Virus record (IMG/VR): IMGVR_UViG_3300035703_000009
Location: 124,001-188,000 of that record
Length of the DNA: 64,000 nucleotides
Strand: one strand, 5' to 3'
Part shown: in pieces, positions 1 through 64,000 of the stretch
How positions within the stretch are numbered: the stretch's first letter is position 1
Layout of the letters: the number at the start of each line of letters is the position of its first letter
Notes under the pieces: generated by a model
Told to the model about the DNA's origin: nothing
The model's input: only the letters and a program-made list of their open reading frames with translations
Database searches by the model: none
Program-made: the position numbers and the translations under genes

Positions 1-456
1 GCTGCTAGAATAACACCTATCACGCCTACTGCTACTGCTGGAGAAGAGAAAAACTATCCAATTAAGTTAGGATTTACTCCAAACGACGAATACTTGATTG
101 GAAAATACACATGTGGAGCTTACCTTTACATGTTCCCTCTGAACTATGATGCTATCTCTGTACAGGGTAATATACCATCTAGAGCTGCTAAGGGAGTAAA
201 ATTAGGTTCTGAGAACGCGCTAAACATCCCGATCCTTTTCCAATTCAGATGCTCTGATAAGCTAGGATATATCGGTGGATTTAGAACCAGTGGCACTTTA
301 AACAATATAAAATACCAAAAGAAGATCGGTCTTGACATAATCGTTAAGAACGATGTTCCGTTCTCGTTCGACCTGGAAGTTAGCGCACAATACCTTAAAG
401 AAACGTCATTGGATGCACCTCTAGTTCAAGGAAAGGGAACGATTAAGACATTCTAA
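1..456 (+). CDS. C-terminal part of a probable virion structural protein (truncated by window edge)
   Basis: Frame 1 is open from base 1 to the stop at 456, directly before the 1837-aa ORF. Confidence 0.6.
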   Translation, partial: AARITPITPTATAGEEKNYPIKLGFTPNDEYLIGKYTCGAYLYMFPLNYDAISVQGNIPSRAAKGVKLGSENALNIPILFQFRCSDKLGYIGGFRTSGTLNNIKYQKKIGLDIIVKNDVPFSFDLEVSAQYLKETSLDAPLVQGKGTIKTF

Positions 457-459
457 TCG

Positions 460-3400
460 ATGACCCGTGAAATTCAATACACCAAAGTACTAACCGATGA
501 CTCTAGCTTTCAACTAGTCAGAACCAATCCAAAGCTCACAGGCAATGTGAAGCTGACTATTAATGAGGCCGGCGACATGTGGCTTAATGCAATTAAAGCA
601 AACCTTGAGCTTGCAAAGGACGACTATGCTAGGTTTCCAATAGACATTGCTCAGTCCTTACCTGCAAACATTTACCAGTTTTTCAAGAACGGCGAGACTC
701 CAAAGGAAATCATCTTTGCTCTAACTGAGAGCATCGATTTGGTCAAGACCTCAAAGGACTTTAAGGATCAGTTTGACTTTTCAAACTACTTTAGCGGCAT
801 CAAATATTTTCCATCCAATAAGTACGAGGAAAAGCTTACCTACTTTGCTCCTTTGTACCTAAAGAAGAACCTACCGAATTACTTTGTCATTCTTAAGATG
901 AAGGGTCCTCTTAATAACCAGATTGTGCAAGATCGTCAGAACTTTGAGAGCGGCCAAACTCGTGACCAATACTTGATTGAGCTATTTAAGACTGCAACAA
1001 TCGTCAAGACATTTGATCTTAGTCCAACTAGCAATCCCGGTAAGTATCTTAGGACTTACCTAAATAGCCCTGGGTTCCCTGTGAGCCCACTTACTGTTTC
1101 ATTTAATGAGAATGATTACACCACTTGGAATGGGATCCTGATTGACTCTGGTGTGTTCGGAAGCAAAGGCGAATTACTCTACTCCCAATACGCTGATTCA
1201 ACTCCTTTAAAGTTTTTTGAAGAAAACATCACAAATGGATTTGAACGCAATGGTGTCATTGTACCTAACATCGTCAATTTGGAATTCATCTTTGACGATG
1301 AGACTTCTAATGATTACGAGTTTGACAGATATTTGGGAATCTATGTGGACACAGTTGAGCTCTCAAAGCTAGACATCGATCTTGCTCGACTCTATACCGA
1401 AAGAACAATTTGGCCAAACTCTCCAAAATTACGTAAGGAGTACTTTGAGAGCGATGAGGTAAAACTATTTCAATCGAACCAAAACGGAATCGTCTTGCCA
1501 ATCAAAAACCTTGACCTAAACTTAAACGAGTTCAGCACAATGTTTACTGATGCCGACTCTTTATACTTTAACTATATCACTGATAAAGACAATAAGTTAC
1601 GTCTTCCAAAGCTAACCTCTCCATACACAATAGAAAGATCGAATGAGGTGGCAGTGAGCCTAAATGCAGTAGGAACTATGATCACAGCTACTGTAGTAAG
1701 TTCTCATGCATTTGACACAGGTGACTTAGTGCAGATAGTTAGTCCAGATCCAGAATATGCTGGTGAGTTTTTTGTCACTAAGCTGTCTGACACACAGTTT
1801 CAATATATCTTGACCTCTACTCCAACTAATGCTGCTGCAAACGGAAACGCATCACAGGAAGTCGGCCAAGCTAAGATCACTCTGAGCGATCGTGAAATCG
1901 ACCTCGGCAAGTTCATCGGCGCAAGCAACGACCTTTTCTTGCAAGATGCGGGTTTTGCAAGCAAGATTGGAGGTCACTCACACGCAGTCATAAAAATAAA
2001 GTCACAGCTCTCTCACCTAGACGAGTTTAAACTATACCATCCAGCTGGAACACGGTCTGACTCTGGTGGAAAATATGACTTGTTCACAGCAACAGTCGGT
2101 TATACTCTCATCCCAAATCCTGGTGAGTACTATGCTTTCAATGATTATGACAACGTCACAGGATATGACACCTTTTACTTTAATGCTACTGGTCTAGCTA
2201 AAGAGATAGCAAAAGCGATAGAAGGCTGCCTAAATAAGGTTCGTAATCGAGACTTCACCGCTTATGCATATGATGATCACATTTTCATTAAATGTAATGT
2301 TCCAGGAAATTTTGATGCGATTCATAAACTTACATTTAGCTCATTTTACTCACAATACTCCTCTATTGAAATCAATGACACGACTGACACTGATATAATC
2401 GGTCAAAGCTTTAATTTCGTCGGTGGTTCACGATTTGCAGGCAATCGTCTTGTGCTCAATAAAAAGCACTTAAGTAAGATTAAAGATAACTTTGATGACA
2501 TCTTAGTTAGGACCGAAATAGGTTGGTCAAAAATAAAAAAGTACTCAACATATATCGATGAGGTGAACGACGTTAATCAACTTACTGAGGAACTTCGTTC
2601 AAAACAAATCGCTGAATACCTCAATCATTTCGTCCTCATCTTAGAAGACGAAGAGGTACCGAGCATTAAGTATACCGAGTTTGTGATGCGTAAGAAATTT
2701 AGACCAAGTTTCGGATTCATCTCAATGTTACCGATCAAAGACCTAGACTTTGATTTCTACTCTAGCGAATACTTAAACTTTCCACTGATCGATCTATACC
2801 AGCACTACTTTGTGCCAGAAAAAGTTAATCTATTAAACGTAAACGACACATATAAAATAATAGGTGGTGGAACAATAAAGATAAATGATGCTACTACTCT
2901 TGCAAATGTGACTGAGTCTATTAATTTAACTACTCTACCTATTTTATCAATAGTCGACCTAAACACAGGATTGGGGTATCAATTTATTGCAGGTCAAAAA
3001 GTAAGAGTAGAGCACGATAACTCTAATTACTTTATTGCAACAGTTAACTCATACCTACTAGGTAATTTAAACGTAACTGTTATTAGCAAAAGCGGAAGCT
3101 CAACTTTTTCAAGTTGGACAATTTTTAGAATTATTGATTCTAGCGTTACATCTTTCACAATAAACAGTCAGTGTTCATACTCTGTAATAGAAGGAAGTGC
3201 ATTTGTAACTTACGATAATCCTAATAGCTTATTTGTGCCTATATTTGATGAAAACTTAGAACTTAAGGATTTTGAAGGATTTTCCATTCTAAAGGATCCA
3301 ACTAAAGTCGTTGCTGCTCAAACAACTGATGAATATCTATTGAAAACCAAATATCTAAATGGACTAACTGAGACTGAATATGATTTCTATAAAGAAAATA

Positions 3401-5973
3401 GTAGCAAAGACTTTGCACTTAGATCTAAGATGTTGCCGTATATCACTAAATGGGCGATAAAAAACGGCAAAGATTCTAGAGACAATCCATATCGTTTAAA
3501 CACTGAGATAGTCTTTGGTCGCAATAACTTTGCACCTGATCACACAACATATACTCAAAAGACTAGCGCTTTTACTCACGAATGGTTTTACATTGAGAGT
3601 CAATTCAACTATCTGTATGATAAAGAAACAGTTAAGGCTAATTCTTATTATTTTGAGAAACCATTTGACTTAGGTCTAGCCACATCTGATCCTAATTACT
3701 TTATCGAGTATTTTACTTACACGCCAATAATTGATGCAGCATATTCAGAAAGCGGAAAAGACGAAGAGGTAGGGCCTACTCAACTCAGATATGCGTCAGT
3801 TTACAAAAATCAAGCTGGCAAATACGAGACCTTCTTTAAAGGATTCAAGGTAGAGTTCAATGATGTTACTGACACGAGTGTCATAGGGGAAGATGGAAAG
3901 CCAGTTGCAAATACCTCGACAACTAGGTTTGAAGACTACAAATTTAGCTGCATACTCAAAGTAGTGAAAGAAGACTTTGCTTCGCTTGATACTCCTCCTT
4001 TAAGGTTTAGAGTGGTCGAACATAAAGATTATAAGTTCATAGTCTTGATAATTGAGCTAACTCTAAGCACAATTGACATGATCGATGACTATTGGAAGTC
4101 TCCAAACCAATATAAAGCCATCAATAACAATCAAACAGTGCCGCCGCCGGCTTCATATCCGACCTTATTTTTAGGAGACGTTAGCTCTGAGCCTTTATTC
4201 TTAGGTAAATACCCATTTGAGACAGTTGAGGGAGATTACAGGTTTATGATTAATCAGGTTGATGGACAAGACATTTCTAACCTAACTCACTCGCTACTAT
4301 ATTCAATTAAGAACAAAAAGTTCAATACCGAAATCGATAACTTTTCAACAACTAAACTATCGATGAAATTTAACTATAGCGAATCTAATTCACAGGGAGT
4401 AGACTTTGGAGCTAAGACAATCACTAAGATCTTAAACCCAAACTTTACTAACTATCCTGCGCTGGTTTCTGATGAGGTTGCAGCGCCGACTGACTCTACA
4501 GTATTAATGATGAAGACAAGTAGCGTAAGCTATCTGTTACTTGATACGTTAGACTCATTATCTAACGCTACTCAAGTGAATCCAATAATCGGGTCAACCG
4601 CTAATTCCATCACTTTCGCAAGTAATCTGACGCCAGCTAACCTGGCATTAACTGCCCTAATTCCAGTACCGCCATATACAGTATTTTCAAACACGTTTCC
4701 GTTACCAGGTTTTATTGACGTGATCACAAACAACTACCTATTTGAATTAGCGTTAGGCGGTCAAAAATACTATGAGAAACTATTTGAAAAAATATCTTTT
4801 GCAAGGTTTAAAGGCTACGTAAATTCGTTAGACCCAATAATTGAGTTTGAGACCTATTCTCTTGACTCAAATGGATCACCTATCCTTGACACGAGCGTCG
4901 ACTATTATATCAGTATCCCAGATCAAAGCGAAGTAATAAAGACGACACAAGCCATCGTAAACTCTGACCAGGACAAGCCTACTCAATTCTCATTTAATGA
5001 GGTTATCGGTTATACTTATGAGCAAGCCACGCTAAACAACCCAGTAAGGCTTAATCGTTATCAAGGAAACTATGAACCGATCACAAGAGATGTCCTATTT
5101 TGTAACTCATCTTTTAACTTTGTGAAGAACGACATTGAGAGCATCAAGCTCGCAAACGTTAGATTCAACACAAAGATCGATGATCTGCTAACCCTAAAGA
5201 ACTTTAATCACATTAAGGTAGCAGATTCCAAGATCTTGATCCTAGAGGCAGATGAAGCATACACTCCAGTATACCCGTTAATCGATGAAGTAGCGATCGG
5301 TCAAGCCGATTACTTCTTGCTTGCTGGTAACTGGGACTGGGGATTCCATAAGAAATACTTAAATAAGACTGAATATTTAGCCGTTGCTGGTTCGCTTAGA
5401 GTCGAAGAGGACGAAAGCTTTATGGGTAAGATTCTTAAAGTGCCTACCTCGGTTGAGTTGGAACAGTTTGCAGTAACTACCCTTGCTGCTAATCAGAACT
5501 TAGCTGATGTTGACTTGTCACAAATCGAAATAGTAGTCAAAGAGACTCCGACTAGCGTAGATGGTTACATCAACCTCTCCAACGTGCTGACCTCTTATTT
5601 TATTAGTCAAGGAATCTTACAGTCATTCAACGCTTTTTTAACCAACTCTAACGAGTACTTAGGAAACTATGACTCCATTGAGAACTACGTTAAAGATTAC
5701 ATCAAGCTAAATCTTTTAAAGCTTTATGAGTTAGAGACTGCAGAGTTTTATTCTAAACCAGACGCAGCCGTTGTGTCTACTCAATCTCTACAGAACATCA
5801 ATACAATTGAATTTGATTTCTTAGATGACGCACAACGCTTTGCTGGAGGATATTCTCTCCTAAAAACTACCAAGATAAATAAATCAGATAGACTAGTAGT
5901 TAACTTTAGCATACCGAAGAGCTTAAGCACTGGGTTGCGAGTAAGTCCAAAGATAAAAATTAAATTCATCTAA
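460..5973 (+). CDS. Very large virion structural (baseplate/tail-associated) protein
   Basis: 1837-aa ORF, beta-rich, in a late structural block; no enzymatic motif recognised. Confidence 0.55.
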   Translation: MTREIQYTKVLTDDSSFQLVRTNPKLTGNVKLTINEAGDMWLNAIKANLELAKDDYARFPIDIAQSLPANIYQFFKNGETPKEIIFALTESIDLVKTSKDFKDQFDFSNYFSGIKYFPSNKYEEKLTYFAPLYLKKNLPNYFVILKMKGPLNNQIVQDRQNFESGQTRDQYLIELFKTATIVKTFDLSPTSNPGKYLRTYLNSPGFPVSPLTVSFNENDYTTWNGILIDSGVFGSKGELLYSQYADSTPLKFFEENITNGFERNGVIVPNIVNLEFIFDDETSNDYEFDRYLGIYVDTVELSKLDIDLARLYTERTIWPNSPKLRKEYFESDEVKLFQSNQNGIVLPIKNLDLNLNEFSTMFTDADSLYFNYITDKDNKLRLPKLTSPYTIERSNEVAVSLNAVGTMITATVVSSHAFDTGDLVQIVSPDPEYAGEFFVTKLSDTQFQYILTSTPTNAAANGNASQEVGQAKITLSDREIDLGKFIGASNDLFLQDAGFASKIGGHSHAVIKIKSQLSHLDEFKLYHPAGTRSDSGGKYDLFTATVGYTLIPNPGEYYAFNDYDNVTGYDTFYFNATGLAKEIAKAIEGCLNKVRNRDFTAYAYDDHIFIKCNVPGNFDAIHKLTFSSFYSQYSSIEINDTTDTDIIGQSFNFVGGSRFAGNRLVLNKKHLSKIKDNFDDILVRTEIGWSKIKKYSTYIDEVNDVNQLTEELRSKQIAEYLNHFVLILEDEEVPSIKYTEFVMRKKFRPSFGFISMLPIKDLDFDFYSSEYLNFPLIDLYQHYFVPEKVNLLNVNDTYKIIGGGTIKINDATTLANVTESINLTTLPILSIVDLNTGLGYQFIAGQKVRVEHDNSNYFIATVNSYLLGNLNVTVISKSGSSTFSSWTIFRIIDSSVTSFTINSQCSYSVIEGSAFVTYDNPNSLFVPIFDENLELKDFEGFSILKDPTKVVAAQTTDEYLLKTKYLNGLTETEYDFYKENSSKDFALRSKMLPYITKWAIKNGKDSRDNPYRLNTEIVFGRNNFAPDHTTYTQKTSAFTHEWFYIESQFNYLYDKETVKANSYYFEKPFDLGLATSDPNYFIEYFTYTPIIDAAYSESGKDEEVGPTQLRYASVYKNQAGKYETFFKGFKVEFNDVTDTSVIGEDGKPVANTSTTRFEDYKFSCILKVVKEDFASLDTPPLRFRVVEHKDYKFIVLIIELTLSTIDMIDDYWKSPNQYKAINNNQTVPPPASYPTLFLGDVSSEPLFLGKYPFETVEGDYRFMINQVDGQDISNLTHSLLYSIKNKKFNTEIDNFSTTKLSMKFNYSESNSQGVDFGAKTITKILNPNFTNYPALVSDEVAAPTDSTVLMMKTSSVSYLLLDTLDSLSNATQVNPIIGSTANSITFASNLTPANLALTALIPVPPYTVFSNTFPLPGFIDVITNNYLFELALGGQKYYEKLFEKISFARFKGYVNSLDPIIEFETYSLDSNGSPILDTSVDYYISIPDQSEVIKTTQAIVNSDQDKPTQFSFNEVIGYTYEQATLNNPVRLNRYQGNYEPITRDVLFCNSSFNFVKNDIESIKLANVRFNTKIDDLLTLKNFNHIKVADSKILILEADEAYTPVYPLIDEVAIGQADYFLLAGNWDWGFHKKYLNKTEYLAVAGSLRVEEDESFMGKILKVPTSVELEQFAVTTLAANQNLADVDLSQIEIVVKETPTSVDGYINLSNVLTSYFISQGILQSFNAFLTNSNEYLGNYDSIENYVKDYIKLNLLKLYELETAEFYSKPDAAVVSTQSLQNINTIEFDFLDDAQRFAGGYSLLKTTKINKSDRLVVNFSIPKSLSTGLRVSPKIKIKFI

Positions 5974-5975
5974 CG

Positions 5976-8900
5976 ATGCCAATTAGAATAAACCTCAAGG
6001 AACTTTTTCCGGCAGATGCCCAGGAGATCACCATCGACAAAATAAACTTCAACTTCAATAAGCTGTTAGCATTAGGTGTTGGAGAGCCAGGACCGATTGG
6101 TTTTTCTGGTACGCAAGGATCCGCCGGTCCAATCGGAGGAGTCGGTTCCCAAGGCACTCGCGGAAGTACTTGGATCGTGGACGCTGGCTCGCCTACCATA
6201 ACTACTGGACTCCTAGATGGAGACCTTTACCTTGATTCAACTGCGCTTGCTGTTTGGCAATGGGACGCAGCGACTAGCACATGGAACTTTCTTTTTGACA
6301 TATCAGCGATAGTTCAAAACTATCTTAACTCATCTCCATCTCCGTTTGTGAGAGGATTTGGAGACGGCTCACCAAATGACCAGCGATTTATCCTGTTTGG
6401 TAAGCGCGATGGACTATACACTGATGACATTCAACAGAATCCAGCAAGCCTTAACGACGTGCTATTTTTAACTAACTATGATGAGAAGCTCATCACGAAT
6501 CCGCCGGTTTTAATAGGTAGCCCAGACACTGATGAGTTCTATAATGCCCTACTAACAGTCTCAGTCGATCAACGAAATGGAGACCCATTACGTAGATCAC
6601 ACATTGAGCTTGGATCATTATATGGAACTCTATCGCCGGTCATTACGCCAGCTGACGAGAACTTTAAGATGCGTTATGATCGAGTAACTGGCAGTATTCA
6701 TCCTGGCTTAATTTACTATAATCAGCAGACCCTTTCGTTAGACATCAACAGTCTCATTAACCCTGGATCTAGGACATTTAGCTCGGTGTTTGCGTTTCAA
6801 AGCCCTAAATATCTGCCTACCTCTCCTCCTAATCCTTCAATCAATGGCTTCTCAAATGTTTATATAGGATCCAGATATGGACTCGATGAAGTTGCGCCGA
6901 GTGCAACTTCAACTAGTACATTAGCTGATGGTATAGTCATTGCGACAGGAGGAAGCGGCGCAAACATTGGGCTTGCAACTGGCTATTCTATCACAGGAGT
7001 TAGCGGTCAGTCACAATACTTTAACTTTGCTTCGCCACAAGATCACCTTATGCTTGACGCGATCGGGACATCGTCATCAATATTCTTGAACGATTTTACC
7101 TATCAAAACGGAGGAAACTTAGTCCAATTAGGAACCACTCCAGCTAGGCTTCAAGGGCAAGCTGGAATTTTTGTGCTAAGCGGGGCGGCAGTCGTTCCGC
7201 AGACCGCAGCAATGGCTGTTTCCGGCAACAAAGTGATCTCAGTTATCGGAAAAAAAGATGTCACCAACTTACAGACAATTCCTCAGTTTTACTCAACGTA
7301 TGGTGAGACCGTCATTGAAAATGTGAATGCTCCTGCGTTTCACCTATCTAGAAACTATACGACAGCGATTAATCCATTTTCAGTTTTAGATTTTGCAGGA
7401 ATATCAGACATAGCTGTTTCAGGAGACTACATGTATGCTGTAAAATGTCTTTCACTAAACAACACAACTAGTTCTATTGGTCTAGGCAGAGCAACCTTTC
7501 AGACGACTCAATTAAACCAAGAACTAGATCAGTTGCCTGTAGCAACGACTAAGCTTATCGCATCTAGCGTTACTCCACCTCAATATGATTGTTTACATAG
7601 GATCAAGCTTAGAGGTAACTTAGCAGTAGTCACATCGAACGCCTTGCCAGTCACACCATCTGTGGCCAATCTAGGCGGAAGCTTGGTTCCAGGTAACACA
7701 TACGATGGCCGAGTTCTTCTTCTCGACATCACTTCACCAAGTACAGTTATTGAAGTAGGGTCAGTGGTCTCTACTAAACAACAAGCAGGAAGCGGTGCGT
7801 CGACTCGATCTGCATTCATGGACATGGATGTAGTTGATGACTTGGTCTTTACTCTTACTTGGGAGCAGACACCAGCGTCACCGACTACTGCTAACGTTGC
7901 GATAAAGGTGGACGCATTCTCAATCAAAGGTGATGATGTAGAGCCAACCTCGCCGCCTGCAGTTGTGTATAAGGCTAGCACATTTAGTGTAACTAATGGC
8001 ACCATGATTAACGCATCCGCGCTTAATGTGAGTCAGTACACCAGCTTAAGTAAGGTAGGAGCGATCGCAGCTAACAAGAAATACGTTTATGCAGGTTACT
8101 CAATATACAGCACAGGAACAGGAAATTACACGCCAGTCATACGTTTATACGAGATACGTGGAGGAATAGGTACAACTGGACTTATTCCTATACCTGCTAA
8201 CTTGTCCTTTAGTTATTCAGGAACGATCACCCTAGATCCAGGAACTCCAGGCGCACAGATAACTGAGGTCAATAAGATACATCAAGTAGGAGGAAGCCTT
8301 TATGTTCTGACTAACTCTGCATCAAATGGAAGTTATCTTTTCAAAATAGATGTGTCAAATCCAGCAGCTCCATTTCAAGTATGGAGCAAAAATCTAGGAG
8401 GAGCTCCACAATATTACAGTAACTTTGTGATGGTCGGCAAGAACATATATGCGATCAACACAGGAATAATAGATCCAGCAAACACCATTTCTTTATCTAA
8501 CATAACTTCAATAGACATTGATGGAGTATACACAGGAGCGGCTCACATCGAATCGCTAAGATCAGAAGAGCTTACTGTTACTCAAAACTTCTCAGTCGGA
8601 AATAACGCGACTATTCATAATGAGCTAAACGTCGGCGGTCGAGCTGAAATCGTTGGTGAGTTAGGAGTAGGGGCTAGGCTTAGACTCGCAGGTGGTGCTT
8701 ACTTTACTGGAGCGCCTTCTACTAATCAGGGAGGAGCAAACTTAAATTTACTACAAAGTATCCCTACTTTTTACATCAACGGAGACCAACCTATCGTAAA
8801 TATTAAAGATACGTCTGGCGCTTCTCCTAGACTCATATTGTCAAGTACATCAACTGATTTCTTAAGCGTAGGTCATTCTAGTTTGGATAATGCAGTGACA

Positions 8901-9647
8901 CTGGACCTTGACTCATCATCTGACCTAGAGATCAATACTGCATCGAATAAGCAAGTTAGAATCAAATCTGTTGGAAACTCAAATTTAATATTAGAGACTG
9001 GAGGTGGAACTACTAATAATAACATTAGAATCTATGATGGAAACTCTTCAGTTGCGACTAACGAAGCTCTTCGAATAGTGACTTTTCCAGCTTCTACTTA
9101 TGTTGAGATAGGTGCAAAAAACAATAGAACACTATACACGACGACTAGCGGAGCAGATAATATAATTCAGGCAACATCAGCAAATGTCAATATTAATGCA
9201 GATAAATTAGTCGTAAATACTAGTCAAAACTATTCGGTTCTTACTAGCCCATTAACTGTATCTGCGAACTCAGACATAATTATGAGTGGATTGTCCACGC
9301 TTAGCGTCTCTGGAGGAACTGCAACTATGCTTTGGAATAGAGTAGGTAACGTAGTTACAGTTAGCGGTGAATTAGATTCAAATATTTGGAGCGAATCGTC
9401 TGGCAATTGGGAGTATACGTTATCTGTTCCAGTAAGAACTACAAATCCAATTCTATATTGTTCTGGAACAGCTAGCATTCTGGGAAATTCACCGACTCTC
9501 GGTACTCCAATTTATTCTTCAGGAATAGCCACAGCTAATGGAGTAAGTGTCAATTCCATATTACTCAGAGTTAAATTAATTCAATTTTTATATCCTGTTA
9601 CTGGAATAGATCGAGCAACCTTTTCTTTTATGTATAGGCTCGCTTAA
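5976..9647 (+). CDS. Tail fibre/receptor-binding-like structural protein
   Basis: Short collagen-like G-X-Y run (GEPGPIGFSGTQGSAGPIGG), LVIVD-like propeller segments (FKIDVSNPAAP) and a C-terminal RVGNVVTVSG fibre-tip motif. Confidence 0.6.
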   Translation: MPIRINLKELFPADAQEITIDKINFNFNKLLALGVGEPGPIGFSGTQGSAGPIGGVGSQGTRGSTWIVDAGSPTITTGLLDGDLYLDSTALAVWQWDAATSTWNFLFDISAIVQNYLNSSPSPFVRGFGDGSPNDQRFILFGKRDGLYTDDIQQNPASLNDVLFLTNYDEKLITNPPVLIGSPDTDEFYNALLTVSVDQRNGDPLRRSHIELGSLYGTLSPVITPADENFKMRYDRVTGSIHPGLIYYNQQTLSLDINSLINPGSRTFSSVFAFQSPKYLPTSPPNPSINGFSNVYIGSRYGLDEVAPSATSTSTLADGIVIATGGSGANIGLATGYSITGVSGQSQYFNFASPQDHLMLDAIGTSSSIFLNDFTYQNGGNLVQLGTTPARLQGQAGIFVLSGAAVVPQTAAMAVSGNKVISVIGKKDVTNLQTIPQFYSTYGETVIENVNAPAFHLSRNYTTAINPFSVLDFAGISDIAVSGDYMYAVKCLSLNNTTSSIGLGRATFQTTQLNQELDQLPVATTKLIASSVTPPQYDCLHRIKLRGNLAVVTSNALPVTPSVANLGGSLVPGNTYDGRVLLLDITSPSTVIEVGSVVSTKQQAGSGASTRSAFMDMDVVDDLVFTLTWEQTPASPTTANVAIKVDAFSIKGDDVEPTSPPAVVYKASTFSVTNGTMINASALNVSQYTSLSKVGAIAANKKYVYAGYSIYSTGTGNYTPVIRLYEIRGGIGTTGLIPIPANLSFSYSGTITLDPGTPGAQITEVNKIHQVGGSLYVLTNSASNGSYLFKIDVSNPAAPFQVWSKNLGGAPQYYSNFVMVGKNIYAINTGIIDPANTISLSNITSIDIDGVYTGAAHIESLRSEELTVTQNFSVGNNATIHNELNVGGRAEIVGELGVGARLRLAGGAYFTGAPSTNQGGANLNLLQSIPTFYINGDQPIVNIKDTSGASPRLILSSTSTDFLSVGHSSLDNAVTLDLDSSSDLEINTASNKQVRIKSVGNSNLILETGGGTTNNNIRIYDGNSSVATNEALRIVTFPASTYVEIGAKNNRTLYTTTSGADNIIQATSANVNINADKLVVNTSQNYSVLTSPLTVSANSDIIMSGLSTLSVSGGTATMLWNRVGNVVTVSGELDSNIWSESSGNWEYTLSVPVRTTNPILYCSGTASILGNSPTLGTPIYSSGIATANGVSVNSILLRVKLIQFLYPVTGIDRATFSFMYRLA

Positions 9648-10609
9648 TTTATCTTCTTAACTAGCTTACGCCAAAGCACCTCGCCTTGAGCTCTAAGATA
9701 AGGTTCGAAAAACTGCAGCACTTCGAGCAAGCCAGCGCTCTTCTTAAGGTTTAGGATCTTTGGGTCCACTACAATGCTACGCTTGCGTGATACTTTCTTA
9801 TATAGATCGACGAAGAACTCGCCGAAGTTATTGGTGATGTATTCTGAGAATTTATGGTTTGCTAACTCAGCTGAAATAACGTCAAAGTACTCGTCAGCTG
9901 TAAACTCTCGACCCATAGTCGCGTTGCGATATGCGTCAGTTTGATATAGCTCTTCCTTACTATCGTAACTTGGTGCCTCGCCCAACTGTGCCATTATCTC
10001 AGAATCTGAAAGAGTATAGATGAGGCGTAAGAAGTTTTTCATTCCGCTTGAGTCTCTAAGAAAATCATACTTTTCTACCTCGCTGTGTAATAAGGCTCCT
10101 CGATAACCTTTCATGAAGTTTGGGTCCTTGTAATCATTGTATGCATGGGTCAACTCGTGATTCATCACCTCTCTGATGTTTGCGATCGCGAGATCTCGAT
10201 CAGCATTTAATCCCTCGTAAGGTAGAATGATTTTACACTGGATTATAATGTTTAGCTTACCTCGACCGGTCTTACGCAATCGATACTTATCATAGTTGCT
10301 AAGGTACCACCCGCTGCGATTCTGGTATGCCGAGGACTTAAGTGCAACGACTCTAAATTGAACAATTATCTCGGAGATCGGGAAGTCCCTAGCAGCCTCC
10401 TGTGATACCTGAGTGTGGGCATCGTCGATCACTATGTCTTCACTGTAATTGGTAAAACGTTTCTTAAACTTAAAGCTCAAATACTTGTCCAGGCTTTCAT
10501 GTATCTTGGCTTGGGCAAGTTGTGAGTACTCGCCAACGGTCTCAGAAAAACCTCGGGCTTCTGCCACAAACTGTGTAAATGTGCTCGCTCTGTTATTGGA
10601 CCCAATCAT
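9644..10609 (-). CDS. Putative zinc metallopeptidase (HExxH), candidate internal head protein
   Basis: VMNHELTHAY motif; N-terminal TFTQFVAEA resembles the T4 capsid-targeting sequence. Confidence 0.55.
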   Translation of the reverse strand: MIGSNNRASTFTQFVAEARGFSETVGEYSQLAQAKIHESLDKYLSFKFKKRFTNYSEDIVIDDAHTQVSQEAARDFPISEIIVQFRVVALKSSAYQNRSGWYLSNYDKYRLRKTGRGKLNIIIQCKIILPYEGLNADRDLAIANIREVMNHELTHAYNDYKDPNFMKGYRGALLHSEVEKYDFLRDSSGMKNFLRLIYTLSDSEIMAQLGEAPSYDSKEELYQTDAYRNATMGREFTADEYFDVISAELANHKFSEYITNNFGEFFVDLYKKVSRKRSIVVDPKILNLKKSAGLLEVLQFFEPYLRAQGEVLWRKLVKKIN

Positions 10610-11396
10610 TTAAGGTAAACGGCATTATTTTTTCAACGGCAAGCAGGTCATGCAGGTCTTGGGTGATGCTGAGCTCAAAGTCAACGTTCTTAGCGATGCC
10701 CCTATTTAATAAAACGGTGTCCTTTACTGCTTTCGCCACCTTACGTTCGTCTTGATTGTCTTCAATGATGGCAAAGATGACGTTGGTCTTGCCTATCATT
10801 GAATTGAGCTTAGGATCATTGAGTCGTTCAATTTCCTCCTTCATAACGTTCTCACGTAATTCTGGAACTTCCAAGGTCTTTATCTTGGAGAACGAATAAC
10901 CAAAGTCTCGACGAGAGTCGAAAGCCAGCTTCCATATCCTGTATGTGGTGCTACCTGAGTGATTTGTCACAACAAAGACCTCCTTCTCGGAATGAATCTT
11001 CTTGTTCATGTAGAAGACCCTCACTTTTTCGAGTATGTCGACATGCAGATCAGTGTACTCGATCAACAAGTTTAAGAAGAGAAAGTTCGCGTTCCTAAAG
11101 ATTTCGGCCACCTCGATGGGCTGTTGATAGATCTTTGCCAGCTCATCCCTAATAAGATTGAGTCGAGGCTCATTAAAAATTGACTTTAGCTTTGAGGTGA
11201 AGAGTTTACCGGTGCATGCTAAGTTATTGAGGTTTAAGCTATGGAACAGGACCTCATAAAAACGATCAATATTGCCTTCCTTGATCTCATTACGATATTT
11301 TATGCTTGCGCCTAACAGCACATAGGTAAAATACTCAGCGTCTAAGTAATTTCCTTTGGTGATCCAAAGCGGATCTAAAACGTATTGGGTCTTCAC
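10593..11396 (-). CDS. Hypothetical phage protein
   Basis: 267-aa ORF with an upstream promoter-like motif. Confidence 0.6.
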   Translation of the reverse strand: MKTQYVLDPLWITKGNYLDAEYFTYVLLGASIKYRNEIKEGNIDRFYEVLFHSLNLNNLACTGKLFTSKLKSIFNEPRLNLIRDELAKIYQQPIEVAEIFRNANFLFLNLLIEYTDLHVDILEKVRVFYMNKKIHSEKEVFVVTNHSGSTTYRIWKLAFDSRRDFGYSFSKIKTLEVPELRENVMKEEIERLNDPKLNSMIGKTNVIFAIIEDNQDERKVAKAVKDTVLLNRGIAKNVDFELSITQDLHDLLAVEKIMPFTLNDWVQ

Positions 11397-11495
11397 TGGG
11401 TAAGTCTCTCTTTCTTATTATTTATTTTACTATGGTGACAATCTCAGTTTAGGCTCAACTTTCAAATAAATAAAATAAACCGACAATACTGTCTA

Positions 11496-13646
11496 ATGGC
11501 AAACATCACCGTCAAGCTTTTAATCGATCCACAAAAGAACTCACTGACTTTTAACAAGAATTTCAGGATCTTCTCAACCTCTGATCCAGTCAAAGGGCTC
11601 ACTGAATTTGTCGAGTTCTTAGAGGACATCATAGTCACCGGTTCGCCGGCCTCACTTGACCTGGCAAACTTGACCAGGCAGTTTAGGTATTCAAGCAACA
11701 AGCTTGACTGGTCACTATGGTATGATGTTTCTCCAGGTAACCTTGGCGATGCTGCCTCCGCATTTTTTGACCCAACTAACTATTACTATTTTGAGGTAAA
11801 ATACCTTTATGATGACGGAACAAGCAATGAACTGATTAGCTCGATCCAGGTGAACGAAATTAAGCTTAGGTTCAAGCAGGCGGCCACCGCTTCACCAGCT
11901 ACTTTCACGCCAACTGTTGCCTGTTCTGACGAAAAGTGTGAATCGATAATTGTTAATCGTGATCCTACATTCAGACCCTATGAGGTCAATAGCGCGATTG
12001 GAATGTACCAAGACATGTCCTATTTCACTAACCAGTTATATGGACATCAGGTGGTTTACTTTAGGACTCTGCCTGAGTCTGAAAGCGGAGACTATATCTT
12101 TAAGGAGTGGACTCTTTACAAGAACATCGATCGTAAGTGTATTAAGGTGATGGTGCCTAAAAACGCCTTCCCGACCAACATGCCAAAGTATCAAGAGTTT
12201 GGTTTAGACTTTCAGGTGCCATTTGAGATCCATGTCGACCACCGATACTTTCAATCGATTTTTGGTTCGGGTTCAGAACCGCGCAAGCGAGACTTTTTAT
12301 ACTTTCCGCTCATCAATCGAATGTTCGAGATCCAGGGATCCTACCTACACAGGGGATTCATGATGTCACCTACCTTTTGGAAGATCCAGCTCAAGAAGTA
12401 CAGCCCAAACATCGACATGTTACTGAAGGACGATACTCGACACTTCCTAGAAAACGTCATCCAGAGCGCCGATGCCCTCTTTGAAGGGGAGGTCAAAGCT
12501 GACATAAGGGACGCGACGATGCCGGACCAATATAAGACCATCTCCACAACTTTCGATTCATCACGTAGGGCAATACACCCAGACGTGACGACTAGACCAC
12601 TAAAGTATACTTTTAACTTTGCGAACCTAATCGAGAACTACTATGACTTGAGCACCATTCCTTTGACCGAACTCACATACGAGATTCTTAACGAGTCTCC
12701 TATCTTAAATACGTCAATGACTCTTGAAAACCTGCCTAGTCTAAACGATAAGGTGGTGCAAAAAAATGACGTTATCTTTGCCTATCAAGGAAGCGGCATA
12801 TTTGCTGCCTGGAAGAACGGTGCATTGATAACTAACGATAAGAACTATCTAGGAACTAGCACCATGTTCTGCCGAGTAAGGGGCCCATTCGATTATCTAC
12901 CAAACCACATAGGAGAGTCTGAGCCTGGACGATACGTTAGAGTCGAAGCCTATCGAGATCTTACGTTTAAAGACCAACGAGATGTGCTGATTGATACTGT
13001 CGGCGGTATCGACTATGCTCGATTCAAGGTACGCCAGACAGCAGTCATATACTCAGCCCAGCCCAAGCTTAATGAGACCGACTCAAAGCACCTGTCCTTC
13101 ACCTGCCTGTTCAACGTGCCGAGTTCAACCGACATAGTAAACTTCATCAACGGTTTCGATAATGAGAGCCAGACCGGGGTCAAGATCTCAGGTCAGTTCG
13201 TTCGCTACTCTAGCTCCATGCCTGAAGGTGACCTAAACCTAGAGGTGGTGGTCAATTCACAGGTAAAAAATTACACGATTGTAAACTTTAAAAGCGGTGA
13301 GTGGCATGCGCTAGTCGTCTCCCTTTCTAATGAGTATCGCCAGTGCGGAGTCTATGTGTACAACATAGTCGAGGACCCTAGCGACATCATCAATCACACA
13401 TCATTTAATAAAGTATTTGTTAATGCCTCCTCTTTTTCCAAGACGAGCTTTGACCTACAGCAATATTATACTCTACCTACATCTAACATCCTGATCTCTA
13501 ACCTTCGACTCTTTAACACGATGATCAAGGAAGAGCAGCATGAGTTCATCTTGAGCCAGCAGTTCGTTAAAGACGAGTCGATGCTGCTCATAATCGATAA
13601 CTGCAGGCCACAAATCAACTTGCCGTTCGTCGCAAAAAATAGATAA
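11496..13646 (+). CDS. Neck/head-closure protein (T4 gp14-like) with extra domains
   Basis: EPRKRDFLYFPLINRMFEI resembles the gp14 P.xGDLIYFP...FEI motif; C-terminal LamG-like beta segment. Confidence 0.65.
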   Translation: MANITVKLLIDPQKNSLTFNKNFRIFSTSDPVKGLTEFVEFLEDIIVTGSPASLDLANLTRQFRYSSNKLDWSLWYDVSPGNLGDAASAFFDPTNYYYFEVKYLYDDGTSNELISSIQVNEIKLRFKQAATASPATFTPTVACSDEKCESIIVNRDPTFRPYEVNSAIGMYQDMSYFTNQLYGHQVVYFRTLPESESGDYIFKEWTLYKNIDRKCIKVMVPKNAFPTNMPKYQEFGLDFQVPFEIHVDHRYFQSIFGSGSEPRKRDFLYFPLINRMFEIQGSYLHRGFMMSPTFWKIQLKKYSPNIDMLLKDDTRHFLENVIQSADALFEGEVKADIRDATMPDQYKTISTTFDSSRRAIHPDVTTRPLKYTFNFANLIENYYDLSTIPLTELTYEILNESPILNTSMTLENLPSLNDKVVQKNDVIFAYQGSGIFAAWKNGALITNDKNYLGTSTMFCRVRGPFDYLPNHIGESEPGRYVRVEAYRDLTFKDQRDVLIDTVGGIDYARFKVRQTAVIYSAQPKLNETDSKHLSFTCLFNVPSSTDIVNFINGFDNESQTGVKISGQFVRYSSSMPEGDLNLEVVVNSQVKNYTIVNFKSGEWHALVVSLSNEYRQCGVYVYNIVEDPSDIINHTSFNKVFVNASSFSKTSFDLQQYYTLPTSNILISNLRLFNTMIKEEQHEFILSQQFVKDESMLLIIDNCRPQINLPFVAKNR

Positions 13647-13651
13647 TCCTA

Positions 13652-14437
13652 ATGAAGAGCTCAAATCACGAGAACATACGTAACGAAAACGTTAATGACA
13701 TTTTCCTAAGAAACGCCACCATTTCGGTGCTCGACCTGCTCAATCGCAACATCATCATCGACTTAAAGAGAGACGATAAGGTGCAAAAGTTTGAGGTGCC
13801 AGTATTTTATAACTTTTCCTCAGACGAAGGCTTCATGAAGGACTTTTTCCTAGAGTTGCCGACTGACTGTAAGTACCCAAACAAAGCAGAGGGCAACTAC
13901 GAGATCATGCCACGTGGAGTGTTGACCTTGACAGGTTTCGCAGTTCGTCCAGGAGACGTGACCAATAAGTTTGTGCGAGGCACTTTTACTCAAGAGGTAA
14001 GAGACATCAACGAACAAAAACAGCTAAAGGCTTTCTCTTCAAGGTTGTTCACCATCCCAATGAGCCTAAAGTACTCGCTAAAGATAGAAAGCGATAACCT
14101 GAACAAGACCTTTAAGATCATCGAAAAGATCTTTGATTTCTACTATAAGTACCAAGTACAGTACTTCCAGTTTAGAGGCCTCCGGATTCCTGGGCAAGTC
14201 ACCTTCCCAGACACGGCCGAGTTCCAAAAGACCTATAACTTTGATTATACTACTGACCAGAAGGTGACGATCACCATGTCATTAGACTTTGAGACCTACT
14301 TTCCAAGTTTTGACGACCACTCGACCCTATTTAAGGGCAACACCATAAAACAATTCAACTTGCGTGAAAAAGCCAAGGATTCTGACGTAGTCTTCGATGA
14401 CTCATGGATAGACCAAGACTTCCCACAAAGCGAGTAA
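13652..14437 (+). CDS. Tail completion/sheath terminator (T4 gp15-like)
   Basis: VPVFY..., MPRGVLTLTG and P..L.Y.L.I patterns; follows the neck gene. Confidence 0.6.
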   Translation: MKSSNHENIRNENVNDIFLRNATISVLDLLNRNIIIDLKRDDKVQKFEVPVFYNFSSDEGFMKDFFLELPTDCKYPNKAEGNYEIMPRGVLTLTGFAVRPGDVTNKFVRGTFTQEVRDINEQKQLKAFSSRLFTIPMSLKYSLKIESDNLNKTFKIIEKIFDFYYKYQVQYFQFRGLRIPGQVTFPDTAEFQKTYNFDYTTDQKVTITMSLDFETYFPSFDDHSTLFKGNTIKQFNLREKAKDSDVVFDDSWIDQDFPQSE

Positions 14438-14451
14438 AAATAAATAACAGT

Positions 14452-15024
14452 ATGGAAACCAGACTAAAAGGCTTTACTCAATTCGTAAACGAATCTGCAC
14501 AAGTATCTGAGAACTTGCAGTATCACTTGGAGAACGGTCTCTCAATAACAGAGTCAGTCTTTCGTCCAGGCAGTGAGGCACACGTGCAGCTCTTGACTGA
14601 GGCTCGCGACTTGTTTTTTGCCAACTTGATCTACTTAAACGAGATGGATGCGGCACTCTTCGTCAACACTGACCTTGGAAAGACAAGCGAGTATGCAGGT
14701 CAGGTAGTACCTCTCGACCTAGTCTTAGAGGCCGAGTACAATGGAAAGAAGGTAGAGATCGGCAAGCCAATGCGAGGAGGAGACACTAAAAAGTACTATG
14801 TCTATGTGATGAATCCTAGCACCAAGCGAGTGAAGAAAATAGCATTCGGTGACGTCAAGGGAGGACTTACTGCCAAAGTAAGCAACCCAAAGGCTCGCAA
14901 GTCCTTTGCCGCTCGACATAACTGTAAAGAAAAGACCGATCGCATGTCTGCAGGTTACTGGGCATGTCGAATCAATCGATACGCTCACTTGTGGGGCGGA
15001 AAAACATATCCTGGATTCTGGTAA
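14452..15024 (+). CDS. Conserved hypothetical phage protein, candidate internal head protein
   Basis: Likely start at ATG 14452 (METRLKGFTQFVNES) after ATAAATA; basic C-terminal domain ARKSFAARHNC...AGYWAC. Confidence 0.65.
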   Translation: METRLKGFTQFVNESAQVSENLQYHLENGLSITESVFRPGSEAHVQLLTEARDLFFANLIYLNEMDAALFVNTDLGKTSEYAGQVVPLDLVLEAEYNGKKVEIGKPMRGGDTKKYYVYVMNPSTKRVKKIAFGDVKGGLTAKVSNPKARKSFAARHNCKEKTDRMSAGYWACRINRYAHLWGGKTYPGFW

Positions 15025-16082
15025 TGAAACCTTATTTTGACATAGAAAAAAATGGAGCAAAGGTTCGCACCTTTGTTGAGAGCGTGGATCCAATCGACCT
15101 AAAGTGGCACCGCGACGCAGAAGACCGCTGGGTGAGGGCCATTGGAGCAAGCGATTGGAAGCTTCAACTGGATAACCAGTTGCCAGTCAGCCTTACTGAG
15201 GAAGTCTTTATCCCAGCTGGCGAATGGCATAGACTAATCAAAGGCACAGATGAGTTGAAGGTCTCAATTAGAGCCGGCAAAAAGCTATTCGAATCACAAG
15301 GAGCTAGTTTAGGCTATCGTTCCGGAACATTTAATCCCAGTGAACCAGCTGAGCTGTTAAGCAGCAAAGGGATAGGAATAGTCAGCTCGAGAGTCGGACT
15401 CTTGGGTTCAGGTTATTATTTTGTCGGCAGTCCACAGACTGCTGAAGAGATAGGATCAGAGGTGGGACACGGAGGGCTTTCAGTAGTTGACTTAAAGAAC
15501 TATAACCTATATCGGCCTAGTGACCCAAAAGCCTTCTATGAAAACCTGAGAGACCTTACCAAGTATTTCAATGACGCAACTAAAGAAAGTCTAAGCGATC
15601 CTAGATTTAAAAGCAACTTTGATGACGCAGTTGAGGCATTTTCAGAATACTTAGAGCTAGACGAAGACTCAGTACGTAAGACTTTCGTTGATTACTTAAG
15701 GGACGTGTTATTACGTCATGACGGAGTATTACTCTCAAATCGACTGTTAGCACCGATGGGCTATGATGGAATTGACCTTACTCAAACACAATTAGATCAC
15801 TTTGGAGTAGGTTCGCTCATCTTTGCTGGAAAGCTAATAGACGGAACCTATCGTCAACTGCTAGAAGAAAAGAAAAAGATCAATCCAGCGTACTTAACCA
15901 GGGACGCAAAGGAGATGCGCAGTGAGATCAAAAAACACGCAAAAAAATCGGATGACGACGCTTCTGCTTACACTAGCCACGAAAAAGGAGGCTGGAAAGC
16001 AGACTACTCAAAGTCCGGTAAGAAATATAAGACTAAACCTAGCAAATACACCTTGGCGTACCAAAAAAAGTTTGGAAAATGA
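15024..16082 (+). CDS. Multidomain protein with N-terminal cupin-like domain
   Basis: TAATG-coupled start at 15024; LKWHRD...FIPAGEWHRLIKG cupin-like motifs. Confidence 0.55.
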   Translation: MKPYFDIEKNGAKVRTFVESVDPIDLKWHRDAEDRWVRAIGASDWKLQLDNQLPVSLTEEVFIPAGEWHRLIKGTDELKVSIRAGKKLFESQGASLGYRSGTFNPSEPAELLSSKGIGIVSSRVGLLGSGYYFVGSPQTAEEIGSEVGHGGLSVVDLKNYNLYRPSDPKAFYENLRDLTKYFNDATKESLSDPRFKSNFDDAVEAFSEYLELDEDSVRKTFVDYLRDVLLRHDGVLLSNRLLAPMGYDGIDLTQTQLDHFGVGSLIFAGKLIDGTYRQLLEEKKKINPAYLTRDAKEMRSEIKKHAKKSDDDASAYTSHEKGGWKADYSKSGKKYKTKPSKYTLAYQKKFGK

Positions 16083-16351
16083 CACAATATGTTTTACCGT
16101 TTGCCCTGTTTGAAAACGAACAGGCACTAAAGAATAAAGCAAAGAACAGCGGAATCCCGCTTGGAATCTTACGTACTGTGTACAGCAAGGGAATGGCTGC
16201 ATGGAAGACAGGACACCGACCTGGAGTCTCTCAACAACAATGGGCCATGGGCAGGGTAAACTCTTTCATCATGGGAGGCAAGACCACTAAAAAAGCCGAT
16301 AAAGCCCAATGGGAAGCAGCCAAACGTGCAAAAAAAGCCAAACGTAAATAA
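16079..16351 (+). CDS. Small basic protein (DUF5824-like)
   Basis: SGIPLGIL..VY.KG.AAW.TGHRPG....WAMGRVNSF pattern. Confidence 0.55.
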   Translation: MTQYVLPFALFENEQALKNKAKNSGIPLGILRTVYSKGMAAWKTGHRPGVSQQQWAMGRVNSFIMGGKTTKKADKAQWEAAKRAKKAKRK

Positions 16352-16899
16352 TGCTATTAAACGTCAGACAAAATGGATTCATACTCCTGTTTCCACCCAA
16401 TTTTTTCACCGAAAGGGTGACTCAAAAGTACAAAAAATACTTTCAGAGCCTCATCCTGCCGTATGATAGCATTACCGAGTTCATGGCTTCAACGATTCAA
16501 AGCGTCGACTTTCCAGGCTGGAACATGGCTCCGGTACAACAGACACGTATCCTAAGCAAGAAACAAGAGTTTAAGAACGCGATCCCGATTCCAGATAACT
16601 TTACTAGGGAGTTTACTGTCACCTTTAAGATGACTGATGCTTACCTAAATTACTTCATCTTCTTAGAAAATTCACTAGATTATCTCGACTTTTCCAATAA
16701 ACAGCAAGTATTTGACCCGATTGAACTGGTGTTGATGGACAACCAGGGTTACATGGTCTCCTCTATCGTTTTTAATAAGCCTTTACTCAAGGGTCAAGAC
16801 GGCTTTAAGCTGTCATATAGCGCAAACACCCCGGATTTTAGGACTTTCCAGGCTAAATTCTCCTATTTTGATTTTGACCTAAAGATTAACTTTGAGTAA
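16351..16899 (+). CDS. Tail tube/baseplate tube-like protein
   Basis: 182 aa; IQSVDFPG, EFTVTF and IELVLMDNQG patterns typical of the gp19/gp54-like fold. Confidence 0.45.
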   Translation: MLLNVRQNGFILLFPPNFFTERVTQKYKKYFQSLILPYDSITEFMASTIQSVDFPGWNMAPVQQTRILSKKQEFKNAIPIPDNFTREFTVTFKMTDAYLNYFIFLENSLDYLDFSNKQQVFDPIELVLMDNQGYMVSSIVFNKPLLKGQDGFKLSYSANTPDFRTFQAKFSYFDFDLKINFE

Positions 16900-16903
16900 T
16901 CCT

Positions 16904-19900
16904 TTAGAACGTCTTGTGTAGAGTGAAGGAGCTCGAGAAGATGCTATTTGCGGCATTTGTGCTGCCCCACTCTGCTGTGACCGAAAGTGTGTTTGAACCT
17001 GTCGTGTCAAAAGTTGTGGAGTTAATTGTATTGAATCCTATTGCTTCGTGAGAGTTACCGGAGTTTTGAGTATAGGAAAACAACCCATTTGAAGAGATGA
17101 TGGCAACAGTAGCCGCTCCGATTGCTCGAATAGTAAAGCCTATTTCAAGTTGCCAGTACTTAGTAGTTATAGTAGGTAAAGTCATAGTGCCAGTGTCTGC
17201 GAGTAACACTGAGCCTGATTTTACACGTACGTGTAAGGTTTGGCCGTTTGCCGCAGACAGCGTGCCTGCAAGCCTAGCAGTAAAGCTGTCGCCTACTGCA
17301 AAACCGTTTGATGGAACAATCAACGAACCAACACCGGTTGTGATGAGCGAGCTTTCAGTAACAGTTGCAGTAATTGTGGAACTTTGTGCAGTCTGTGCAA
17401 AGAGCCCGCCATAAGTACGATAGTTGACCATACCGTTACTTTCTCTGACTAAGAATGTGGTGTTACATTGGTCAGCAGCTGGAAAGTTATATAAGTTTAA
17501 GTAGTTGGTGTGTAAAGTATTTGGGCAGACAGATGTAATGTTGCACCCGACTGCACTGGCACCTCCGTGAGTAACAGTATTGCAATAACCGCCCATTATT
17601 GTGGAACAAGCACCAGATGCCGTGTTGCGACACCCTCCTCCAATAGTAGAGCGAGCACCTGATGCAGTATTGCAAAAACCGCCACCGACTGTTGAACAAG
17701 AATTCGATGCAGTATTCTGATTACCGCCACCGACTGTTGAAGCATCGCCCGATGTCGTGTTAAACGTACCGCCACCGACTGTGGAATAATTACAAGATGC
17801 AATATTATCTTCACCGCCACTAATAGTTGATCGATAGCCAGACGCCGTGTTCTGAAAACCTCCTCCGACTATTGATGAGTTATTTGATGCGACGTTTTGA
17901 TTACCTCCACCAACGGTCGTTGTATAGGATGATGCAGTATTACAAAAACCTCCACTAACGGTTGACACATTGCATGATGATAAATTACATACACCTCCGC
18001 CTACAGTTGCTGCTTGGCCAGACGCAGTGTTACATGCACCTCCACCTATGGTTGCGCCTATGTTAGACACATCGTTACATGAACCTCCACCGATGGTTGA
18101 AAAGCAACAAGAAACTGTGTTGCTATAGCCTCCACTGATTGTTGAATTACACTCAGTGGCAACATTATTATAACCTCCACCGATGGTTGTAGCAATTCCA
18201 CATGCTGAATTACAGAAACCACCACCGATTGTTGAATAGTCGGCGTCTGTGATGTTACACGATCCTCCGCTAACGGTTGAGCTATAACTCAGTGTAGCAT
18301 TATATAAACCGCCACTGAGCGTTGACGCGACCCCTAATGCAGTATTTTCTGATCCGCCTCCGACTGTAGAGCTGATGCCAGTCGCGGCATTGTTATAGCC
18401 TCCACTAACAGTAGAGTATGTGTTTGACGCAGTATTGCCTCGACCTCCACCGACTGTTGAATAATCGCAAGAAGATTGATTGCAACCGCCGCCGCTGACT
18501 ACTGAAAAACAACCCGATGTCGTGTTGGTACCTCCGCCACCGACTGTTGAAGCATCGCCCGATGTCGTGTTAAACGTACCGCCACCGACTGTGGAACAAG
18601 CACCAGATGCAATATTATCTTCACCGCCACTAATAGTTGATCGATAGCCAGACGCCGTGTTTTGTCTACCACCTAATATGCCGGAATAACTACCAGATGC
18701 CGTGTTATTATATCCGCCACTAACTGTGGAAGAATAACTAGATGCCGTGTTTTGTCTACCGCCACCGACTGTGGAAGAATTACTCGATGCCGCGTTGTTA
18801 ACCCCGCCACTAACTGTGGAATAATAATCCGATGCCGCGTTGTTAACCCCGCCACCAACTGTGGAATGATAACCCGATGCGGTATTGCTCTCACCGCCAC
18901 CGATTGTGGAATAATTACTTAATGCCGTGTTTTCTCTACCGCCACCCACTGTGGAAATAGAACCCGATGCCGTGTTGCATAAACCGCCGCCTATCGTCCC
19001 GAATTGAGCCAGCACAGTGTTAAGATGTCCGCCGGCAATAGTTGAGAAACCCGCTTGGTTAATTCCATATGGGATAGTGATCGAGTTAGCGTCGCCACCA
19101 CCAATAGTTGAACCATTAGATGAGCTAATCACATTGCCTATTCCTCCACTAATAACCTGTGCATCACCACACACAACATTTTCGATTCCTCCTCCTATAA
19201 CTGAACCCAGCGAAAAATCACTAAAACCAGCTAGGCCGTTAATACAGTTTGAGTTTCCGCCGGCGACTGTTGCTGCATGCCCGCAAATCAGGTTATCCCC
19301 CCCGCTGCCTATATAATTTAGCACTCCAAAGATGTCGTTATTGAAGCCTCCAGCAACAGCTGATCCGCCGTCAATCACAGCATCGACTGTGAAGACAATG
19401 TCATCGACTCCGCTGACTCCGCCGACGTCTGCACCGTCAATTGTTATAGTGTCGCCTACTTGATAGTTGACCCCGAGAGTATATGACCCCCATCCAGTAA
19501 GAGTATTGGTCGCAATTATAACTTCAATCCCAGTTCCAAAACCAAGTCCGCTAGTCGTATTTGTCGGAAAATAATTTCCATCGACTGCGTTTGGAAAAGG
19601 TCCAGTCGATATTGGGCTGATCATAATAGGCAGTCCCTCTCCGCTGACGTTGTGATTGGCTCCTCCACCTACGAAAGATCCCGGCGAAGTGATCGAGTTA
19701 CAGGTACCACCAGCAATGGTCGAATAGTCACCAGATACCGTGTTACCGTCTCCACCTGAAATGGTAGAATAGTCTCCGATCGCAGAGTTTAAGTTGTCCT
19801 TACGAACAGCTGACCCTGCTCCTGTGCCCAGGACGATGACTGCATCACTTGGTGAATCTATCTGAATAGTCGTCTTACCGTTGACTATGTCATCATTGAT

Positions 19901-20731
19901 TACATAAGATATGGTTGGAGTGGTGATAAAGTCGATTGTTGGATTTAAAGCGATTACTGAGCCGTCTAATTGCACCTCAAGTGAAGAGCCGGTCGCTGTC
20001 GCGGTCAGCTCGTTAGTCACGGTGTTACGTGTCCAAGTAACCGATGCTGAATCCTGGATGATTTGGTCCATCAAATCATATAGCGAATTCTCAGTCAAAT
20101 ATAAATTAGTTGTTCCTTCTGCCAGATCATCAGTTGAAAAAGGAGTGAGTGAAACAGTAGGGAAAATACGATCCAATCCATCGACATGGGTCCAAGTTAT
20201 CGCGTCTGGACCGGTGCCCCTTCCTCCCTTATAGAGGACTGCTGCCATGCGGTCCTCGACCCTTTCGTCAGTGTAATAGAGATTGACTCCCTCAGCCAGG
20301 TTAGTGGTAGTAAAAGGAGCAAGGGTGACCCCAAGGGTCAACGTGTTTAGCGAGTCATCATATGCTTTTGTGATCCCTGTTCCATTTATGAGCAGTGCAT
20401 TCACTCGATCATCGACCCTTTCGTCAGTGTAATAGAGATTGACTCCCTCAGCCAGGTTAGTGGTAGTAAAAGGAGCAAGTGTCACATTTCCCTGTATTGT
20501 GTTTGGTGCAATCGTAGTCCAATTAATACCCGTGCCGTCGATTATCGAAGGCGGAGTCAAGGCAACTGCACTTGCATCTTGAAAGGATACGTTGCCTGAG
20601 CCATCAGTCACCAGGATCTGATTAGCTGCACCGTCTGCTGTAGGTAACGAGTATTCTCCAAAAATGGTTAGCTTACCTGATTTTATTTCTCCAAAGACTC
20701 GTAAGTCGCTATATGCATTTGACTGACTCAT
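16904..20731 (-). CDS. Fibre-like protein with about 45 14-aa GGGxxNxASxxxSTV repeats
   Basis: Repeats visible in the translation; N-terminal LPTADG...LVTDGSG and AEGxNLYYT repeats typical of phage virion proteins. Confidence 0.75.
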   Translation of the reverse strand: MSQSNAYSDLRVFGEIKSGKLTIFGEYSLPTADGAANQILVTDGSGNVSFQDASAVALTPPSIIDGTGINWTTIAPNTIQGNVTLAPFTTTNLAEGVNLYYTDERVDDRVNALLINGTGITKAYDDSLNTLTLGVTLAPFTTTNLAEGVNLYYTDERVEDRMAAVLYKGGRGTGPDAITWTHVDGLDRIFPTVSLTPFSTDDLAEGTTNLYLTENSLYDLMDQIIQDSASVTWTRNTVTNELTATATGSSLEVQLDGSVIALNPTIDFITTPTISYVINDDIVNGKTTIQIDSPSDAVIVLGTGAGSAVRKDNLNSAIGDYSTISGGDGNTVSGDYSTIAGGTCNSITSPGSFVGGGANHNVSGEGLPIMISPISTGPFPNAVDGNYFPTNTTSGLGFGTGIEVIIATNTLTGWGSYTLGVNYQVGDTITIDGADVGGVSGVDDIVFTVDAVIDGGSAVAGGFNNDIFGVLNYIGSGGDNLICGHAATVAGGNSNCINGLAGFSDFSLGSVIGGGIENVVCGDAQVISGGIGNVISSSNGSTIGGGDANSITIPYGINQAGFSTIAGGHLNTVLAQFGTIGGGLCNTASGSISTVGGGRENTALSNYSTIGGGESNTASGYHSTVGGGVNNAASDYYSTVSGGVNNAASSNSSTVGGGRQNTASSYSSTVSGGYNNTASGSYSGILGGRQNTASGYRSTISGGEDNIASGACSTVGGGTFNTTSGDASTVGGGGTNTTSGCFSVVSGGGCNQSSCDYSTVGGGRGNTASNTYSTVSGGYNNAATGISSTVGGGSENTALGVASTLSGGLYNATLSYSSTVSGGSCNITDADYSTIGGGFCNSACGIATTIGGGYNNVATECNSTISGGYSNTVSCCFSTIGGGSCNDVSNIGATIGGGACNTASGQAATVGGGVCNLSSCNVSTVSGGFCNTASSYTTTVGGGNQNVASNNSSIVGGGFQNTASGYRSTISGGEDNIASCNYSTVGGGTFNTTSGDASTVGGGNQNTASNSCSTVGGGFCNTASGARSTIGGGCRNTASGACSTIMGGYCNTVTHGGASAVGCNITSVCPNTLHTNYLNLYNFPAADQCNTTFLVRESNGMVNYRTYGGLFAQTAQSSTITATVTESSLITTGVGSLIVPSNGFAVGDSFTARLAGTLSAANGQTLHVRVKSGSVLLADTGTMTLPTITTKYWQLEIGFTIRAIGAATVAIISSNGLFSYTQNSGNSHEAIGFNTINSTTFDTTGSNTLSVTAEWGSTNAANSIFSSSFTLHKTF
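18849..18977 (-). repeat. 129-bp block identical (inverted) to 54722..54850
   Basis: Base-by-base comparison of the two fibre genes. Confidence 0.85.
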
Positions 20732-20741
20732 TTATTCGTGC

Positions 20742-22073
20742 TTATATTTTTGAGTTGAATGTGATCACGCCTGCAGTGATGTTTATGGATGGAGTGATCG
20801 TTATTGTGTTATCATTAACAAAGTTAAACGAGTAATCTTGGTCTCCGACATATGAGTTTCCATCACGAACCGCAAAGGTAAGGTTTTTGGTTCCTAAGTT
20901 ATGGTTTATTGTTGCAGGGTTGCCTGAGGTTACTGAGAACGTCTTTGCGATTGACCTAAAGCTATCTCCCGTTGCCAGGTTAAGTATTGTGACCGACCCG
21001 CTGCCTAAGTTATTGAACTGTCCAGTTGGCTGCAGATCAAGCACGCCGTTTGCGATCACCACCTGACCATAGTTGTCTACTGTTCCTTCAACCGTAAAGT
21101 TGCCATATAAAAAGTATTGATAGTCTGCGCAAACAGTCAGAGTGTCGCCGACGCTGACTAGTTTCTTATTGCCCTTACAGCCTCCACCGCCGCCTCCACC
21201 AGAACAGTCTGCTGAAAGCACAATGACTTTTACTAGGTTCTTGTTTTGCGAAAGGGTGATGTTTACGCTGTTTGCTTGATAGCTATTGACGTATCCTGCA
21301 ATCAGTTCATTGGTCACAGTATCAATTAGCTGGACTTGAACACTGGTCGATCCTAAGTTGTGAGGAATCGCTTCCGGCACGTTTGCTGTAAAGTTCTTTA
21401 GGATGACGAAAGAGCAGCCGGTGCCTCCGCCTCCGCCGGTTCCACCAGCAGTGAGGTCAAAGACCTTACAGTTTTCGTCAGTATAATATAGAGTCTGAGT
21501 CGTAGGTACAGTTTCGGTCGCATAGCCTGGAGGACCTACCCAAATGATTCCAGTATTAGGTGTCGGACATCCTGGAATCGGAGGACTCCCAGCGAGCTCA
21601 ATTAGGGTGAGGTATGACGAGTTACTATTGTCGGTCAAGCTTACCCAGCCGCGGCTCTGTAAGTAACCAATAAAGTCTTCTCCGAACTCTGGACGCTGGT
21701 TTTGGATGCCAGTGTAGATGACCTCACCAGGTACGCCTACTGTAGGCCAGTCGTTGAAATCGGTAAATCGTAAACGTTTGGTTTCTGCGACCTTGACCAA
21801 GAGTTCTTGGCCTTCAGCTCTACCTAGAGAGTCGATCGTAAACGTAGGAACGCCGTCAAGTTTTAAGCTAAGAGTGTCGGTAATATCGACAAAATCAAAG
21901 GTTCCTTTGTATGCTTGAAAGCTATTCGTGACCTCATCGTACTTGATGTTATTCAAGAACTCCAAAGTTCCGCTCGACAAGCTACCGAAGTTAAGATTCG
22001 TTATGTCGATGATGGAGGTTAAACTCGAGTTGGTTAACTTTCGAATAGCCTTTAAATTCTTATAGACAGGCAT
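20742..22073 (-). CDS. Virion structural/fibre-associated protein with two HNLG modules
   Basis: HNLGSTSVQV and HNLGTKNLTF beta modules; Gly linkers; ATAAATA upstream. Confidence 0.5.
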   Translation of the reverse strand: MPVYKNLKAIRKLTNSSLTSIIDITNLNFGSLSSGTLEFLNNIKYDEVTNSFQAYKGTFDFVDITDTLSLKLDGVPTFTIDSLGRAEGQELLVKVAETKRLRFTDFNDWPTVGVPGEVIYTGIQNQRPEFGEDFIGYLQSRGWVSLTDNSNSSYLTLIELAGSPPIPGCPTPNTGIIWVGPPGYATETVPTTQTLYYTDENCKVFDLTAGGTGGGGGTGCSFVILKNFTANVPEAIPHNLGSTSVQVQLIDTVTNELIAGYVNSYQANSVNITLSQNKNLVKVIVLSADCSGGGGGGGCKGNKKLVSVGDTLTVCADYQYFLYGNFTVEGTVDNYGQVVIANGVLDLQPTGQFNNLGSGSVTILNLATGDSFRSIAKTFSVTSGNPATINHNLGTKNLTFAVRDGNSYVGDQDYSFNFVNDNTITITPSINITAGVITFNSKI

Positions 22074-22143
22074 CCACTACCCAATTATTTTTATTATTTA
22101 TTAAGGAAGACCGCAGCTAAGTTTAACTTAGAAAAGCGAACGA

Positions 22144-23466
22144 TCACTGCTTACTGATCACCTTGGTGCTAGAGTCTACCCTAGATGCCAAGGTAAACTG
22201 ACCTCGGTTCACTAAGCACTCACGAAGTTCGGCATTGATCTTCTTTTCTGCTGGATTATCAAGATAGCTTGAGCTAATCTCATTCAAGTCTCCCAAATAA
22301 TTACAATCGAGTAGCTTTGAGCTCTTAATAAAGTTGTTTGAAAAGATGGTGCACTCAGAGAGTTTTGAGTTCTTTACCGTGCAGCCCTCAAAAAGACATA
22401 GCTTAGCATCAGCTGACACAGTACACTGATAGAATTCCACTCCCTCAATGAGCATGCCTCTGGAGACTTGAGCATCCTTTACTTGCAGTGCCTTGCGACG
22501 CCCATCATAATTGATGACTCCCTCAGTCACTCCTCCGCCTAGGACCAGCTTAAAGAGCTTTTCCCTCAAGAGGTCATAGTTTGCCTCAATGATGCGTGAG
22601 TCGTTCCTTAGATCCACATAGATCTCTAAGTTAGGGTACTTGGAGCGAAAGTTAAGATAACTCTTAGTCGCATCAATCGCGTTCTTAAAGTTTTCAGTCA
22701 GAGTATAGATCTGTCTTCTTTCCTCGATCGAGTACTCATAGTTGTTAGAAAGAGTGGCACATAGGTGTTCGATCACGAGGTTGATTGAGTCGACTGCCTC
22801 TTGCTTTTTGGCTTGATAGTCCTTACCTGCAATGTACTTGATTATCATGGTGTCACGGTCGATCTCTGAAAAGTCGTTTGCAAAAAAGTCAGAGGTAGGG
22901 AAGCTAAACTCAATTGGACTCATGCGTTCCACCAACCTCTCGGTCACGACCGTTGAAAAAAGGTTCTTGGGTTGAATGTAAGAAATCTGGTTGGTGTAAA
23001 CGTGACCGCTCTCGTTTGAGCTGGCCGGCCACCATTCAAATAATTGCTTTTCGTTGAGCCCAAGCAAGTACTTAAACTTGTTTAGAGAGTGAACTTTCGT
23101 CGGCAGACCGACACCATCCGTATTAAGCCGGATCTTCGTCGTCACTGCACATCGAGAAGTCGTGTAACCAATAGATTCGATCAGGTTCATCATCTTAAGC
23201 AGCATGTGAACTGCCTCCTGATAAGGCATGAAACCCGTCGATAAGCTGGACTCTTTATAGCTATTTGAATAGACTGGAGCCAGCTTAAATGACTCGTGAG
23301 TAGGTTCGAACTGATAGTTGATGTCAGTCGACCACTTCACGCCTTTACCAAGGGCTCGTGAGAGCTTGGCTGCAAGCTCACGCTTGTTCATTGGGGTAAA
23401 AAACTCAAAAACGAAGGCCAGTTGTGAATTATCGTAAATCTCTTTGCTAGTGATAGCTTTAAACAT
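22144..23466 (-). CDS. Degenerate COOH-NH2 ligase (amidoligase)-like protein with C-terminal beta-helix
   Basis: AFVFEFF and GYTTSRCAVTTKI align by eye with the GxEFE and T..CGxHxH motifs but lack catalytic residues. Confidence 0.4.
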   Translation of the reverse strand: MFKAITSKEIYDNSQLAFVFEFFTPMNKRELAAKLSRALGKGVKWSTDINYQFEPTHESFKLAPVYSNSYKESSLSTGFMPYQEAVHMLLKMMNLIESIGYTTSRCAVTTKIRLNTDGVGLPTKVHSLNKFKYLLGLNEKQLFEWWPASSNESGHVYTNQISYIQPKNLFSTVVTERLVERMSPIEFSFPTSDFFANDFSEIDRDTMIIKYIAGKDYQAKKQEAVDSINLVIEHLCATLSNNYEYSIEERRQIYTLTENFKNAIDATKSYLNFRSKYPNLEIYVDLRNDSRIIEANYDLLREKLFKLVLGGGVTEGVINYDGRRKALQVKDAQVSRGMLIEGVEFYQCTVSADAKLCLFEGCTVKNSKLSECTIFSNNFIKSSKLLDCNYLGDLNEISSSYLDNPAEKKINAELRECLVNRGQFTLASRVDSSTKVISKQ

Positions 23467-23496
23467 GAGAAGCGTTCTTTATTCTATTTATACGAA

Positions 23497-23522
23497 AAAT
23501 GGGCCCCAATTAGGGCCCATTT
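23497..23522 (-). terminator. Intrinsic terminator downstream of the small lipoprotein gene
   Basis: AAATGGGCCC-caatta-GGGCCCATTT hairpin followed by a U-run on the minus strand. Confidence 0.65.
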
Positions 23523-23542
23523 AGATTCGGTGCGTTTCTGAA

Positions 23543-23722
23543 TTACTTGGCAGCTGTAGTATCGACTACAGTAACTGTGTCAACTGCTACCGGAGAGGCA
23601 GTATCAACAGCAACCGCAGTAGAATCAGCAGCAGTAGCATCAACAGTTGCGTCTGTTTTGCTTGTGCATGAAGCTACAGCCAAAACGACAAACAACGCGA
23701 AAAGAACAGTGATCTTCTTCAT
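23543..23722 (-). CDS. Small lipoprotein (59 aa, not in the ORF track)
   Basis: MKKITVLFALFVVLAVASC lipobox followed by an Asp/Thr/Ala/Val-rich tail. Confidence 0.75.
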   Translation of the reverse strand: MKKITVLFALFVVLAVASCTSKTDATVDATAADSTAVAVDTASPVAVDTVTVVDTTAAK

Positions 23723-23759
23723 TAGTGTTGGTTATTTTTAAAGGTACAAATAGTCCCAG

Positions 23760-24197
23760 TGGACCCGTCGGGAATCGAACCCGAGTCTTGCTCAGCAAAT
23801 CCAGAGGACTCATTCACAGGCTTAGTCAGTTTTACGACTCTGACAACCGTTTTGGTTTTCTGGGTAGTTTTTATGGTGAGTTTCCTTCTCACCCTCATGA
23901 CGGCTTTCTACATACCTACACGTCTATCCGTAGTGTCTTTGTCAACGATTTCGCCCCCTATATGTCGTTGATCTGGAACGCCCGTGGTCAGCCACAGCTA
24001 TTAAGGGAGCCCTTCCAAGCTTGCACATTTGCTTTCGAAGGGTAAGTGCGACCCATTGCTTACGCGGCTATCGCCATTTCAGCACCAACAAAAGAGTTGC
24101 CGTTTAAATGATTCGATAGGGGATTAAAGAGCTTCCATCTAGCTCTGCCTGCATCATCTCAAAGAACCTAGCTGCCAATCAATTCCTGGTCGAGCCC
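23760..24197 (-). ncRNA. ssrA: tmRNA; tag peptide (A)GNSFVGAEMAIAA* at 24101..24060
   Basis: 5' GGGCTCG pairs with 3' CGGGTCC-A including the G3:U alanine determinant; T-arm TCGGG-TTCGATT-CCCGA; internal tag frame ends in AA-stop. Confidence 0.92.
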
Positions 24198-24290
24198 AAT
24201 TAAATAGATCTTTTTTATCTATTTAGAGTATTTTACCTAAAAGTACTAAATTGGTTTTATGAGTATAAATAAACTAAAGACTAAAAGTTA

Positions 24291-25952
24291 ATGGCAAGTG
24301 CAATTGACAATTTTAAGGTCCTCAATCGACTCAGCATCTATATTGAGGACATCATGGGTCAGACCATCTCATACCTGTCTAATAGATTTAGCCAAAGTAA
24401 GACCGTGTTCACGGCAGCTTCGCCATTCGGTCAGTTGCTACTGGTGGTGGAAAACCTGACACAATTAGTGTTTTACTATATTGAGGACTCCATCACTGAG
24501 TTGAACATAAACGAGGCAACGAGGTTGACTTCAGTGTACTCATTAGCCGCTCTTTCTGGACATAACCCAAGCAGAGCGGTATCTGCGGTCGGTGAGATCA
24601 GTCTAAAGACTAAGCCTGAGGTCATTGACGCTCCATACGACTTTGCGATCATTGCTAACTTAACTAAGCTCGCATGCTTAAACAACGGCTTGACATACAT
24701 ACTCGACCTACCACAGGACGAGCTCAGGTTTCAATTGAACGGAGCCAACGATGGGATCAGGATGACAGTTCGTCAGGGAATCATCGAGACCCAGACAGTG
24801 ACTGCACAGGGAATCCCAACCGATAGCTTCTCGATCGGCAGTCCACAGAACTTCTACGTTGATAACTTCTACGTCAACGTTTACGTAAACGGAGAAAAGT
24901 GGACTCGTTACGACTCAATATTAGACATGCCACGCGGAGAAAAGGCATACCTAGTTAAGACCGGAATCACGAGCGGCATCGACCTATTTTTCGGAAATGG
25001 AAACTATGGCCTGATTCCACCAAAGGGAGCAGAGATCGCAGTCGAATACTTGGTGACAGAGGGAGCAAACGGTAACATCAGAACCAACGATCCATCTAAG
25101 ATCCAATTCGAGTTCGTCGACACAGGCTTTAGCATATTAGGCGACGAAATCGACCTAAACCAATACATTACCATCGATCCTACTCATGCACCTTTCTTTG
25201 GGGCTAACCCAGAAGACTCTGCTTTGACTAGGCTCATTGCTCCAAGAATGTCGAAGAGCTTTGCTCTAGTCAATGCCGATCACTATGAAGTGCTGCTTAG
25301 AAAGCTAAAGCTCTTCTCAACAGTAAACGTCTATCTCGACCCGGAAGATAATCGTGTGCTCGATCTTTTCCTGATTCCAGACATCAGAAAGACTTTTAAT
25401 ACTGGACAAGACTATTTTACGGCTGAACTGAACCGTTTCCTACTTACTGATTACCAAAAAAATGAGCTCTTACGCTACATCGAAAAGTCAGGTTCTAAGC
25501 TGATTTCAACAGACATACGTATCGTTGATCCGATTCCAAGCCAATATGTGCTTAACATCTCGACCATTCTATTTGATGACATTGACATCGAGATCATCAA
25601 ACGCGACATCTTAAATGCTCTTGGTACATTCTTTATTCAAAACACTCGCCGTAATAGGATTCCTAAGAGCGACCTGATCAAGATAGTCGAAGGAGTGAAT
25701 GGAGTCGACTCAGTCTCTATTTACATCGTCTCCAAAAAGAACGAGGATGCAAAGAAGCTAAATGTTTCAGCGACAACAGTCGGACTTGACGAGTTCAATG
25801 ACATCGTGACAGAAAACAATGAACTACCCATAATCAAAGGCGGGTTCTCAGATCTATATGGAAATGCGTATGCGGACGGTCTGCCTGAAGACGCTCTCGG
25901 AGCAGTAAACATCCAGGTAAAATCGATAGTACCTCGTCCAAAAATCAAGTAA
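24291..25952 (+). CDS. Baseplate wedge protein (T4 gp6-like)
   Basis: A...SVYSLAALSGHNP.R, FFGNG.YG.IP..G..I.VEYL.T.GANGN and ALVNADHY patterns. Confidence 0.75.
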   Translation: MASAIDNFKVLNRLSIYIEDIMGQTISYLSNRFSQSKTVFTAASPFGQLLLVVENLTQLVFYYIEDSITELNINEATRLTSVYSLAALSGHNPSRAVSAVGEISLKTKPEVIDAPYDFAIIANLTKLACLNNGLTYILDLPQDELRFQLNGANDGIRMTVRQGIIETQTVTAQGIPTDSFSIGSPQNFYVDNFYVNVYVNGEKWTRYDSILDMPRGEKAYLVKTGITSGIDLFFGNGNYGLIPPKGAEIAVEYLVTEGANGNIRTNDPSKIQFEFVDTGFSILGDEIDLNQYITIDPTHAPFFGANPEDSALTRLIAPRMSKSFALVNADHYEVLLRKLKLFSTVNVYLDPEDNRVLDLFLIPDIRKTFNTGQDYFTAELNRFLLTDYQKNELLRYIEKSGSKLISTDIRIVDPIPSQYVLNISTILFDDIDIEIIKRDILNALGTFFIQNTRRNRIPKSDLIKIVEGVNGVDSVSIYIVSKKNEDAKKLNVSATTVGLDEFNDIVTENNELPIIKGGFSDLYGNAYADGLPEDALGAVNIQVKSIVPRPKIK

Positions 25953-25954
25953 CC

Positions 25955-26200
25955 ATGGTAAAAGACAGCATATTCAGACCCATTTACAGTCGTCGAGAAA
26001 AGAGACTAAACCTAGGCTTTCAGTACAAGGGACAGATCCTTAAAAAGACCCTTTCTGGCCAGATGTTTGGCGCCAATGATCTATTAGACACATACCTTGC
26101 TAAGGTCGAAAGCATAGTATATGAGTGGGTGGAAGCAGTAAAGCAAATAAAAATAAACGCAAATCCTGCTCTTGACAAATACGAAAGCAAGATTCGTTAA
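25955..26200 (+). CDS. Small hypothetical baseplate-associated protein
   Basis: 81-aa ORF coupled to the wedge gene. Confidence 0.5.
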   Translation: MVKDSIFRPIYSRREKRLNLGFQYKGQILKKTLSGQMFGANDLLDTYLAKVESIVYEWVEAVKQIKINANPALDKYESKIR

Positions 26201-26209
26201 TTCGACTAT

Positions 26210-26938
26210 ATGGCAAAACAGAAACCAGGCATGAGCCGAGAAAATAGAGCGCATCTTAGGGACGAGATCTCTTCTCTCCTAAGCTCAATCGGCCAAGAAA
26301 ATCACGAAGAGCTCGTCGTGGACCAGGAGGTATCACAAGAGTTAAAAAAGGAAAGTCCTTATGACTTTGAGGAGATAAGCGCGCAGTTTACAAAAAAAGC
26401 TAGGGACATCACTGACTCTCTTTTTAAGAACTTCGTCGATATAGGCGTGTTTGAAGACAACGATTATGCTCGCCATAAAAAAGAGATCGACACGATCAAC
26501 ATCTCAAACCTTTTCTTCCAATTAAAGACTCTCAAGATAACGATTATCAAGGTGATGGAGGAAATAACCTCAGGTAACACGCATCCACGTCTCATCGAGG
26601 TGATGGGTCAGTTACAAGACAAGATGGCCGACATCACGAAAATGCAGGCAAACTATATCATCTTTCTCGAAGAGACCTATCAAAAGCTTAATCGTGAAAA
26701 ACCAGCAAACGCAGACTCAACTAAGGTAGGCTCTAGTCCAGACGAAGGTCAATACTTTATCACGATCGGTACCAAGAACGCAATCAAGAGCCTTCCAAAC
26801 GCTGGCCAGAAACCATATAAAGAATACGATCAATCTTTAATTGATCCCAGTCGCAAGGCCGATCTGATGCGTGAACGCAACATTCAGATCCAAGAGGACG
26901 ATACTGAAGACTTTATCGACCTTACTGAAATAATATAA
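26210..26938 (+). CDS. Hypothetical protein, possible terminase small subunit
   Basis: Helical protein immediately upstream of terL; HPRLIEV motif. Confidence 0.4.
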   Translation: MAKQKPGMSRENRAHLRDEISSLLSSIGQENHEELVVDQEVSQELKKESPYDFEEISAQFTKKARDITDSLFKNFVDIGVFEDNDYARHKKEIDTINISNLFFQLKTLKITIIKVMEEITSGNTHPRLIEVMGQLQDKMADITKMQANYIIFLEETYQKLNREKPANADSTKVGSSPDEGQYFITIGTKNAIKSLPNAGQKPYKEYDQSLIDPSRKADLMRERNIQIQEDDTEDFIDLTEII

Positions 26939-26941
26939 TGT

Positions 26942-28918
26942 ATGAGAGATGTAATGTCAAATAGGGGGGCTTTTGTCTCTCGTAAAATATCAGCCATGAG
27001 CGGTGGAGATGATGACATCAATACTTCAGTGTGGACTTCCCTTCGAATCAATAAGCTGCTTGAGGAAATCGAGAATGGACTCGACATCAAGGGCTTACAT
27101 AACTCGCCGTTCAAGGACAACGACATCAACCTAAAGCGTGCAGGCCTACCATTTGAGTACACTCCAGAAGAGTGGGAAGAGTTGCGTAGGTGTAAAGAAG
27201 ACATCATCTACTTTGCATATAATTACTGCAACATCCAGACCAATAACGGAATCATGCTCATTAAAGACACAATGGGCTTACGCGACTTTCAAGAGCAGAT
27301 CTTGCAGTCATTTGATGCGAATCGACTAAACATCCTAATGGCCAGTCGTCAAATAGGTAAGTCCGTGACATCTGCTATCTTCATCCTTTGGTTTAGCCTA
27401 TTCAATCCAGAAAAGACTTCGCTGATCGTTGCAGATAACTTTGTCACCACCAAGGAGCTCTTAGATAAGCTAAAGATCTCTCTTGAAGGTCTTCCGTTCT
27501 TCATGAAACCAGGCATCAAGCTCATCAACTCTGGAACGATCAAATTCGATAACGATAGCCGTGTGGTTGCAAGAACGACCACTAAGAAATCAGGTATCGG
27601 TCTCACTGTGAACTTGCTGTACATGGACGAGTTTGCCCACATTGACCCAACCAAGCTCGATGAGTTCTATCGCGCGATATTTCCAACGGTCACGGCCGAC
27701 CCTAATGCAAAGATAATCATCACGTCCACACCAAACGGTAAGAACAAGTTTTGGGAGATTTGGACCGATGCTGTCGAGGGTAGAACAAGTTACGTGCCGA
27801 TTCGAGTGGACTGGTGGCAGGTTCCAGGCAGGGATGAGAAGTGGAAACAGGAGACCATTGCTGACCTTGGCTCAGTTGAAGACTTTAACCAAGAATACGG
27901 TCTACAGTTCTTCTCTTCTGACCAATTGCTCCTGGGGTCAAACGAGCTAAAGAAGATCTATAACATCCGAACCAATTACGAGAACTCCAGATTCACGCTG
28001 GACGAAGATCGTGCCTACATCAATGACTATCTAACCTTACATCCAAAGTATGCCAGACGAACGATCACTGACTTTAGGAATGACTCATCGAACTACCTAT
28101 TCACTATTGACACAGCAGACGGAGTCGGTGGTGACTATTCGGTGCTAAACATATTTAAGGCAGTCGCAATGCCGTTGTCAGAATTAATAAAGAAAAAAGA
28201 GTCCATTCGTAGCGAGATCGATACTGTGTCGCTAGTACAGGTCGGTACCTTTCGTACCAATGATCTTGACATCAACCAGTTCTCAGCGGCAGCTGAGTAC
28301 ATCATTTATAAGATCTTCAATCCTGAAAAGTGTAGGATCGTGTTAGAGATGAACCACAAGGGAGAGATCGTGTACAATAGGTTCTCAGACAACCCAAATT
28401 GTTGGACAGGACAGTTTGTTCATACCAAGCACACCGAGATGGCAGTAAACGTCAAATTAGGTCTGCGACTCGGGCCAACCAATAAGATCAAGTACTGCGA
28501 ACGATTCAAGTATCTAGCCACAATCAATAAGATCATTCCAAACGAATACTTGACCATCATGGAGCTAATGGCGTTCGGTAAGTCTAAGGGCGGAGTCTAT
28601 CGAGGTCAAAACGGTAATGACGACTTGGCAATGACATGCGTCAACCTAGCACCTCTATTCGATACTCAGCAGTTCTGGGACATTGCTTTCGATACCTATG
28701 AAAATTCTCCAGAAGCATACCGTAAGGAGGTAAAAGAAAAGATATTTGACGTGTACCGTGAAAACGGGTCAAAAAGTTTGTATGATTTTGATAGATTGAA
28801 ACAGTTAAATCATCTAAAGGATTCAGAGACCGGCAACTTTAAGATCTTACCAAACGTTTTTGACCTAACCTCATTAGAACACATGAAAAAAATTCAAAAT
28901 AAATTTTTTAAGTCATAA
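26942..28918 (+). CDS. terL: Terminase large subunit (T4 gp17-like)
   Basis: SRQIGKS Walker A, LLYMDEFAH Walker B, ITSTPNG coupling motif, nuclease IDTADGVGGDYS and NDDLAM. Confidence 0.95.
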   Translation: MRDVMSNRGAFVSRKISAMSGGDDDINTSVWTSLRINKLLEEIENGLDIKGLHNSPFKDNDINLKRAGLPFEYTPEEWEELRRCKEDIIYFAYNYCNIQTNNGIMLIKDTMGLRDFQEQILQSFDANRLNILMASRQIGKSVTSAIFILWFSLFNPEKTSLIVADNFVTTKELLDKLKISLEGLPFFMKPGIKLINSGTIKFDNDSRVVARTTTKKSGIGLTVNLLYMDEFAHIDPTKLDEFYRAIFPTVTADPNAKIIITSTPNGKNKFWEIWTDAVEGRTSYVPIRVDWWQVPGRDEKWKQETIADLGSVEDFNQEYGLQFFSSDQLLLGSNELKKIYNIRTNYENSRFTLDEDRAYINDYLTLHPKYARRTITDFRNDSSNYLFTIDTADGVGGDYSVLNIFKAVAMPLSELIKKKESIRSEIDTVSLVQVGTFRTNDLDINQFSAAAEYIIYKIFNPEKCRIVLEMNHKGEIVYNRFSDNPNCWTGQFVHTKHTEMAVNVKLGLRLGPTNKIKYCERFKYLATINKIIPNEYLTIMELMAFGKSKGGVYRGQNGNDDLAMTCVNLAPLFDTQQFWDIAFDTYENSPEAYRKEVKEKIFDVYRENGSKSLYDFDRLKQLNHLKDSETGNFKILPNVFDLTSLEHMKKIQNKFFKS

Positions 28919-28951
28919 ATTATTTAGTATAGTATAACACTAGTAGCGACT

Positions 28952-29269
28952 ATGAAATCACTCAAGTTTAACGGCGACATCACACTAGAAGAAGTATTCA
29001 ACGAGCACAAGGCGTTGATCTATGATAGTGTTGTGCACTCAATTAAAGAAAATTTATCTTCATCTAATTCAGATGATGTACCCATAATCGGTATCACTAT
29101 CAATCAAGTCGAATATTCCATCAACCTGGGTCGAGATAAGTTTGATCGATCCTTAGCGCAAGCTATCTCTTTTTATGAGGAGCTTGAGGAATATGAGAAG
29201 TGTCAAATGTGCCTAACTCTTAAACAAGAACTTAAAAAAAATAAAGAAAAAGCCGCCAATGGGATTTGA
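28952..29269 (+). CDS. Hypothetical protein with UVR-like EEYEKC motif
   Basis: [14 protein letters not shown]. Confidence 0.55.
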
Positions 29270-29882
29270 AGAAACTAACCTAAGAAACAATGCACGCATC
29301 CAAGAAATCGCAGAAAAACTACTAACTGACGCAATTACCGAAAAAGAACGTAATGAGCTAGTCACGTTAATCTCACCTAAACTCAAGTATTTCATTTGGA
29401 AGTATTGCAAAAACGAATTTGACACCGAGGAATCCCTACAGTGGGCCCTAAAAAGAATCTTTAAAAACATCTCTCAATTCAACTTTAACAAGGGCAGGTT
29501 TACTACGTGGATCTTTACCATTGCCCGTAATGAGACACTCTATTACCTTTTCTACAAGAAAAAGTACGCATGTCATGACATAGATGTCTGTCGCTCAGCA
29601 ACTGACAGACCTGATACTTCAGTCGACACTTTTGCGAACAATGTCGATATTGCCGAGCTATATTCAAAAACTCTCGAAGAGATCCATAAGCTCGAGGATC
29701 CTATTCTAAAGAACATCGCGATCGACAAGATGATAAATCTACACCGCGTAAAAGAGATTGCCGACCGCTACTCAATGAATGAAAATACAGTAAAGACTAA
29801 GCTGCGCAAGATCAGAGTCGATATAAAAACAGCGGTGTTGAAAAATAATCCACATCTAGAAGAAAAAATCGAGTTCATATGA
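29259..29882 (+). CDS. Phage RNA polymerase sigma factor (sigma-70/ECF-like)
   Basis: Region 2 [16 protein letters not shown]; region 4 [26 protein letters not shown]. Confidence 0.85.
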
Positions 29883-30352
29883 AATTAAAAGAATTAAACC
29901 CAAAAATAGCTTATCACGAGCTTATCGAGTGCTTGGATGAATTCAAGCTCTATAAAAAATACAAGCAAATAATCTCAGATCTTCAGCAAGAAGGTCGACT
30001 TGAGGAAATAGGTTTCTCAGTAGATGATGACGCAAACCTTTACTTAGGAATTAATCTCAATCCAGAGTTGCTCATGTACTCTGAAACCTCACAAGAATCA
30101 GTTGAGTTAAGGCTCGTGAGCGAGAAAATGGGAAAGTATAACGACTTTTTGACCAAAGAAGGAATCCTAGACTCAGTGAAAATGGATTATGATAGAGTAA
30201 AGAATGACCAGTTTTACGGTTATGTCTTAAGGATCTCATTCAAATTTAAGAAGTACTCTGAGCAAAAATATAAAAGGTCAATCGCCCACCTAGTAGTAGC
30301 TGCTGCTCTCGCAGTAGGCGCCATAGTTACCACTGCTCTTCTACTCTTTTAA
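29879..30352 (+). CDS. Hypothetical protein with C-terminal membrane anchor
   Basis: C-terminal hydrophobic helix. Confidence 0.6.
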
Positions 30353-30369
30353 AATAAATAAATTAAACT

Positions 30370-30672
30370 ATGAACACAATCATCACATTCTTAAAAGACA
30401 ACGCGTGGAAAGTATCAACCGTTGTTTTCTTGCTCTTATTTTTATCAAAGGGCTGCACTAACACTAAACTTACCAAGCTAGAAGAAAAGACGATTTGTCT
30501 ACAACGCAAAGTCGATTCTCTACAGTCAGACATTAGCTCTCGCCCAAGTAAAAAAGACGTGCGTGATGAAATGGAAAGAGTCATGTTTGACTATCTCATC
30601 TATGAAGATGACTTAGACAAGGGAAAGACTAGCTTATCTGAAATCAAGAATAAAATCCAATCAAATGACTAA
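30370..30672 (+). CDS. Membrane-anchored or lipoprotein coiled-coil protein (spanin-like?)
   Basis: Hydrophobic N-terminus ending LSKGC, then a coiled coil. Confidence 0.45.
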   Translation: MNTIITFLKDNAWKVSTVVFLLLFLSKGCTNTKLTKLEEKTICLQRKVDSLQSDISSRPSKKDVRDEMERVMFDYLIYEDDLDKGKTSLSEIKNKIQSND

Positions 30673-31453
30673 TTGGTTAAAAAATAACAAAAAGACTGTA
30701 ATTAGGTTAGCCTTCCTGATCCCGATCATATCAGTCGCGATGATTTCTATCTCGCATGTTATTGGCTGGTATGACTTGGCAAACCCTGCGACTTGGGCCA
30801 TCTACCTATCAGTCGCTGTTGAGATCGCAGCCATGTCTGCAATCGCAGCAGCATCTGTCAGGATCAAGGGATTCTCTGTGTGGTTCGTGTTTGGAATAGT
30901 GACTCTCATCCAGTTCATTGGAAACATCTACTTTAGTTACGTTGAGATCGACGTCACTTCACAGGGATTCAAAGACTGGATGGACTTAATTGCCCCAATC
31001 ACCGATGCCATGGGCAGCAGTGCAGAAGACATAGTCGCTCAGCGTAGATTCTTAGCGATATTAGAGGGCGGACTATTGCCGCTAATATCGTTGACCTGCT
31101 TACACTTCTTCATTGGATACGGTGAAGGTCAAGAGAGCCAGGTTCCAATCCCATCCGAGCCAACTACTGACTCTACTCCGACTGATACCCTTCCTGAGAA
31201 AGAACCGATTGACTCTCCTCAAGAAGTTTCAAATGAAGCAGACTCTACTACGAATATTGAGCAAACTCCTCAAATAGATAGTATAGAGGAGACTGTTGAA
31301 TCTAGTCCGATAAATGATGGAACAGTTCCAATGGAACCAGTAGATGACTCAGAAATGGTGGACTACTTACAGAAGCCAGAGGAACCTGCCAGATCTATCG
31401 GAGTGAAAGTAGAGCAGTTGAGCCAAAAGATGAAAAAAATCCTAGGTAAATGA
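30665..31453 (+). CDS. Multi-pass membrane protein with acidic tail
   Basis: Four hydrophobic helices followed by a P/E/D/S/T-rich C-terminus. Confidence 0.65.
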   Translation: MTNWLKNNKKTVIRLAFLIPIISVAMISISHVIGWYDLANPATWAIYLSVAVEIAAMSAIAAASVRIKGFSVWFVFGIVTLIQFIGNIYFSYVEIDVTSQGFKDWMDLIAPITDAMGSSAEDIVAQRRFLAILEGGLLPLISLTCLHFFIGYGEGQESQVPIPSEPTTDSTPTDTLPEKEPIDSPQEVSNEADSTTNIEQTPQIDSIEETVESSPINDGTVPMEPVDDSEMVDYLQKPEEPARSIGVKVEQLSQKMKKILGK

Positions 31454-31983
31454 TTAACCTAAATGAAGTATGCGATTGTTGTGGAGGAACCGAATCCCAA
31501 CCGATACTCCAGTTATTTGATGATCGCTGCTTTAGAGTGGTCGAGGGAAAGGACGTACACGGAGAGTTTTGTTTAAAAGACTTTGCTTTTCCAGCAGACG
31601 GCTATTCTTGTATTGGACTAAACGTTGATACTGATGGCGGAGAGATCCTTATATTTGATAATAAGCTTGATACCCTTTCACCAAGTTCAGAGCTGATCTC
31701 CGGAGAGCTATACGCTCGCGGAATACTGATTCGTATCGTCTATCCTACTTACGATAACAACGGTGAAAGCCTAACCTTGGCAGACAAGAGCATGAAACTG
31801 TACATTGAAAACGGCGAGTCACTTGCTGGAATCGAGCTTCCTTTGTATGACCTTTTCACCATGTTTACCAATCCAAAGTCAAATAAGACAAGCGAGCTAA
31901 TAAATAAAATAAAGGTCGTCAATCCTAGCACCAAGTTCAAGATTCGAGTTGTTGCCCTGGTGATTTACGGCAAAGCTGACTAA
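31450..31983 (+). CDS. Hypothetical structural protein
   Basis: 177-aa ORF in the late operon. Confidence 0.55.
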   Translation: MINLNEVCDCCGGTESQPILQLFDDRCFRVVEGKDVHGEFCLKDFAFPADGYSCIGLNVDTDGGEILIFDNKLDTLSPSSELISGELYARGILIRIVYPTYDNNGESLTLADKSMKLYIENGESLAGIELPLYDLFTMFTNPKSNKTSELINKIKVVNPSTKFKIRVVALVIYGKAD

Positions 31984-31997
31984 AATAATATCACATA

Positions 31998-32408
31998 ATG
32001 ACTCAAACTGGCTTTGAACTAATTGAACTGACTGCAGGAATAAACTATTCTCCTACTTTCGTTAGTACTGATAAAAGACTTCCTGCAAATGAAAAGACAA
32101 CTATTGGTTACTATCAGATCGGCGAGGTTGCACAATATGGATTTGCGCACGGTCCAGTTTTCAAGATAGAGTTCGTAAACCTATCAAGCATTGCTACTGC
32201 AACTCACGTGAAGATATGGGGACTCGGCAATCAAGATGATGCTGCTCCGCTCTATCCGATCACTTATTTTAACCCAAGTTACGGTAACACTAAGATCGCC
32301 ATATGGTTAAAGAAATTTGAGTTTTGTGATAACGCAGGAAATCCAATAGAGGAAACCAATTACACAGTAGTCGGTTATAAAAAGAAAGCGATGCCGCTAG
32401 CTTGGTAA
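31998..32408 (+). CDS. Hypothetical protein
   Basis: 136-aa ORF. Confidence 0.55.
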   Translation: MTQTGFELIELTAGINYSPTFVSTDKRLPANEKTTIGYYQIGEVAQYGFAHGPVFKIEFVNLSSIATATHVKIWGLGNQDDAAPLYPITYFNPSYGNTKIAIWLKKFEFCDNAGNPIEETNYTVVGYKKKAMPLAW

Positions 32409-32863
32409 TGAAAAAAGTCAACGAAAATTCTGGATATGCTACTCGTGGTGATTTTACCAGAGGACTTCCTTTTTATGGAACCCAGGGAGACTTCAACTTC
32501 ACGGTAGGTCGTAGCAAGTTTACTCCTGGTATATCAGTCAAACAGGTACCGCTATCTGACCTATCAGTTAAAGGCGATCCTGGCTTCTCTGACTTCGATA
32601 TGAGTGTTAATAAGCTTAAGACGTATTTTAGGCCTGGACATAGGGTGAGAGGCATCCTAGTTAACTCTCAACTAGAAAGTGAGAATGGCAAAATGGTGGT
32701 GGGTCGACTACATAAGATCCAACCCGACTACTCTAATCAAAACATTCGAGTCTGGATCACAGACCCAAAGACTCTTGAGGTAAAGGAAATCTATCCTGAG
32801 ACCGTCGAGAGAATCTACGAATCTCACCGAGCGCTAAGCTTTGACCAGTTCATCAATTCTTAA
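32408..32863 (+). CDS. Hypothetical protein with SH3-like C-terminal part
   Basis: TAATG-coupled start; FRPGHRVRG...; ends ALSFDQFINS. Confidence 0.55.
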   Translation: MKKVNENSGYATRGDFTRGLPFYGTQGDFNFTVGRSKFTPGISVKQVPLSDLSVKGDPGFSDFDMSVNKLKTYFRPGHRVRGILVNSQLESENGKMVVGRLHKIQPDYSNQNIRVWITDPKTLEVKEIYPETVERIYESHRALSFDQFINS

Positions 32864-32928
32864 TTATGCAGGCCCTTTAAAACCTGCGCATACTTGACTC
32901 ATATAAGATAAAAAATAGGGTTAATACT

Positions 32929-33915
32929 ATGCCAATAGATCCAGAAGAAGCAAAAAGGTTTCTCGATGAAGAAGATCGAAAGCATGGAGTCAATAATCTC
33001 GAAGTAGAAAAGAAAGAGCCAGAGAAGGTGACGAGCTTGGGTAAAGCCCAAAGCCACATGGATCTAGCATTATCTGCTGCCGAAGAGTCTCCATGGAAGC
33101 TACTAAGCTTCGAAGCTCTCCCATCCCAAGGGTTATTCTATCCTGAAGGAGCAGAGCTTCTCATTAGATCTGCGAAAGCCAAAGAAATACGTCACTGGTC
33201 GACAATCGATGAGACCGATCCAATTGACGTTCGTGAAAAAATAAACTTTGTGCTCAATGCATGCACCAAGTTCAAGATCAAGGGCGTTCCCATGCCACTA
33301 AACCTCAATGACTTTCTTGAGATCGACCGTTATCATCTCCTTTTTAGGATTTACGAGCTCACCTTTCCACACCAGGAAAACAAGTTATGGGCCTACATCA
33401 AGTGCGAGAATACAAAGTGTGGTCACGTAACCAAGACCCAAGTCACCAGCCAAAACCTAATCGGTTTTAGGTACCCAGAAGAGGTGATGAAATGGTACTC
33501 GCCAGAAGAAAAGTGTTTTGTTATCAGTTCAGAAAAGCTAAATGAGACATTTAAGCTGTATTTACCGACGATCGGAATAAACAGCAAGTTCAAGAGTCGC
33601 AGGACGGCAGACGAGCAAGCCAACATCGAGATCGACGAAGCCTTCTATAAATTCGGTCCATATCTAACCAACGAGTGGAGAAAGATCGATAACCAGAAAC
33701 TAGCTGAACTCAGATTTAACTCTACCCTTTGGCAAGATAACAAATTCGTGTTCATACACAAGTTCACAAAGATGCTAGAGGAAGCAAGCCTAAATAAGGC
33801 AGCCAGCGTTTGTGAAAAGTGTAAGACACAGACTGAGAGTCACATTTTTTTGGGAGACAGCTTCACTGTCAAAGATATTTTCATTATTTCAGCTGGACTT
33901 GATGAACTTATTTGA
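32929..33915 (+). CDS. Baseplate hub assembly protein (T4 gp26-like)
   Basis: LPSQGLFYP...IRSA..KE motif, CxxxxC and CxxC pairs. Confidence 0.6.
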   Translation: MPIDPEEAKRFLDEEDRKHGVNNLEVEKKEPEKVTSLGKAQSHMDLALSAAEESPWKLLSFEALPSQGLFYPEGAELLIRSAKAKEIRHWSTIDETDPIDVREKINFVLNACTKFKIKGVPMPLNLNDFLEIDRYHLLFRIYELTFPHQENKLWAYIKCENTKCGHVTKTQVTSQNLIGFRYPEEVMKWYSPEEKCFVISSEKLNETFKLYLPTIGINSKFKSRRTADEQANIEIDEAFYKFGPYLTNEWRKIDNQKLAELRFNSTLWQDNKFVFIHKFTKMLEEASLNKAASVCEKCKTQTESHIFLGDSFTVKDIFIISAGLDELI

Positions 33916-34117
33916 GCTTAATGCTCGATTGGCGGTGAAGCTTGGTCAATCCATCGAAACCCTTTATAACCTAGAATACTTAGAGTATTCATATCTTCTC
34001 AACATCGTTAAAAAGGACATTGAGGACAAGAACGAAACTATTGTTAAGGAAGCAGACCAAGCTACGTCATCTGGACCGATTGAAGTTAATCTCCCGTCTC
34101 ACCTGAGATTAAAATAA
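33902..34117 (+). CDS. Baseplate hub assembly chaperone (gp51-like)
   Basis: MNLFELNARL...SIETLYNLEYLEY pattern after the gp26-like gene; likely start ATG 33902. Confidence 0.5.
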   Translation: MNLFELNARLAVKLGQSIETLYNLEYLEYSYLLNIVKKDIEDKNETIVKEADQATSSGPIEVNLPSHLRLK

Positions 34118-34138
34118 ATAAACAAAAGAATCATCGCA

Positions 34139-35821
34139 GTGGGAGAAAAACTCAGTAAATTCATTGAGCTATTTAATACAAATGCAGCAGCTTCTGTAGA
34201 AAGATCTAAGGTCACGCTCGATAAATTCACAGCAGTTAGAGAAATTGCACTAAAGCTTACTGCTCCAGTAAACGAAGAGTATAAAACGCTAGGCTCTCTT
34301 ATTGAAAAAATGATACCTGAGTCTGGTATACTAGACGACTCTCTTTTTCGCGAAGTCTACGCGAAAACTGAGCTTGAAAAGGAAGACAAAGCTGTCGTCT
34401 CTGACTTATTTAAGTTAAAATCTGCTCCTAATTCATATAATAAAGCAGTAAATATCAAGGAAAAAGGAGGCGAGTCATATTTTAACAGCCTCATGCAAGA
34501 AATAGGAAATGCCATGTCTTCCTCAAGCCTCTCATTTGATGATGTAGTAGGCAAAGACATAAAGGGGTTCGTCGATTTTTTATATGAAGGAATTAACAGC
34601 TTACCTGAAGGGCCAGTCGATCTAAGTAGTCCTGAACTCTATGCCGCAGTGGTGGAAAACGGCACACCGATCGGTAAAAAAGAAGAGGCAAAGTCTTCTC
34701 CAGGAGCAATAAATGAGGCCTTACCGAAAAAGGGAGAGGAAGTAGCTCCCAAGTTACCTTCAACATCTGCAGTCAATCCTGAAAAAGCTGCAGAGACTTT
34801 AAAGACCGAAGTCGAATCGACTAGCAGTCAAGTCACATCGGTCTCACCTGAAGTTCCAGCTGAACTTGAGAAAAAGGAAAAGCAGGCAATCAATATTAAC
34901 ATCGAGAAGCCTGAAGTTCCAAGCGAAATTACGACTACTCCAACCCAAGTCGTAAACCAAGGAAATCAATCTACGACAAGTGTCCAAAACACTACAGTAA
35001 ATAGCGAAGTAACCACTCAGAATCAGACTAACTTAACGAGTGCACCAGCGTCTACTCAAATCAATGACATGTCTTCTAAAAAGACAGAGAACTCTAATCA
35101 AACGACTCTTGGCGGCTCAAAGAGCATTACACAACAGGCTCTTGAATTAGGCAAACAATATGGTTTCTCTGAAAAAGAATTAAAGGAACTTGCGTTAGGC
35201 TCAACCATAAACTCGTCGACCTTAACTAATAAGATTGAAAGTTTAACCAAGAACCAGAGCAAGACTGCAACCTCTTCGACCGCTAACCAATTAAGTAGTT
35301 CGACTTCATCAATAAATGAGGGAGAAGAAGAGTCTGAAACTGCGACTAGTACCGACCAATCTATCATAAATGATGCTAAACCCAGCACAATGGCTAGTGG
35401 TGAAAAATTTGATGCTTTAGTCGCGACTGCAAAGAAGTATGGCATAAACACCGAGTCCTTTGAAAAATCCAAAGCCTCTTCGCAAGTAGAAGAACCAGAG
35501 GGCAATGAGGAAGTCAGTGCACAAAAGTCTGCTTTACCGCAGACTATGGAAGTAAGCAAGACTCAACAGACTCTACCGAGAGAGACTACCGTTGAACCAG
35601 TAGCACAAAAGCAGGCGACTGCTCTCGAGTCTCAAGCACAAGCACCAATCGAAGCTGTAGAAAAACCAGCCGATAGAATGAACGCTGCTCAGGCTAGCGA
35701 ATCTAAACCTGCAGAGCAGGCAAAGCCTGCTCAAATGATAGACCTTTCTGGCTTAGAAAACAGAATGATGAGAATTGAGCACCTCTTGGCAAACACGCTA
35801 GAAGTTAAAATAGTTGAATAA
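34139..35821 (+). CDS. Low-complexity S/T/E/Q-rich protein (hub/tape-measure-like)
   Basis: Position after the hub genes; disordered composition. Confidence 0.4.
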   Translation: MGEKLSKFIELFNTNAAASVERSKVTLDKFTAVREIALKLTAPVNEEYKTLGSLIEKMIPESGILDDSLFREVYAKTELEKEDKAVVSDLFKLKSAPNSYNKAVNIKEKGGESYFNSLMQEIGNAMSSSSLSFDDVVGKDIKGFVDFLYEGINSLPEGPVDLSSPELYAAVVENGTPIGKKEEAKSSPGAINEALPKKGEEVAPKLPSTSAVNPEKAAETLKTEVESTSSQVTSVSPEVPAELEKKEKQAININIEKPEVPSEITTTPTQVVNQGNQSTTSVQNTTVNSEVTTQNQTNLTSAPASTQINDMSSKKTENSNQTTLGGSKSITQQALELGKQYGFSEKELKELALGSTINSSTLTNKIESLTKNQSKTATSSTANQLSSSTSSINEGEEESETATSTDQSIINDAKPSTMASGEKFDALVATAKKYGINTESFEKSKASSQVEEPEGNEEVSAQKSALPQTMEVSKTQQTLPRETTVEPVAQKQATALESQAQAPIEAVEKPADRMNAAQASESKPAEQAKPAQMIDLSGLENRMMRIEHLLANTLEVKIVE

Positions 35822-36066
35822 TGATTACTAAAGAACAAAAAGAACAGATCTTAGCGATACACCAAAAATATTCGAGCCTGCATGACCAACTAACTAACTT
35901 GACACAAGAAGCAGCTCTGCTAGAGCTGCGTAGGTCACAGCTTAGCCAGGAACTCGATGATACTCGTAAACTGGAAAAGGAGTTAATAAATAACATAGAA
36001 CAACACACTGGTCAAAAGGTCGATCAGACGACCATCTTGAAAATAATTAACGAAGATGTTCAATAA
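35821..36066 (+). CDS. Small coiled-coil protein
   Basis: 81 aa with heptad pattern. Confidence 0.55.
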   Translation: MITKEQKEQILAIHQKYSSLHDQLTNLTQEAALLELRRSQLSQELDDTRKLEKELINNIEQHTGQKVDQTTILKIINEDVQ

Positions 36067-36853
36067 AGATAAATTTTTCACAGCTCTAATCATCATCTTG
36101 ATTCTGCTGTTAATCTTTTTTGCCTGGAGAATGGAAGGCATGCGTAATGACGCACAGCGTCAAACCGATGAGCTTAAGAAGTCGATAATCGCTTCAGACA
36201 AGCTAGTCCAAGAATCGAATGGCAGCTATGCAAAGCTCGTTGACTATTACAAGACTGAGCGTGACCTAGTGAAAGAGCTAAAAGGCCAGAACTCAGACTT
36301 GGCCAAGGACATCAAAAAACAAGACGAGCGCATACTTAGTTTGACCTCTGCTGTAGTCACCTTTAAAGGAATACTTGAGGAGGGTATGGGCAAGTTCAAT
36401 CCAAACGACTCTAATCAAATCGACATGGCCTTACGCTACCCGGACGCAACTAAACCGTTTGCAAAATGGGACGGTTATGTTAACACTAAGACTGCTAAAT
36501 ACAATGGTAACTGGAGCTTTGATAAGCTACCAATTCAGATCGTTCTGACTGAGGAAAAAAGAGGTCTATGGAAGAACCGAATCGTTGGACCTGACTGGTT
36601 TATCGTCGATTCTCTACAAGTCAATAGCTTGCCTCCAGACAAATATGCTTCAAACACTGAAAAGAAATTACAAATGATTGTAGGAGTAGATTATCTAAAA
36701 CCTCTATCTAATAAAAACGCTTGGGGATCAATAGGTGTCGGAGTGGGTCTTAATATATTACGTCAACATAACGTGATAGTAAGAGCAACCACCAACCAAG
36801 AGGTAGGAGTAGGTTACTACTACACAGTTAAGTCCTTTAAAAAGAACAAATAA
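36056..36853 (+). CDS. Membrane-anchored protein (TM, coiled coil, C-terminal beta strands); possible spanin
   Basis: N-terminal TM helix; C-terminal amphipathic GVGVGLN/VGVGYYY strands. Confidence 0.45.
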   Translation: MFNKDKFFTALIIILILLLIFFAWRMEGMRNDAQRQTDELKKSIIASDKLVQESNGSYAKLVDYYKTERDLVKELKGQNSDLAKDIKKQDERILSLTSAVVTFKGILEEGMGKFNPNDSNQIDMALRYPDATKPFAKWDGYVNTKTAKYNGNWSFDKLPIQIVLTEEKRGLWKNRIVGPDWFIVDSLQVNSLPPDKYASNTEKKLQMIVGVDYLKPLSNKNAWGSIGVGVGLNILRQHNVIVRATTNQEVGVGYYYTVKSFKKNK

Positions 36854-38853
36854 TGATGAGAACTAGTCGTTTTGTAAACTTAAGTTCATATTGTGTTGTC
36901 GAATACATGTTCGATCAGTTAGGATCGTTAAATTTTTACACAGATGACTTTATCCTTATTGAAAATGCAAATGCAGATACTCATCAGATATTTAATGATG
37001 ACTCTTCATATCACATCACGAAGAACATCAAGGACCTAACTGCTGTGCCTATTGGCAAGAACACGTACGCATATCTTGATAGCGAAAAGGTTCCAAACTA
37101 TCTAAATTACGATACTAACATCACCCAGACTCTGCTGAGCGGATATAACGTGGTAATGGATCAAGTGCGTTTTCACTTCGTTGCGGGTTTTGACTTCGAT
37201 AACTTTGAGGCCTTAATGCTTAGCGTAAAACACCTTGAGAACGACGGCAAGTCCCACCTGTTTGCAAACATTCTATTGGCGCCTGAGACTTCAGCTGAAA
37301 TGATTAGCTTTAATCCTAAGCCTCTGTTCTTAGGCAATGCGCTCTATGATCGTTACATCGACATCCTGGTGCCGTCCATTAAAAACATCAATGACGAGTA
37401 TAAGACTGCTCCTGTGCAGGCAAACACTTTTGCAGCAAAGATAACTCCAACTAACACGGGGTACAAAGGGTTTATCTATAACAATCCGCTCTATATCGGG
37501 TTGGCAGAGTGTGGTACTCGTAAGTCAATATTCACTAACGTCGGTGTCACATACGATGCGTTTGAAGTAACTGAATACTTTGAGGCTTCTCTTTCTCAAA
37601 CCAATGAGTTTGATAACGTTGGTGCCTATATCAACGAGGCAGTTAACGGCGATTATCTTGAATTCTACATGACCTACTATTCTGGCTTCCCAGAGGAAAT
37701 AATCTCGACTCTAAATGCTCGTAACCCAGCAGATGATTGGATCATCATCCACCAATTGAGCGTGTTTGAGCAGATCGGTAGCTCCTTCAATAATACTGCA
37801 AGGTTCGTCTTCTTCCAAGAGGACAGATATGATGAGCCTAATGTCTTTAGACCTGTACTGAGAAACGCTAACGAGGCGGTCAGCATGTCAATCGACTACT
37901 TGGGCAGGTTAGTGAATCGTCGAAACGGCGAGCAGATCATTCGGGAGGCTTCTTTCTCCTTGATTTCTCCCAAGAAATACGGTAGAAAGCTAATCACCAT
38001 TCCTCTATTAGATAAACCACAGTCACAAAGGATCTATAATAAGATCATCAAGAAAGACTTTGAAGCGACTAAGCTATTCATTGAACCGCCTTTAGCAAAT
38101 GCTTTTGCCAACTTGACTGGAAGTTCAACGACTAGCTCGACCAACACTACGACTACTGTCACCCAATACGTGCCAATATTCTTTAACAATAACAACATCT
38201 CAATAGCTAACGTAAGTTCACTAATAAAGGTTTCAGACTCAAATGAGGAACCTGTGTTTGGACCTGGAAAGTTAAGATTTGTGTTGTCTCCATTTGACAA
38301 TGTCATTAAATTAAAAGTATTCACCTCAAACTCTAGTTCAAGTTCAACTAAGCTCGTGCAACTAGACCTAAACATCAATTCGTCTACGTATCAACTGGTG
38401 TTTGAGACTAACTCTGGACAGGTTACAGTGAATAATAGCGGAGACGCAAAGCTAGAAAACCTATCCACTGGTACACTAGTCTTTAACTTGGCTAAAAAAG
38501 ATGCCAAGGCCGTGCTTTCATCAACTATCCGAACAGTTAGCTTAGTCTCAGTCTCACAGGACCGTAAACAGACGCTAATCTATTCTGGTGAATGGAGAAA
38601 GTCTAGCGAGCAAGCAGATGTCGATGCAGCAATCGCTGAGGCAGTCGAAAACAGTAAAACTAATCAACTCGTCCAAGACACGCTCAACGAGATCTTAAAA
38701 AAGAACACAGATAATCTGGATGCGACAAGCATCTCGACTGCGATCAAAGAAGTAGCGACTAGGACGAAAGCTGAGGCAATCGTGCCGACTGTTAACAAGT
38801 TTGGAGTAGTTTACTCTAAAGGAATTCAAGTAACTTCGTCAAACCTTAAATAA
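36853..38853 (+). CDS. Virion structural protein
   Basis: 666-aa beta-rich ORF in the late block. Confidence 0.5.
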   Translation: MMRTSRFVNLSSYCVVEYMFDQLGSLNFYTDDFILIENANADTHQIFNDDSSYHITKNIKDLTAVPIGKNTYAYLDSEKVPNYLNYDTNITQTLLSGYNVVMDQVRFHFVAGFDFDNFEALMLSVKHLENDGKSHLFANILLAPETSAEMISFNPKPLFLGNALYDRYIDILVPSIKNINDEYKTAPVQANTFAAKITPTNTGYKGFIYNNPLYIGLAECGTRKSIFTNVGVTYDAFEVTEYFEASLSQTNEFDNVGAYINEAVNGDYLEFYMTYYSGFPEEIISTLNARNPADDWIIIHQLSVFEQIGSSFNNTARFVFFQEDRYDEPNVFRPVLRNANEAVSMSIDYLGRLVNRRNGEQIIREASFSLISPKKYGRKLITIPLLDKPQSQRIYNKIIKKDFEATKLFIEPPLANAFANLTGSSTTSSTNTTTTVTQYVPIFFNNNNISIANVSSLIKVSDSNEEPVFGPGKLRFVLSPFDNVIKLKVFTSNSSSSSTKLVQLDLNINSSTYQLVFETNSGQVTVNNSGDAKLENLSTGTLVFNLAKKDAKAVLSSTIRTVSLVSVSQDRKQTLIYSGEWRKSSEQADVDAAIAEAVENSKTNQLVQDTLNEILKKNTDNLDATSISTAIKEVATRTKAEAIVPTVNKFGVVYSKGIQVTSSNLK

Positions 38854-38908
38854 TCTCGTCACTATTTAACCAGAAATAGAGATAAATAAAAAAAATAAGC
38901 TCTACGAA

Positions 38909-40507
38909 ATGACTAACTTCGTAAAAAACGTTCTAACTGAACTAAAAACTAACGAAACACTTAAAACGCAACCATTGGTTAAGATTCTCACACAATCGAT
39001 AGAAAAGTCGATCGTGCTGGGAGAAAGCGAAGCCAGCGTTTATCATAACCTAAAGACCGGGCTTGCTGCTGTTAACGAGCAAGTAAAGGATGCAAGCTTA
39101 TCTGCGATCCTAGAACAATTTAGCAAAAACGAGGTCACCACTGATTCTAAGTATGCTGCTCTTGCAAAAGAGGTAAACTTGGCTGCCCGAATAGGTGCAG
39201 TAAAAGCAACTAAAGCATACTCTGATCCGACTGTAAAGTCCATCGTTGAATCTTTTGAAAAGGCTATCGCGAGCGGAGCTCCAGATTTCTTAGGCTGCTC
39301 TGATTTTATTAGAGTATTTGAAAAGTACTCATACAATCCAGAAGTAAAGGCCGAAATCACAAAAGTTAACGATTACCTGGTAGAAAACGAAGCTAAGATT
39401 CACATGCTACACGCGATCAATTACTTTGAGTCACTAAGAACTCCTCTTTACACAGGATTGATCTCTGACTTAAAGGAAATGTTGGTCAATGAGAATTATA
39501 CAGCAGACATCCTCAAGCTAAAGTATGGCACCATGGTTCCAGCATTAACTCCTTTGATCCAGTCTCTACGTGTGGTTGAATCTAAGTCAACTGGAGCTTT
39601 TACCCTAGGTGAAGGAACAGTTGAGACTAAGATTAGCAACCTAATTGCTCCAGCAGTTAAGACTGAAGACGGAGTGATTGTCTATGCAGATAATCGATTT
39701 CTTTCGATCAGAGAAGCCAAAGGCTTAACTGGAAACGAGATCAAAGTTCACCTGGACGAGAACTACAAGATCGCTGACTTTAACCCAGAATACGTAAAGT
39801 CAACTCACCCTGATTTTTATGCTCTATGCGAAGCATTTGCAACTCTCGGTTTCAGCAAGACATCTGATCAATTAGGAGTTGAGAGCACTGCTATTCGTAG
39901 CTTTAAGCTCGCATTCAAGATGAACGAAAGCCATGAACTGGACGTTTATATCAATGACAATAAAGTTGAGTCTCTCGACAAGGTAAACGTTTCTGAGTCC
40001 CTAGTTTTTGAAAACACCGGAATAAAAGAAAGAGTTTCACGCCTCATCGAAAAGTCTAGCGAGATCTGTAACTTTGAGTTCATTAAAGAAGCGACCAACG
40101 ATCGCTTGCTTAAGGACGCAATTGTCTTAAACCTAAACGACACATATTTCGTTTGTGAAAAATTAAACACAGCAGATCGCAAGTGGTTTGGAGTAGACGA
40201 ATACCAATTATATGAATTTTTTGCACGTAACTTTGGCTACGACATTAGCTCAGTATTCAAAACCAAGATCGAAGAAACAGTCGCTGAGATCCAAAAGATC
40301 GAGGAGACAAAGAAGAACATACTAGCGAACATCGAAAAACTTGAGACATCTGTTGCTAAGTTAAACGAAACCTGCACATCAAAGGGATTGGACCCATCTG
40401 AAGTAAGCGAACTTGAAGCAATTAAAGAAGACATCGAAAGGAAGATTCACGAACTCAAACAAAGCTACATTGCAATCGATCTTTACAAAAAAAAAGAATT
40501 AGCCTAA
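38909..40507 (+). CDS. Probable prohead core/scaffold-type protein; may be extended to 40746 by a -1 frameshift
   Basis: Helical, many (L/V)xE sites, C-terminal coiled coil; A9 run at 40487-40495. Confidence 0.55.
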   Translation: MTNFVKNVLTELKTNETLKTQPLVKILTQSIEKSIVLGESEASVYHNLKTGLAAVNEQVKDASLSAILEQFSKNEVTTDSKYAALAKEVNLAARIGAVKATKAYSDPTVKSIVESFEKAIASGAPDFLGCSDFIRVFEKYSYNPEVKAEITKVNDYLVENEAKIHMLHAINYFESLRTPLYTGLISDLKEMLVNENYTADILKLKYGTMVPALTPLIQSLRVVESKSTGAFTLGEGTVETKISNLIAPAVKTEDGVIVYADNRFLSIREAKGLTGNEIKVHLDENYKIADFNPEYVKSTHPDFYALCEAFATLGFSKTSDQLGVESTAIRSFKLAFKMNESHELDVYINDNKVESLDKVNVSESLVFENTGIKERVSRLIEKSSEICNFEFIKEATNDRLLKDAIVLNLNDTYFVCEKLNTADRKWFGVDEYQLYEFFARNFGYDISSVFKTKIEETVAEIQKIEETKKNILANIEKLETSVAKLNETCTSKGLDPSEVSELEAIKEDIERKIHELKQSYIAIDLYKKKELA

Positions 40508-40746
40508 ACGAACAAGCAGACGGTTATCAAAGCAAGAACAAGTTCAAGATCGGCGAAACAGTAGAGGTAGGTGAAAGGTTAGGCAAAGTAACATCAATCA
40601 ATAACCTTAGCGGAGAATACTTGGTCATGATAGGTTCAAAGAACCACAGATTTAAGGAAGCCCAACTAGCTAAAGCGATTCAAAAGAAAGCCAAGAAAAA
40701 AGACCTTACTCGCAAGAAGAAACCAGCCGAAACGAAAAATATTTAA
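40495..40746 (+). CDS. Start-less -1-frame extension (SH3/KOW-like domain plus Lys-rich tail) of the 38909 ORF
   Basis: Open frame RISLNEQADGYQSKNKFKIGETVEVGERLGKVTSIN...KKKPAETKNI* with no upstream start codon; a terminator follows its stop. Confidence 0.6.
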   Translation, partial: RISLNEQADGYQSKNKFKIGETVEVGERLGKVTSINNLSGEYLVMIGSKNHRFKEAQLAKAIQKKAKKKDLTRKKKPAETKNI

Positions 40747-40769
40747 AGGGAGCACTAGCTCCCTTTTTT
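40745..40769 (+). terminator. Intrinsic terminator
   Basis: AAAGGGAGC-acta-GCTCCCTTT followed by a T-run. Confidence 0.8.
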
Positions 40770-40798
40770 ATTTTAGCCAGTTTTTAGTATTGTAATCA

Positions 40799-40826
40799 AA
40801 ACTGACCACCCAGAATACAGTATAAT
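40799..40826 (+). promoter_or_regulatory. Bipartite promoter motif AAACY-N15/16-GTAWAA (representative copy)
   Basis: Also at 47822, 51088, 60392 (+) and 11450, 24257, 60446 (-). Confidence 0.55.
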
Positions 40827-40842
40827 AACTAAACACCATTTG

Positions 40843-41661
40843 ATGGACACAAGAATAGACTTTGAAACCGCAAAAAAGTACGACCAGATCGACTTAATTG
40901 ACCGCCAGACAGATTACGGTACTGTAAAACTTTATGTACGCAAAGGACTTAACGAGGTAAAATACAACGTTGGTCAAAACTTCACTAAGAAAGCAAACGG
41001 TGGCGAATACATCGCGCCATTTGTGTCAAAAAAGATCGGAAGCCCACTAAACGTCAATGAAGCTCTCAATAAAGAGGACGTGTGGTTGGACATCGGTGGC
41101 CACCTGGGATTCTTTGCTATTCGCATGCTAAAACAGTTTCCAAAGATTCGTAAGGTCGTGTCATATGAAGCTCTGCCGCATAACGTTAGCTTTGAATTAG
41201 AGAACGTGAAGCTCAATGGAATGGAGGCTCAGTGTGAGGTCATCCAAAAGGCCATCGTTCCAAACGACTCACCGACAATCAGTTTCTTTATTTCCAGCGA
41301 TTCTGGCAAGCACTCAATCCTGCCGGTAAAGGGTCGTGAGAACATCACCGTGCCTGCTATCAACATCAATGATGCCATCAAGCAAAGTGGAGCGACCGCC
41401 ATCAAGATGGATGTAGAAGGTGCCGAATATCATCTTATTAAGGCGGTAACTGACTGGTCACAGATCAGAGTTGCCGTAGTCGAGTGGCACTTTAATGCAA
41501 TGCGAACCTTGACCAAGGACAAGAATTATCGAGTTACCTTGTTCCAAGAGATCATCGACATCTTCAAGCAGAACGGTTTCGATACTATTCGCACACTACC
41601 TAACGTTGAGTACGGTAAGAACTTCATCACTCACTTTGTAGCCATCAAGACCGGTGCATAA
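40843..41661 (+). CDS. FkbM-family SAM-dependent methyltransferase
   Basis: LDIGGHLG, SYEA and IKMDVEGAE motifs. Confidence 0.85.
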   Translation: MDTRIDFETAKKYDQIDLIDRQTDYGTVKLYVRKGLNEVKYNVGQNFTKKANGGEYIAPFVSKKIGSPLNVNEALNKEDVWLDIGGHLGFFAIRMLKQFPKIRKVVSYEALPHNVSFELENVKLNGMEAQCEVIQKAIVPNDSPTISFFISSDSGKHSILPVKGRENITVPAININDAIKQSGATAIKMDVEGAEYHLIKAVTDWSQIRVAVVEWHFNAMRTLTKDKNYRVTLFQEIIDIFKQNGFDTIRTLPNVEYGKNFITHFVAIKTGA

Positions 41662-42070
41662 CAGTCCATATGGCCTACTCCAAGAAATATACCACGAGCA
41701 TCCATGGCGGACGCTCGTGTGTTGTATTATGCTAAACTGCACTTCTCGTAAGCAAGTAGATCGGGTTCGCGATGAGTTTTTTCGTATGTACCCAGATCCA
41801 TTAGAAGCTGAACGCGCAGATCCTACCGAAATGGCCGAGTTAATCGCTCCGCTTGGTTTCAAGAACAGGCGAACTAAGACCATAATACGCTTCTCGAGTG
41901 ACTGGATGACCCTGGATTGGTCCGAACCCAGCGAATTATATGGAATAGGTAAGTACGGACAGGATTCATGGGAGATATTCCAAAAGGGAAACCTGGATGT
42001 GGAGCCAACTGACGGCGTCCTTAACAAATACTTGGCTTGGGCTAGAACTCAACCTCAAAACCAGATATAA
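41654..42070 (+). CDS. HhH-GPD DNA glycosylase, MBD4-like
   Basis: PWRTLVCCIMLNCT..KQ, PLGF..RR and ELYGIGKYGQDSWEIF. Confidence 0.8.
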   Translation: MHNSPYGLLQEIYHEHPWRTLVCCIMLNCTSRKQVDRVRDEFFRMYPDPLEAERADPTEMAELIAPLGFKNRRTKTIIRFSSDWMTLDWSEPSELYGIGKYGQDSWEIFQKGNLDVEPTDGVLNKYLAWARTQPQNQI

Positions 42071-42076
42071 GATAGC

Positions 42077-43159
42077 ATGAAAGCATTTTACGCGTATTTT
42101 GGTCTGCTTGACCTACACACAATTGACTCTCCAGGCCATTCACTTTATCAGTTAGGCTTGATGGACTCCATTCGCTTGGAATTTGGAGTCGAAAAATTCG
42201 ATTTCTTTTCTTACTATCCGGAAGACTTACAAGCGGCTGAATTATTGCGCCACGAAAAATATCCAGATAATGCGCTGGGCCACCTTTTTACTGGCTATCG
42301 AGAATCGATGATCGATACGTATGGACTGATGCTGGAAGAATCTCTACTTCGCATCAAAAACAAGGAATACTCTCACGTCTTTCTCAAGGCCAGGTTCAGA
42401 AACATCTCCACTCTTACTAAGAAGTGGAAGGATGCTGCTGCCTTTGAAAAGCTGATTAGCATGGCAATCGATGCCGGCTACTCTGCGGACGAAATAATCA
42501 TCCTAGACACCGACCTTTCCCTGCCTCCATCTTTTTACACAAAATACAGCGACAAAGTCACAGTTAAAATTCCATCAATCGATTTTAAGGGAATCTCAGA
42601 TAGGTTCCTAAATGACTGTGTTGCAATCCACAAAGCCGCAGATTATTCTACTCGTGCCGTTTCTTCAGTGTTTTACGGTAACATCAACACTTCTAATTAT
42701 AAGAGCGGCAACTCTAAGAGCGAGATGCTAAGCGAAGCTCTATGCTATTTCTTTTCGAGAGTCGATTACTTTAGCGACGACTTTACGATAATCGGAAAGA
42801 GCAGCGACTTTGACGAGATCACTACTAGTGGAGTCTCCGGAATCTATCGAAACTCTCGATCTGCAATCTGGCATGCACTAGAGAAAAACCTCATCATGCT
42901 CAATGTGACCAAGGACAAGTACAACGAGAAGAAGTTTATTCCAGCCAGGATATATGAGGCAATGATCTTCGGCATGATTCCAGTCTCATATAAGTTTAAC
43001 TTCCTATGCGAGACATTTTCTTTTAACACTATCGAAGATCTCAATGAGATAGTGCAATACTTAAACGAGTGCGAGCCAGAAGACCTAAAGAAAGCCTACT
43101 TACGATTCGTAAAAGACTATCAAGAATATGTAGACGGCAAACATGAACTGCCGTTCTAA
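42077..43159 (+). CDS. Putative GT-B glycosyltransferase
   Basis: VFYGN and C-terminal ARIYEAMIFGMIP motifs. Confidence 0.5.
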   Translation: MKAFYAYFGLLDLHTIDSPGHSLYQLGLMDSIRLEFGVEKFDFFSYYPEDLQAAELLRHEKYPDNALGHLFTGYRESMIDTYGLMLEESLLRIKNKEYSHVFLKARFRNISTLTKKWKDAAAFEKLISMAIDAGYSADEIIILDTDLSLPPSFYTKYSDKVTVKIPSIDFKGISDRFLNDCVAIHKAADYSTRAVSSVFYGNINTSNYKSGNSKSEMLSEALCYFFSRVDYFSDDFTIIGKSSDFDEITTSGVSGIYRNSRSAIWHALEKNLIMLNVTKDKYNEKKFIPARIYEAMIFGMIPVSYKFNFLCETFSFNTIEDLNEIVQYLNECEPEDLKKAYLRFVKDYQEYVDGKHELPF

Positions 43160-43183
43160 ATAAATAATAAGAAAGGCTAATTA

Positions 43184-45031
43184 ATGCATAGTTTTTCTGA
43201 ATATTTACATCACACTTCTCCTGAACCTCAAATCACTAAGCTATTTGAAACAGCAGGTCCAGTCTTTTCATCTCGCTTGACTCTAGAAAACTTTGACTTT
43301 GAGGTCAATGCAATCAACGAGTTCGAGAATCTACTTCCCAATTCATTTGACTTGCACTTAGACATGATCCTTACTGGAGGGTCTACTCTAGTCTCTCAAT
43401 ACTACCATGATCTCGCTAGTGGCAAAGAAAAAATGTTTGAAAAGATTAGAGAATCGGTTAATTCTTCTGACTTTGAAAAGATTAACGAGTCTCTTAAAAG
43501 CCTACACACCGTGCTTAAGGAAAAATACTCTCATCTCATTGAGCAGGCAGCGATTGACTTTGACAGTAAGTTTGGAGACATAACCAATGATGCAGTAATC
43601 GATGCTGCACTAAAGGGAGCCCCAGAAACCACTGCAGATAAGAGCAAAGTCATATCAATGCTTAAGGACCTATGGAATGGTCTAACTGATGATGGCGATT
43701 GGTTATCAGTCTCTCAACTTTTGCTGGACATAGTTGGAATCTTTGATCCATTTGGGGTCGCAGATGGTATCAACGCGATGATTTACTTTAAGAGAGGAAG
43801 GTGGTTGCTTGGAGCAATATCAGTAGTCTCTGCTCTTATTCCATACGGCGGTGATGCTCTTAAATTACTAAAGCTTGGCAAGACTGGCAAGTATGCCGAA
43901 GAAGTCGTGATGTACACAATCAAAGGCGGTCGTGGAGCTGCTCAAAAGGCACTACAAAGAATTCCAGTAAAAGACCGAGGAGCAGTGATGAAAGCGTTAT
44001 CATATATCGCTCGCGTCCTTCCATCGGCTATGTCAAAAGCCAGTGCAGCAATCTCTTCGTTTTTTGGCAAGTACTTAGCAAGGTATACTAAATGGATTCC
44101 AGGAATGGAAAACTTTTTTAATGGAATCGCAAAAAGATTTTCTGGCTATGCTAAGAAAATGGACGATCTCGTAAAAGACCTCAAGTACGCTCAAGGAACC
44201 CTAATTAAAGCGGCTGATGCTACTGCTGACCTTGCCAAGGCAGCTAAACGTGGTGCTAAGATGGAAATAGACTCAGCTAGCGGGCTAATTCGTCTCTATA
44301 ACGCTGAAGGCAAAGTGATCAGAGAATTTTCAGAAGAATTCCTAAAGAAGTCTAAGTTTTGGAGCACACTCGGCAAAAATCCTATTGTGAGAAACGTGTC
44401 TACTGCTGAGGACCTAGTTAAGTATTATAATGGAATCGCAAAGGTTACTCCATCCCTGTTTTCGTCAGTTGCCAAGATATTTTCAGTTATTCATAAAGGA
44501 GCAGTTGGCAGTTCTAAATTTACGATATTTGTCGGAAAACAGATAATTAAGATGGCAACTGGTCAAACTGCTGAAGAACTTGGAATCCCAGACGAACAGT
44601 CAGAGTTTTACGGTGCTGACTTTTTAAACAATGCAGTACAAAAAAAGATAGATGAAGAAAGAAAAAAAGGCGTAAACTATCCAGCAGTAGTGACCTTTGA
44701 CTCAGCAAACGACGAAGACTATCAAACTATCACTAAGTATCAAAACGATTGGGCGAAAATAGTAGGCGGACCTGAAGTCATCCCAGTCATGTATGATAAA
44801 TTTGGAGACGCTGAGTTAAAACAAGAATTCAATGACTTTTGGAGCAAAGTAGGAAAAGGTGAGATAAAAAGAGATGCCTCAGGCAACTTAATCAAAGGTG
44901 AGCCAGCTCCAGTAAATAAAGTCGTAAAAGAGGTTCCTAATCTACGCTCGACTGACTGGTATCGGGAAGCTTTTCCTCAGGTACCCAATGAATCACGCAT
45001 ACTATCATTCAGTAAATTTATCAACGACTAA
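43184..45031 (+). CDS. Protein with pre-toxin (PT-TG-like) motif, candidate ejected head protein
   Basis: LLDIVGIFDPFGVADGINAMIY...GAISVVSALIPYGGD.LK. Confidence 0.55.
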   Translation: MHSFSEYLHHTSPEPQITKLFETAGPVFSSRLTLENFDFEVNAINEFENLLPNSFDLHLDMILTGGSTLVSQYYHDLASGKEKMFEKIRESVNSSDFEKINESLKSLHTVLKEKYSHLIEQAAIDFDSKFGDITNDAVIDAALKGAPETTADKSKVISMLKDLWNGLTDDGDWLSVSQLLLDIVGIFDPFGVADGINAMIYFKRGRWLLGAISVVSALIPYGGDALKLLKLGKTGKYAEEVVMYTIKGGRGAAQKALQRIPVKDRGAVMKALSYIARVLPSAMSKASAAISSFFGKYLARYTKWIPGMENFFNGIAKRFSGYAKKMDDLVKDLKYAQGTLIKAADATADLAKAAKRGAKMEIDSASGLIRLYNAEGKVIREFSEEFLKKSKFWSTLGKNPIVRNVSTAEDLVKYYNGIAKVTPSLFSSVAKIFSVIHKGAVGSSKFTIFVGKQIIKMATGQTAEELGIPDEQSEFYGADFLNNAVQKKIDEERKKGVNYPAVVTFDSANDEDYQTITKYQNDWAKIVGGPEVIPVMYDKFGDAELKQEFNDFWSKVGKGEIKRDASGNLIKGEPAPVNKVVKEVPNLRSTDWYREAFPQVPNESRILSFSKFIND

Positions 45032-45879
45032 TGAGGCTTAAGAAATTCCTAGAATATACTGACCTGCACTCAAAGGATCCAAAGACCTTTGAGAAAAGAG
45101 TAATATTTGCCTCGCCTGACAAGTATGCTGTCACCATGTTTGAAGAGGTAGACTCAGCTGAAAGCCTTGTCAACTATCCAGATAGACCGATCGTCCTATG
45201 GGGAGGCATGCACCTCAAACCTACCCTAATCAACGAGAATAAAAATCATGTCTTCAATCAAAGGCCGCTACCGACTAGCAAACAGATAGTGCTTGATCTA
45301 GAAGGCTCAGAGTTTTTACCAAAGAGCACCAAGGAAAGAGCAAACGTCCACTCGCTAAAGTTCCCAATAGTTGGCTGGCAAGGAGACGAGCCCATCGACT
45401 TTAGAACATATGGCAAATACAAGAAGTCAGAACAACAGTTCGATCGGTTTAGCGAGAAGGTCACTCCAGTGACCCGATTTGACGTCATAATCTTTAGAGA
45501 AGAACCAATACACTTACAAGAAAGGGTTAACCAGATGGGCTTCGATGTTGACGAGAAGAGGTTCTATCGAATGGATCAAGTAAAGAAGATCGCAAAGTCA
45601 ATCCATGAAAAGTACTCACCGGACTTTTACCAAGCAACACTAATCGATGACAGTCAGAAGTTGTACCTAGAGTCAGTCTCGACATCAGCTAAACTGTCGC
45701 CTTCTCAGCTAACAAAGATGTATGAAAAGGCATATGAAAGTCACTACGAGACTAGACTACCACACTGGTTCAAACAACAACTTTTTGAAAAACACATAAA
45801 ACCATATTACGTTTCTAGGTACTTAGATGCAGCTCTGCTTAAACCTAAGAGCGCGATCGACTTTAAAAAATACACATAA
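45031..45879 (+). CDS. Hypothetical protein (possibly a degenerate ATP-grasp fold)
   Basis: FLPKST...LKFPIVG...FSEK pattern. Confidence 0.4.
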   Translation: MRLKKFLEYTDLHSKDPKTFEKRVIFASPDKYAVTMFEEVDSAESLVNYPDRPIVLWGGMHLKPTLINENKNHVFNQRPLPTSKQIVLDLEGSEFLPKSTKERANVHSLKFPIVGWQGDEPIDFRTYGKYKKSEQQFDRFSEKVTPVTRFDVIIFREEPIHLQERVNQMGFDVDEKRFYRMDQVKKIAKSIHEKYSPDFYQATLIDDSQKLYLESVSTSAKLSPSQLTKMYEKAYESHYETRLPHWFKQQLFEKHIKPYYVSRYLDAALLKPKSAIDFKKYT

Positions 45880-45881
45880 TT

Positions 45882-46073
45882 GTGTTAACAATCAACTGCG
45901 AAAACAAGAAAATAGAAATGGTCCTAAAGGAGTATCGCAAGCGCATGGAAGCAAGCGGCACACACAAAGAGATGATAAAACGTAAGACCTTTACTAAACC
46001 TTCTGAAAAGAGGAGAGCGCAAATATTATCCGCAAAATATAGAGCAAAGCATGTTAATCAAGAAGTTCAGTGA
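45882..46073 (+). CDS. rpsU: Phage-encoded 30S ribosomal protein bS21
   Basis: IE..LKEYRKR......KE...RKTFTKPSEKRR motif; 63 aa, basic. Confidence 0.85.
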   Translation: MLTINCENKKIEMVLKEYRKRMEASGTHKEMIKRKTFTKPSEKRRAQILSAKYRAKHVNQEVQ

Positions 46074-46542
46074 TTTCGTTAACGAATCCGAAGACCTTAG
46101 TAACCTTGCTGCAGGAGTAGCGATCGTTTGGAACAACAAGATCTTACTTGTGCACCCGACTGGTGCCTCCTGGAAAAGAGGCACATGTGGAATCCCAAAG
46201 GGTAGCATGAAAGAGGATGAGGATCCAGTAGAGAGCGCCATTCGTGAGCTTGCTGAGGAGACCGGAATCTCCCTGACCCCAGATCAACTCGAAAAGTCTC
46301 CATATATCGTCGAGATCTACAGCAAACGCCGACACACCACTCGACTGCTCACCTACTTTTTATGCAAGATCGAAGACCTTTCGCAGATAGGCCTCGCTTC
46401 AGAGAAGATACCTAAAGATCAATTACAATTGGAAGAGGTGGACTGGGCAAAATTCGTCTCTGCCGAGGAAGCATATCCACTAGTCACTCAAGCCCAACTA
46501 ATCATCTTGGACAGACATCTTACCCTTAGCTCAAATAAATAA
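46051..46542 (+). CDS. Nudix hydrolase
   Basis: PKGSMKEDEDPVESAIRELAEETG Nudix box. Confidence 0.9.
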   Translation: MLIKKFSDFVNESEDLSNLAAGVAIVWNNKILLVHPTGASWKRGTCGIPKGSMKEDEDPVESAIRELAEETGISLTPDQLEKSPYIVEIYSKRRHTTRLLTYFLCKIEDLSQIGLASEKIPKDQLQLEEVDWAKFVSAEEAYPLVTQAQLIILDRHLTLSSNK

Positions 46543-46557
46543 CTAAAAGAAGCTAGG

Positions 46558-47823
46558 ATGAGCTATTTACTATCATATCAAAATTGGGCAAAATTAAACG
46601 AACAGAAGGATATTTCGCAGCTTTCCAATCATGAACAACGGTTAGTAAACAGGTTCATTAGAAAAATAGAAAACGACGACTCAATCTCGGATCTAATCGA
46701 TAGAAAGGACGAGCTGCCTACCGTCGATCCTACTGAGCTTGAAAAACTAGCTCAAAATCTTAGCATCGATGCTAACACCCTAAACGACTGGATAGCCGGT
46801 CGACGTGATGACTCAGAGTTTATCAGATCGATCGCTCAAAACCTACTCCAACAAGGATCTTCTAGGCAAGGTCTCAAACAAGCACTAAAATCAGCTGATC
46901 CAGTCACACAGCTTGCCGACATTGCTGCTGGCCAGAAAATGCTTAAGCTCGGCTCTACTGGAGAAGACGTAAGGACGATACAGCAAAAGCTATATGATCT
47001 AGGTTTCATGGACTCTGAGCCTACTGGTTCGTTTGACAACGAGACCGATGCTGCCGTTCGTGAATTTCAAAAATCCAAAGACATTGGAGTCGACGGAATA
47101 GTCGGACCCATCACCTACTCTCAGCTCTATGGCATCAAATTAAAGCCAATAGTCGACCTTAGCGGTTCAGACTATGAGTCAATCGTCAAGTCGGTGATCG
47201 ATAACTTAGAGGGAGGGTATTATCACCCTAACATGAGGCAAAAAGATCCAGGTAAGTTCTCAGCATATGGACGATCTGGCGAGACCTTGTTCGGCCTCGA
47301 TCGCTTTGCTGGACATGGTCTTTTTTATTCCACTCCAAGGATAGGTAAGGATCCAGTAAGTGACCTTGAGAACATTGAAAGCGATAAGTACCAATATAAG
47401 TCTAATGACGCAAAGGAGTTTTGGGAAACCATTGATTCAGCTAACGCAAAAGATAGCTGGCCTTGGAACTATCGCGGAGGTCAATATGAAAACAAGTTAG
47501 AAGAGTTGGCAGGTAAGATCATGCGTCCTGAGTTTGAGTCATTATTCGGTCAATACCTTTCTCGTCCAGCACAAGAGATCGTGAAACACGACCCTCGGCT
47601 AATGTATCACTTCGTGTATGCTGCATGGAACGGCTCAGGTTGGTTTAAAAAATTCGCTCGGGACGTCAGCACAGCCGTGTCAAATGGAACAACTGATCCT
47701 GCGATATTAGCGAAGATTGCAATAGACTCTAGAACAAAGGAGGGGCTATCTGACGGATCTGCTCCAAACCAGTTAATCGCTCAAGGCGGTAAAAAGATTG
47801 AAAAAATGTTTGGCATGGCGTAA
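46558..47823 (+). CDS. Peptidoglycan-binding domain plus GH108-like muramidase
   Basis: LKLGSTGEDVRTIQQKL...AVREFQ...VDGIVGPIT; LEGGY...GETLFG. Confidence 0.7.
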   Translation: MSYLLSYQNWAKLNEQKDISQLSNHEQRLVNRFIRKIENDDSISDLIDRKDELPTVDPTELEKLAQNLSIDANTLNDWIAGRRDDSEFIRSIAQNLLQQGSSRQGLKQALKSADPVTQLADIAAGQKMLKLGSTGEDVRTIQQKLYDLGFMDSEPTGSFDNETDAAVREFQKSKDIGVDGIVGPITYSQLYGIKLKPIVDLSGSDYESIVKSVIDNLEGGYYHPNMRQKDPGKFSAYGRSGETLFGLDRFAGHGLFYSTPRIGKDPVSDLENIESDKYQYKSNDAKEFWETIDSANAKDSWPWNYRGGQYENKLEELAGKIMRPEFESLFGQYLSRPAQEIVKHDPRLMYHFVYAAWNGSGWFKKFARDVSTAVSNGTTDPAILAKIAIDSRTKEGLSDGSAPNQLIAQGGKKIEKMFGMA

Positions 47824-47865
47824 ACCTTGACCTTCTTCCTAGTAAAAAAGCATAAACATTTACAA

Positions 47866-48360
47866 ATGGAAGAAATTACTATCGTAGAAGAAACTACCCC
47901 GCAAACTGAACCTCTAGAGCCTCAGGCTGAAACTCAATCACCAGAACAACCCAAGACCAAAAAAGAGATTCTTAGCGATCTTTTGACCAGTCGCACTGGA
48001 ACATTTGACTTAAAGATCACCCATGCTGACCTAAAGTATCTCAAGAACACGATGCAGTCAAAAGTTGAATGGAAGGGCCCAAACGAGGCATATCTCACAA
48101 TAATGACCATTCTAACCCTGTCGAATGCGTTAGATGAAATGAATCCAAAGGCGACAGAAGCAGTCACTGTCAAGTTACCTTCGTCCACGTTTGAGTCGTT
48201 AAACTACTTCCTAAATAAGATAAGCGGCACTGGTCTCGACTCTGCGCAACGTCTTTTTTCTGCCACCATGATCCTGCGTCCTACTATCGAAGCAATCAAA
48301 AAGCTTGATGCCGAGATTGACACACTTAAAGAGGAGCTAAAAACTGAGGAAAAATCTTAA
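47866..48360 (+). CDS. Hypothetical protein
   Basis: Likely ATG at 47866 downstream of an AAACC-N15-GTAAAAA motif. Confidence 0.6.
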   Translation: MEEITIVEETTPQTEPLEPQAETQSPEQPKTKKEILSDLLTSRTGTFDLKITHADLKYLKNTMQSKVEWKGPNEAYLTIMTILTLSNALDEMNPKATEAVTVKLPSSTFESLNYFLNKISGTGLDSAQRLFSATMILRPTIEAIKKLDAEIDTLKEELKTEEKS

Positions 48361-48393
48361 GAGTTTAGATAAATAATAAAAAATTAAACGAAA

Positions 48394-48831
48394 ATGAAAG
48401 TTCAAAATTTTGCAGGCTTCATGAAAACTCGTGCAACCGGAAAAGTTAACGAAGAGGATAACTTTCCAGCATTCGATAATATGACTAGCGAAACAATGTA
48501 TGGTGGAACACCTAACGGTTTTGCAAACGAATATGATGCCGACCGAAACGCAGTAGACTTTGGAGCTAATCCAGAGGAAGAAGAAACACCGGAACTTGAT
48601 GAGACTCCAGAAGGAGAGGAAGGAGCTGAAGGTGAAGATGAGCAAGAGGAAGTGACTCTTGAAGACCTAAAAGCCATGATCGATGAGCTAACCGAAAGAG
48701 TTGAAAAACTTGAAGGAGGTGGTGAAGAGGAAGAAGGCGAAGAGGGAGCTGAAGGAGAAGGCGAAGAGGGAGCTGAAGGAGAAGCTGCAGAGGGAGAAGA
48801 AGGAGCCGAAGGCGAAGAAGCTGCAAAGTAA
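48394..48831 (+). CDS. Highly acidic protein with EGEEGA repeats
   Basis: Glu/Gly-rich tandem repeats; flanked by a late motif and a terminator. Confidence 0.7.
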   Translation: MKVQNFAGFMKTRATGKVNEEDNFPAFDNMTSETMYGGTPNGFANEYDADRNAVDFGANPEEEETPELDETPEGEEGAEGEDEQEEVTLEDLKAMIDELTERVEKLEGGGEEEEGEEGAEGEGEEGAEGEAAEGEEGAEGEEAAK

Positions 48832-48850
48832 TAAGATCCTATAGAAAATT

Positions 48851-48890
48851 TAAAATGGGCGGACGTTAATCGACTGCCCATTTTTATTTT
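48851..48890 (+). terminator. Intrinsic terminator
   Basis: AAAATGGGCGG...CTGCCCATTTT followed by a T-rich tail. Confidence 0.7.
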
Positions 48891-48904
48891 AATAAATAAT
48901 CAAT

Positions 48905-49342
48905 ATGAGTCACACACAATCTCCCAAACACCTGCCCTTATTTGAGGCATTCTGTAAAAAGGTGCAAATGGACGAGCTGCCAGTCGAAGCCAAGATCGGT
49001 GGAGTCCCGCTCAATCTAAAGGCTCTGACTACTCCTGCTAGCCAAGCAAAAGGTTACATGGGAGCAGAGAATGAACCTACTGAAAGTGAGGGTCTGCTTT
49101 TCGTTTACGACAAACCCATGCCTCTCAACTTTTGGATGAAGAACGTCAAGTTTCCGCTCGACATCATTTTTTTTGACTCAGATCGTAAGTACACCGGCCA
49201 CCAGACGATGGCTCCACACGCAGGAGAAGCCGATCATGTGCTGCCTAGATACTCCAGTAAAAAGCCAGCTCAATTCGCAGTTGAAGTATGCAAAGGGTGG
49301 TGTGATAAACACCTCAAAGATGGAGCTACACTAAACTTTTAA
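48905..49342 (+). CDS. DUF192-family protein
   Basis: GLLFVY...FWMKNVKFPLDIIFFD. Confidence 0.8.
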   Translation: MSHTQSPKHLPLFEAFCKKVQMDELPVEAKIGGVPLNLKALTTPASQAKGYMGAENEPTESEGLLFVYDKPMPLNFWMKNVKFPLDIIFFDSDRKYTGHQTMAPHAGEADHVLPRYSSKKPAQFAVEVCKGWCDKHLKDGATLNF

Positions 49343-49372
49343 GCTAAGATATTTTTTTGTATAATAGCTATA

Positions 49373-49819
49373 ATGCTGGATCCAACTGAAAAAAACGAAA
49401 AATTAATGCCTCTATATCCTGGGCTCTTGCCTTATGGACACACAGTTGGCGCACCAGCATTTAAGCCCACTGAAATGGGAGTGATCGTAAGCAAGTCGGT
49501 ACAGGCCATGAATGAGCAGCTAGAGATTCAAAAAGAACAGATCATACAACAACTTGAATTACTTAAGAAACAGTATGCTGATCTAGAGGAGAGACGAATC
49601 ATTTCAAACCTAATATATTCAGCTGAAATTAAATTTAAACCTGATCCAGGCCACAATTATTATCTTTATGCTAGAGAAGACACTTCTGTTTTTCTTACGC
49701 TAATCGCTCCCACCGAGTGGAATAGATCTAATGTTAAATACCTTGCAACCGTTAAGCAACTACATGATCTGACTTGGCAAGTAACACATAGATCTAATGA
49801 ATTTGAAACTAAACGCTAA
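49373..49819 (+). CDS. DUF2452-like protein
   Basis: LLPY..VGAPAF.P and A...FKP..G..YYLY patterns. Confidence 0.6.
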   Translation: MLDPTEKNEKLMPLYPGLLPYGHTVGAPAFKPTEMGVIVSKSVQAMNEQLEIQKEQIIQQLELLKKQYADLEERRIISNLIYSAEIKFKPDPGHNYYLYAREDTSVFLTLIAPTEWNRSNVKYLATVKQLHDLTWQVTHRSNEFETKR

Positions 49820-49823
49820 TAAT

Positions 49824-51104
49824 ATGTTAAACGATTTTGTAAGTCTAAGAGAGTTTGTCACCTTGATGAATGAGTCAAACTCCACCAATCATAAAGTCGA
49901 AGTGCTGACTCGGTATAAGGATCATCAGTTCATTCGACAGGTCTTACTTTATACATATCATCCCTACAAACAATTTGGAGTCTCGGCTGATAACTTAAAG
50001 AAGCGCCGCGAGCTTATCGCCCCATCTAATCTATATCCTAACCTTTTTCAACTGCTCGACGATCTTAACGATCGAAACATTACTGGCCACCATGCAATTG
50101 AGGCGACCAACACATTCATCCGTGAGTGGCAGGAATATGCTGATCTTATTTTTCAAGTAATCGACCGAAATCTTGAGACCAGGGCGACTACCGCAATAAT
50201 CAATCGCGTGATGCCCGGACTCATTCCTACATTTAGCGTCGCACTGGCTCACGACATCAATAAAGTAAAGAAGATCGACCTGTTCGACGGTACGTGGTAT
50301 GTTTCTCGCAAGCTCGATGGAGTAAGGTGCATTGCAATCGTACGAAATGGAGCAGTTCAATTCTTCTCCAGAAATGGCAAGCCCTTTGAAACACTAGCCA
50401 ATGTAGAGAAGGAAATCGCGCGCCTGGGGATCGATGACTGTGTATTAGATGGAGAAATATGCCTCATGAAAGAAGACGGATCTGATGACTTCCAGGGAAT
50501 CCTGAAGGAGATTCAGCGTAAAGACCATACTATTCAAAACCCAAAGTTTTGGGTGTTCGACCAATTAAGCCTTAACGAATTCGACTCTTGCGTGGGTCAA
50601 GTACCTCTTTCTGCTCGCTTGAAACGCATGCAATTTGAAGGTGAAGTTATTGAAGCACTACCTCAATACAAAATACTTTCTAAAGAATCGCTGGACTCTC
50701 TAAAAAAACAGTCTAGGGACAAGTGCTGGGAAGGACTGATCGCGAGACGTGATGTTGGATATGAAGGAGACCGTACTAAAAACATGTTGAAGCTAAAGGA
50801 GATGCATGATGCTGAGTACGTGGTCTTAGAGGCAGTCATGGGACCGCAAAGGGTAATAGTTGAGGGTCGCGAGGTAGAGGAGCAGATGCTCAGCGCCGTG
50901 ATTATTGAGCATAAGGGAGGCAGTGTGCAGGTCGGAAGCGGGTTCTCACTAGAGGAAAGACGACGTTACTATCACAACCCTGAAGAAATAGTCGGATGCT
51001 CAATCAACGTACAGTATTTTGAGGAAACTGTCGATCAAGAGGGTAAAAATTCACTGAGATTTCCAGTATTTAAAGCCAATCATGGCAAAACTAGAGAAGT
51101 TTAA
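49824..51104 (+). CDS. lig: ATP-dependent DNA ligase
   Basis: SRKLDGVR (motif I), LDGE, EGLIAR, LKLK and OB-fold VGSGF...LRFPVF. Confidence 0.92.
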   Translation: MLNDFVSLREFVTLMNESNSTNHKVEVLTRYKDHQFIRQVLLYTYHPYKQFGVSADNLKKRRELIAPSNLYPNLFQLLDDLNDRNITGHHAIEATNTFIREWQEYADLIFQVIDRNLETRATTAIINRVMPGLIPTFSVALAHDINKVKKIDLFDGTWYVSRKLDGVRCIAIVRNGAVQFFSRNGKPFETLANVEKEIARLGIDDCVLDGEICLMKEDGSDDFQGILKEIQRKDHTIQNPKFWVFDQLSLNEFDSCVGQVPLSARLKRMQFEGEVIEALPQYKILSKESLDSLKKQSRDKCWEGLIARRDVGYEGDRTKNMLKLKEMHDAEYVVLEAVMGPQRVIVEGREVEEQMLSAVIIEHKGGSVQVGSGFSLEERRRYYHNPEEIVGCSINVQYFEETVDQEGKNSLRFPVFKANHGKTREV

Positions 51105-51120
51105 ATAGTACAACAATACA

Positions 51121-51345
51121 ATGGGATTTAATAAATGGTACGTGCCTGCTTTGCCTGATCTTAAAGAAATGTATGAAGATATGGGACACTCAGAGTTTAT
51201 CAAGCTTGCATATCGTAGGGACGCATTCATTGGACCCACAGATTCAATAGATTTCATTAACCAATTACTTAAAAAAGAACAAGAAAAATGTATTACATCG
51301 CAAAAATCAAATTTGAAACGTTCGACGAAAAGACTGGACGAGTAA
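51121..51345 (+). CDS. Small hypothetical protein
   Basis: 74-aa ORF behind a promoter motif. Confidence 0.45.
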   Translation: MGFNKWYVPALPDLKEMYEDMGHSEFIKLAYRRDAFIGPTDSIDFINQLLKKEQEKCITSQKSNLKRSTKRLDE

Positions 51346-51488
51346 GAAAGACTTACGAACAATACTTAGTGGAAGCCAACTCGGTTTCTGAAGCTGAAGA
51401 AAAACTAAAAGTCAAGTTTAAGGACTCAATCGCAGACTCTGCAGTCGTTTCTGTACAGGAGTCTAAATTCATGGGCGTAATAAAGTAA
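51288..51488 (+). CDS. DUF4494-like protein
   Basis: YIAKIKFE...G..RK.YEQYLVEA.SVSEAE pattern. Confidence 0.6.
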   Translation: MYYIAKIKFETFDEKTGRVRKTYEQYLVEANSVSEAEEKLKVKFKDSIADSAVVSVQESKFMGVIK

Positions 51489-51493
51489 TCTAA

Positions 51494-51799
51494 ATGAAAT
51501 ACTTGCCAACTTCTACTGCTGAAAAGGTGTATAAGCTGCTCCAGAGTAAACTTGGAGCCAATTCTGATCACTACGAGAGTGAAGCATTCATATTCCATTA
51601 TGGAGTCATTAACGATGCACCAAAGGATCACAAGTTAAAGTGTAGAGATGGAGTCGACCGTACGTTCTACTGCAACGAAAAGAAGCAGATGTGGGTCACC
51701 GGCCCAGGAACAGAGCAGGTCAACTCAATCTTACGACACATGCATAAGGAGCTGGTAGAAGCCCAACAGCTCGGCGAGTTTAACATAGTCACCGCATGA
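51494..51799 (+). CDS. Hypothetical protein
   Basis: 101-aa ORF in operon. Confidence 0.55.
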   Translation: MKYLPTSTAEKVYKLLQSKLGANSDHYESEAFIFHYGVINDAPKDHKLKCRDGVDRTFYCNEKKQMWVTGPGTEQVNSILRHMHKELVEAQQLGEFNIVTA

Positions 51800-52224
51800 G
51801 ACTTGAAGTGCCAAAGGAAAAGGATCCTACATTCGGAACCATCTTTTTTCAAGCGATATCCGAAGGTCTGACCGACCTCAAGCTTGAGAACGGAAAGTGG
51901 CCTAATACGATTCTTTTTTGCGGTCCTTTGGGCGAAGAGCTATTTGACCACCTAACCGAACTCAGTTGGGACATGACGACATTCAATCCCACTAAGGGCG
52001 GCGGCCTTGTCAATAAGATCAGGGTCGAGTACTCAAAGCCAATATCGCAGATCGAAGAGCGAGGAGGTACAGTCTTTGACGAGGCGCTCTCAACCAAGAC
52101 CTTAAATGGAATTCCCGATGCCAGGACAATGGCAAAAATACAGACAGCTTATTCAAACCTTGCATACACGATCGAGCGATCAGTTCGACCTAGCTATGAG
52201 ATAAAACTATTTCGAAAAAAATGA
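51796..52224 (+). CDS. Hypothetical protein
   Basis: 142-aa ORF, ATGA-coupled. Confidence 0.55.
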   Translation: MRLEVPKEKDPTFGTIFFQAISEGLTDLKLENGKWPNTILFCGPLGEELFDHLTELSWDMTTFNPTKGGGLVNKIRVEYSKPISQIEERGGTVFDEALSTKTLNGIPDARTMAKIQTAYSNLAYTIERSVRPSYEIKLFRKK

Positions 52225-53345
52225 ACACACTAGACAAACAATATCAAGACCTACTTGCTACTATTTTAGAACATGGCGTGACCAAGAAGGATCGCACTGG
52301 AACTGGAACTACCTCCATTTTCGGTTACACCATTCGACACAACATGAAGCAAGGATTTCCATTACTTACCACCAAGAAAATTCACTTTAAATCAGTAGTA
52401 ACTGAACTGCTTTGGTTTCTACAAGGTAGAACAGATTTGAAATGGTTGTTGGATAATGGTAATACTATTTGGGTCGGAGACGCATATAAGCATTTCACTA
52501 ATGAAGTTAATTATATTATTGATGGATATAGGAGCGGCGATATTTTAGGAACGCAACCACATATTGAAGCATTGTTTAGTAACACAAATGAACTCATACC
52601 TCTTACGAAAGAAGAATTCATCAACAAAATCAAAACAGATGATGAGTTTGCTAAGAAGTGGGGGTCACTCGGAAAGATATATGGACATCAATGGAGAAGT
52701 TGGGGCGAAAGAAGGCACGATTCAATCGATAACGAGTACGTTATTGGTATAGACCAAATCCAAAACTTAATTAACAAGTTAAAAAACAATCCTGATGATA
52801 GAAGAATGATGGTCACCGCTTGGAACCCGTCAGAAGTTGAAAGTTGTGTTTTGCCACCTTGTCATTATGGGTTTCAAGTTTATACAAGAGAGCTAACGTG
52901 GGAAGAACAAGTTCAATGGGTTATGAAGAACACTAACGTTGAATGGGAAAATCTTTATATAGTAGAAGAAATAGCCAAACCGTCTACCCCAACTAGAGCA
53001 ATCTCTTTAATGTGGAATCAGAGAAGTGTGGATACACCACTTGGTTTACCATTCAATATAGCATCTTATGGTTTGCTATTAGAAATCATTGCTAAGATTG
53101 TGAATATGGTTCCTGATGAATTAATCGGTAATTTAGGTGATACGCACATTTATTCAAATCAAATTGATGGGTGTAAAGAACAATTAACACGAGAAGTGTT
53201 TGATCTACCTACATTAGTTCATTCAAAAACTGATGACTTTTGGAGATCATTTGATGTTAGTCTATTTGGTCATTTAGATACTAACGATTTTAGAGTCGAA
53301 AATTACAAATCAGGTGATACAATTCATTTCCCTCTTAGCAACTAA
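52221..53345 (+). CDS. thyA: Thymidylate synthase
   Basis: DRTGTGT, FPLLTTKK, ELLWFL, YGHQWR, LPPCH, QRSVD..LGLPFNIASY and GDTHIY. Confidence 0.95.
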   Translation: MNTLDKQYQDLLATILEHGVTKKDRTGTGTTSIFGYTIRHNMKQGFPLLTTKKIHFKSVVTELLWFLQGRTDLKWLLDNGNTIWVGDAYKHFTNEVNYIIDGYRSGDILGTQPHIEALFSNTNELIPLTKEEFINKIKTDDEFAKKWGSLGKIYGHQWRSWGERRHDSIDNEYVIGIDQIQNLINKLKNNPDDRRMMVTAWNPSEVESCVLPPCHYGFQVYTRELTWEEQVQWVMKNTNVEWENLYIVEEIAKPSTPTRAISLMWNQRSVDTPLGLPFNIASYGLLLEIIAKIVNMVPDELIGNLGDTHIYSNQIDGCKEQLTREVFDLPTLVHSKTDDFWRSFDVSLFGHLDTNDFRVENYKSGDTIHFPLSN

Positions 53346-53377
53346 GTCAATTGCTAAGTTGAGCATAATTATTAAGA

Positions 53378-53385
53378 TAAATAAC
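53378..53385 (+). promoter_or_regulatory. Late-promoter-like ATAAATA motif (representative copy)
   Basis: Recurs shortly upstream of many structural genes; resembles the T4 late promoter TATAAATA. Confidence 0.6.
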
Positions 53386-53400
53386 TAAAAAACTAGTACA

Positions 53401-53724
53401 ATGGCAGCATTTAACACAATTCACGTATTTGGCTTTGGTGATGTTCAAGCAATAGGAGAAAAAAACGGAACCGTAAAAGCAGACACCCTGACCAAATTAG
53501 CGGCTTTCGTTGACCACATCAAAACCTTTAAGCCAGAAGACGTAGTTCTTACTGACTATCACGTAATCCACATCTTCAACGGAATGGACGTTCGTTACCT
53601 AGGTAAAGGCACTGATGACAAGAAGGACAAGACTTCTTTTTCAGTTAAGATCTCAGAAGTTGACTCAACTTCCCTAAACGATTTTACAGCTGAGCTGCTT
53701 GCAGCGATCCCTGACGAGGCATAA
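53401..53724 (+). CDS. Small protein, paralog of 57288..57605 (fibre-associated?)
   Basis: FNTIHVFGFG...FVDHIK.FKP.DV.L.DYHVIHIFN shared with the paralog. Confidence 0.7.
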   Translation: MAAFNTIHVFGFGDVQAIGEKNGTVKADTLTKLAAFVDHIKTFKPEDVVLTDYHVIHIFNGMDVRYLGKGTDDKKDKTSFSVKISEVDSTSLNDFTAELLAAIPDEA

Positions 53725-53849
53725 TCTTACCTAAAACCGAACAAAATGATCTATATTGAATGGGGCGAAAAGTCTTCAAAGAAGGATCATAATATTATGA
53801 TGCAGACACATGTACAGTAAAGATCGTGTGCTACTCAATCTTAATCAAG

Positions 53850-53876
53850 AAGGGACTCGAATGGGCCCTTTTTTTT
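53850..53876 (+). terminator. Probable intrinsic terminator
   Basis: AAGGG..CTC-gaat-GGG-CCCTT followed by a long T-run. Confidence 0.55.
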
Positions 53877-53936
53877 GTTTAGGTTAAGCTCGAGGTAGGG
53901 CTAGCCCAATTAGATAAATAAAATAAAAGTGCCGAC

Positions 53937-55853
53937 ATGCAGTATAGATCAGGCGTAGAGATCCCAAAGGTCTCATTTTCAGACATAGATTACACCCAAA
54001 TAAATTCCAACGCGTTCTTTATTGGGTTCGACCTCGATAACTTGGGCAAGCTCTCAAAGATCGACGAGTTTGGTAACATCACCGCGATCGAGGGAGCCGG
54101 CGGAGGCAGCTCAATTATGATTGAGGACAGTGGGTTAGGCTCAACTGTTCGTATCAATAACTGTAATTCGGCAAGCGACTGCTTTTCAACAGTCAGTGGA
54201 GGTTGCTGTAATACTATTAATGCTTTTACAACATGTTCAGGCTATATCGTATTTGGAAATACAATCGGTGGTGGTCAATGTAATACAATAAATTCAAATA
54301 GTGCTTATTATGGAAATGCTGGTGGTGTTACAATAGCAGGTGGTTTTAACAATACAACATGTTCAAACTATTATGGGTTTAATACCATAGGTGGCGGTTG
54401 TAACAACACGGCATCGGGTGATGCTTCCACAGTGGGTGGCGGGGTTAACAACCCGGCATCGGGTGATGCTTCCACAGTGGGTGGCGGGGTTAACAACACG
54501 GCATCGGGTTCTATTTCCACAGTGGGTGGCGGGGTTAACAACACGGCATCGGGTGATGCTTCCACAGTGGGTGGCGGTTTAAACAACACGGCATCGAGTG
54601 CTTGTTCCACAGTTGGTGGCGGATATAACAACACAGCATCGGGTTATTGTTTTTCCACAGTAAGTGGTGGATATTGTAATGCCGCATCATGCGATAATTC
54701 AACCGTAAGTGGCGGTAGAAACAACACGGCATCGGGTTCTATTTCCACAGTGGGTGGCGGTAGAGAAAACACGGCATTAAGTAATTATTCCACAATCGGT
54801 GGCGGTGAGAGCAATACCGCATCGGGTTATCATTCCACAGTTGGTGGCGGTATAGGCAACACAGCATCATGTAATTCTTCCACAGTTGGTGGCGGAGATA
54901 GCAATACGGCATCAAATTGTACTTCAACAGTAAGTGGTGGTTATGGTAATAATGCATCAAGTAATGGTTCAACAGTAAGTGGTGGGGCTGGTAATACAGC
55001 ATCATGTGATTATTCAACAGTAGGTGGTGGTAGAAATAATACTTCATCTGGTTATAATACAACAGTAAGTGGTGGTTATAATAATACTGCGTCAGGTTGT
55101 AGTTCAACAGTAAGTGGTGGTTATGGTAATACTATTAATGCTTTTACAACATGTTCAGGTTACAGTGTATATGGAAATACCATAGGTGGTGGTCAACAAA
55201 ATACAATAAATTCAAATAGTGCTTGTTACGGAAATGCTGGTGGCGTTACAATAGCTGGTGGTTTTAACAATACAACATGTTCAGGTTTTTATGGGTTTAA
55301 TACCATAGGTGGCGGTTGTAATAATATCGCATCGGCTAACTTTTCAACAGTAGGCGGCGGTAGACAAAACACGGCATCGGGTAGTTATTCCACAGTTAGT
55401 GGAGGATATGTCAACACGGCATCGAGTAATTTTTCCACAGTCGGTGGCGGTCAGCTTAACACGGTATCGGGTGGTTGTTCCACAGTCGGTGGCGGTTTAG
55501 GCAACACGGCATCGGGTTCTATTTCCACAGTCGGTGGCGGTTTAGGCAACACGGCATCGGGTTCTATTTCCACAGTAGGTGGCGGTAGACAAAACACGGC
55601 ATCGGGTTGCTGTTCCACAGTTAGTGGCGGTTTTTGCAACACGGCATCGGGTTGTAATTCATCGATCTTAGGCGGAACTACCAATAATACTAACTCATGT
55701 AGCTGTGCAATGATTGTTGGTAGCAATATCACTGCAAACCGTGCTTGTGCAACTTTCGTCAACAACTTATCCATCATGAATATTCCAACTTCATCTGCTG
55801 GTTTACCTGCAGGCGCGATCTATAGTGATAGTTGTGTTCTAAAAATAGTGTAA
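53937..55853 (+). CDS. Fibre-like protein with 14-aa GGGxxNTASxxxSTV repeats, Cys-rich
   Basis: Tandem 42-bp repeats; N-terminal domain shared with 55860; C-terminal motif shared with the 16904 gene. Confidence 0.8.
   Translation: MQYRSGVEIPKVSFSDIDYTQINSNAFFIGFDLDNLGKLSKIDEFGNITAIEGAGGGSSIMIEDSGLGSTVRINNCNSASDCFSTVSGGCCNTINAFTTCSGYIVFGNTIGGGQCNTINSNSAYYGNAGGVTIAGGFNNTTCSNYYGFNTIGGGCNNTASGDASTVGGGVNNPASGDASTVGGGVNNTASGSISTVGGGVNNTASGDASTVGGGLNNTASSACSTVGGGYNNTASGYCFSTVSGGYCNAASCDNSTVSGGRNNTASGSISTVGGGRENTALSNYSTIGGGESNTASGYHSTVGGGIGNTASCNSSTVGGGDSNTASNCTSTVSGGYGNNASSNGSTVSGGAGNTASCDYSTVGGGRNNTSSGYNTTVSGGYNNTASGCSSTVSGGYGNTINAFTTCSGYSVYGNTIGGGQQNTINSNSACYGNAGGVTIAGGFNNTTCSGFYGFNTIGGGCNNIASANFSTVGGGRQNTASGSYSTVSGGYVNTASSNFSTVGGGQLNTVSGGCSTVGGGLGNTASGSISTVGGGLGNTASGSISTVGGGRQNTASGCCSTVSGGFCNTASGCNSSILGGTTNNTNSCSCAMIVGSNITANRACATFVNNLSIMNIPTSSAGLPAGAIYSDSCVLKIV
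54722..54850 (+). repeat. 129-bp block identical (inverted) to 18849..18977
   Basis: Base-by-base comparison of the two fibre genes. Confidence 0.85.
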
Positions 55854-55859
55854 TAATAA

Positions 55860-57251
55860 ATGTACAAATCAGGCATAGAAATTCCAAAAGTAGACTTTTC
55901 AATCATCAGCTGTAACCGGATTGCGGCTGGCAGCTACTTTATCGGTTTCAACCTTGGAAACAGCGGTAAGCTCTCAAAGATGGACTGTAACGGCATCATC
56001 ACCGTGATCGAGGGAGCCGGCTCTTCGATCTATGAAGAGGACTCTGGTGTTAGCTCAGCCCTGCGTACGGGTGCAGGTTCGGTTCCGAGTGACTATGCGA
56101 CGGTGAGCGGCGGTCAGTGCAACCTAATCACGGCTCCAAGCGGCGGAGCTACTAGCTGGCTAGTGACTCAGAACCCGGCGAATCCAATCGATTATAGTGA
56201 CGCGGTCACCCAAGACTCGACCACTGGAGCCGGTGTAGGCGCAGCTATCCTCATCGACATTGTTGCCGGTACAACATCAGTAAATCTAACGTTCAATCCA
56301 GGCCAAGGCTATCAGGTAGGAGATCTCATCACGATATTAGGCTCGCAAGTCGGCGGCTCAGACGGAGTAGATGACGTCATCCTGCAAGTCGATTCAGTAT
56401 TTTCAGGCAGTTCGTTTATTGGATCCGGCTGCTCAAACTCAATCGCTGGCTTGGGATCGTCAATCGTTGGTGGAGTGGGTAACACAATCGACCAAGGCGG
56501 TTATGGTTCGTTCATTGGAGGTGGTAACGATAACTTAGTGTGTGCTCCGTATGGAACTGTCGCAGGCGGGCTTAATAACGTATCGACTAACGTAGGATCG
56601 TCAATAGTTGGTGGAGCATTTAACACTACTTCTGAAACAGGTTCAACCGTAGGTGGCGGGGTTAACAACACGTCATCGGGTTTTTTTTCAACAGTAGGTG
56701 GCGGTGAGAGCAATACCGCATCGTGTTGTTTTTCAACAGTAGGTGGCGGAGGTGCCAACACGGCATCGGGTTATTATTCCACAGTTAGTGGCGGCGGAAG
56801 CAACACGGCATCAAATCAATATTCCACAGTTAGTGGTGGTAGACAAAACACGGCATTATGTTGTTATTCCACAGTTAGTGGCGGTTTTTGCAACACGGCA
56901 TCGAGTTATTCTTCCACAGTGGGTGGCGGTAAATGCAACACGTCATCATGTGATTCTTCCACAGTAAGTGGCGGATTTAGCAACACAGCATCGGGTTATT
57001 ATTCCACAGTTAGTGGCGGATGTAGAAACACGGCATCGGGTAGTTATTCCGGCATATTAGGTGGTCAAGGTAACAATATTTGTGGTTGTAACTGTAGCTT
57101 CATCGTTGGTAGCAATATATGTGCTGACCGTACATGTACAACGTTTGTTAACACATTATCAGTAAAGAACATGCCGACTGAATCTGATCTGCCTTTACCT
57201 AGCGGAGTGATCTATCTTTGCACAGGTGATGGGACGCTAAGAATCGCCTAA
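55860..57251 (+). CDS. Fibre-like repeat protein, paralog
   Basis: Same N-terminus (SG.EIPKV.F...FIGF.L.N.GKLSK.D), GQGYQVGD insert module and 14-aa repeats. Confidence 0.8.
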   Translation: MYKSGIEIPKVDFSIISCNRIAAGSYFIGFNLGNSGKLSKMDCNGIITVIEGAGSSIYEEDSGVSSALRTGAGSVPSDYATVSGGQCNLITAPSGGATSWLVTQNPANPIDYSDAVTQDSTTGAGVGAAILIDIVAGTTSVNLTFNPGQGYQVGDLITILGSQVGGSDGVDDVILQVDSVFSGSSFIGSGCSNSIAGLGSSIVGGVGNTIDQGGYGSFIGGGNDNLVCAPYGTVAGGLNNVSTNVGSSIVGGAFNTTSETGSTVGGGVNNTSSGFFSTVGGGESNTASCCFSTVGGGGANTASGYYSTVSGGGSNTASNQYSTVSGGRQNTALCCYSTVSGGFCNTASSYSSTVGGGKCNTSSCDSSTVSGGFSNTASGYYSTVSGGCRNTASGSYSGILGGQGNNICGCNCSFIVGSNICADRTCTTFVNTLSVKNMPTESDLPLPSGVIYLCTGDGTLRIA

Positions 57252-57287
57252 ATTATCAGATAAATAATAAAAACAATCACGATAGCG

Positions 57288-57605
57288 ATGAGCACATTCA
57301 ACACAATACACGTATTTGGATTTGGAAAGATCCAGGTGGTAAAAGAAAACGGCGGAACGCTAGACTCTTCTGCAGTAACTTCCTTAGCTACTTTTGTTGA
57401 CCACATCAAGGGATTTAAACCAGCTGACGTCACACTAAGCGACTATCACGTGATCCACATTTTCAATAATTTTGACATCAAGTACTTGGGTAAGAATGAT
57501 GGTAATTTCAAGGTAAAGAATCAATTTAGCGTAAAGCTTAGCGACGTAGACGCAACTATCTACAATAACTTCGTGAACGAGGTAATTTCCATGTTACCGG
57601 CTTAA
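57288..57605 (+). CDS. Small protein, paralog of 53401..53724
   Basis: Clear sequence similarity to the paralog. Confidence 0.7.
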   Translation: MSTFNTIHVFGFGKIQVVKENGGTLDSSAVTSLATFVDHIKGFKPADVTLSDYHVIHIFNNFDIKYLGKNDGNFKVKNQFSVKLSDVDATIYNNFVNEVISMLPA

Positions 57606-58420
57606 TAGTACTTAAACTCGTCGTAGAACCACTTGTAATTGGTCTTAATCCAGTTACTAGCATATGTTCCTAACACTTCCTTGTAATTTTCCTTTAGAGG
57701 TTCGATTTTCGTACGAATCTGGTGATCGCCATAGATGCCATACACCTCATCATCCTCTTGAGTTATCTGCTCAACTCGATCGAAGTCATGCTCATAATAA
57801 GGCACGCCTAAATACTCGTATACTCTAGCCATTTCTTTGGCAGGGTTGCTAGTAAATTCCTCAAACTTAATGAATAGCATCTTCTTGTTGATTCCCTCCT
57901 TAAAGATCTGCTGCAATCGTTCGACGGCAAGCCCAACAGGCTGACTCTGTGCCCAAATGTCGATGCGTTTCTCGGTGGTGGTGCCTTGCATCGCTGCGTG
58001 GTTCACTATTCCTGAGTCCTTATCCTGGTTCTTTCTAAAGTTCTTCTCCATAGATGCAAAGACTCCGCGTAGGTCTCGTACCATGCACACTATCTTGGGA
58101 TCCGGATAGAAGGAATTAAGGAAGCCATAGTGAATGCCCCAACCGCGGCTCTTGTCCAAGACGTATGGTTTATCAGTTATCTCATTGAAGAAACCAGTTA
58201 ATCCAGCATTGCAGAATCCTGCAAATCCCTTGCGCATCAGGGATGAATCCTGGGCCTTAAATTCAGGCGAGTTAGTGTAATTATTACGTGCAGCGTAGAC
58301 TAACTCTAGGAGGCCTGAAGTAGGCGTCACATAGAATTTTGGGTTCTGACCCATCACGTTCTGGAAAAGGGTGGAACCTGCACGTGGCAGGCTCGCTTGA
58401 AAAAAGATCTTTTGTACCAT
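57602..58420 (-). CDS. Sulfotransferase
   Basis: SLPRAGSTL 5'-PSB loop; MVRD...S 3'-PB motif; IKFEEF..NP. Confidence 0.85.
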   Translation of the reverse strand: MVQKIFFQASLPRAGSTLFQNVMGQNPKFYVTPTSGLLELVYAARNNYTNSPEFKAQDSSLMRKGFAGFCNAGLTGFFNEITDKPYVLDKSRGWGIHYGFLNSFYPDPKIVCMVRDLRGVFASMEKNFRKNQDKDSGIVNHAAMQGTTTEKRIDIWAQSQPVGLAVERLQQIFKEGINKKMLFIKFEEFTSNPAKEMARVYEYLGVPYYEHDFDRVEQITQEDDEVYGIYGDHQIRTKIEPLKENYKEVLGTYASNWIKTNYKWFYDEFKYY

Positions 58421-59304
58421 TAGATTTGATTTATTGAGTTGAGCACCTCTGAGCTGTCAAAGATGTTAAGGTCGGTGAGCGGACACTCATGCAAGTTGCC
58501 GTGGAATCCATAGTCGAACAAGTAGCTGTCGGGCAGCTTAAAGTCCTCTGGTAGGTTCGCGCAGACGTTGTTGTGTATCGAGTAACCAAATATCTTCGGT
58601 GAGGTACCGATCCATAATACTGTAGAAGGTAGCTTTAAGGCAGCGGCTGCGTGCTGCAAGCATGAGTCAATGAGCACTCTCTTGCTAGAGTAAAGCAGCA
58701 AAGAAAATAGCTCCATATTAGACATTGGTGCAAATATCGCTTCTGCTCCAGGAACGGCTTGTCCCTGCTCTCTACACACTTGGATGATGTGATACTGACC
58801 TGAAAAAGCCTTCACTATCTCTTCGACTAGAGAAAACGGCATGTCTCGAGTCCATGAATATGGATATGGTTGGTCTTTGATCGGGCCGCCATTGGATTGG
58901 ATGACCATGATCGGTCGATTGCGAGTCCATTTAGTGTAGCCATACTGACGCTGCCGAATGTTGAACACCAGATCTGGGCTCTCGCCTTCGTATTTTAAGT
59001 CGTATAGCTTACACCAGTTCTCGACAAGAGATAACTGTTTGTGCACGTGCTCGGTGGTAAAATAGGGCTCGTGCTTAAAGATCAAGGTGTCCTGATCCTT
59101 AATGTAGTCCTGATAAAAGTATGGAGTGGCACCGATGCGATACACTCGATCAATGAATCCCAGATTCAAAAAGATCTCTGGATAGGCACACACCACAATG
59201 AGCTTACGATCGGGGTGGTTATTTTTGATGCACTGGGCAACGGCAGTTGCCGCTACATGCTTACCGAGTCCTCCCTCGATGTGAAACAAGCAGTATTTGT
59301 TCAT
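58420..59304 (-). CDS. Glycosyltransferase, GT9 (heptosyltransferase)-like
   Basis: GGLGK...AT and LIDSCLQHAAAAL..PSTVLW. Confidence 0.75.
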   Translation of the reverse strand: MNKYCLFHIEGGLGKHVAATAVAQCIKNNHPDRKLIVVCAYPEIFLNLGFIDRVYRIGATPYFYQDYIKDQDTLIFKHEPYFTTEHVHKQLSLVENWCKLYDLKYEGESPDLVFNIRQRQYGYTKWTRNRPIMVIQSNGGPIKDQPYPYSWTRDMPFSLVEEIVKAFSGQYHIIQVCREQGQAVPGAEAIFAPMSNMELFSLLLYSSKRVLIDSCLQHAAAALKLPSTVLWIGTSPKIFGYSIHNNVCANLPEDFKLPDSYLFDYGFHGNLHECPLTDLNIFDSSEVLNSINQI

Positions 59305-59711
59305 GGGTTAGCTTTATTTTTTAGCAGCTCAATCAATAGATTGTGAGCATTTATATCTACTAAGGATTTCCATTCAGTTTCTCCAGATAGCACCTGTCTA
59401 CGAATTTCTGTCGCAGAGATATTAGCGGTTACTTGGTCTACCTGGATCTCCTTTACTTCATAACCGACCCCTCTACCGTAATTCACGCTGGCTATGTCAG
59501 GTATGATTATCACCTTGACGAGAGGGTTTCCTCGATAAATCTCTTCCCATAGCCGCTTGACTTCCTCTGCAGATAGCGGGTTCTTGTCGTCTGGTTCAAC
59601 GTCGCGAACTGCAATTAGCACTGGCAGCCCCCGGTCTAGGTATTCTTTAAAGATTGTCTGGTGGCCTTTGTGCGGAGACTGATAGCGACCGATAAAAAGG
59701 TTGTATACCAT
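59301..59711 (-). CDS. HIGH-family nucleotidyltransferase (cytidylyl/adenylyltransferase)
   Basis: FIGRYQSPHKGH and ISATEIR motifs. Confidence 0.8.
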   Translation of the reverse strand: MVYNLFIGRYQSPHKGHQTIFKEYLDRGLPVLIAVRDVEPDDKNPLSAEEVKRLWEEIYRGNPLVKVIIIPDIASVNYGRGVGYEVKEIQVDQVTANISATEIRRQVLSGETEWKSLVDINAHNLLIELLKNKANP

Positions 59712-59717
59712 AATTAT

Positions 59718-59963
59718 TTAAGTTTTTATTTTCTTGACACCAAAGGGTATAGCGTACCAAATTCGTTCGTGTATGTAATATGTGATAATCTTAACGAAAA
59801 AATCGGCTGTTCCTATTGATAATCCTAAGTTTATATCATGGGTGACTAATGTTGCAATTAGAGAGGTGATACTTGACGAATATAGTCGATAAGTAATAGA
59901 CTTTAGTAGATGGCGTTTATGGCTAATCCATGTGTCATGGTTAGAAGATAGTTGACTATTCAT
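59718..59963 (-). CDS. DUF2061-like small membrane protein
   Basis: RHLLKSITYR...K...YYIHERIW. Confidence 0.75.
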   Translation of the reverse strand: MNSQLSSNHDTWISHKRHLLKSITYRLYSSSITSLIATLVTHDINLGLSIGTADFFVKIITYYIHERIWYAIPFGVKKIKT

Positions 59964-60384
59964 TAGTAAGGTAATCTACTATTTTTTGAATGCACTCGTC
60001 CAACTTAAAGTCAGTGTTGACTGCTAAGTAGTCGTGTTGAGGCACTGCATAGTCTTTCACAAAGAAGTCTTCGCGACCTCTAATTTGATTGGTGTTGAGG
60101 AAGATCTCAAACACTCTTGCCGAACTCTTTAGCTCTTCGCGTAAGTCTTCGTATGGACTGACCATTGCTAGTATGGCGACATGGTTTTTTGCAGAAAGGA
60201 ATCGCGCTATGTTATATGCATTGGTTAGGTTGCGACGACGACCTTCCTCACTATAGTCCTTGTTCTTAAAGATTTCTCGGAGCTCGTCACCGTCTATTCT
60301 GATGGAGTTAGGTATCAGTTTTTCAAGTTCTCGTGCGATTGTAGTCTTGCCTGAGCCAGGCTGGCCAATCAAGTGAATTATCAT
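59956..60384 (-). CDS. cysC: Adenylyl-sulfate (APS) kinase
   Basis: GQPGSGKTT, IDGDELR, YSEEGRRRN and VSPY...RE. Confidence 0.85.
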   Translation of the reverse strand: MIIHLIGQPGSGKTTIARELEKLIPNSIRIDGDELREIFKNKDYSEEGRRRNLTNAYNIARFLSAKNHVAILAMVSPYEDLREELKSSARVFEIFLNTNQIRGREDFFVKDYAVPQHDYLAVNTDFKLDECIQKIVDYLTNE

Positions 60385-60478
60385 GTAAGTTAAACTTTTT
60401 TAGAGGCGAGAGTATATAGTTATACTGTATGTGAATCTTGAAGTTTCATCACCTAACTCAATAAATAAACTTAACAAA

Positions 60479-60703
60479 ATGTCTATAAAAAACCTAGCTA
60501 CGATGTTGACCGCACTCCTCTTATTTTGTCTACACGCTCTATATAGAGCGTTCGAATTGAAGTTCGGTTGGTTTTTTGTGAACGGTAATAAGCGCGAAGC
60601 ATGGCAGAGATACTTAGAGAAAAAATACGGCGCACAAGCAAATAAAGATCAATCGTTTAGACAGTTTTTTCGCCAACAATTATCTAGGTTCAAGAAAAAG
60701 TAG
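60479..60703 (+). CDS. Small membrane-associated protein
   Basis: Likely ATG at 60479 after ATAAATA; N-terminal hydrophobic helix. Confidence 0.5.
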   Translation: MSIKNLATMLTALLLFCLHALYRAFELKFGWFFVNGNKREAWQRYLEKKYGAQANKDQSFRQFFRQQLSRFKKK

Positions 60704-60789
60704 TACATTAGCTCCATAATTATTTTTTACAAAACTTAAAACTTTTTCCAAAAGTTAGTATAAATAACTAAAAATTGAAACAACCTTCA

Positions 60790-60876
60790 ATGAAAGCTCA
60801 CAAAAATATGATTACGTTAGATTTCAGCCTTCCAGTTGAGGTGGGGACAGATCGTGAGTGTTTATTTAGGAGTTGA
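60790..60876 (+). CDS. Candidate leader peptide MKAHKNMITLDFSLPVEVGTDRECLFRS
   Basis: 28-codon ORF between a promoter motif and a terminator; contains sequence complementary to the terminator stem. Confidence 0.4.
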   Translation: MKAHKNMITLDFSLPVEVGTDRECLFRS

Positions 60877-60898
60877 GATTTATCAGCATAAGATATTG

Positions 60899-60930
60899 AA
60901 AACCTCAACCCATAAAGTTGAGGTTTTTTT
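60899..60930 (+). terminator. Intrinsic terminator/attenuator directly upstream of the tRNA cluster
   Basis: AAAACCTCAAC-ccataaa-GTTGAGGTTTT followed by a T-run. Confidence 0.75.
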
Positions 60931-60944
60931 GTTTTTAATAACTC

Positions 60945-61016
60945 GGTCCATTGGTGTAGTGGCTAACATTCATCCCTGTCACGGATGCGCCGCGAGTTCG
61001 ATTCTCGCATGGACCG
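60945..61016 (+). tRNA. tRNA-Asp(GTC)
   Basis: Full cloverleaf: GGTCCAT/ATGGACC, CATCC-CTGTCAC-GGATG, GCGAG-TTCGATT-CTCGC. Confidence 0.92.
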
Positions 61017-61028
61017 CAGAAACATTTT

Positions 61029-61040
61029 GTTCTTTGAAAA
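61029..61040 (+). promoter_or_regulatory. boxA-like antitermination motif GTTCTTTGAAAA
   Basis: Identical 12-mer also at 63742, both directly before structured RNAs. Confidence 0.5.
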
Positions 61041-61043
61041 AAT

Positions 61044-61116
61044 GCCGAGGTAGCTCAGTTGGGAGAGCATGAGACTCATAAACTCAAGGTCAGCAGTTCG
61101 ATCCTGCTTCTCGGTA
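61044..61116 (+). tRNA. tRNA-Met/Ile2 (CAT)
   Basis: GCCGAGG/TCTCGGT acceptor, GCTC/GAGC D-stem, CTCATAA loop, AGCAG-TTCGATC-CTGCT. Confidence 0.88.
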
Positions 61117-61129
61117 CGAAAGATAAAAT

Positions 61130-61203
61130 TGCGGGGTAGAGAAGCGGTCATCTCGGAAGTCTCATAAGCTTCAGATCGGAGGTTCGAATCCTCCCTCACG
61201 CAA
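61130..61203 (+). tRNA. Initiator-like tRNA-Met(CAT), atypical
   Basis: TGCGGGG 5' end like fMet tRNAs; bulged base in the 3' acceptor strand (CTCACGCA); anticodon stem lacks the three G-C pairs. Confidence 0.7.
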
Positions 61204-61207
61204 CTAA

Positions 61208-61361
61208 GTCAGTAGCAACGTAAAAGTTACTTCGAAATCCATCATAAGGAAGGGGTCGGTGGTTCGAATCCATCTCTCGGCACTATATTAAAAACTCATG
61301 CCGAGATAGCTCAGTGGTCTAGAGCACTTTAAAGAAAAACACTTTTGCACTTTTCTCTGAC
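61208..61361 (+). ncRNA. Y-RNA (YrlA)-like RNA A: scaffold plus permuted tRNA (CAT loop, T arm, closed acceptor, D arm)
   Basis: GTCAG/CTGAC and GTAAAAGT/ACTTTTGC stems; GGTGG-TTCGAAT-CCATC; TCTCGGCA/TGCCGAGA; GCTC/GAGC. Confidence 0.8.
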
Positions 61362-61401
61362 AAAATTTTAAAAGTTCGATCACGTGTAGTACTGTATCAA
61401 C

Positions 61402-61770
61402 ATGAATGCACTAACCGACCGTCTGCTGGAACTGCCAGCCACAATCGCAGAAAATCAACGTCAGATCTTAGATTTGAGCGGTGACCTGCAACTGGTCTCA
61501 AACAACATCGTTGAGATTGAGACCAAGATAAAACTTTCTATTGCCGCAAAAGTAGATGATGCTGGCAAGAAAGTTTACTCGAATGCCGACGCAAGGGAAG
61601 CTGCCTTTGCAGAAGCTGCTGCTGACGACTTTGAGCTCATTGAGCTTAAGGACGCTCGTGACAAGAAGGAGAAGAGCCTTCAGTTGCTAAAGATCGAGTA
61701 TGAAAAGCTTAGCAACGAACAGCGAAACATCCGTGCAACGTTATATTTTCTTGCCGGAAAGAGCGAATAA
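61402..61770 (+). CDS. Coiled-coil hypothetical protein
   Basis: 122 aa, helical hairpin with KVYSNADARE turn. Confidence 0.65.
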   Translation: MNALTDRLLELPATIAENQRQILDLSGDLQLVSNNIVEIETKIKLSIAAKVDDAGKKVYSNADAREAAFAEAAADDFELIELKDARDKKEKSLQLLKIEYEKLSNEQRNIRATLYFLAGKSE

Positions 61771-61863
61771 AAAGTTTTCAATAAACTGAAAATGTTACGA
61801 TAAACCAAGTAAGTTAATCAAACACAAGTAAGTTTAAAAAAATAAAAACCTTGTACTAAAATT

Positions 61864-63597
61864 ATGGCAAAGTTCAGAAACCAAAATCTTCGTAGCACGC
61901 TAGCTGGTATGCAGCCTGATGCGAAGTTGGTTGAAGCAGCAAAGCTGCCGAAGCCAGACACCAAGAATCGTCAAGGAAACGACGCGTACTCACTCGACAA
62001 GTGGCTCCGTCTCTTGACAATGCTCAACACTCTCAAGCTTGAGAGCCAGTTCTATCGTTCTGAGAACGAGACGATGCGCGAGCTCAAAGCGTTAGTCGAT
62101 GAGTGTGCTAAGGAGGACGCTTACTTTGTTGCTCAAGCAATCGTGTACTCACGTTGCGTAGGTGAAGGAATGCGTTCAGTAAACCACTTGGCTGCAAGCT
62201 ACCTAGCGCCACACTGCGCTGGTCAAGAATGGGCAAAGCGTTTCTACTCACTGTGGAACAAGAAGACCCAATCTGGCGGTACCCTCTTCAGACCTGACGA
62301 CATGTCAGAGATCGTTGCATGCTTTTCAGCAATGAATAAGACTGCAGTGACCAACGCGATGAAGAAGGGCTTCAAGGAAGCTCTCGAAAAGATGGACGCG
62401 TACTCGCTCCTCAAGTACAAGAGCTCTCTCGTTGACGTGATCAACCTCGTTCACCCTGACGCTAAGACAGCGAAGGCAAAGGTTGAGATCTCAGCTGACT
62501 CGTACTTGGCCAAGCTACGTGAACTTGAAAAGGCAACTAAGGACAAGACAAAGAGCAAGGCTCTACTCGAAAAGATTAAGCTCAACGAAAGTGCCAGCGG
62601 AACCGTCAAGGTTTCTGCACTGGATGCGATCATGCTGGGTCTATCAGCGTCAGCTGACACCTGGGAGGTAGCACAATCCGATGCAGGCCAAGAGGTTGCA
62701 AAGGCAGTGAAGGAAGGCAAGCTGACCGAGACTCAGGCTGCGGAAGTCCTCAAGGAAGCAAAGGCTGAAAACTGGGACGCCCTCTTAACCGAAGGCAAGC
62801 TCGGAGTTCTGGCCGCTCTACGAAACATCCGTAACATCGTGAAGACCGCGTCAAAGGGAACAACGGTAGACAAGCTCTGCGCATTGCTCTCAGACGGCGA
62901 GGCTATCCGTAAGGGTAAGATCATGCCGTATCAAATTGACATGGCTCACGAAGTGGTCAATGCTGAGTTCAGCAACGTCGACTCTCGTAAGATTGCGCAA
63001 GCTCTCTTAAAGGGTTACGAAGCTGCAGTGCCTAACCTCGCTGAAGCCCTACCAGGCAGAACTCTCGTGATGGTTGACTTCTCTGGCTCAATGTCGACCA
63101 TGGTTGTTGACCCTAACCGCAAGACCAGCTACCGCAGCTCTTGCATGGATAAGGCAGCCCTGATCGCAGCAACAGTCGCAAAGGCAACCAACGCAGACAT
63201 CATCCGCTTCGGCTCCTCTGCAGAATACGTCAGCTGGAATGCAAATTCCGATGTGTTCTCAATCGCAAAGGCAATGAAGCGTGACATGGGAGGTACCAGC
63301 CTAGCCTCTGCATGGATGGCGGCACAAAGATCTGGACGTAAGTACGATCGAGTGTTCATTCTATCAGACAACGAATGTAACAGTGGCTCAAGCTACAAGG
63401 CGTACGAAAGCTACACCAAGGCATGCGGAAGCCCATACGTTTACTCAGTTGACCTGGCAGCGTACGGAACGACCCAACTCGCAGGAGACAAGGTTCGCTT
63501 CTACTACGGCTATGGTTACTCAATGTTCGATGACATCGCGAAGAGCGAGTTCAACCCGAACTACCACCTCGAAAAGGTGAAGAAGATCGTGATCTAA
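61864..63597 (+). CDS. rsr: Ro60/Rsr TROVE-domain RNA-binding protein with vWA domain
   Basis: N..G..AY, YSLLKY, L.DVINLVHP, TWE, ALRNIRNI; MIDAS DFSGS...GGT...LSDNE. Confidence 0.9.
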   Translation: MAKFRNQNLRSTLAGMQPDAKLVEAAKLPKPDTKNRQGNDAYSLDKWLRLLTMLNTLKLESQFYRSENETMRELKALVDECAKEDAYFVAQAIVYSRCVGEGMRSVNHLAASYLAPHCAGQEWAKRFYSLWNKKTQSGGTLFRPDDMSEIVACFSAMNKTAVTNAMKKGFKEALEKMDAYSLLKYKSSLVDVINLVHPDAKTAKAKVEISADSYLAKLRELEKATKDKTKSKALLEKIKLNESASGTVKVSALDAIMLGLSASADTWEVAQSDAGQEVAKAVKEGKLTETQAAEVLKEAKAENWDALLTEGKLGVLAALRNIRNIVKTASKGTTVDKLCALLSDGEAIRKGKIMPYQIDMAHEVVNAEFSNVDSRKIAQALLKGYEAAVPNLAEALPGRTLVMVDFSGSMSTMVVDPNRKTSYRSSCMDKAALIAATVAKATNADIIRFGSSAEYVSWNANSDVFSIAKAMKRDMGGTSLASAWMAAQRSGRKYDRVFILSDNECNSGSSYKAYESYTKACGSPYVYSVDLAAYGTTQLAGDKVRFYYGYGYSMFDDIAKSEFNPNYHLEKVKKIVI

Positions 63598-63611
63598 TCA
63601 GTCACGGCACT

Positions 63612-63641
63612 GGCTAGGAAGAGGGTGACCTCTTCCTAGCC
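63612..63641 (+). other. Perfect 13-bp hairpin with GTGA (GNRA) loop after rsr
   Basis: GGCTAGGAAGAGG-GTGA-CCTCTTCCTAGCC with no U-tract. Confidence 0.7.
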
Positions 63642-63649
63642 GCTAAAAA

Positions 63650-63730
63650 ACCGAGTGGCAAGTTAAGAGTTACTTCTAACATCAATTTGAAATGACTACA
63701 CAAGCACACTCTTAGCAACATTACCTCGGT
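63650..63730 (+). ncRNA. Y-RNA-like RNA B: scaffold with short non-tRNA insert
   Basis: ACCGAG/CTCGGT, TGGCAA, GTTAAGAGT/ACTCTTAGC, TACTTC...ACAC. Confidence 0.7.
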
Positions 63731-63741
63731 AAATTTTTAAA

Positions 63742-63753
63742 GTTCTTTGAAAA
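63742..63753 (+). promoter_or_regulatory. boxA-like motif GTTCTTTGAAAA
   Basis: Second copy, directly before RNA C. Confidence 0.5.
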
Positions 63754-63759
63754 ATAAAA

Positions 63760-63885
63760 ATCAGGTAGCAACGTAAGGGTTACTTCTAGCTCAATTGGTC
63801 GAGCAATTTTCTGCAAAAAAATGGGTTGTGGGTTCGATCCCCACGAAGCGGCGAAAGCCGTACACCCTTGCAACTTTCTCCTGAT
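63760..63885 (+). ncRNA. Y-RNA-like RNA C: scaffold plus unpermuted tRNA body (D arm, GCA anticodon arm, T arm) and a GNRA hairpin
   Basis: ATCAGG/CCTGAT, GTAAGGGT/ACCCTTGC; GCTC/GAGC; ATTTT-CTGCAAA-AAAAT; GTGGG-TTCGATC-CCCAC; CGGC-GAAA-GCCG. Confidence 0.8.
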
Positions 63886-63896
63886 AACTTAAATTA

Positions 63897-64000
63897 AAGC
63901 GTAGCAAGACTAGAGTTACTTCGCATATTGGTTCGAATCCAATATTTGGCACCTGCCAAATTAGACAAATGGTTAAGTCGACGGTCTCATAAACTGTTTT
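63897..64000 (+). ncRNA. Y-RNA-like RNA D (truncated): scaffold plus permuted tRNA (T arm, closed acceptor, D arm, CAT anticodon arm)
   Basis: TAGCAAG...GAGTTACTTC; ATTGG-TTCGAAT-CCAAT; ATTTGGC-ACCT-GCCAAAT; GAC/GTC; ACGGT-CTCATAA-ACTGT. Confidence 0.75.

What the first reader, a model, noticed from the sequence alone, without database searches (positions are those of the whole stretch)
9644..49342. T4-like capsid-targeting motif on about 10 accessory proteins suggests an injected payload
A shared F/Y-x-x-F/Y/W(-x-x-E) motif lies at the N-terminus of: the metallopeptidase (TFTQFVAEA), 14452 (KGFTQFVNES), 16079 (LPFALFENE), 43184 (HSFSEY), 45031 (KKFLEY), Nudix (KKFSDFVNES), the muramidase (LSYQNWAKLNE), the acidic protein (QNFAGF) and DUF192 (LPLFEAF). 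It also appears at the C-termini of 32408 (LSFDQFINS) and 43184 (LSFSKFIND). Known: T4 internal proteins use an MKTYQEFIAE-type sequence removed by the prohead protease after Glu. Inference: these enzymes are packaged and ejected with the DNA, and C-terminal copies would be unusual.
Basis: partly seen in the sequence, partly recalled or inferred. Interest (0 to 1): 0.6.

Follow-up and report, generated by a model that had tools for sequence, protein, structure and literature searches.

The report
T4-type capsid-targeting tags, expanded set
An uncultivated 207-kb T4-like phage puts the same short peptide tag that phage T4 uses to load proteins into its head on at least 10, probably about 25, otherwise unrelated proteins; the tag also occurs at C-termini and 11 times in the scaffold, so it could be used to predict virion-carried proteins from sequence alone.

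Summary
The quoted peptides are all present. In strict form ([FY]-x-x-[FYW]-[VIL]-x-E starting at residues 5-17) the motif is far above chance: 10 proteins genome-wide against 0.56 in shuffles. Three are in the window (9644, 14452, Nudix 46051). It matches the mapped functional residues of the T4 capsid targeting sequence MKTYQEFIAE: Tyr4 and Phe7 target, Ile8 and Glu10 are needed for processing. The genome encodes a gp21-family prohead protease. It is fused to a scaffold holding 11 tandem 14-residue repeats of the same motif. Orthologues in related contigs keep the tag while neighbouring residues change. Tagged genes share a late-type promoter motif with structural genes. A cultured relative, Chryseobacterium phage MA9V-2, has MKTFTYFINEA-type N-termini. 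Both C-terminal copies are real and conserved: all 120 listed homologues of 32402 end in F-x-x-F-[IVL]-x-S. The muramidase carries a variant tag shared with two other proteins. The 43184 and 45031 N-terminal pairs are kept in orthologues. 16079 is marginal. The acidic protein and DUF192 cannot be told from chance. Packaging is well supported by inference, but ejection is untested. Overall this is a new variant of a known kind.

The parts
9644..10609 (-). 321-aa protein with HELTH (HExxH) at about residues 151-155 and a strict N-terminal tag: residues 11-17 FTQFVAE|A (nt 10559-10579).
   Evidence: No Pfam or PHROG hit. Atlas shows a virus-only family whose fold alignment starts at residue 13, just inside the tag. 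'Metallopeptidase' is a lead only.
14452..15024 (+). 190-aa protein (phrog_7595) with a strict tag: residues 8-14 FTQFVNE|S (nt 14473-14493) and a second V-S-E site at residues 18-20.
   Evidence: Of 99 same-length homologues, 89 keep aromatic-xx-aromatic-aliphatic at the N-terminus. Versions of about 320 aa with an inserted domain still begin with the tag.
16079..16351 (+). 90-aa DUF5824 protein with a marginal tag, FALFENE at residues 8-14 (nt 16100-16120).
   Evidence: Pfam. 9.5 bits in the position matrix. The G001 orthologue begins MILNFKEFCLLEA.
32402..32863 (+). 153-aa protein with a C-terminal tag ...RALSFDQFINS* (nt 32840-32860) that has no Glu.
   Evidence: All 120 listed homologues (56-99% identity) end in F-x-x-F-[IVL]-x-S, mostly N before the final Ser, and 116 end exactly there. 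The model shows a disordered N-terminal 60 aa, a small beta-barrel, and a terminal helix at 147-151.
34139..35821 (+). 560-aa protein of unknown function with an internal copy, KGFVDFLYE|G at residue 144 (nt 34568-34588). A candidate internal processing site.
   Evidence: 15.9 bits. A late-type promoter motif lies upstream.
43184..45031 (+). 615-aa protein tagged at both ends. N-terminus: MHSFSEYLHHTSPE (nt 43193-43213). C-terminus: ...VPNE|SRILSFSKFIND* (nt 45008-45028), with an N-E-S cleavage-type site 5 residues before the motif.
   Evidence: Four homologues at 43-94% identity keep both ends and the PNES site.
45031..45879 (+). 282-aa protein with only an aromatic pair, MRLKKFLEY (nt 45046-45057). 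This resembles T4 IPI, which also has no nearby Glu.
   Evidence: A 46%-identical orthologue begins MSLKNFEDY, so the pair is kept while the residues between it change.
46051..46542 (+). 163-aa Nudix hydrolase with a strict tag: residues 6-12 FSDFVNE|S (nt 46066-46086). The tag lies outside the Nudix domain (residues 19-141).
   Evidence: Pfam. Seven orthologues at 58-61% identity keep FN[DQE][YF][IL]xE, with linkers of variable length.
46558..47823 (+). 421-aa protein with a peptidoglycan-binding domain and PHROG endolysin hits. It carries the variant tag YQNWAKLNE|Q at residues 7-15 (nt 46576-46602).
   Evidence: The same variant begins two other proteins, MSIILDYKSWGSVNE and MILDFSKWKKLNE. 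Three of the genome's four matches lie at residues 5-7.
48394..48831 (+). 145-aa protein with a very acidic C-terminal half and an N-terminus MKVQNFAGFMK...KVNE|ED. The tag is unresolved.
   Evidence: A late-type promoter motif lies 25 nt upstream. No family hits. It scores below the background cut-off.
48905..49342 (+). 145-aa DUF192 protein with a 38-residue N-terminal extension holding LPLFEAF. The tag is unresolved.
   Evidence: Only an identical copy was found elsewhere.
51288..51488 (+). 66-aa ORF with KTYEQYLVE|A at residues 21-30 (nt 51354-51374).
43160..43166 (+). One of five late-type promoter-like ATAAATA(AT) motifs upstream of tagged genes in the window. The others are at 14440-14446, 46535-46541, 48369-48375 and 48892-48898.
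   Evidence: 44 of the 61 ATAAATAA copies in the genome lie within 45 nt upstream of a start codon. They include the protease-scaffold gene and the baseplate wedge gene.

Best explanation
The motif is this lineage's version of the phage T4 capsid targeting sequence.

How it works (inferred by analogy with T4). A short amphipathic peptide, basic-x-[FY]-x-x-[FYW]-[VIL]-x-E, sits 5-17 residues from the start of otherwise unrelated late-expressed proteins. It docks them into the scaffolding core while the prohead assembles. The gp21-family serine protease then cuts after the Glu, releasing the mature protein inside the head. The two aromatic residues do the targeting. The aliphatic residue and the Glu form the cleavage site.

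The scaffold. In this phage the protease is fused to its scaffold, and the scaffold carries 11 tandem copies of the same unit. The tags therefore look like single scaffold repeats.

C-terminal copies. These use the same aromatic pair. They either lack the Glu, so the tag is predicted to stay on (32402), or they are preceded by an N-E-S site that would remove the tag (43184).

The cargo includes a Nudix hydrolase, an HExxH protein, a peptidoglycan hydrolase and many proteins without known relatives.

Shown: the sequence pattern, its position, its enrichment, its conservation, the presence of the protease, and shared promoters. Inferred: docking, cleavage, presence in the virion. More weakly inferred: ejection into the host.
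For: 1. Enrichment and position. Ten proteins carry the strict motif at residues 3-17, against 0.56 in shuffles and 1.4 expected from interior rates. Only the i,i+3 aromatic spacing is enriched.

2. Match to T4. Real T4 sequences are IPII/IPIII MKTYQEFIAE|A and IPI MKTFKEF.... In T4, targeting maps to residues 4 and 7 and processing to 8 and 10. Asp at 10 blocks cleavage but not targeting, and gp21 cuts after L/I-x-E (PMC9026906). The stretch before T4 gp23's known cleavage site reads FGSFLTE|A (the site itself is from my own knowledge).

3. Protease. Peptidase_S77 hit at 43.6 bits. 30% identity to T4 gp21 over 110 residues, including the HPP and SSR motifs.

4. Scaffold. Eleven repeats of S-I-x-Y-x-x-Y-[ILV]-A-E-x-L-N-x, conserved in 7 related contigs. 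A matrix built only from N-terminal tags ranks five of these repeats among the top 50 of about 63,000 windows.

5. Orthologues keep the tag while other residues change.

6. Codons at motif positions vary synonymously, so selection acts on the peptide.

7. Fifteen of 31 tagged genes have the ATAAATA promoter-like motif that also precedes the protease-scaffold and baseplate genes. Only 31 of 226 other genes have it (p=2.6e-5).

8. Cultured Chryseobacterium phage MA9V-2 has a 1207-aa protease-scaffold fusion full of aliphatic-N-E-S sites. Its N-termini include MKTFTYFINEA, MKNFFSFINEA and MKTFFTFVNES, and its capsid protein reads ...RWSEFINE|AAPK.

9. Most tagged proteins have no known family, as with T4 internal proteins.
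Against: - No virion proteome, cleavage data or packaging test exists for this phage or any close relative. The MA9V-2 paper has none.
- The complex prediction of scaffold with a tagged protein gave no answer.
- This phage's own capsid protein N-terminus has no full copy of the motif, only W-L-A-E and L-F-E.
- Some orthologues have lost the first Glu. G001 has FNQFVGNS, although a second aliphatic-S-E site follows.
- One orthologue lacks the tag altogether (G001 25510).
- Gene starts come from my own ORF caller.
- The set of 'loose' tagged genes used in the promoter test was picked by eye.
Confidence: 0.72

Rival explanations
1. The tags are real prohead-core propeptides, but the bearers are assembly parts rather than an injected payload. 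They would be core or scaffold accessory proteins that are degraded and expelled, or that stay in the head, like T4 gp67, gp68 and gp22.
For: - T4 uses the same protease and similar sites on core proteins that are degraded.
- Many bearers are small proteins of 66-190 aa without known relatives. One is very acidic, like T4 gp67.
- In MA9V-2 an 82-aa tagged protein sits between the portal-region gene and the protease gene, where T4 has genes 67 and 68.
Against: - Enzymes with complete catalytic domains carry the tag, with the tag outside the domain: the Nudix hydrolase, the HExxH protein and the peptidoglycan hydrolase. That is hard to explain for disposable scaffold parts.
- The bearers evolve fast and are spread over clusters of variable genes, like T4 internal proteins.
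Confidence: 0.2
2. The C-terminal copies are unrelated to head targeting. They bind another shared partner, for example a sliding clamp, as the C-terminal tails of T4 gp43 and gp55 do.
For: - T4 clamp-binding tails are also short, C-terminal and aromatic...SLDFLFG and ...SLDFLYEAND.
- The C-terminal class as a whole is not enriched with a loose pattern (8 against 5.5).
- The 32402 family is very conserved, unlike typical internal proteins.
Against: - The aromatic spacing differs: F-x-x-F here, F-L-F in T4.
- The sequence K/R-A-L-S-F-S-Q-F-I-N-S is nearly identical to the N-terminal tags K-S-F-S-Q-F-I-N-E-S of the 14452 family.
- This phage's polymerase fragment and its sigma-like protein do not end in the motif.
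- No gp45 relative was found.
- 43184 and the 564-aa protein at genome 28159 carry aromatic pairs at both ends, kept in orthologues.
Confidence: 0.2
3. It is chance, or a generic property of N-terminal amphipathic helices, or a nucleotide-level signal near start codons.
For: The loose motif is common (40 expected at N-termini).
Against: - The strict motif is about 18-fold over shuffles.
- Control spacings are flat.
- Synonymous codons vary.
- The same peptide occurs at C-termini and inside the scaffold, far from any start codon.
- It is conserved across hundreds of metagenomic homologues.
Confidence: 0.03

Closest known systems
Capsid targeting sequence (CTS) of T4 internal proteins IPI, IPII and IPIII (Mullaney and Black 1996, as reviewed in PMC9026906)
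   Same: - About 10 residues at the N-terminus.
- A basic residue, then an aromatic pair three apart, then aliphatic-x-Glu.
- Attached to unrelated, fast-evolving proteins.
- The phage encodes a gp21-family protease.
- Direct comparison: T4 MKTYQEFIAE|A, this phage ..STFTQFVAE|A and ..KKFSDFVNE|S, MA9V-2 MKTFTYFINE|A.
   Different: - 10 strict and probably about 25 bearers, against a handful in T4.
- Asn is the commonest residue before the Glu.
- The distance from the Met varies from 5 to 17.
- A second variant has two extra residues.
- C-terminal copies exist.
- Enzyme cargo includes a Nudix hydrolase and a peptidoglycan hydrolase.
- Nothing has been tested experimentally.
gp21 processing of T4 head proteins (gp22, gp23, gp24, gp67, gp68, Alt) at L/I-x-E
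   Same: Cleavage-type sites of aliphatic-x-Glu followed by a small residue. The scaffold is rich in such sites. T4 Alt and gp21 are also processed at the C-terminus.
   Different: T4 gp22 has A-E sites but no aromatic repeats. In T4 the protease and scaffold are separate genes. Here one 659-aa protein holds both, with 11 regular 14-residue units.
Propeptides of giant phages phiKZ, 201phi2-1 and SPN3US, cut by gp21-like proteases at S/A-x-E, with many head-internal ejection proteins
   Same: Many head proteins are processed after Glu. There is a large internal protein load. Propeptides carry redundant cleavage sites.
   Different: Those phages have no reported short aromatic targeting tag, and their propeptides are long. 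The motif here is the T4 type.
Encapsulin cargo-loading peptides
   Same: A short terminal peptide, often C-terminal, is enough to load unrelated enzymes into an HK97-fold shell.
   Different: No protease step, no scaffold, different sequence. This is an analogy only and was not tested.
Protease-scaffold fusions (herpesvirus UL26, phage P2 gpO)
   Same: The prohead protease and the scaffold are made as one polypeptide.
   Different: Those are different protease families (P2) or have no tag-like repeats. This comparison rests on my own knowledge.

Membership tests
T4-type capsid targeting sequence | Lies within the first 10-20 residues of the precursor. | tested here: met
   The first aromatic residue is at positions 5-17 in all 10 strict cases. 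In-frame stops lie close upstream, which fixes the starts.
T4-type capsid targeting sequence | Aromatic residues at the positions of T4 IPIII Tyr4 and Phe7, the targeting determinants. | tested here: met
   [FY]-x-x-[FYW] is present in every strict tag. The T4 mapping is and the T4 sequence.
T4-type capsid targeting sequence | Aliphatic residue two before a Glu, the processing determinants (T4 residues 8 and 10, gp21 site L/I-x-E). | tested here: met
   [VIL]-x-E, followed by S, A, G, Q or V in the 10 strict tags. Not met in 43184 N-terminus, 45031, 48394 and 48905, which resemble T4 IPI at best.
T4-type capsid targeting sequence | The phage encodes a gp21-family prohead protease with catalytic His and Ser. 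| tested here: met
   PF03420 above its cut-off. The BLASTP alignment to T4 gp21 covers DHPP/NHPP and SSR.
T4-type capsid targeting sequence | A portable tag on unrelated proteins. | tested here: met
   Bearers share no similarity beyond the tag (last block). In the 14452 family the tag stays at the N-terminus even when a domain of about 130 aa is inserted behind it.
T4-type capsid targeting sequence | The tag is sufficient for packaging into proheads, is removed by the protease, and the cargo is ejected. | not testable with these tools
   No proteome or genetics exist. The complex prediction gave no answer.
Sliding-clamp-binding C-terminal tail (T4 gp43, gp55 and gp33 type) | An S-L-D-F-L-[FY]-like tail on the polymerase and late transcription factors, with a gp45 clamp encoded. 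| tested here: not met
   This phage's polymerase fragment ends ...ENGEDDTDDE and its sigma-like protein ends ...EEKIEFI. No gp45 hit by Pfam or tblastn. A diverged clamp is not excluded.
Giant-phage (phiKZ-type) propeptides | Long propeptides cut at S/A-x-E with no short targeting tag. | tested here: not met
   The residue two before Glu is V, I or L, not S or A. The tags are about 10 residues long.

The most novel reading that the evidence does not exclude
The tag works by mimicking one scaffold repeat.

The scaffold half of the protease polyprotein is an array of 11 targeting units on one long helix. Any protein carrying a single unit at either end co-assembles with it. The protease then cuts scaffold repeats and N-terminal tags alike after the Glu.

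The invariant C-terminal ...F-S-Q-F-I-N-S-COOH of the conserved 153-aa protein would be an uncleavable mimic of the cleaved product. It could anchor that protein to the core, or perhaps regulate the protease.

If true, the tag gives a sequence-only way to list virion-delivered proteins across a large, mostly uncultivated group of phages with 100-460-kb contigs. Those proteins are candidate counter-defence enzymes, such as the Nudix hydrolase.
Probability: 0.3. Interest if true: 0.75.

Novelty: new variant of a known kind. Interest (0 to 1): 0.6.

Why it matters
Proteins injected by phages are the first viral factors to meet host defences, and they are almost impossible to recognise from sequence. 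A short, statistically clean tag shared with T4 would mark them directly in uncultivated genomes.

In this genome it points to a Nudix hydrolase, an HExxH protein, a peptidoglycan hydrolase and about 20 proteins of unknown function as candidate head cargo.

The tag-like repeats in the scaffold suggest a testable answer to an open T4 question, namely what the targeting sequence binds. The tag could also serve as a packaging handle for engineering phages of this group. The nearest cultured relatives by capsid protein infect Bacteroidota.

Tried and rejected
- **Complex prediction.** Protease-scaffold plus the 14452 protein scored 0.07. The verdict was no answer, so it is evidence neither way.
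- **My own EM motif finder.** On N-termini it converged on F-x-x-F-L-x-E but overfitted, assigning sites to 40% of proteins. I did not use it as evidence.
- **AlphaFold model of the protease-scaffold.** Confidence is poor (pLDDT 42). It places one helix at 288-442 over the repeats, which is only a hint.
- **Fold search of the 32402 model.** Only generic Tudor/SH3-like barrels.
- **Searches for relatives.** None found in the viral contig collection for 43184, 46558 or 9644. DUF192 had only an identical copy.
- **DNA-level tandem repeat in the scaffold.** None, so the repeats are old and kept at protein level.
- **Clamp-binding reading of the C-terminal copies.** Considered and not supported.
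- **Proteomics in cultured relatives.** None in the MA9V-2 paper. A search around Tenacibaculum phage PTm1 found nothing usable.
- **Literature.** The search found no paper linking the targeting sequence to phages of Bacteroidota or to jumbo phages. This covers only the held library.
- **Prevotella Lak phage locus.** Read under table 11, no protease-scaffold ORF stood out beside the capsid gene and nothing could be concluded. I named no other genetic code and did not pursue it.

Full report
**Setting.** The window is bases 124001-188000 of a single 207,110-bp viral contig from IMG/VR, estimated 81% complete. It is a distant T4-like phage.
- It has a Gp23-family major capsid protein, a large terminase, a baseplate wedge protein and a sigma factor.
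- Its capsid protein is closest to an uncultured 462-kb phage (38% identity), the Prevotella Lak phages (32%), and Chryseobacterium and Tenacibaculum phages (about 28%).
- A host in Bacteroidota is therefore likely, but not shown.

- The loose form, two aromatic residues three apart, occurs 63 times at residues 3-17 against 40.5 expected (p=6e-4). Spacings of one, three or four intervening residues show no excess. There is a real surplus of about 20 sites, but no single loose match is informative.
- The strict form [FY]-x-x-[FYW]-[VIL]-x-E occurs 10 times at residues 3-17 against 1.4 expected (p=2.6e-6).
- In 2000 shuffles of each N-terminal 25 residues the mean was 0.56 proteins and the maximum 5.
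- The ten strict tags start 5-17 residues from the Met and are followed by S, A, G, Q or V.
- Three lie in the window: 9644, 14452 and Nudix 46051. Seven lie elsewhere in the genome.
- Codons at the conserved positions vary synonymously (TTC/TTT, GTC/GTT/GTG/GTA, TTA/CTT), so selection acts on the peptide.

**What it matches.** I read the T4 genes directly.
- IPII and IPIII begin MKTYQEFIAE|A, and IPI begins MKTFKEF....
- A review of the T4 work states that the first 10 residues of IPIII suffice for packaging. Targeting depends mainly on residues 4 and 7 and processing on residues 8 and 10. Asp at position 10 blocks processing but not targeting. gp21 cuts after L/I-x-E (PMC9026906).
- Those four positions are Tyr, Phe, Ile and Glu. 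They are exactly the four conserved positions here.
- The stretch ahead of T4 gp23's cleavage point reads FGSFLTE|A. That cleavage follows Glu65 is my own knowledge.

**The protease and the scaffold.**
- A 659-aa ORF at genome 52877-54856, just upstream of the capsid gene, matches Peptidase_S77.
- It aligns with T4 gp21 at 30% identity across the HPP and SSR motifs.
- Residues 293-446 are eleven tandem 14-residue units with consensus S-I-x-Y-x-x-Y-[ILV]-A-E-x-L-N-x. These units repeat the motif itself.
- A position matrix built only from N-terminal tags ranks five of these units among the best 50 of about 63,000 windows.
- The aromatic residues and the Glu are invariant in seven related contigs at 66-80% identity.
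- There is no repeat at DNA level.
- T4 gp22 has A-E sites but no such aromatic repeats.
- The uncultured 462-kb relative has a 632-aa ORF in the same place with YVKYVAE, YTQYVKE and YSTYVKD. Its capsid protein begins MIKLINE|A.

**Conservation of the tags.**
- In five related contigs the orthologues of genome gene 23813 begin ..YSQFVNE..FSRYLVE and ..FSQFVNE, against FDQYLVE here.
- Seven Nudix orthologues at 58-61% identity keep FN[DQE][YF][IL]xE, with linkers of different length before the Nudix domain.
- The 14452 family has 2154 database relatives. Of 99 same-length ones listed, 89 keep the aromatic pair plus an aliphatic residue and 54 keep the strict form. Versions of about 320 aa with an extra domain still start with the tag. 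Many have a second aliphatic-S-E site a few residues on.
- The cultured Chryseobacterium phage MA9V-2 has a 1207-aa protease-scaffold fusion crowded with aliphatic-N-E-S sites. Its N-termini include MKTFTYFINEA, MKNFFSFINEA, MKTFFTFVNES and MKNFFINES, and its capsid protein reads ..RWSEFINE|AAPK.

**Variant and C-terminal copies.**
- The muramidase N-terminus YQNWAKLNE|Q belongs to a variant, [FY]xxWxx[LV]NE. It also begins a 595-aa and a 190-aa protein. Three of the four matches in the genome lie at residues 5-7.
- All 120 listed homologues of 32402 end in [RK]-A-[LM]-[ST]-F-x-x-F-[IVL]-[NG]-S, and 116 stop exactly there.
- Homologues of 43184 at 43-94% identity keep MHSFSEY at the start. At the end they keep ..P-N-E-S, 2-4 further residues, then L-S-F-x-K-F-[IV]... 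A cleavage-type site therefore precedes that tag.
- A 564-aa protein at genome 28159 and its orthologues at 34-39% identity keep aromatic pairs at both ends.
- In T4, Alt and gp21 are also processed at the C-terminus.

**Expression.**
- ATAAATAA occurs 61 times in the genome, 44 of them within 45 nt upstream of a start codon.
- It precedes the protease-scaffold gene, the baseplate wedge gene and many large structural ORFs. It resembles the T4 late promoter TATAAATA (my own knowledge).
- Fifteen of 31 tagged genes have it, against 31 of 226 others (p=2.6e-5).
- Tagged genes also cluster: genome 7.8-11 kb, 22-24 kb, 67-70 kb and 94-95 kb, window 43-49 kb, and genome 193-201 kb.

**Mechanism and limits.** The best reading is prohead targeting followed by cleavage, as in T4. 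I rate this at about 0.72. Docking to the scaffold repeats is an inference, and the one complex prediction gave no answer. Whether the cargo is ejected is unknown, because T4 tags both injected proteins and disposable core proteins. The tags on the acidic protein and on DUF192 remain unresolved, and 16079 is marginal. 'Metallopeptidase' for 9644 rests on an HExxH string and weak Atlas leads.

**Novelty.** The tag itself has been known since 1996. What is new:
- its presence in this distant, largely uncultivated lineage;
- the size of the tagged set;
- the enzyme cargo;
- the conserved C-terminal form;
- a protease-fused scaffold built from tag-like repeats.

I found no paper in the held library describing this.

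None of the operators' special restrictions came into play.

Noticed in passing
window 61864-63597 (+), with tRNAs at 60945-61202 and 63779-63853: A 577-aa Ro60/TROVE plus vWA homologue sits among tRNA-Asp, two tRNA-Met and tRNA-Cys genes. A partner Y-RNA-like gene might lie nearby.
   Followed up: no
window 57602-60384 (-): A sulfation-type cassette: sulfotransferase, a 294-aa protein of unknown function, a cytidylyltransferase-like protein and an APS kinase.
   Followed up: no
genome 16537-17973 (-) and 84916-86343 (-), outside the window: The family B DNA polymerase is split into two genes about 67 kb apart.
   Followed up: partly
window 52221-53345 (+): A thymidylate synthase family protein of 374 aa against a 266-position profile, so it has a large insertion. 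It could equally be a dCMP hydroxymethylase-type enzyme.
   Followed up: no
whole genome, e.g. window 24265-24271, 43160-43166, 48369-48375: A promoter-like motif, [GAT]ATAAATAAT(A)AAAA, lies about 25 nt upstream of 46 of 257 starts, mostly structural genes. It resembles the T4 late promoter.
   Followed up: partly
window 53401-53724 / 57288-57605 and 53937-55853 / 55860-57251: Two pairs of paralogues lie side by side: 107- and 105-aa proteins starting M..FNTIHVFGFG, and 638- and 463-aa proteins starting ..SG[IV]EIPKV. A third copy of the larger type lies near the capsid gene at genome 57746.
   Followed up: no
T4 genome NC_000866, 19107-19130 (-), locus L038: T4 has a further 54-aa ORF beginning MKTFKEFIKE, the same tag form as its internal proteins. 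I did not identify the gene.
   Followed up: no
genome 69216-69869 (+), 194558-195109 (-), 7798-8448 (+), outside the window: Perfect copies of the motif lie deep inside three proteins: FRKFVNE at residue 114, FNDFVNE at 61 after a DUF3008 domain, and FANFINE at 146. The first is conserved in three orthologues. These may be internal processing sites that separate two domains.
   Followed up: partly

What the first reader, a model, noticed from the sequence alone, without database searches (positions are those of the whole stretch)
40484..40769. Probable programmed -1 frameshift or slippage adding an SH3-like basic domain to a head protein
The 532-aa ORF ends TAC AAA AAA AAA GAA TTA GCC TAA. 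A -1 shift on the A9 run enters an 83-codon frame (RISLNEQ...FKIGETVEVGERLGKVTSINNLSGEYLVMIG...KKKPAETKNI). This frame has no start codon before the domain, looks protein-like, begins with an LNE protease-type site, and is followed immediately by the operon terminator. Inference: two isoforms are made, one with a nucleic-acid-binding tail.
Basis: partly seen in the sequence, partly recalled or inferred. Interest (0 to 1): 0.62.

Follow-up and report, generated by a model that had tools for sequence, protein, structure and literature searches.

The report
Slippery A-run extends a phage protein
Nine A's near the end of a late gene of an uncultured T4-like jumbo phage let part of the product continue in the -1 frame into a small SH3-like basic domain, and 27 distinct relatives keep the same layout, so it is a real programmed recoding site of a known kind in a new protein family.

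Summary
ORF 38909-40507 (532 aa) ends TAC AAA AAA AAA GAA TTA GCC TAA. The -1 frame then runs 83 codons to 40746 with no ATG/GTG/TTG before the domain core, and an intrinsic terminator follows.

It is not an assembly error. Contigs from three independent studies cross the run without an indel. Twenty-seven distinct homologous loci, with large-protein identity from 89% down to about 33%, keep a run of 8-10 A's (9 in 25), a 0-frame stop 0-5 codons later, and the same -1-frame domain without a start codon. That domain has dN/dS of 0.07-0.25.

Forty relatives without this layout never have such a run. They encode the domain as a separate gene with its own start, or carry other in-frame C-terminal cargo, or have neither.

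The tail folds as an SH3-like (KOW/Tudor-type) barrel followed by a basic end. A [L/I/V]-x-E motif just after the junction has an invariant Glu. The genome has T4-type head genes, including a gp21-like protease.

I read this as programmed -1 recoding that makes a 532-aa and a 612-aa isoform. RNA-polymerase slippage on A9 seems the likelier route, and ribosomal -1 slippage is a close rival. "Head protein" and "nucleic-acid binding" remain inferences.

The parts
38880..38899 (+). Late/structural promoter-like motif (AGATAAATAA + A-run + TAAG), about 27 nt before the ATG
   Evidence: The motif is invariant upstream of the gene in all 20 family loci inspected, from every architecture. In the phage's own genome ATAAATAA..AAAA occurs 34 times, and 33 of these are followed by an ORF start 16-32 nt downstream. 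The genes it precedes include tail sheath, a tail-tube-like gene, the protease-scaffold gene, the baseplate wedge gene and this gene.
38909..40507 (+). 0-frame ORF, 532 aa (the short isoform, or 'carrier'): N-terminal helical domain, central beta-rich domain, C-terminal helical hairpin
   Evidence: 81 homologs, nearly all 526-540 aa. AF2 model has pLDDT 86, pTM 0.69. No known family or fold. Structural relatives are only uncharacterised phage proteins.
40487..40495 (+). A9 slip site (codons K527-K529). It contains the heptamer A_AAA_AAA at 40489-40495
   Evidence: The run is 9 nt in 25 of 27 distinct frameshift-type loci, 8 in one and 10 in one. It is absent from all 40 non-frameshift relatives. 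A9 is confirmed by three independent contigs.
40500..40507 (+). Stops that close the two other frames just after the run: TAG 40500-40502 (+1 frame) and TAA 40505-40507 (0 frame)
   Evidence: The 0-frame stop lies 0-5 codons after the run in all frameshift-type loci. A +1-frame stop follows the run within a few codons in the window and in L002-L005, and a TAG just after the run is seen in most junctions of alignment A3.
40495..40746 (+). -1-frame extension: 83 codons plus stop. The long isoform is residues 1-529 plus 83, i.e. 612 aa
   Evidence: tblastn conservation across loci has E from 1e-43 to 1e-5. dN/dS is 0.07-0.25. In seven lineages a -1-frame TAA is formed by the T before the run plus its first two A's, so entry into this frame is possible only inside the run.
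40504..40512 (+). L-N-E motif in the -1 frame, a putative prohead-protease site (cut after Glu)
   Evidence: The Glu is invariant, and a [L/I/V] sits two residues before it in all 22 aligned tails, including the stand-alone proteins. The same motif opens the in-frame extensions of other relatives. The genome encodes a Peptidase_S77 domain. T4 gp21 cuts Alt at ITE-6 and LTE-619 (PMC5694885). Cleavage here is inferred.
40558..40674 (+). SH3-like five-stranded beta-barrel (KOW/Tudor type)
   Evidence: AF2 gives pLDDT 91-93 over this stretch. Foldseek: NusG C-terminal domain 1nz9, rmsd 1.3 A over 54 columns, E 1.5e-2; best E overall 4.5e-3. VIA-align: Z 7.4-7.0 to Tudor and NusG KOW domains. No Pfam hit above threshold.
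40675..40743 (+). Lys/Arg-rich, predicted disordered C-terminal end of the tail
   Evidence: pLDDT about 67-70. K-rich in all lineages.
40745..40774 (+). Intrinsic terminator (GC hairpin plus T-run) overlapping the -1-frame stop
   Evidence: An equivalent hairpin plus T-run follows the tail stop in the relatives of the window clade and the phase-2 clade.

Best explanation
The A9 run at 40487-40495 is a programmed -1 recoding site. Most product ends three codons later as the 532-aa short form. A set fraction continues in the -1 frame and becomes a 612-aa long form. That form carries a short linker, an SH3-like barrel and a basic end. I think the main route is slippage of a bacterial-type RNA polymerase on the nine A's. 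This adds one A to part of the mRNAs, which are then translated normally. Transcripts with other numbers of extra A's meet the stops in the 0 and +1 frames and give the short form. Ribosomal -1 slippage on A_AAA_AAA probably contributes as well. The gene is a late gene. By inference, the long form enters the prohead and the gp21-like protease cuts after L-N-E, releasing the basic SH3-like domain as a cargo peptide. Shown: the layout, its conservation, purifying selection on the tail, the fold prediction, and the presence of the protease gene. Inferred: which polymerase or ribosome event does the shift, the isoform ratio, cleavage, location in the head, and what the tail binds.
For: Recoding is real. 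27 distinct loci keep run + near 0-frame stop + startless -1 domain. Large-protein identity in these loci ranges from 89% to about 33%. The association is complete: all 27 frameshift-type rows have runs of at least 8 A's, and none of the 40 other rows does. The in-frame-extension group does not even keep KKK, so the run is not a protein-level requirement. In seven lineages a -1-frame TAA at the 5' edge of the run confines entry to the run. Tail dN/dS is 0.07-0.25. Three independent contigs show A9. No in-frame fusion to this tail exists among 81 homologs or about 108 loci.

Points that favour polymerase slippage. The run length is held at 9 in both codon phases. In every lineage where the run starts one base earlier in the codon frame (phase 2), the codon before the run ends in A (TTA, CTA or TCA). 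This holds although A-ending Leu codons make up only 21-65% of Leu codons in those genes. No conserved RNA structure lies downstream. Both other frames close within a few codons, as in Thermus dnaX (PMC5009743). Runs of 9 A/T are the known efficient slippage length for bacterial RNA polymerase (PMC5009743). A_AAA_AAA is a weak ribosomal site in E. coli (same review). The phage carries tRNA-Lys(CUU) as well as tRNA-Lys(UUU).

Late-gene and head context.
Against: There is no RNA or protein evidence. The only RNA contig covers 38909-39134 and not the run. Every A-run of 8 or more also contains a canonical -1 heptamer in the right phase, A_AAA_AAA or A_AAA_AAG, so ribosomal slippage explains the same layout. 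The A before the run in phase-2 lineages would also create a second heptamer. One lineage has only A8 (L009). E. coli RNA polymerase slips less on coding-strand A-runs than on T-runs (PMC6260861). Which polymerase transcribes this gene is not known. The lineages counted are related, so the codon statistics overstate independence. The head location of the carrier rests only on a promoter-like motif and a short, common peptide motif.
Confidence: 0.5

Rival explanations
1. The products are the same, but they are made only by programmed -1 ribosomal frameshifting. tRNA-Lys in the P and A sites slips back on A_AAA_AAA (40489-40495), or on A_AAA_AAG in relatives. mRNA editing by the polymerase is negligible.
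For: A canonical X_XXY_YYZ heptamer lies in the 0-frame phase in every frameshift-type locus. Phase-2 relatives have the classic dnaX heptamer A_AAA_AAG, and in two lineages it is directly followed by a stop. L009 works with A8. Low-efficiency -1 shifting without a stimulator is common in phage G/GT genes (PMC5009743).
Against: No conserved downstream structure was found, and I saw no SD-like element in the 20 nt before the run. The run is kept at 9, longer than the heptamer needs in phase-2 lineages. A9 in a transcribed region is expected to cause polymerase slippage in any case (PMC5009743). The phage encodes tRNA-Lys(CUU), which in E. coli lowers shifting on AAG; that last point is from my own knowledge.
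Confidence: 0.38
2. The tail is an independent small gene. It is translated from a non-canonical start codon, or by termination-reinitiation after the 0-frame stop, and is not fused to the 532-aa protein.
For: In other clades the homologous domain is a separate gene. Its start overlaps or directly follows the stop of the large gene (TAATG in L027, AAATGA in L026, TAA GTG in L088), or lies about 105 nt downstream. So coupled, separate expression is the state in those relatives.
Against: No ATG, GTG or TTG occurs before the barrel core in any frameshift-type locus. No near-cognate codon is conserved either: the position is ATT in the window, GCT in L002 and ACT in L004. The roughly 17-residue leader of the stand-alone proteins is missing. 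That would not explain why an A-run of 8 or more is kept in exactly these lineages and in no others.
Confidence: 0.04
3. The run is a DNA-level contingency locus. Replication slippage makes subpopulations with a fused (one more A) or unfused gene, and the polymorphism rather than recoding gives the two forms.
For: Homopolymers of 9 are mutable. Run lengths of 8, 9 and 10 occur among relatives.
Against: The A8 and A10 variants keep the same frame layout: A10 arises from a synonymous CTT to CTA change. None of about 45 frameshift-type assemblies from many samples, and none of 81 database proteins, is a fused form. Three independent contigs of this phage all have A9. Contigs cannot show minority variants, so a small subpopulation is not excluded.
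Confidence: 0.04
4. This is an artefact or decay: a sequencing or assembly error in a true in-frame fusion, or a recently broken gene.
For: Homopolymers are error-prone in assemblies.
Against: Independent contigs agree. The 0-frame ending KKKEL[A/V]-stop is itself conserved in proteins that are 57-89% identical. The layout persists down to about 33% identity with purifying selection on the tail.
Confidence: 0.01

Closest known systems
Thermus thermophilus dnaX (tau/gamma made by transcriptional slippage on a run of nine)
   Same: A run of 9 A's in the coding strand, nearby stops in two of the three frames, and two products with a common N-terminal part, with no need for an RNA stimulator (PMC5009743).
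   Different: In Thermus the long product is in the 0 frame and slippage gives the short one. Here the 0 frame gives the short product and one extra A gives the long one. The gene family is unrelated. Slippage is not shown here.
E. coli dnaX -1 ribosomal frameshift (A_AAA_AAG)
   Same: The same slippery heptamer is present in the phase-2 relatives, and A_AAA_AAA in the window. The shift is decoded by tRNA-Lys and lies near the end of the shorter product.
   Different: dnaX has an upstream SD-like element and a downstream stem-loop. No conserved structure was found here. In dnaX the shifted frame stops at once, whereas here it adds an 83-residue domain.
C-terminal extensions of phage structural proteins by frameshifting (T7 capsid 10A/10B, lambda tail chaperone G/GT, capsid and tail proteins of Listeria phages such as PSA; from my own knowledge and PMC5009743)
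   Same: A shift close to the 3' end of a late phage gene, a minor longer isoform with an added C-terminal domain, and a conserved two-frame layout.
   Different: The protein family is new and has no assigned function. The slip site is a long homopolymer rather than a minimal heptamer. The added part is an SH3-like basic domain behind a putative protease site. Relatives encode the same domain as a free-standing gene.
T4 internal proteins and Alt (capsid-targeting leader, cut by gp21 after [L/I]-x-E)
   Same: The genome has T4-type capsid, portal and protease genes. There is an invariant [L/I/V]-x-E just before the cargo domain. The stand-alone homologs have a short conserved N-terminal leader ending in S-L-K-E. 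T4 Alt loses a C-terminal piece at LTE-619 (PMC5694885).
   Different: There is no sequence similarity to T4 internal proteins. Packaging and cleavage are untested. Here the cargo would be attached to the C-terminus of a large carrier by recoding, rather than targeted by an N-terminal leader.
KOW / Tudor / SH3-like small beta-barrels (NusG C-terminal domain, Tudor domains)
   Same: A predicted five-stranded barrel of the same size and topology.
   Different: The matches are weak (E above 1e-3, Z about 7), as is usual for small barrels. No Pfam family reaches its threshold. A shared fold says nothing about the ligand.

Membership tests
Programmed -1 ribosomal frameshift site (X_XXY_YYZ class) | Slippery heptamer in the 0-frame phase | tested here: met
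   A_AAA_AAA at 40489-40495. A_AAA_AAA or A_AAA_AAG is present in all 27 frameshift-type loci.
Programmed -1 ribosomal frameshift site (X_XXY_YYZ class) | Overlapping -1 ORF without its own start, conserved as coding sequence | tested here: met
   (dN/dS 0.07-0.25).
Programmed -1 ribosomal frameshift site (X_XXY_YYZ class) | Stimulatory element (downstream hairpin or pseudoknot, or upstream SD-like sequence) | tested here: not met
   RNAalifold on 17 junctions gave 0 conserved pairs. I saw no SD-like sequence in the 20 nt upstream. Such elements are common but not obligatory.
Programmed -1 ribosomal frameshift site (X_XXY_YYZ class) | Trans-frame protein made from unedited mRNA | not testable with these tools
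   This needs proteomics together with RNA sequencing.
Programmed transcriptional slippage (run of 9 or more A/T) | Homopolymer of about 9 or more, kept at nucleotide level | tested here: met
   A9 in 25 of 27 distinct loci, A8 in one and A10 in one. The length is kept in two codon phases. AAG is avoided although it is the preferred Lys codon in this window.
Programmed transcriptional slippage (run of 9 or more A/T) | Heterogeneous run length in mRNA but not in DNA | tested here: inconclusive
   DNA contigs from three studies show A9. The single RNA contig ends at 39134 and does not reach the run. No raw reads were on offer.
Programmed transcriptional slippage (run of 9 or more A/T) | The frames not used for the extension close right after the run | tested here: met
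   In the window the 0-frame stop is 3 codons after the run and the +1-frame TAG closes that frame within two codons. The 0-frame stop is 0-5 codons after the run in all frameshift-type loci. A near +1-frame stop was checked only in the window and L002-L005.
SH3-like / KOW-Tudor small beta-barrel | Five-stranded barrel fold | tested here: met
   AF2 pLDDT 91-93 over residues 21-60 of the tail. Foldseek probability 1.0, rmsd 1.3-2.5 A to NusG C-terminal and Tudor domains. VIA-align Z 7.4-6. This is a prediction only.
SH3-like / KOW-Tudor small beta-barrel | Sequence membership in a curated KOW, Tudor or SH3 family | tested here: not met
   No Pfam or PHROG hit reaches its threshold. Relatives carry no Pfam domain.
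Substrates of a T4-type prohead protease | [L/I]-x-E site at a domain boundary, conserved | tested here: met
   The Glu is invariant and the residue two before it is hydrophobic in 22 of 22 tails. The same motif sits at the start of in-frame extensions.
Substrates of a T4-type prohead protease | A gp21-like protease is encoded by the phage | tested here: met
   Peptidase_S77 scores 43.6 bits, above the cut-off, at genome position 52985-53314. It is fused to a repeat region rich in [L/I/V]-x-E.
Substrates of a T4-type prohead protease | Presence in proheads and cleavage after Glu | not testable with these tools
   No cultured member and no proteome are available.
Phage head (virion) protein | Homology to a known head component, or detection in the virion | tested here: not met
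   No family or fold match was found. The only indirect support is the late-promoter-like motif shared with sheath, tube, baseplate and protease genes.

The most novel reading that the evidence does not exclude
In these T4-like jumbo phages, recoding on the A-run works as a capsid-loading device. It replaces the N-terminal targeting leader that the stand-alone homologs carry, by fusing a fixed fraction of the SH3-like basic cargo to the C-terminus of a late carrier protein. The prohead protease then frees the cargo at [L/I/V]-x-E. The C-terminus of the carrier would be a general docking point, with different lineages attaching different cargo either in frame or by polymerase slippage. This would be a programmed transcriptional slippage site in a phage late gene that sets cargo stoichiometry.
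Probability: 0.25. Interest if true: 0.7.

Novelty: new member of a known kind. Interest (0 to 1): 0.55.

Why it matters
Gene callers miss the tail completely: no gene is called between the large gene and the methyltransferase in L002 and L003, and only fragments are called in L004 and L005. So a conserved 83-residue domain goes unannotated in a widespread group of lake and marine jumbo phages.

The family offers a natural experiment. The same domain is delivered in three ways: by recoding, as a separate gene with a leader, or replaced by other in-frame cargo. The A-run is present only where recoding is needed.

The site is also well suited to separating polymerase slippage from ribosomal slippage in a phage late gene. 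If the protease and cargo reading holds, it shows a new way of loading proteins into T4-type heads.

Tried and rejected
- Pfam and PHROGs on the 532-aa protein, the tail and their neighbours found nothing for the two proteins.
- blastn and tblastn against 50,697 phage records, using the window gene, the tail and two distant homologs, found no match.
- The first scan of viral contigs with the single protein found nothing. The alignment-based scans did find loci.
- A PDB sequence profile gave only coiled-coil noise.
- Foldseek against PDB, VIA-align wide and the Atlas shape search on the large model gave only generic helical-hairpin matches or TM below 0.35. The Atlas feature search gave no usable hit.
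- A profile search of the Tenacibaculum phage genomes found no match in PTm1 and a weak one in pT24 (E 2e-6). That pT24 gene is annotated 'DNA ligase 1' and lies next to polymerase genes, so it does not help with function.
- A second word search with the tail alignment added eight small unnamed proteins and no Pfam domain.
- RNAalifold found no conserved structure after the run.
- The one RNA library holding part of the stretch covers only 38909-39134 and may contain DNA, so it says nothing about slippage. All runs were held as contigs, so minority run lengths could not be seen.
- The other coding run of nine (minus strand, genome 49060-49068) was checked as a second recoding site and rejected. 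Its -1 frame stops after 11 codons.
- The TAGTAT motif after the terminator is not enriched genome-wide.
- The large representative search and complex prediction were not used.
Full report
**What is in the window.**
The window is part of a 207-kb linear IMG/VR virus record, estimated 81% complete. ORF 38909-40507 encodes 532 aa and ends TAC AAA AAA AAA GAA TTA GCC TAA. The A9 run is at 40487-40495.

The -1 frame is open from 40426 to the TAA at 40744-40746. From AGA at 40495 it gives 83 codons. The first ATG/GTG/TTG in that frame is a TTG at 40621, inside the domain. The +1 frame closes at TAG 40500-40502.

A GC hairpin plus T-run at 40745-40774 overlaps the -1-frame stop. There is no terminator-like site after the 0-frame stop.

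**Is it an error or chance?**
- AAG is the preferred Lys codon in the window (765 AAG against 516 AAA). This is the only AAA AAA AAA among five KKK triplets, and the run is the longest homopolymer in the window.
- In the whole genome, runs of nine occur three times. Two are in coding sequence, and both lie within 12 nt of a stop.
- The phage is common in lake-water metagenomes. Contigs from three independent studies cross the run with SNPs around it but no indel.

**Comparative evidence.**
The 532-aa protein has 81 database homologs. Nearly all are 526-540 aa long and two are longer, and none is an in-frame fusion to this tail. I fetched 5 loci by exact protein look-up, 61 from viral contigs and 47 from metagenome contigs.

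- The A-run is 9 nt in 25 loci, 8 in L009 and 10 in L105.
- A 0-frame stop follows 0-5 codons later.
- The homologous domain lies in the -1 frame with no start codon before its core.

These 27 span large-protein identities from 89% to about 33%. They fall into two separate clades of the tree, one of which branches deeply. In seven lineages the T before the run plus its first two A's make a -1-frame TAA. The -1 frame can therefore be entered only inside the run. The tail evolves under purifying selection in the -1 frame, with dN/dS of 0.07-0.25 for informative pairs.

The other 40 genes never have more than 6-7 A's at this position and mix AAA, AAG and AGA. They take three other forms:
- The domain is a separate 83-95-aa gene with its own ATG, TTG or GTG. 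Its start overlaps or abuts the stop of the large gene (TAATG, AAATGA, TAA GTG), or lies about 105 or about 600 nt downstream.
- The large protein carries other in-frame C-terminal extensions and does not even keep KKK.
- Neither is present.

The complete association between the run and the need to change frame is the strongest argument that the run is selected as a recoding signal.

**What the parts are.**
The tail model has a five-stranded barrel with pLDDT 91-93, followed by a Lys/Arg-rich, low-confidence end. Its best structural matches are NusG C-terminal KOW domains and Tudor domains: Foldseek E from 4.5e-3 upward with rmsd 1.3-2.5 A, and VIA-align Z 7.4-6. These are normal scores for a small barrel, and there is no Pfam membership. 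"SH3-like" is therefore fair as a fold description and says nothing about the ligand.

The large protein models well (pLDDT 86). It has an N-terminal helical domain, a central beta domain and a C-terminal helical hairpin. It matches no solved fold or family. Its structural relatives are only uncharacterised phage proteins, including ones from Tenacibaculum phages PTm1 and pT24. The pT24 gene is a weak sequence match and is annotated, probably wrongly, as a ligase.

**Context.**
The phage has T4-type head genes:
- a gp23-like capsid protein;
- a gp20-like portal;
- a Peptidase_S77 (gp21-like) protease, fused to a repeat region full of [L/I/V]-x-E motifs, including KLNE, SLNE and QLNE.

It also has a T4-superfamily terminase and a baseplate wedge gene. 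Its nearest cultured relatives are pT24, PTm1 and Sphingomonas phage PAU, at about 30% terminase identity.

Upstream of the 532-aa gene, about 27 nt before the ATG, lies the motif AGATAAATAA + A-run + TAAG. It is invariant in all 20 family loci inspected, from every architecture. In this genome ATAAATAA..AAAA occurs 34 times, and 33 of these are followed by an ORF start 16-32 nt downstream. Genes it precedes include the tail sheath, a tail-tube-like gene, the protease-scaffold gene, the baseplate wedge gene and a gene with a head-closure-like hit. The motif resembles the T4 late promoter TATAAATA (my own knowledge). So the gene is very probably a late gene, co-regulated with virion genes. That is the best evidence for a structural role, and it is indirect.

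**The linker motif.**
Five to nine residues after the junction, all 22 aligned tails have an invariant Glu with Leu, Ile or Val two residues before it (SLNE, SVNE, SLTE, SIGE and so on). In the stand-alone proteins this motif ends a conserved leader of about 17 residues, which finishes in S-L-K-E. The unrelated in-frame extensions of other relatives begin with the same kind of motif: VNE, INE, VDE, LNE.

T4 gp21 and its giant-phage relatives all cut after Glu in such short motifs. T4 Alt is trimmed at ITE-6 and at LTE-619, which removes a C-terminal piece (PMC5694885). T4 internal proteins enter the prohead through a short cleavable leader (PMC3012670).

I therefore infer that the carrier's C-terminus is a place where cargo is attached and later cut off by the prohead protease. 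Two weaker hints point the same way:
- About 90% of homologs have [L/I/V]-x-E at residues 9-11.
- The motif is twice as frequent in the protein as in shuffled versions, 29 against 13.9 +/- 3.1.

Both hints could simply reflect helical composition.

**Mechanism.**
One extra A in the mRNA and a -1 ribosomal slip give the same 612-aa product, so the sequence alone cannot decide between them.

For polymerase slippage:
- Nine A/T is the length at which bacterial RNA polymerase slips efficiently. Thermus dnaX uses exactly this, with stops in the other frames (PMC5009743).
- The run is kept at nine in two codon phases. In all eight phase-2 lineages the preceding codon ends in A (TTA, CTA or TCA), although A-ending Leu codons are only 21-65% of Leu codons there.
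- No RNA structure is conserved after the run.
- A_AAA_AAA is a poor ribosomal site in E. coli.
- The phage encodes tRNA-Lys(CUU) as well as tRNA-Lys(UUU).

For ribosomal slippage:
- A canonical heptamer is always in phase.
- Phase-2 relatives have A_AAA_AAG, sometimes directly followed by a stop.
- One lineage has only A8.
- Phage frameshift sites without stimulators are common.
- E. coli polymerase slips less on coding-strand A-runs than on T-runs (PMC6260861).

I put polymerase slippage as the main route at about 0.5 and a purely ribosomal route at about 0.38. Both probably occur.

**Rejected readings.**
- Non-canonical initiation or reinitiation has no conserved start-like codon, and it does not explain the run.
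- DNA-level phase variation has no fused allele among about 45 assemblies, although contigs cannot exclude a minority.
- Assembly error is refuted.

**Comparison and novelty.**
A C-terminal extension of a late phage protein by a shift near the 3' end is a known kind. Examples are T7 10A/10B, lambda G/GT and Listeria phage capsid and tail proteins. Poly-A slippage sites are also known, as in Thermus dnaX, insertion sequences and Shigella secretion genes.

What is new here:
- the protein family, found only in uncultured lake and marine jumbo phages;
- the added SH3-like basic module behind a putative protease site;
- the clean evolutionary alternation between recoded, separate-gene and in-frame-cargo forms.

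I rate it a new member of a known kind, with moderate interest. It is well suited to testing polymerase against ribosomal slippage, and a possible new way of loading cargo into T4-type heads.

**Limits.**
There is no transcript or protein evidence, no cultured member, and only assembled contigs for reads. Cleavage, head location, the isoform ratio and the tail's ligand are all inferences.

Noticed in passing
window 38882-38899; also 11466, 22101(-), 24265, 30354, 31900, 34114, 46535, 48369, 53377, 53914, 57260, 60760 (motif starts): A promoter-like motif ATAAATAA..AAAA occurs 34 times in the 207-kb genome. In 33 cases an ORF start follows 16-32 nt downstream on the same strand. It precedes the tail sheath, a tail-tube-like gene, the protease-scaffold gene, the baseplate wedge gene and others. 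It looks like a T4-late-type promoter class with unusually fixed spacing to the start codon.
   Followed up: partly
own genome C1:52877-54856 (outside the window; loci L068, L116): The gp21-like prohead protease domain is fused in one 659-aa ORF to a scaffold-like region. That region consists of roughly 11-residue repeats, each with a Y-[L/I/V]-A-E type motif, and sits directly upstream of the gp23-like capsid gene.
   Followed up: partly
own genome C1:49060-49068, minus strand (outside the window): This is the only other coding run of nine. The sequence TTA AAA AAA AAG TAA lies at the very end of a 485-aa ORF. Its -1 frame stops after 11 codons, and the next gene starts 6 nt later in the same frame, so it is not a second extension site. 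Long runs seem to be tolerated only at gene ends.
   Followed up: yes
window 60945-64000 and on to genome C1:193629: An array of 35 tRNA genes, including both tRNA-Lys(UUU) and tRNA-Lys(CUU). Four of the tRNAs lie inside the window (Asp, Met, Met, Cys).
   Followed up: partly
L017:3090-3205, L024:3090-3200: In relatives where the tail is a separate gene about 105 nt downstream, a small lipoprotein-like ORF of about 36 aa (hydrophobic leader followed by Cys) is inserted between the large gene and the tail gene. Its ATG overlaps the stop of the large gene.
   Followed up: no
L088:2594-2900: Here the tail gene follows the large gene in the same frame, separated only by TAA, and starts with GTG. 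Stop-codon readthrough would also give a fusion in this lineage.
   Followed up: no
window 40781-40800 and the equivalent place in L002-L013, L056, L059: A T-run plus TAGTAT(A/T) motif after the terminator, upstream of the FkbM-type methyltransferase gene, is conserved across relatives. It is not enriched genome-wide; five such sites precede ORFs. It may be a minor -10-like promoter.
   Followed up: partly
L036, L039, L040, L044, L050, L053, L095, L096 (3' ends of the large gene): The in-frame C-terminal extensions in other clades are highly charged, low-complexity peptides (K-rich stretches, DGDGD motifs, Cys-rich repeats). All begin after a [L/I/V]-x-E motif, which suggests a variable cargo position.
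   Followed up: partly
Tenacibaculum phage pT24 LC168164.1 144057-146867 (L120, L121): BPT24_169, annotated 'DNA ligase 1' (936 aa), is a weak homolog of the carrier's beta and hairpin region (profile E 2e-6; Foldseek E 4.5e-8). The ligase name is probably an annotation artefact.
   Followed up: partly
window 40840-42070: Directly downstream lie an FkbM-family methyltransferase and an HhH-GPD (endonuclease III-like) gene. Their order after the carrier gene is conserved in relatives that are 57-89% identical.
   Followed up: no

Follow-up and report, generated by a model that had tools for sequence, protein, structure and literature searches.

Leader-peptide transcription attenuators control enterobacterial amino-acid operons (trpL, hisL, thrL, leuL, pheL, and the ilv leaders) as well as pheST. 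In these systems a promoter is followed by a short translated ORF and by mutually exclusive antiterminator and terminator hairpins. The stop codon is placed so that a terminating ribosome masks the antiterminator strand, and the regulatory codons, a run of one to three amino acids, are tied to what the operon supplies. T-box riboswitches also use tRNA status to decide between a terminator and an antiterminator upstream of genes of the translation apparatus. However, they are not translated and bind uncharged tRNA directly, through a specifier loop and a conserved T-box motif. Large clusters of tRNA genes are found in phages such as T4, T5, mycobacteriophages of cluster C1 and Vibrio schizoT4 phages, where they are thought to compensate for codon usage or to replace host tRNAs cleaved by anticodon nucleases (PMC10264068; PMC11464382). 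Transcription of these arrays is treated as promoter-driven, and full-text literature searches found no leader-peptide attenuator described for them.

Here, an element at the head of the tRNA array of a large lake phage is compared with these systems. Like the enterobacterial attenuators, it combines a promoter-like motif, a short ORF, an antiterminator strand overlapping the stop codon and a terminator-like hairpin. In contrast to them, the genes behind it are tRNA genes (with Ro60 and a Y-RNA-like RNA) rather than genes for biosynthetic enzymes or synthetases. The leaders of its family carry one or a few codons for up to 18 amino acids, and the element is phage-encoded, repeated several times within one tRNA array and devoid of an SD sequence. 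No similarity to the Rfam His, Thr, Trp, Leu or Phe leader families was detected, either at the gathering threshold or at E up to 10. Likewise, there was no T-box hit in 60400-64000, even at E up to 10, and the codon signal described below is frame-specific. The comparative evidence suggests that the phage probably makes its own tRNAs only when translation runs short of them.

Genomic context and anatomy of the element

The window, that is, the whole 64,000-nt stretch of DNA that was analyzed, comprises bases 124001-188000 of a single-contig genome of 207,110 bp with 42% G+C (IMG/VR record IMGVR_UViG_3300035703_000009), assembled from subsurface or lake metagenomes. The phage is myovirus-like, with a baseplate wedge protein, a terminase and an endolysin. 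Its baseplate protein is most similar to those of phages infecting Bacteroidota (Lak, Flavobacterium, Tenacibaculum, and Chryseobacterium phages), plus Sphingomonas phage PAU. Genes have A-rich, G-poor upstream regions and almost none has a Shine-Dalgarno sequence (9 of 148 long ORFs), which fits a Bacteroidota host. All 35 tRNA genes lie on the + strand between genome positions 184945 and 193629, and tRNA-Asp at window position 60945 is the first of them. Ro60 lies inside the array. Upstream of the array, the window contains two large Gly/Ser/Thr-rich proteins with UspA1-type adhesin repeats and many Cys residues (53937-57251, + strand), probably tail fibers or other host-recognition proteins. 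These are followed by a five-gene cluster (57602-60384, - strand) suggesting sulfation or glycan modification: a sulfotransferase, a weak glycosyltransferase-9-like protein, a cytidylyltransferase-like protein, a DUF2061 membrane protein and an APS-kinase-like P-loop protein. The features of the element are as follows:

60739-60744 (+), AAACTT box, a -35-like upstream promoter element lying 14 nt before TATAAATA
60758-60767 (+), GTATAAATAA, a conserved promoter-like -10 motif that looks like a T4-type late promoter (GTATAAATA at 60758-60766)
60790-60876 (+), leader ORF of 28 codons plus TGA (60874-60876), encoding MKAHKNMITLDFSLPVEVGTDRECLFRS
60835-60842 (+), GTTGAGGT, first copy of the terminator's 3′ arm, not conserved
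60871-60877 (+), AGTTGAG, the conserved antiterminator strand (segment A), overlapping the stop codon, with GTTGAG at 60872-60877
60898-60909 (+), terminator 5′ arm (segment B), GAAAACCTCAAC
60917-60936 (+), terminator 3′ arm (segment C, 60917-60928) together with the T tract
60945-61202 (+), tRNA-Asp(GTC), tRNA-Met(CAT) and tRNA-Met(CAT), the first three of the 35 tRNAs
61203-63853 (+), probable remainder of the transcription unit inside the window: a Y-RNA-like/tRNA-like RNA, a 122-aa ORF (61402-61770), Ro60 (TROVE plus vWA, 61864-63597) and tRNA-Cys (63779-63853)

The original prediction described a promoter-like motif, a 28-codon ORF, a terminator and two upstream copies of the terminator's 3′ arm, and each of these is present at the position it gave. 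The hairpin (60898-60928) has 12 pairs and a 7-nt loop. Its T tract begins inside the 3′ arm and runs to 60930, followed by G and five more T. It is the strongest of the seven terminator-like sites in 58000-64000. In addition, 13 comparable hairpin-plus-T sites lie a few to about 30 nt after ordinary genes, so such structures are the normal stop signals of this phage. Only 14 nt (60931-60944) separate the main T tract from tRNA-Asp, leaving no room for a promoter. The leader RNA folds better than all 200 shuffles (z = -3.95), and the terminator is intact in the minimum-energy structure. The ORF has no SD sequence, like 139 of 148 long genes in this genome.

The tRNAs were called with ARAGORN and Rfam, and Ro60 was identified by Pfam and PHROG hits. 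No + strand terminator lies between 60928 and the next module at genome position 189138. Together with leader codons for tRNAs that lie beyond Ro60 (see below), this suggests that the Y-RNA-like RNA, the 122-aa ORF and Ro60 are in the same unit. Interestingly, repeated Y-RNA-like elements flank Ro60 (61203-61360 and 63854-64000) and also occur in many related loci. They consist of a conserved helix (GTAGCAA, a few bases, then GTTACTTCG) joined to a permuted tRNA-like half, with the T arm first and then the acceptor 5′ strand and D arm. No Rfam family reaches threshold for them, and the partial tRNA hit at 63955-64000 belongs to one of these elements. A blastn search of 60400-61900 against GenBank phages hit only tRNA genes. 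Just upstream of the promoter motif, a small conserved ORF (60431-60703, + strand) without a family hit shares the core GWFF(V/I)NGNKREAW with the related locus L030. No terminator separates it from the leader promoter.

Promoter motifs

Six of the seven GTATAAATA copies in the genome are intergenic and upstream of genes, although about 93% of the genome is ORF by a crude map. Two copies stand before the baseplate/terminase operon and before an operon that includes a virion structural protein. A phage-encoded tmRNA gene (23757-24197, - strand; Rfam RF00023, 51.8 bits) lies between two divergent structural operons that each carry GTATAAATA. Three copies stand in the tRNA region, each with an AAACTT box 14-15 nt upstream. 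The third of these (genome 190416-190646) is followed by a 31-codon ORF, but no terminator precedes tRNA-Met, so it could be an unattenuated internal promoter or another small RNA. The motif therefore behaves like a promoter shared with the structural (late-type) genes. The octamer TATAAATA, present in only 9 copies, is identical to that of T4-type late promoters, which are also used upstream of structural genes, but whether it acts as a late promoter remains open. Here, however, it comes with an upstream AAACTT box, which T4 late promoters lack, and the phage is related to Bacteroidota-infecting myoviruses rather than to T4.

A second motif, GTTCTTTGA, may be an internal promoter or a processing signal. 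The sequence GTTCTTTG(A/G) lies 4-29 nt before four RNA genes in the array (window 61030-61036 and 63743-63749; genome 190636 and 191108): tRNA-Met twice, tRNA-Leu, and the Y-RNA-like stretch before tRNA-Cys. It was found at only one other intergenic site in the genome and is not conserved at the homologous place in L030.

Orthologous and paralogous modules

Relatives were fetched with Ro60, giving 32 IMG/VR loci and 45 metagenome loci (L numbers hereafter). The element is present in eight distinct versions: the window, L030, L157, L160, L190, L005, L006, and L038. In all of these it lies directly before the first tRNA after it, and where enough upstream sequence exists that tRNA is the first of the array. 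The distance from the promoter motif to the end of the terminator is 173-174 nt in the six versions measured, and the ORF is always 27-28 codons. The conserved islands are the promoter motif (TATAAATAA is invariant in 8 orthologues), the start codon, AAATAT at codons 5-7, the stop-codon AGTTGAG (invariant in 7 of 8, AGTTAAG in the eighth) and the terminator, whereas the rest varies. Near-identical strains in three lake metagenomes differ within the ORF only by two third-position synonymous changes, 60822 T>C (GAT to GAC, Asp) and 60861 T>C (TGT to TGC, Cys). They also have one T fewer in the T tract.

The original prediction described both upstream copies of the terminator arm as complementary to the 5′ arm, but only the stop-codon copy is conserved. 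The stronger copy at 60835-60842 is a perfect 8-nt complement of ACCTCAAC, but it is specific to this genome. In orthologues only GAGGT (codons Glu-Val) is kept, or nothing at all, and in the MFE fold this copy pairs locally with 60821-60828. It was rejected as the main antiterminator because it is not conserved.

The element is also one member of a family rather than a one-off. Ten further paralogous modules, one in this genome and nine in relatives, share the architecture but have different terminator stems. They consist of an AAACTT box, a GTATAAATAA or ATATATAA motif, an ORF of 19-51 codons that often begins M-K-N-x-x-N-I, a terminator and then a tRNA 8-64 nt later. The AAACTT box, at a similar spacing, precedes the GTATAAATA or ATATATAA motif of most orthologous and paralogous modules. 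The second module of this genome (module B, 188976-189172) lies about 1 kb past the end of the window, before tRNA-Val. Its 40-codon ORF contains 17 of the 17 non-Met amino-acid types of the 27 tRNAs behind it, and its stem is CCTCGAAC/GTTCGAGG, with GTTCGA in the last codons of the ORF. Together, the two modules appear to split the 35 tRNAs into two regulated units.

By strict terminator criteria, more distant Ro60-bearing contigs (53-67% identity: L013, L021, L023-L032) showed no such modules, so the family appears confined to one clade or else uses hairpins that this filter misses. An IMG/VR scan with the loose promoter pattern GAAACTTT, a gap of 10-16 nt and then ATATATAA was unspecific: of the loci returned, only two had three or more tRNAs and none had a module. 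None of the five cultured relatives checked has the module either. Flavobacterium phage MaF61, Tenacibaculum phage PTm1 and Chryseobacterium phage MA9V-1 have no tRNAs, while Sphingomonas phage PAU and Tenacibaculum phage pT24 have small arrays 90-117 nt after a gene.

Antiterminator pairing

When each RNA is folded only up to the terminator loop, before the 3′ arm exists, CUCAAC of the 5′ arm pairs with the stop-codon GUUGAG at probability 0.97-1.0 in all six homologues folded. Across ten modules with different stems, the 62 nt upstream of each terminator were paired with the loop-proximal 8 nt of the 5′ arms. Pairing with the module's own arm averages -10.2 kcal/mol, against -5.3 ± 1.9 kcal/mol for other modules' arms. 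The own arm is the best partner in 9 of 10 modules, and 0 of 200,000 permutations reach the observed sum. This is covariation between the upstream segment (A) and the stem.

The geometry is constant. Segment A lies in the last 0-18 nt of the ORF, or across the stop codon in the window, segment B begins 20-32 nt after the stop (24 nt after the first base of the stop codon in the window), and the terminator ends 8-64 nt before the first tRNA. Assuming a typical ribosome footprint, a ribosome at the stop codon would therefore cover A but not the terminator. The conserved A:B helix is only 6-7 bp, much weaker than the 12-bp terminator, and full-length RNAs prefer the terminator by 3-21 kcal/mol across modules and by 11.5 kcal/mol in the window. 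Antitermination must therefore be kinetic. Segment A also pairs with the 5′ part of its own ORF more strongly than with those of other modules (-6.3 against -4.6 kcal/mol, p = 0.001). This pairing (a “1:2” helix) would hold A in untranslated RNA, but it is weak in the window.

Correspondence between leader codons and downstream tRNAs

For eleven module groups, each leader was compared with the tRNAs lying between its terminator and the next module. Of 368 leader residues (start codon excluded), 278 belong to amino acids whose tRNA is encoded in that stretch, against 210 ± 13.5 for permuted leader/operon pairings (0 of 200,000 permutations reach the observed value). The in-frame share is 75.5%, against 55% and 54% in the other two frames of the same DNA. 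Furthermore, 116 of 118 tRNA amino-acid types (Met excluded) have at least one codon in their own leader, against 95.6 ± 4.0 for permuted pairings. The module groups were defined after the pattern was first seen, a concern that the permutation tests, the frame controls and a later metagenome set reduce but do not remove. The match survives other operon definitions (p = 0.0017 and 0.0006) and holds in the additional metagenome modules (176 of 303 against 141.6 ± 11, p = 0.0006). It is concentrated in the middle of the leaders (84%) and lowest in the last five codons, which form segment A (45%).

In L009, the leader reads HTTTSSSTSTSSCDEDT and stands before tRNAs Ser, Ser, Thr, Cys, His, Thr, Ser, Glu, and Asp. 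In L001, a 33-residue leader contains all 16 amino acids of the 16 tRNAs behind it, and no Leu. In L001:1732, the codons TCA, AGA, ATA, TTA, and CCN stand before tRNAs with anticodons TGA, TCT, TAT, TAA, and TGG. Orthologues also differ in this respect. The window-type leaders examined in detail (window, L030, L157, L160) stand before tRNA-Asp, Met, Gly, and Glu and carry Asp, Glu, and Gly codons, and L190, a short contig showing only Asp and Met tRNAs, carries Asp, Met, and Gly codons. In contrast, L005-type leaders stand before Glu, Met, Arg, Gly, Ala, and Leu and have no Asp codon but several Arg, Ala, Gly, and Leu codons.

In the window alone the match is weak. Its operon, up to the next module, holds tRNAs Asp, Met, Met, Cys, Gly, Met, Glu and an odd His-like tRNA (genome 188857-188932), called by ARAGORN with anticodon ATG at an unusual position (29), which may be a tRNA-like element rather than a working tRNA. 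The leader holds GAT twice (codons 11 and 21), GAG twice, GGG, TGT, CAC, and an internal ATG (codon 7, besides the start). This amounts to 8 of 27 residues against a background of 17% (p = 0.08), although all five non-Met types are covered, and its weight comes from membership of the family. The original prediction, which pointed to early ATG and GAT codons, captured only part of the match, because the Glu, Gly, Cys, and His codons correspond to tRNAs lying beyond Ro60.

Proposed mechanism and alternatives

These data support, with reasonable though not full confidence, a ribosome-mediated transcription attenuator at the head of a phage tRNA operon, as originally predicted. In this model, transcription starts at the GTATAAATA promoter and the leader is translated while RNA polymerase approaches the terminator. 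If the ribosome reaches the stop codon it covers A, B pairs with C, and transcription ends 14 nt before tRNA-Asp. If the ribosome lags or stalls at a codon in the middle of the leader, A stays free and captures the loop-proximal half of B as it emerges. The terminator hairpin then cannot nucleate, and polymerase reads into the tRNAs, the Y-RNA-like RNA, Ro60 and the following tRNAs. This is the logic of the classical trp- and his-type attenuators, applied as a negative feedback in which the tRNA supply is switched on when any of those tRNAs is limiting. All 20 runs containing the sequence are DNA metagenomes, and the host, including whether it couples transcription to translation, is unknown. 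Translation of the leader, the sign and kinetics of the switch and its physiological trigger, including the damage to host tRNAs proposed in the original prediction, are thus inferred. In L005-type orthologues a -10-like GTATTATAA lies between the terminator and the first tRNA, so a second promoter is possible there, and the GTTCTTTGA motif could be an internal promoter.

A first alternative, considered unlikely, is that the element is a translated but general attenuator, reporting overall ribosome availability or elongation speed, for example after host shut-off, rather than the supply of particular tRNAs. The anatomy would be the same, 19 of 27 codons in the window's leader have tRNAs that are not in its own operon, and module B's leader contains nearly all amino acids. 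However, across the family the match is operon-specific and nearly complete, as illustrated by the Ser/Thr/Cys/His/Asp/Glu leader placed before exactly those tRNAs in L009.

It is similarly doubtful that the element is an independent micro-gene or small RNA with its own promoter and an ordinary terminator, the tRNAs being made constitutively by leaky read-through or from other promoters and the upstream copy of the terminator arm having no regulatory role. The conserved N-terminal pattern of the peptides (M-K-N-x-x-N-I), which often end in R-S or I-S, could point to a functional peptide. The terminator is thermodynamically dominant, and the L005-type orthologues carry the -10-like motif after it. 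On the other hand, only 6-17 nt separate the terminator from the first tRNA in the window, L030, module B, L005:4728, and L008, which leaves no room for a promoter. Moreover, the complement of the 5′ arm covaries with the stem, and peptide composition tracks the downstream tRNA set rather than being conserved.

Least likely is a non-translational switch in which a protein (for example Ro60 or a phage factor) or an uncharged tRNA binds the leader and the ORF is incidental: the A/B/C structure does not in itself require a ribosome and the weak antiterminator might need a stabilizing factor, but no T-box or other leader family matches at E up to 10, the codon match is frame-specific, ORF length is conserved, strain variants are synonymous, and A always lies within ribosome reach of the stop codon with B just outside it.

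Implications for phage tRNA arrays

A bolder interpretation, judged slightly more likely than not, is that a clade of freshwater phages autoregulates its tRNA operons with “checklist” leader peptides. A ribosome stall at any listed codon, whether from codon-usage mismatch, host shut-off or tRNA cleavage by host defense nucleases, would switch on exactly the operon that can relieve it. This would be the first leader-peptide attenuation known to control tRNA genes themselves, acting as a built-in sensor of the host tRNA pool, and Ro60 and Y-RNA-like RNAs would be co-induced with the tRNAs. It would extend textbook attenuation to RNA genes rather than enzymes, to a many-amino-acid leader rather than a run of one, and to hosts without Shine-Dalgarno sequences. 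Such leaders could also serve as compact, programmable sensors of the supply of individual tRNAs.

Why phages carry tRNAs has been argued for decades, with codon compensation set against the replacement of tRNAs destroyed by host defenses, and how these genes are regulated has hardly been studied. An attenuator whose codons list the operon's own tRNAs would show that the phage measures tRNA sufficiency codon by codon and responds, the leader stating which tRNAs the phage expects to run short of. It would place Ro60 and Y-RNA-like RNAs under the same control as the tRNAs, which would hint that they belong to the same response to tRNA or translation stress.
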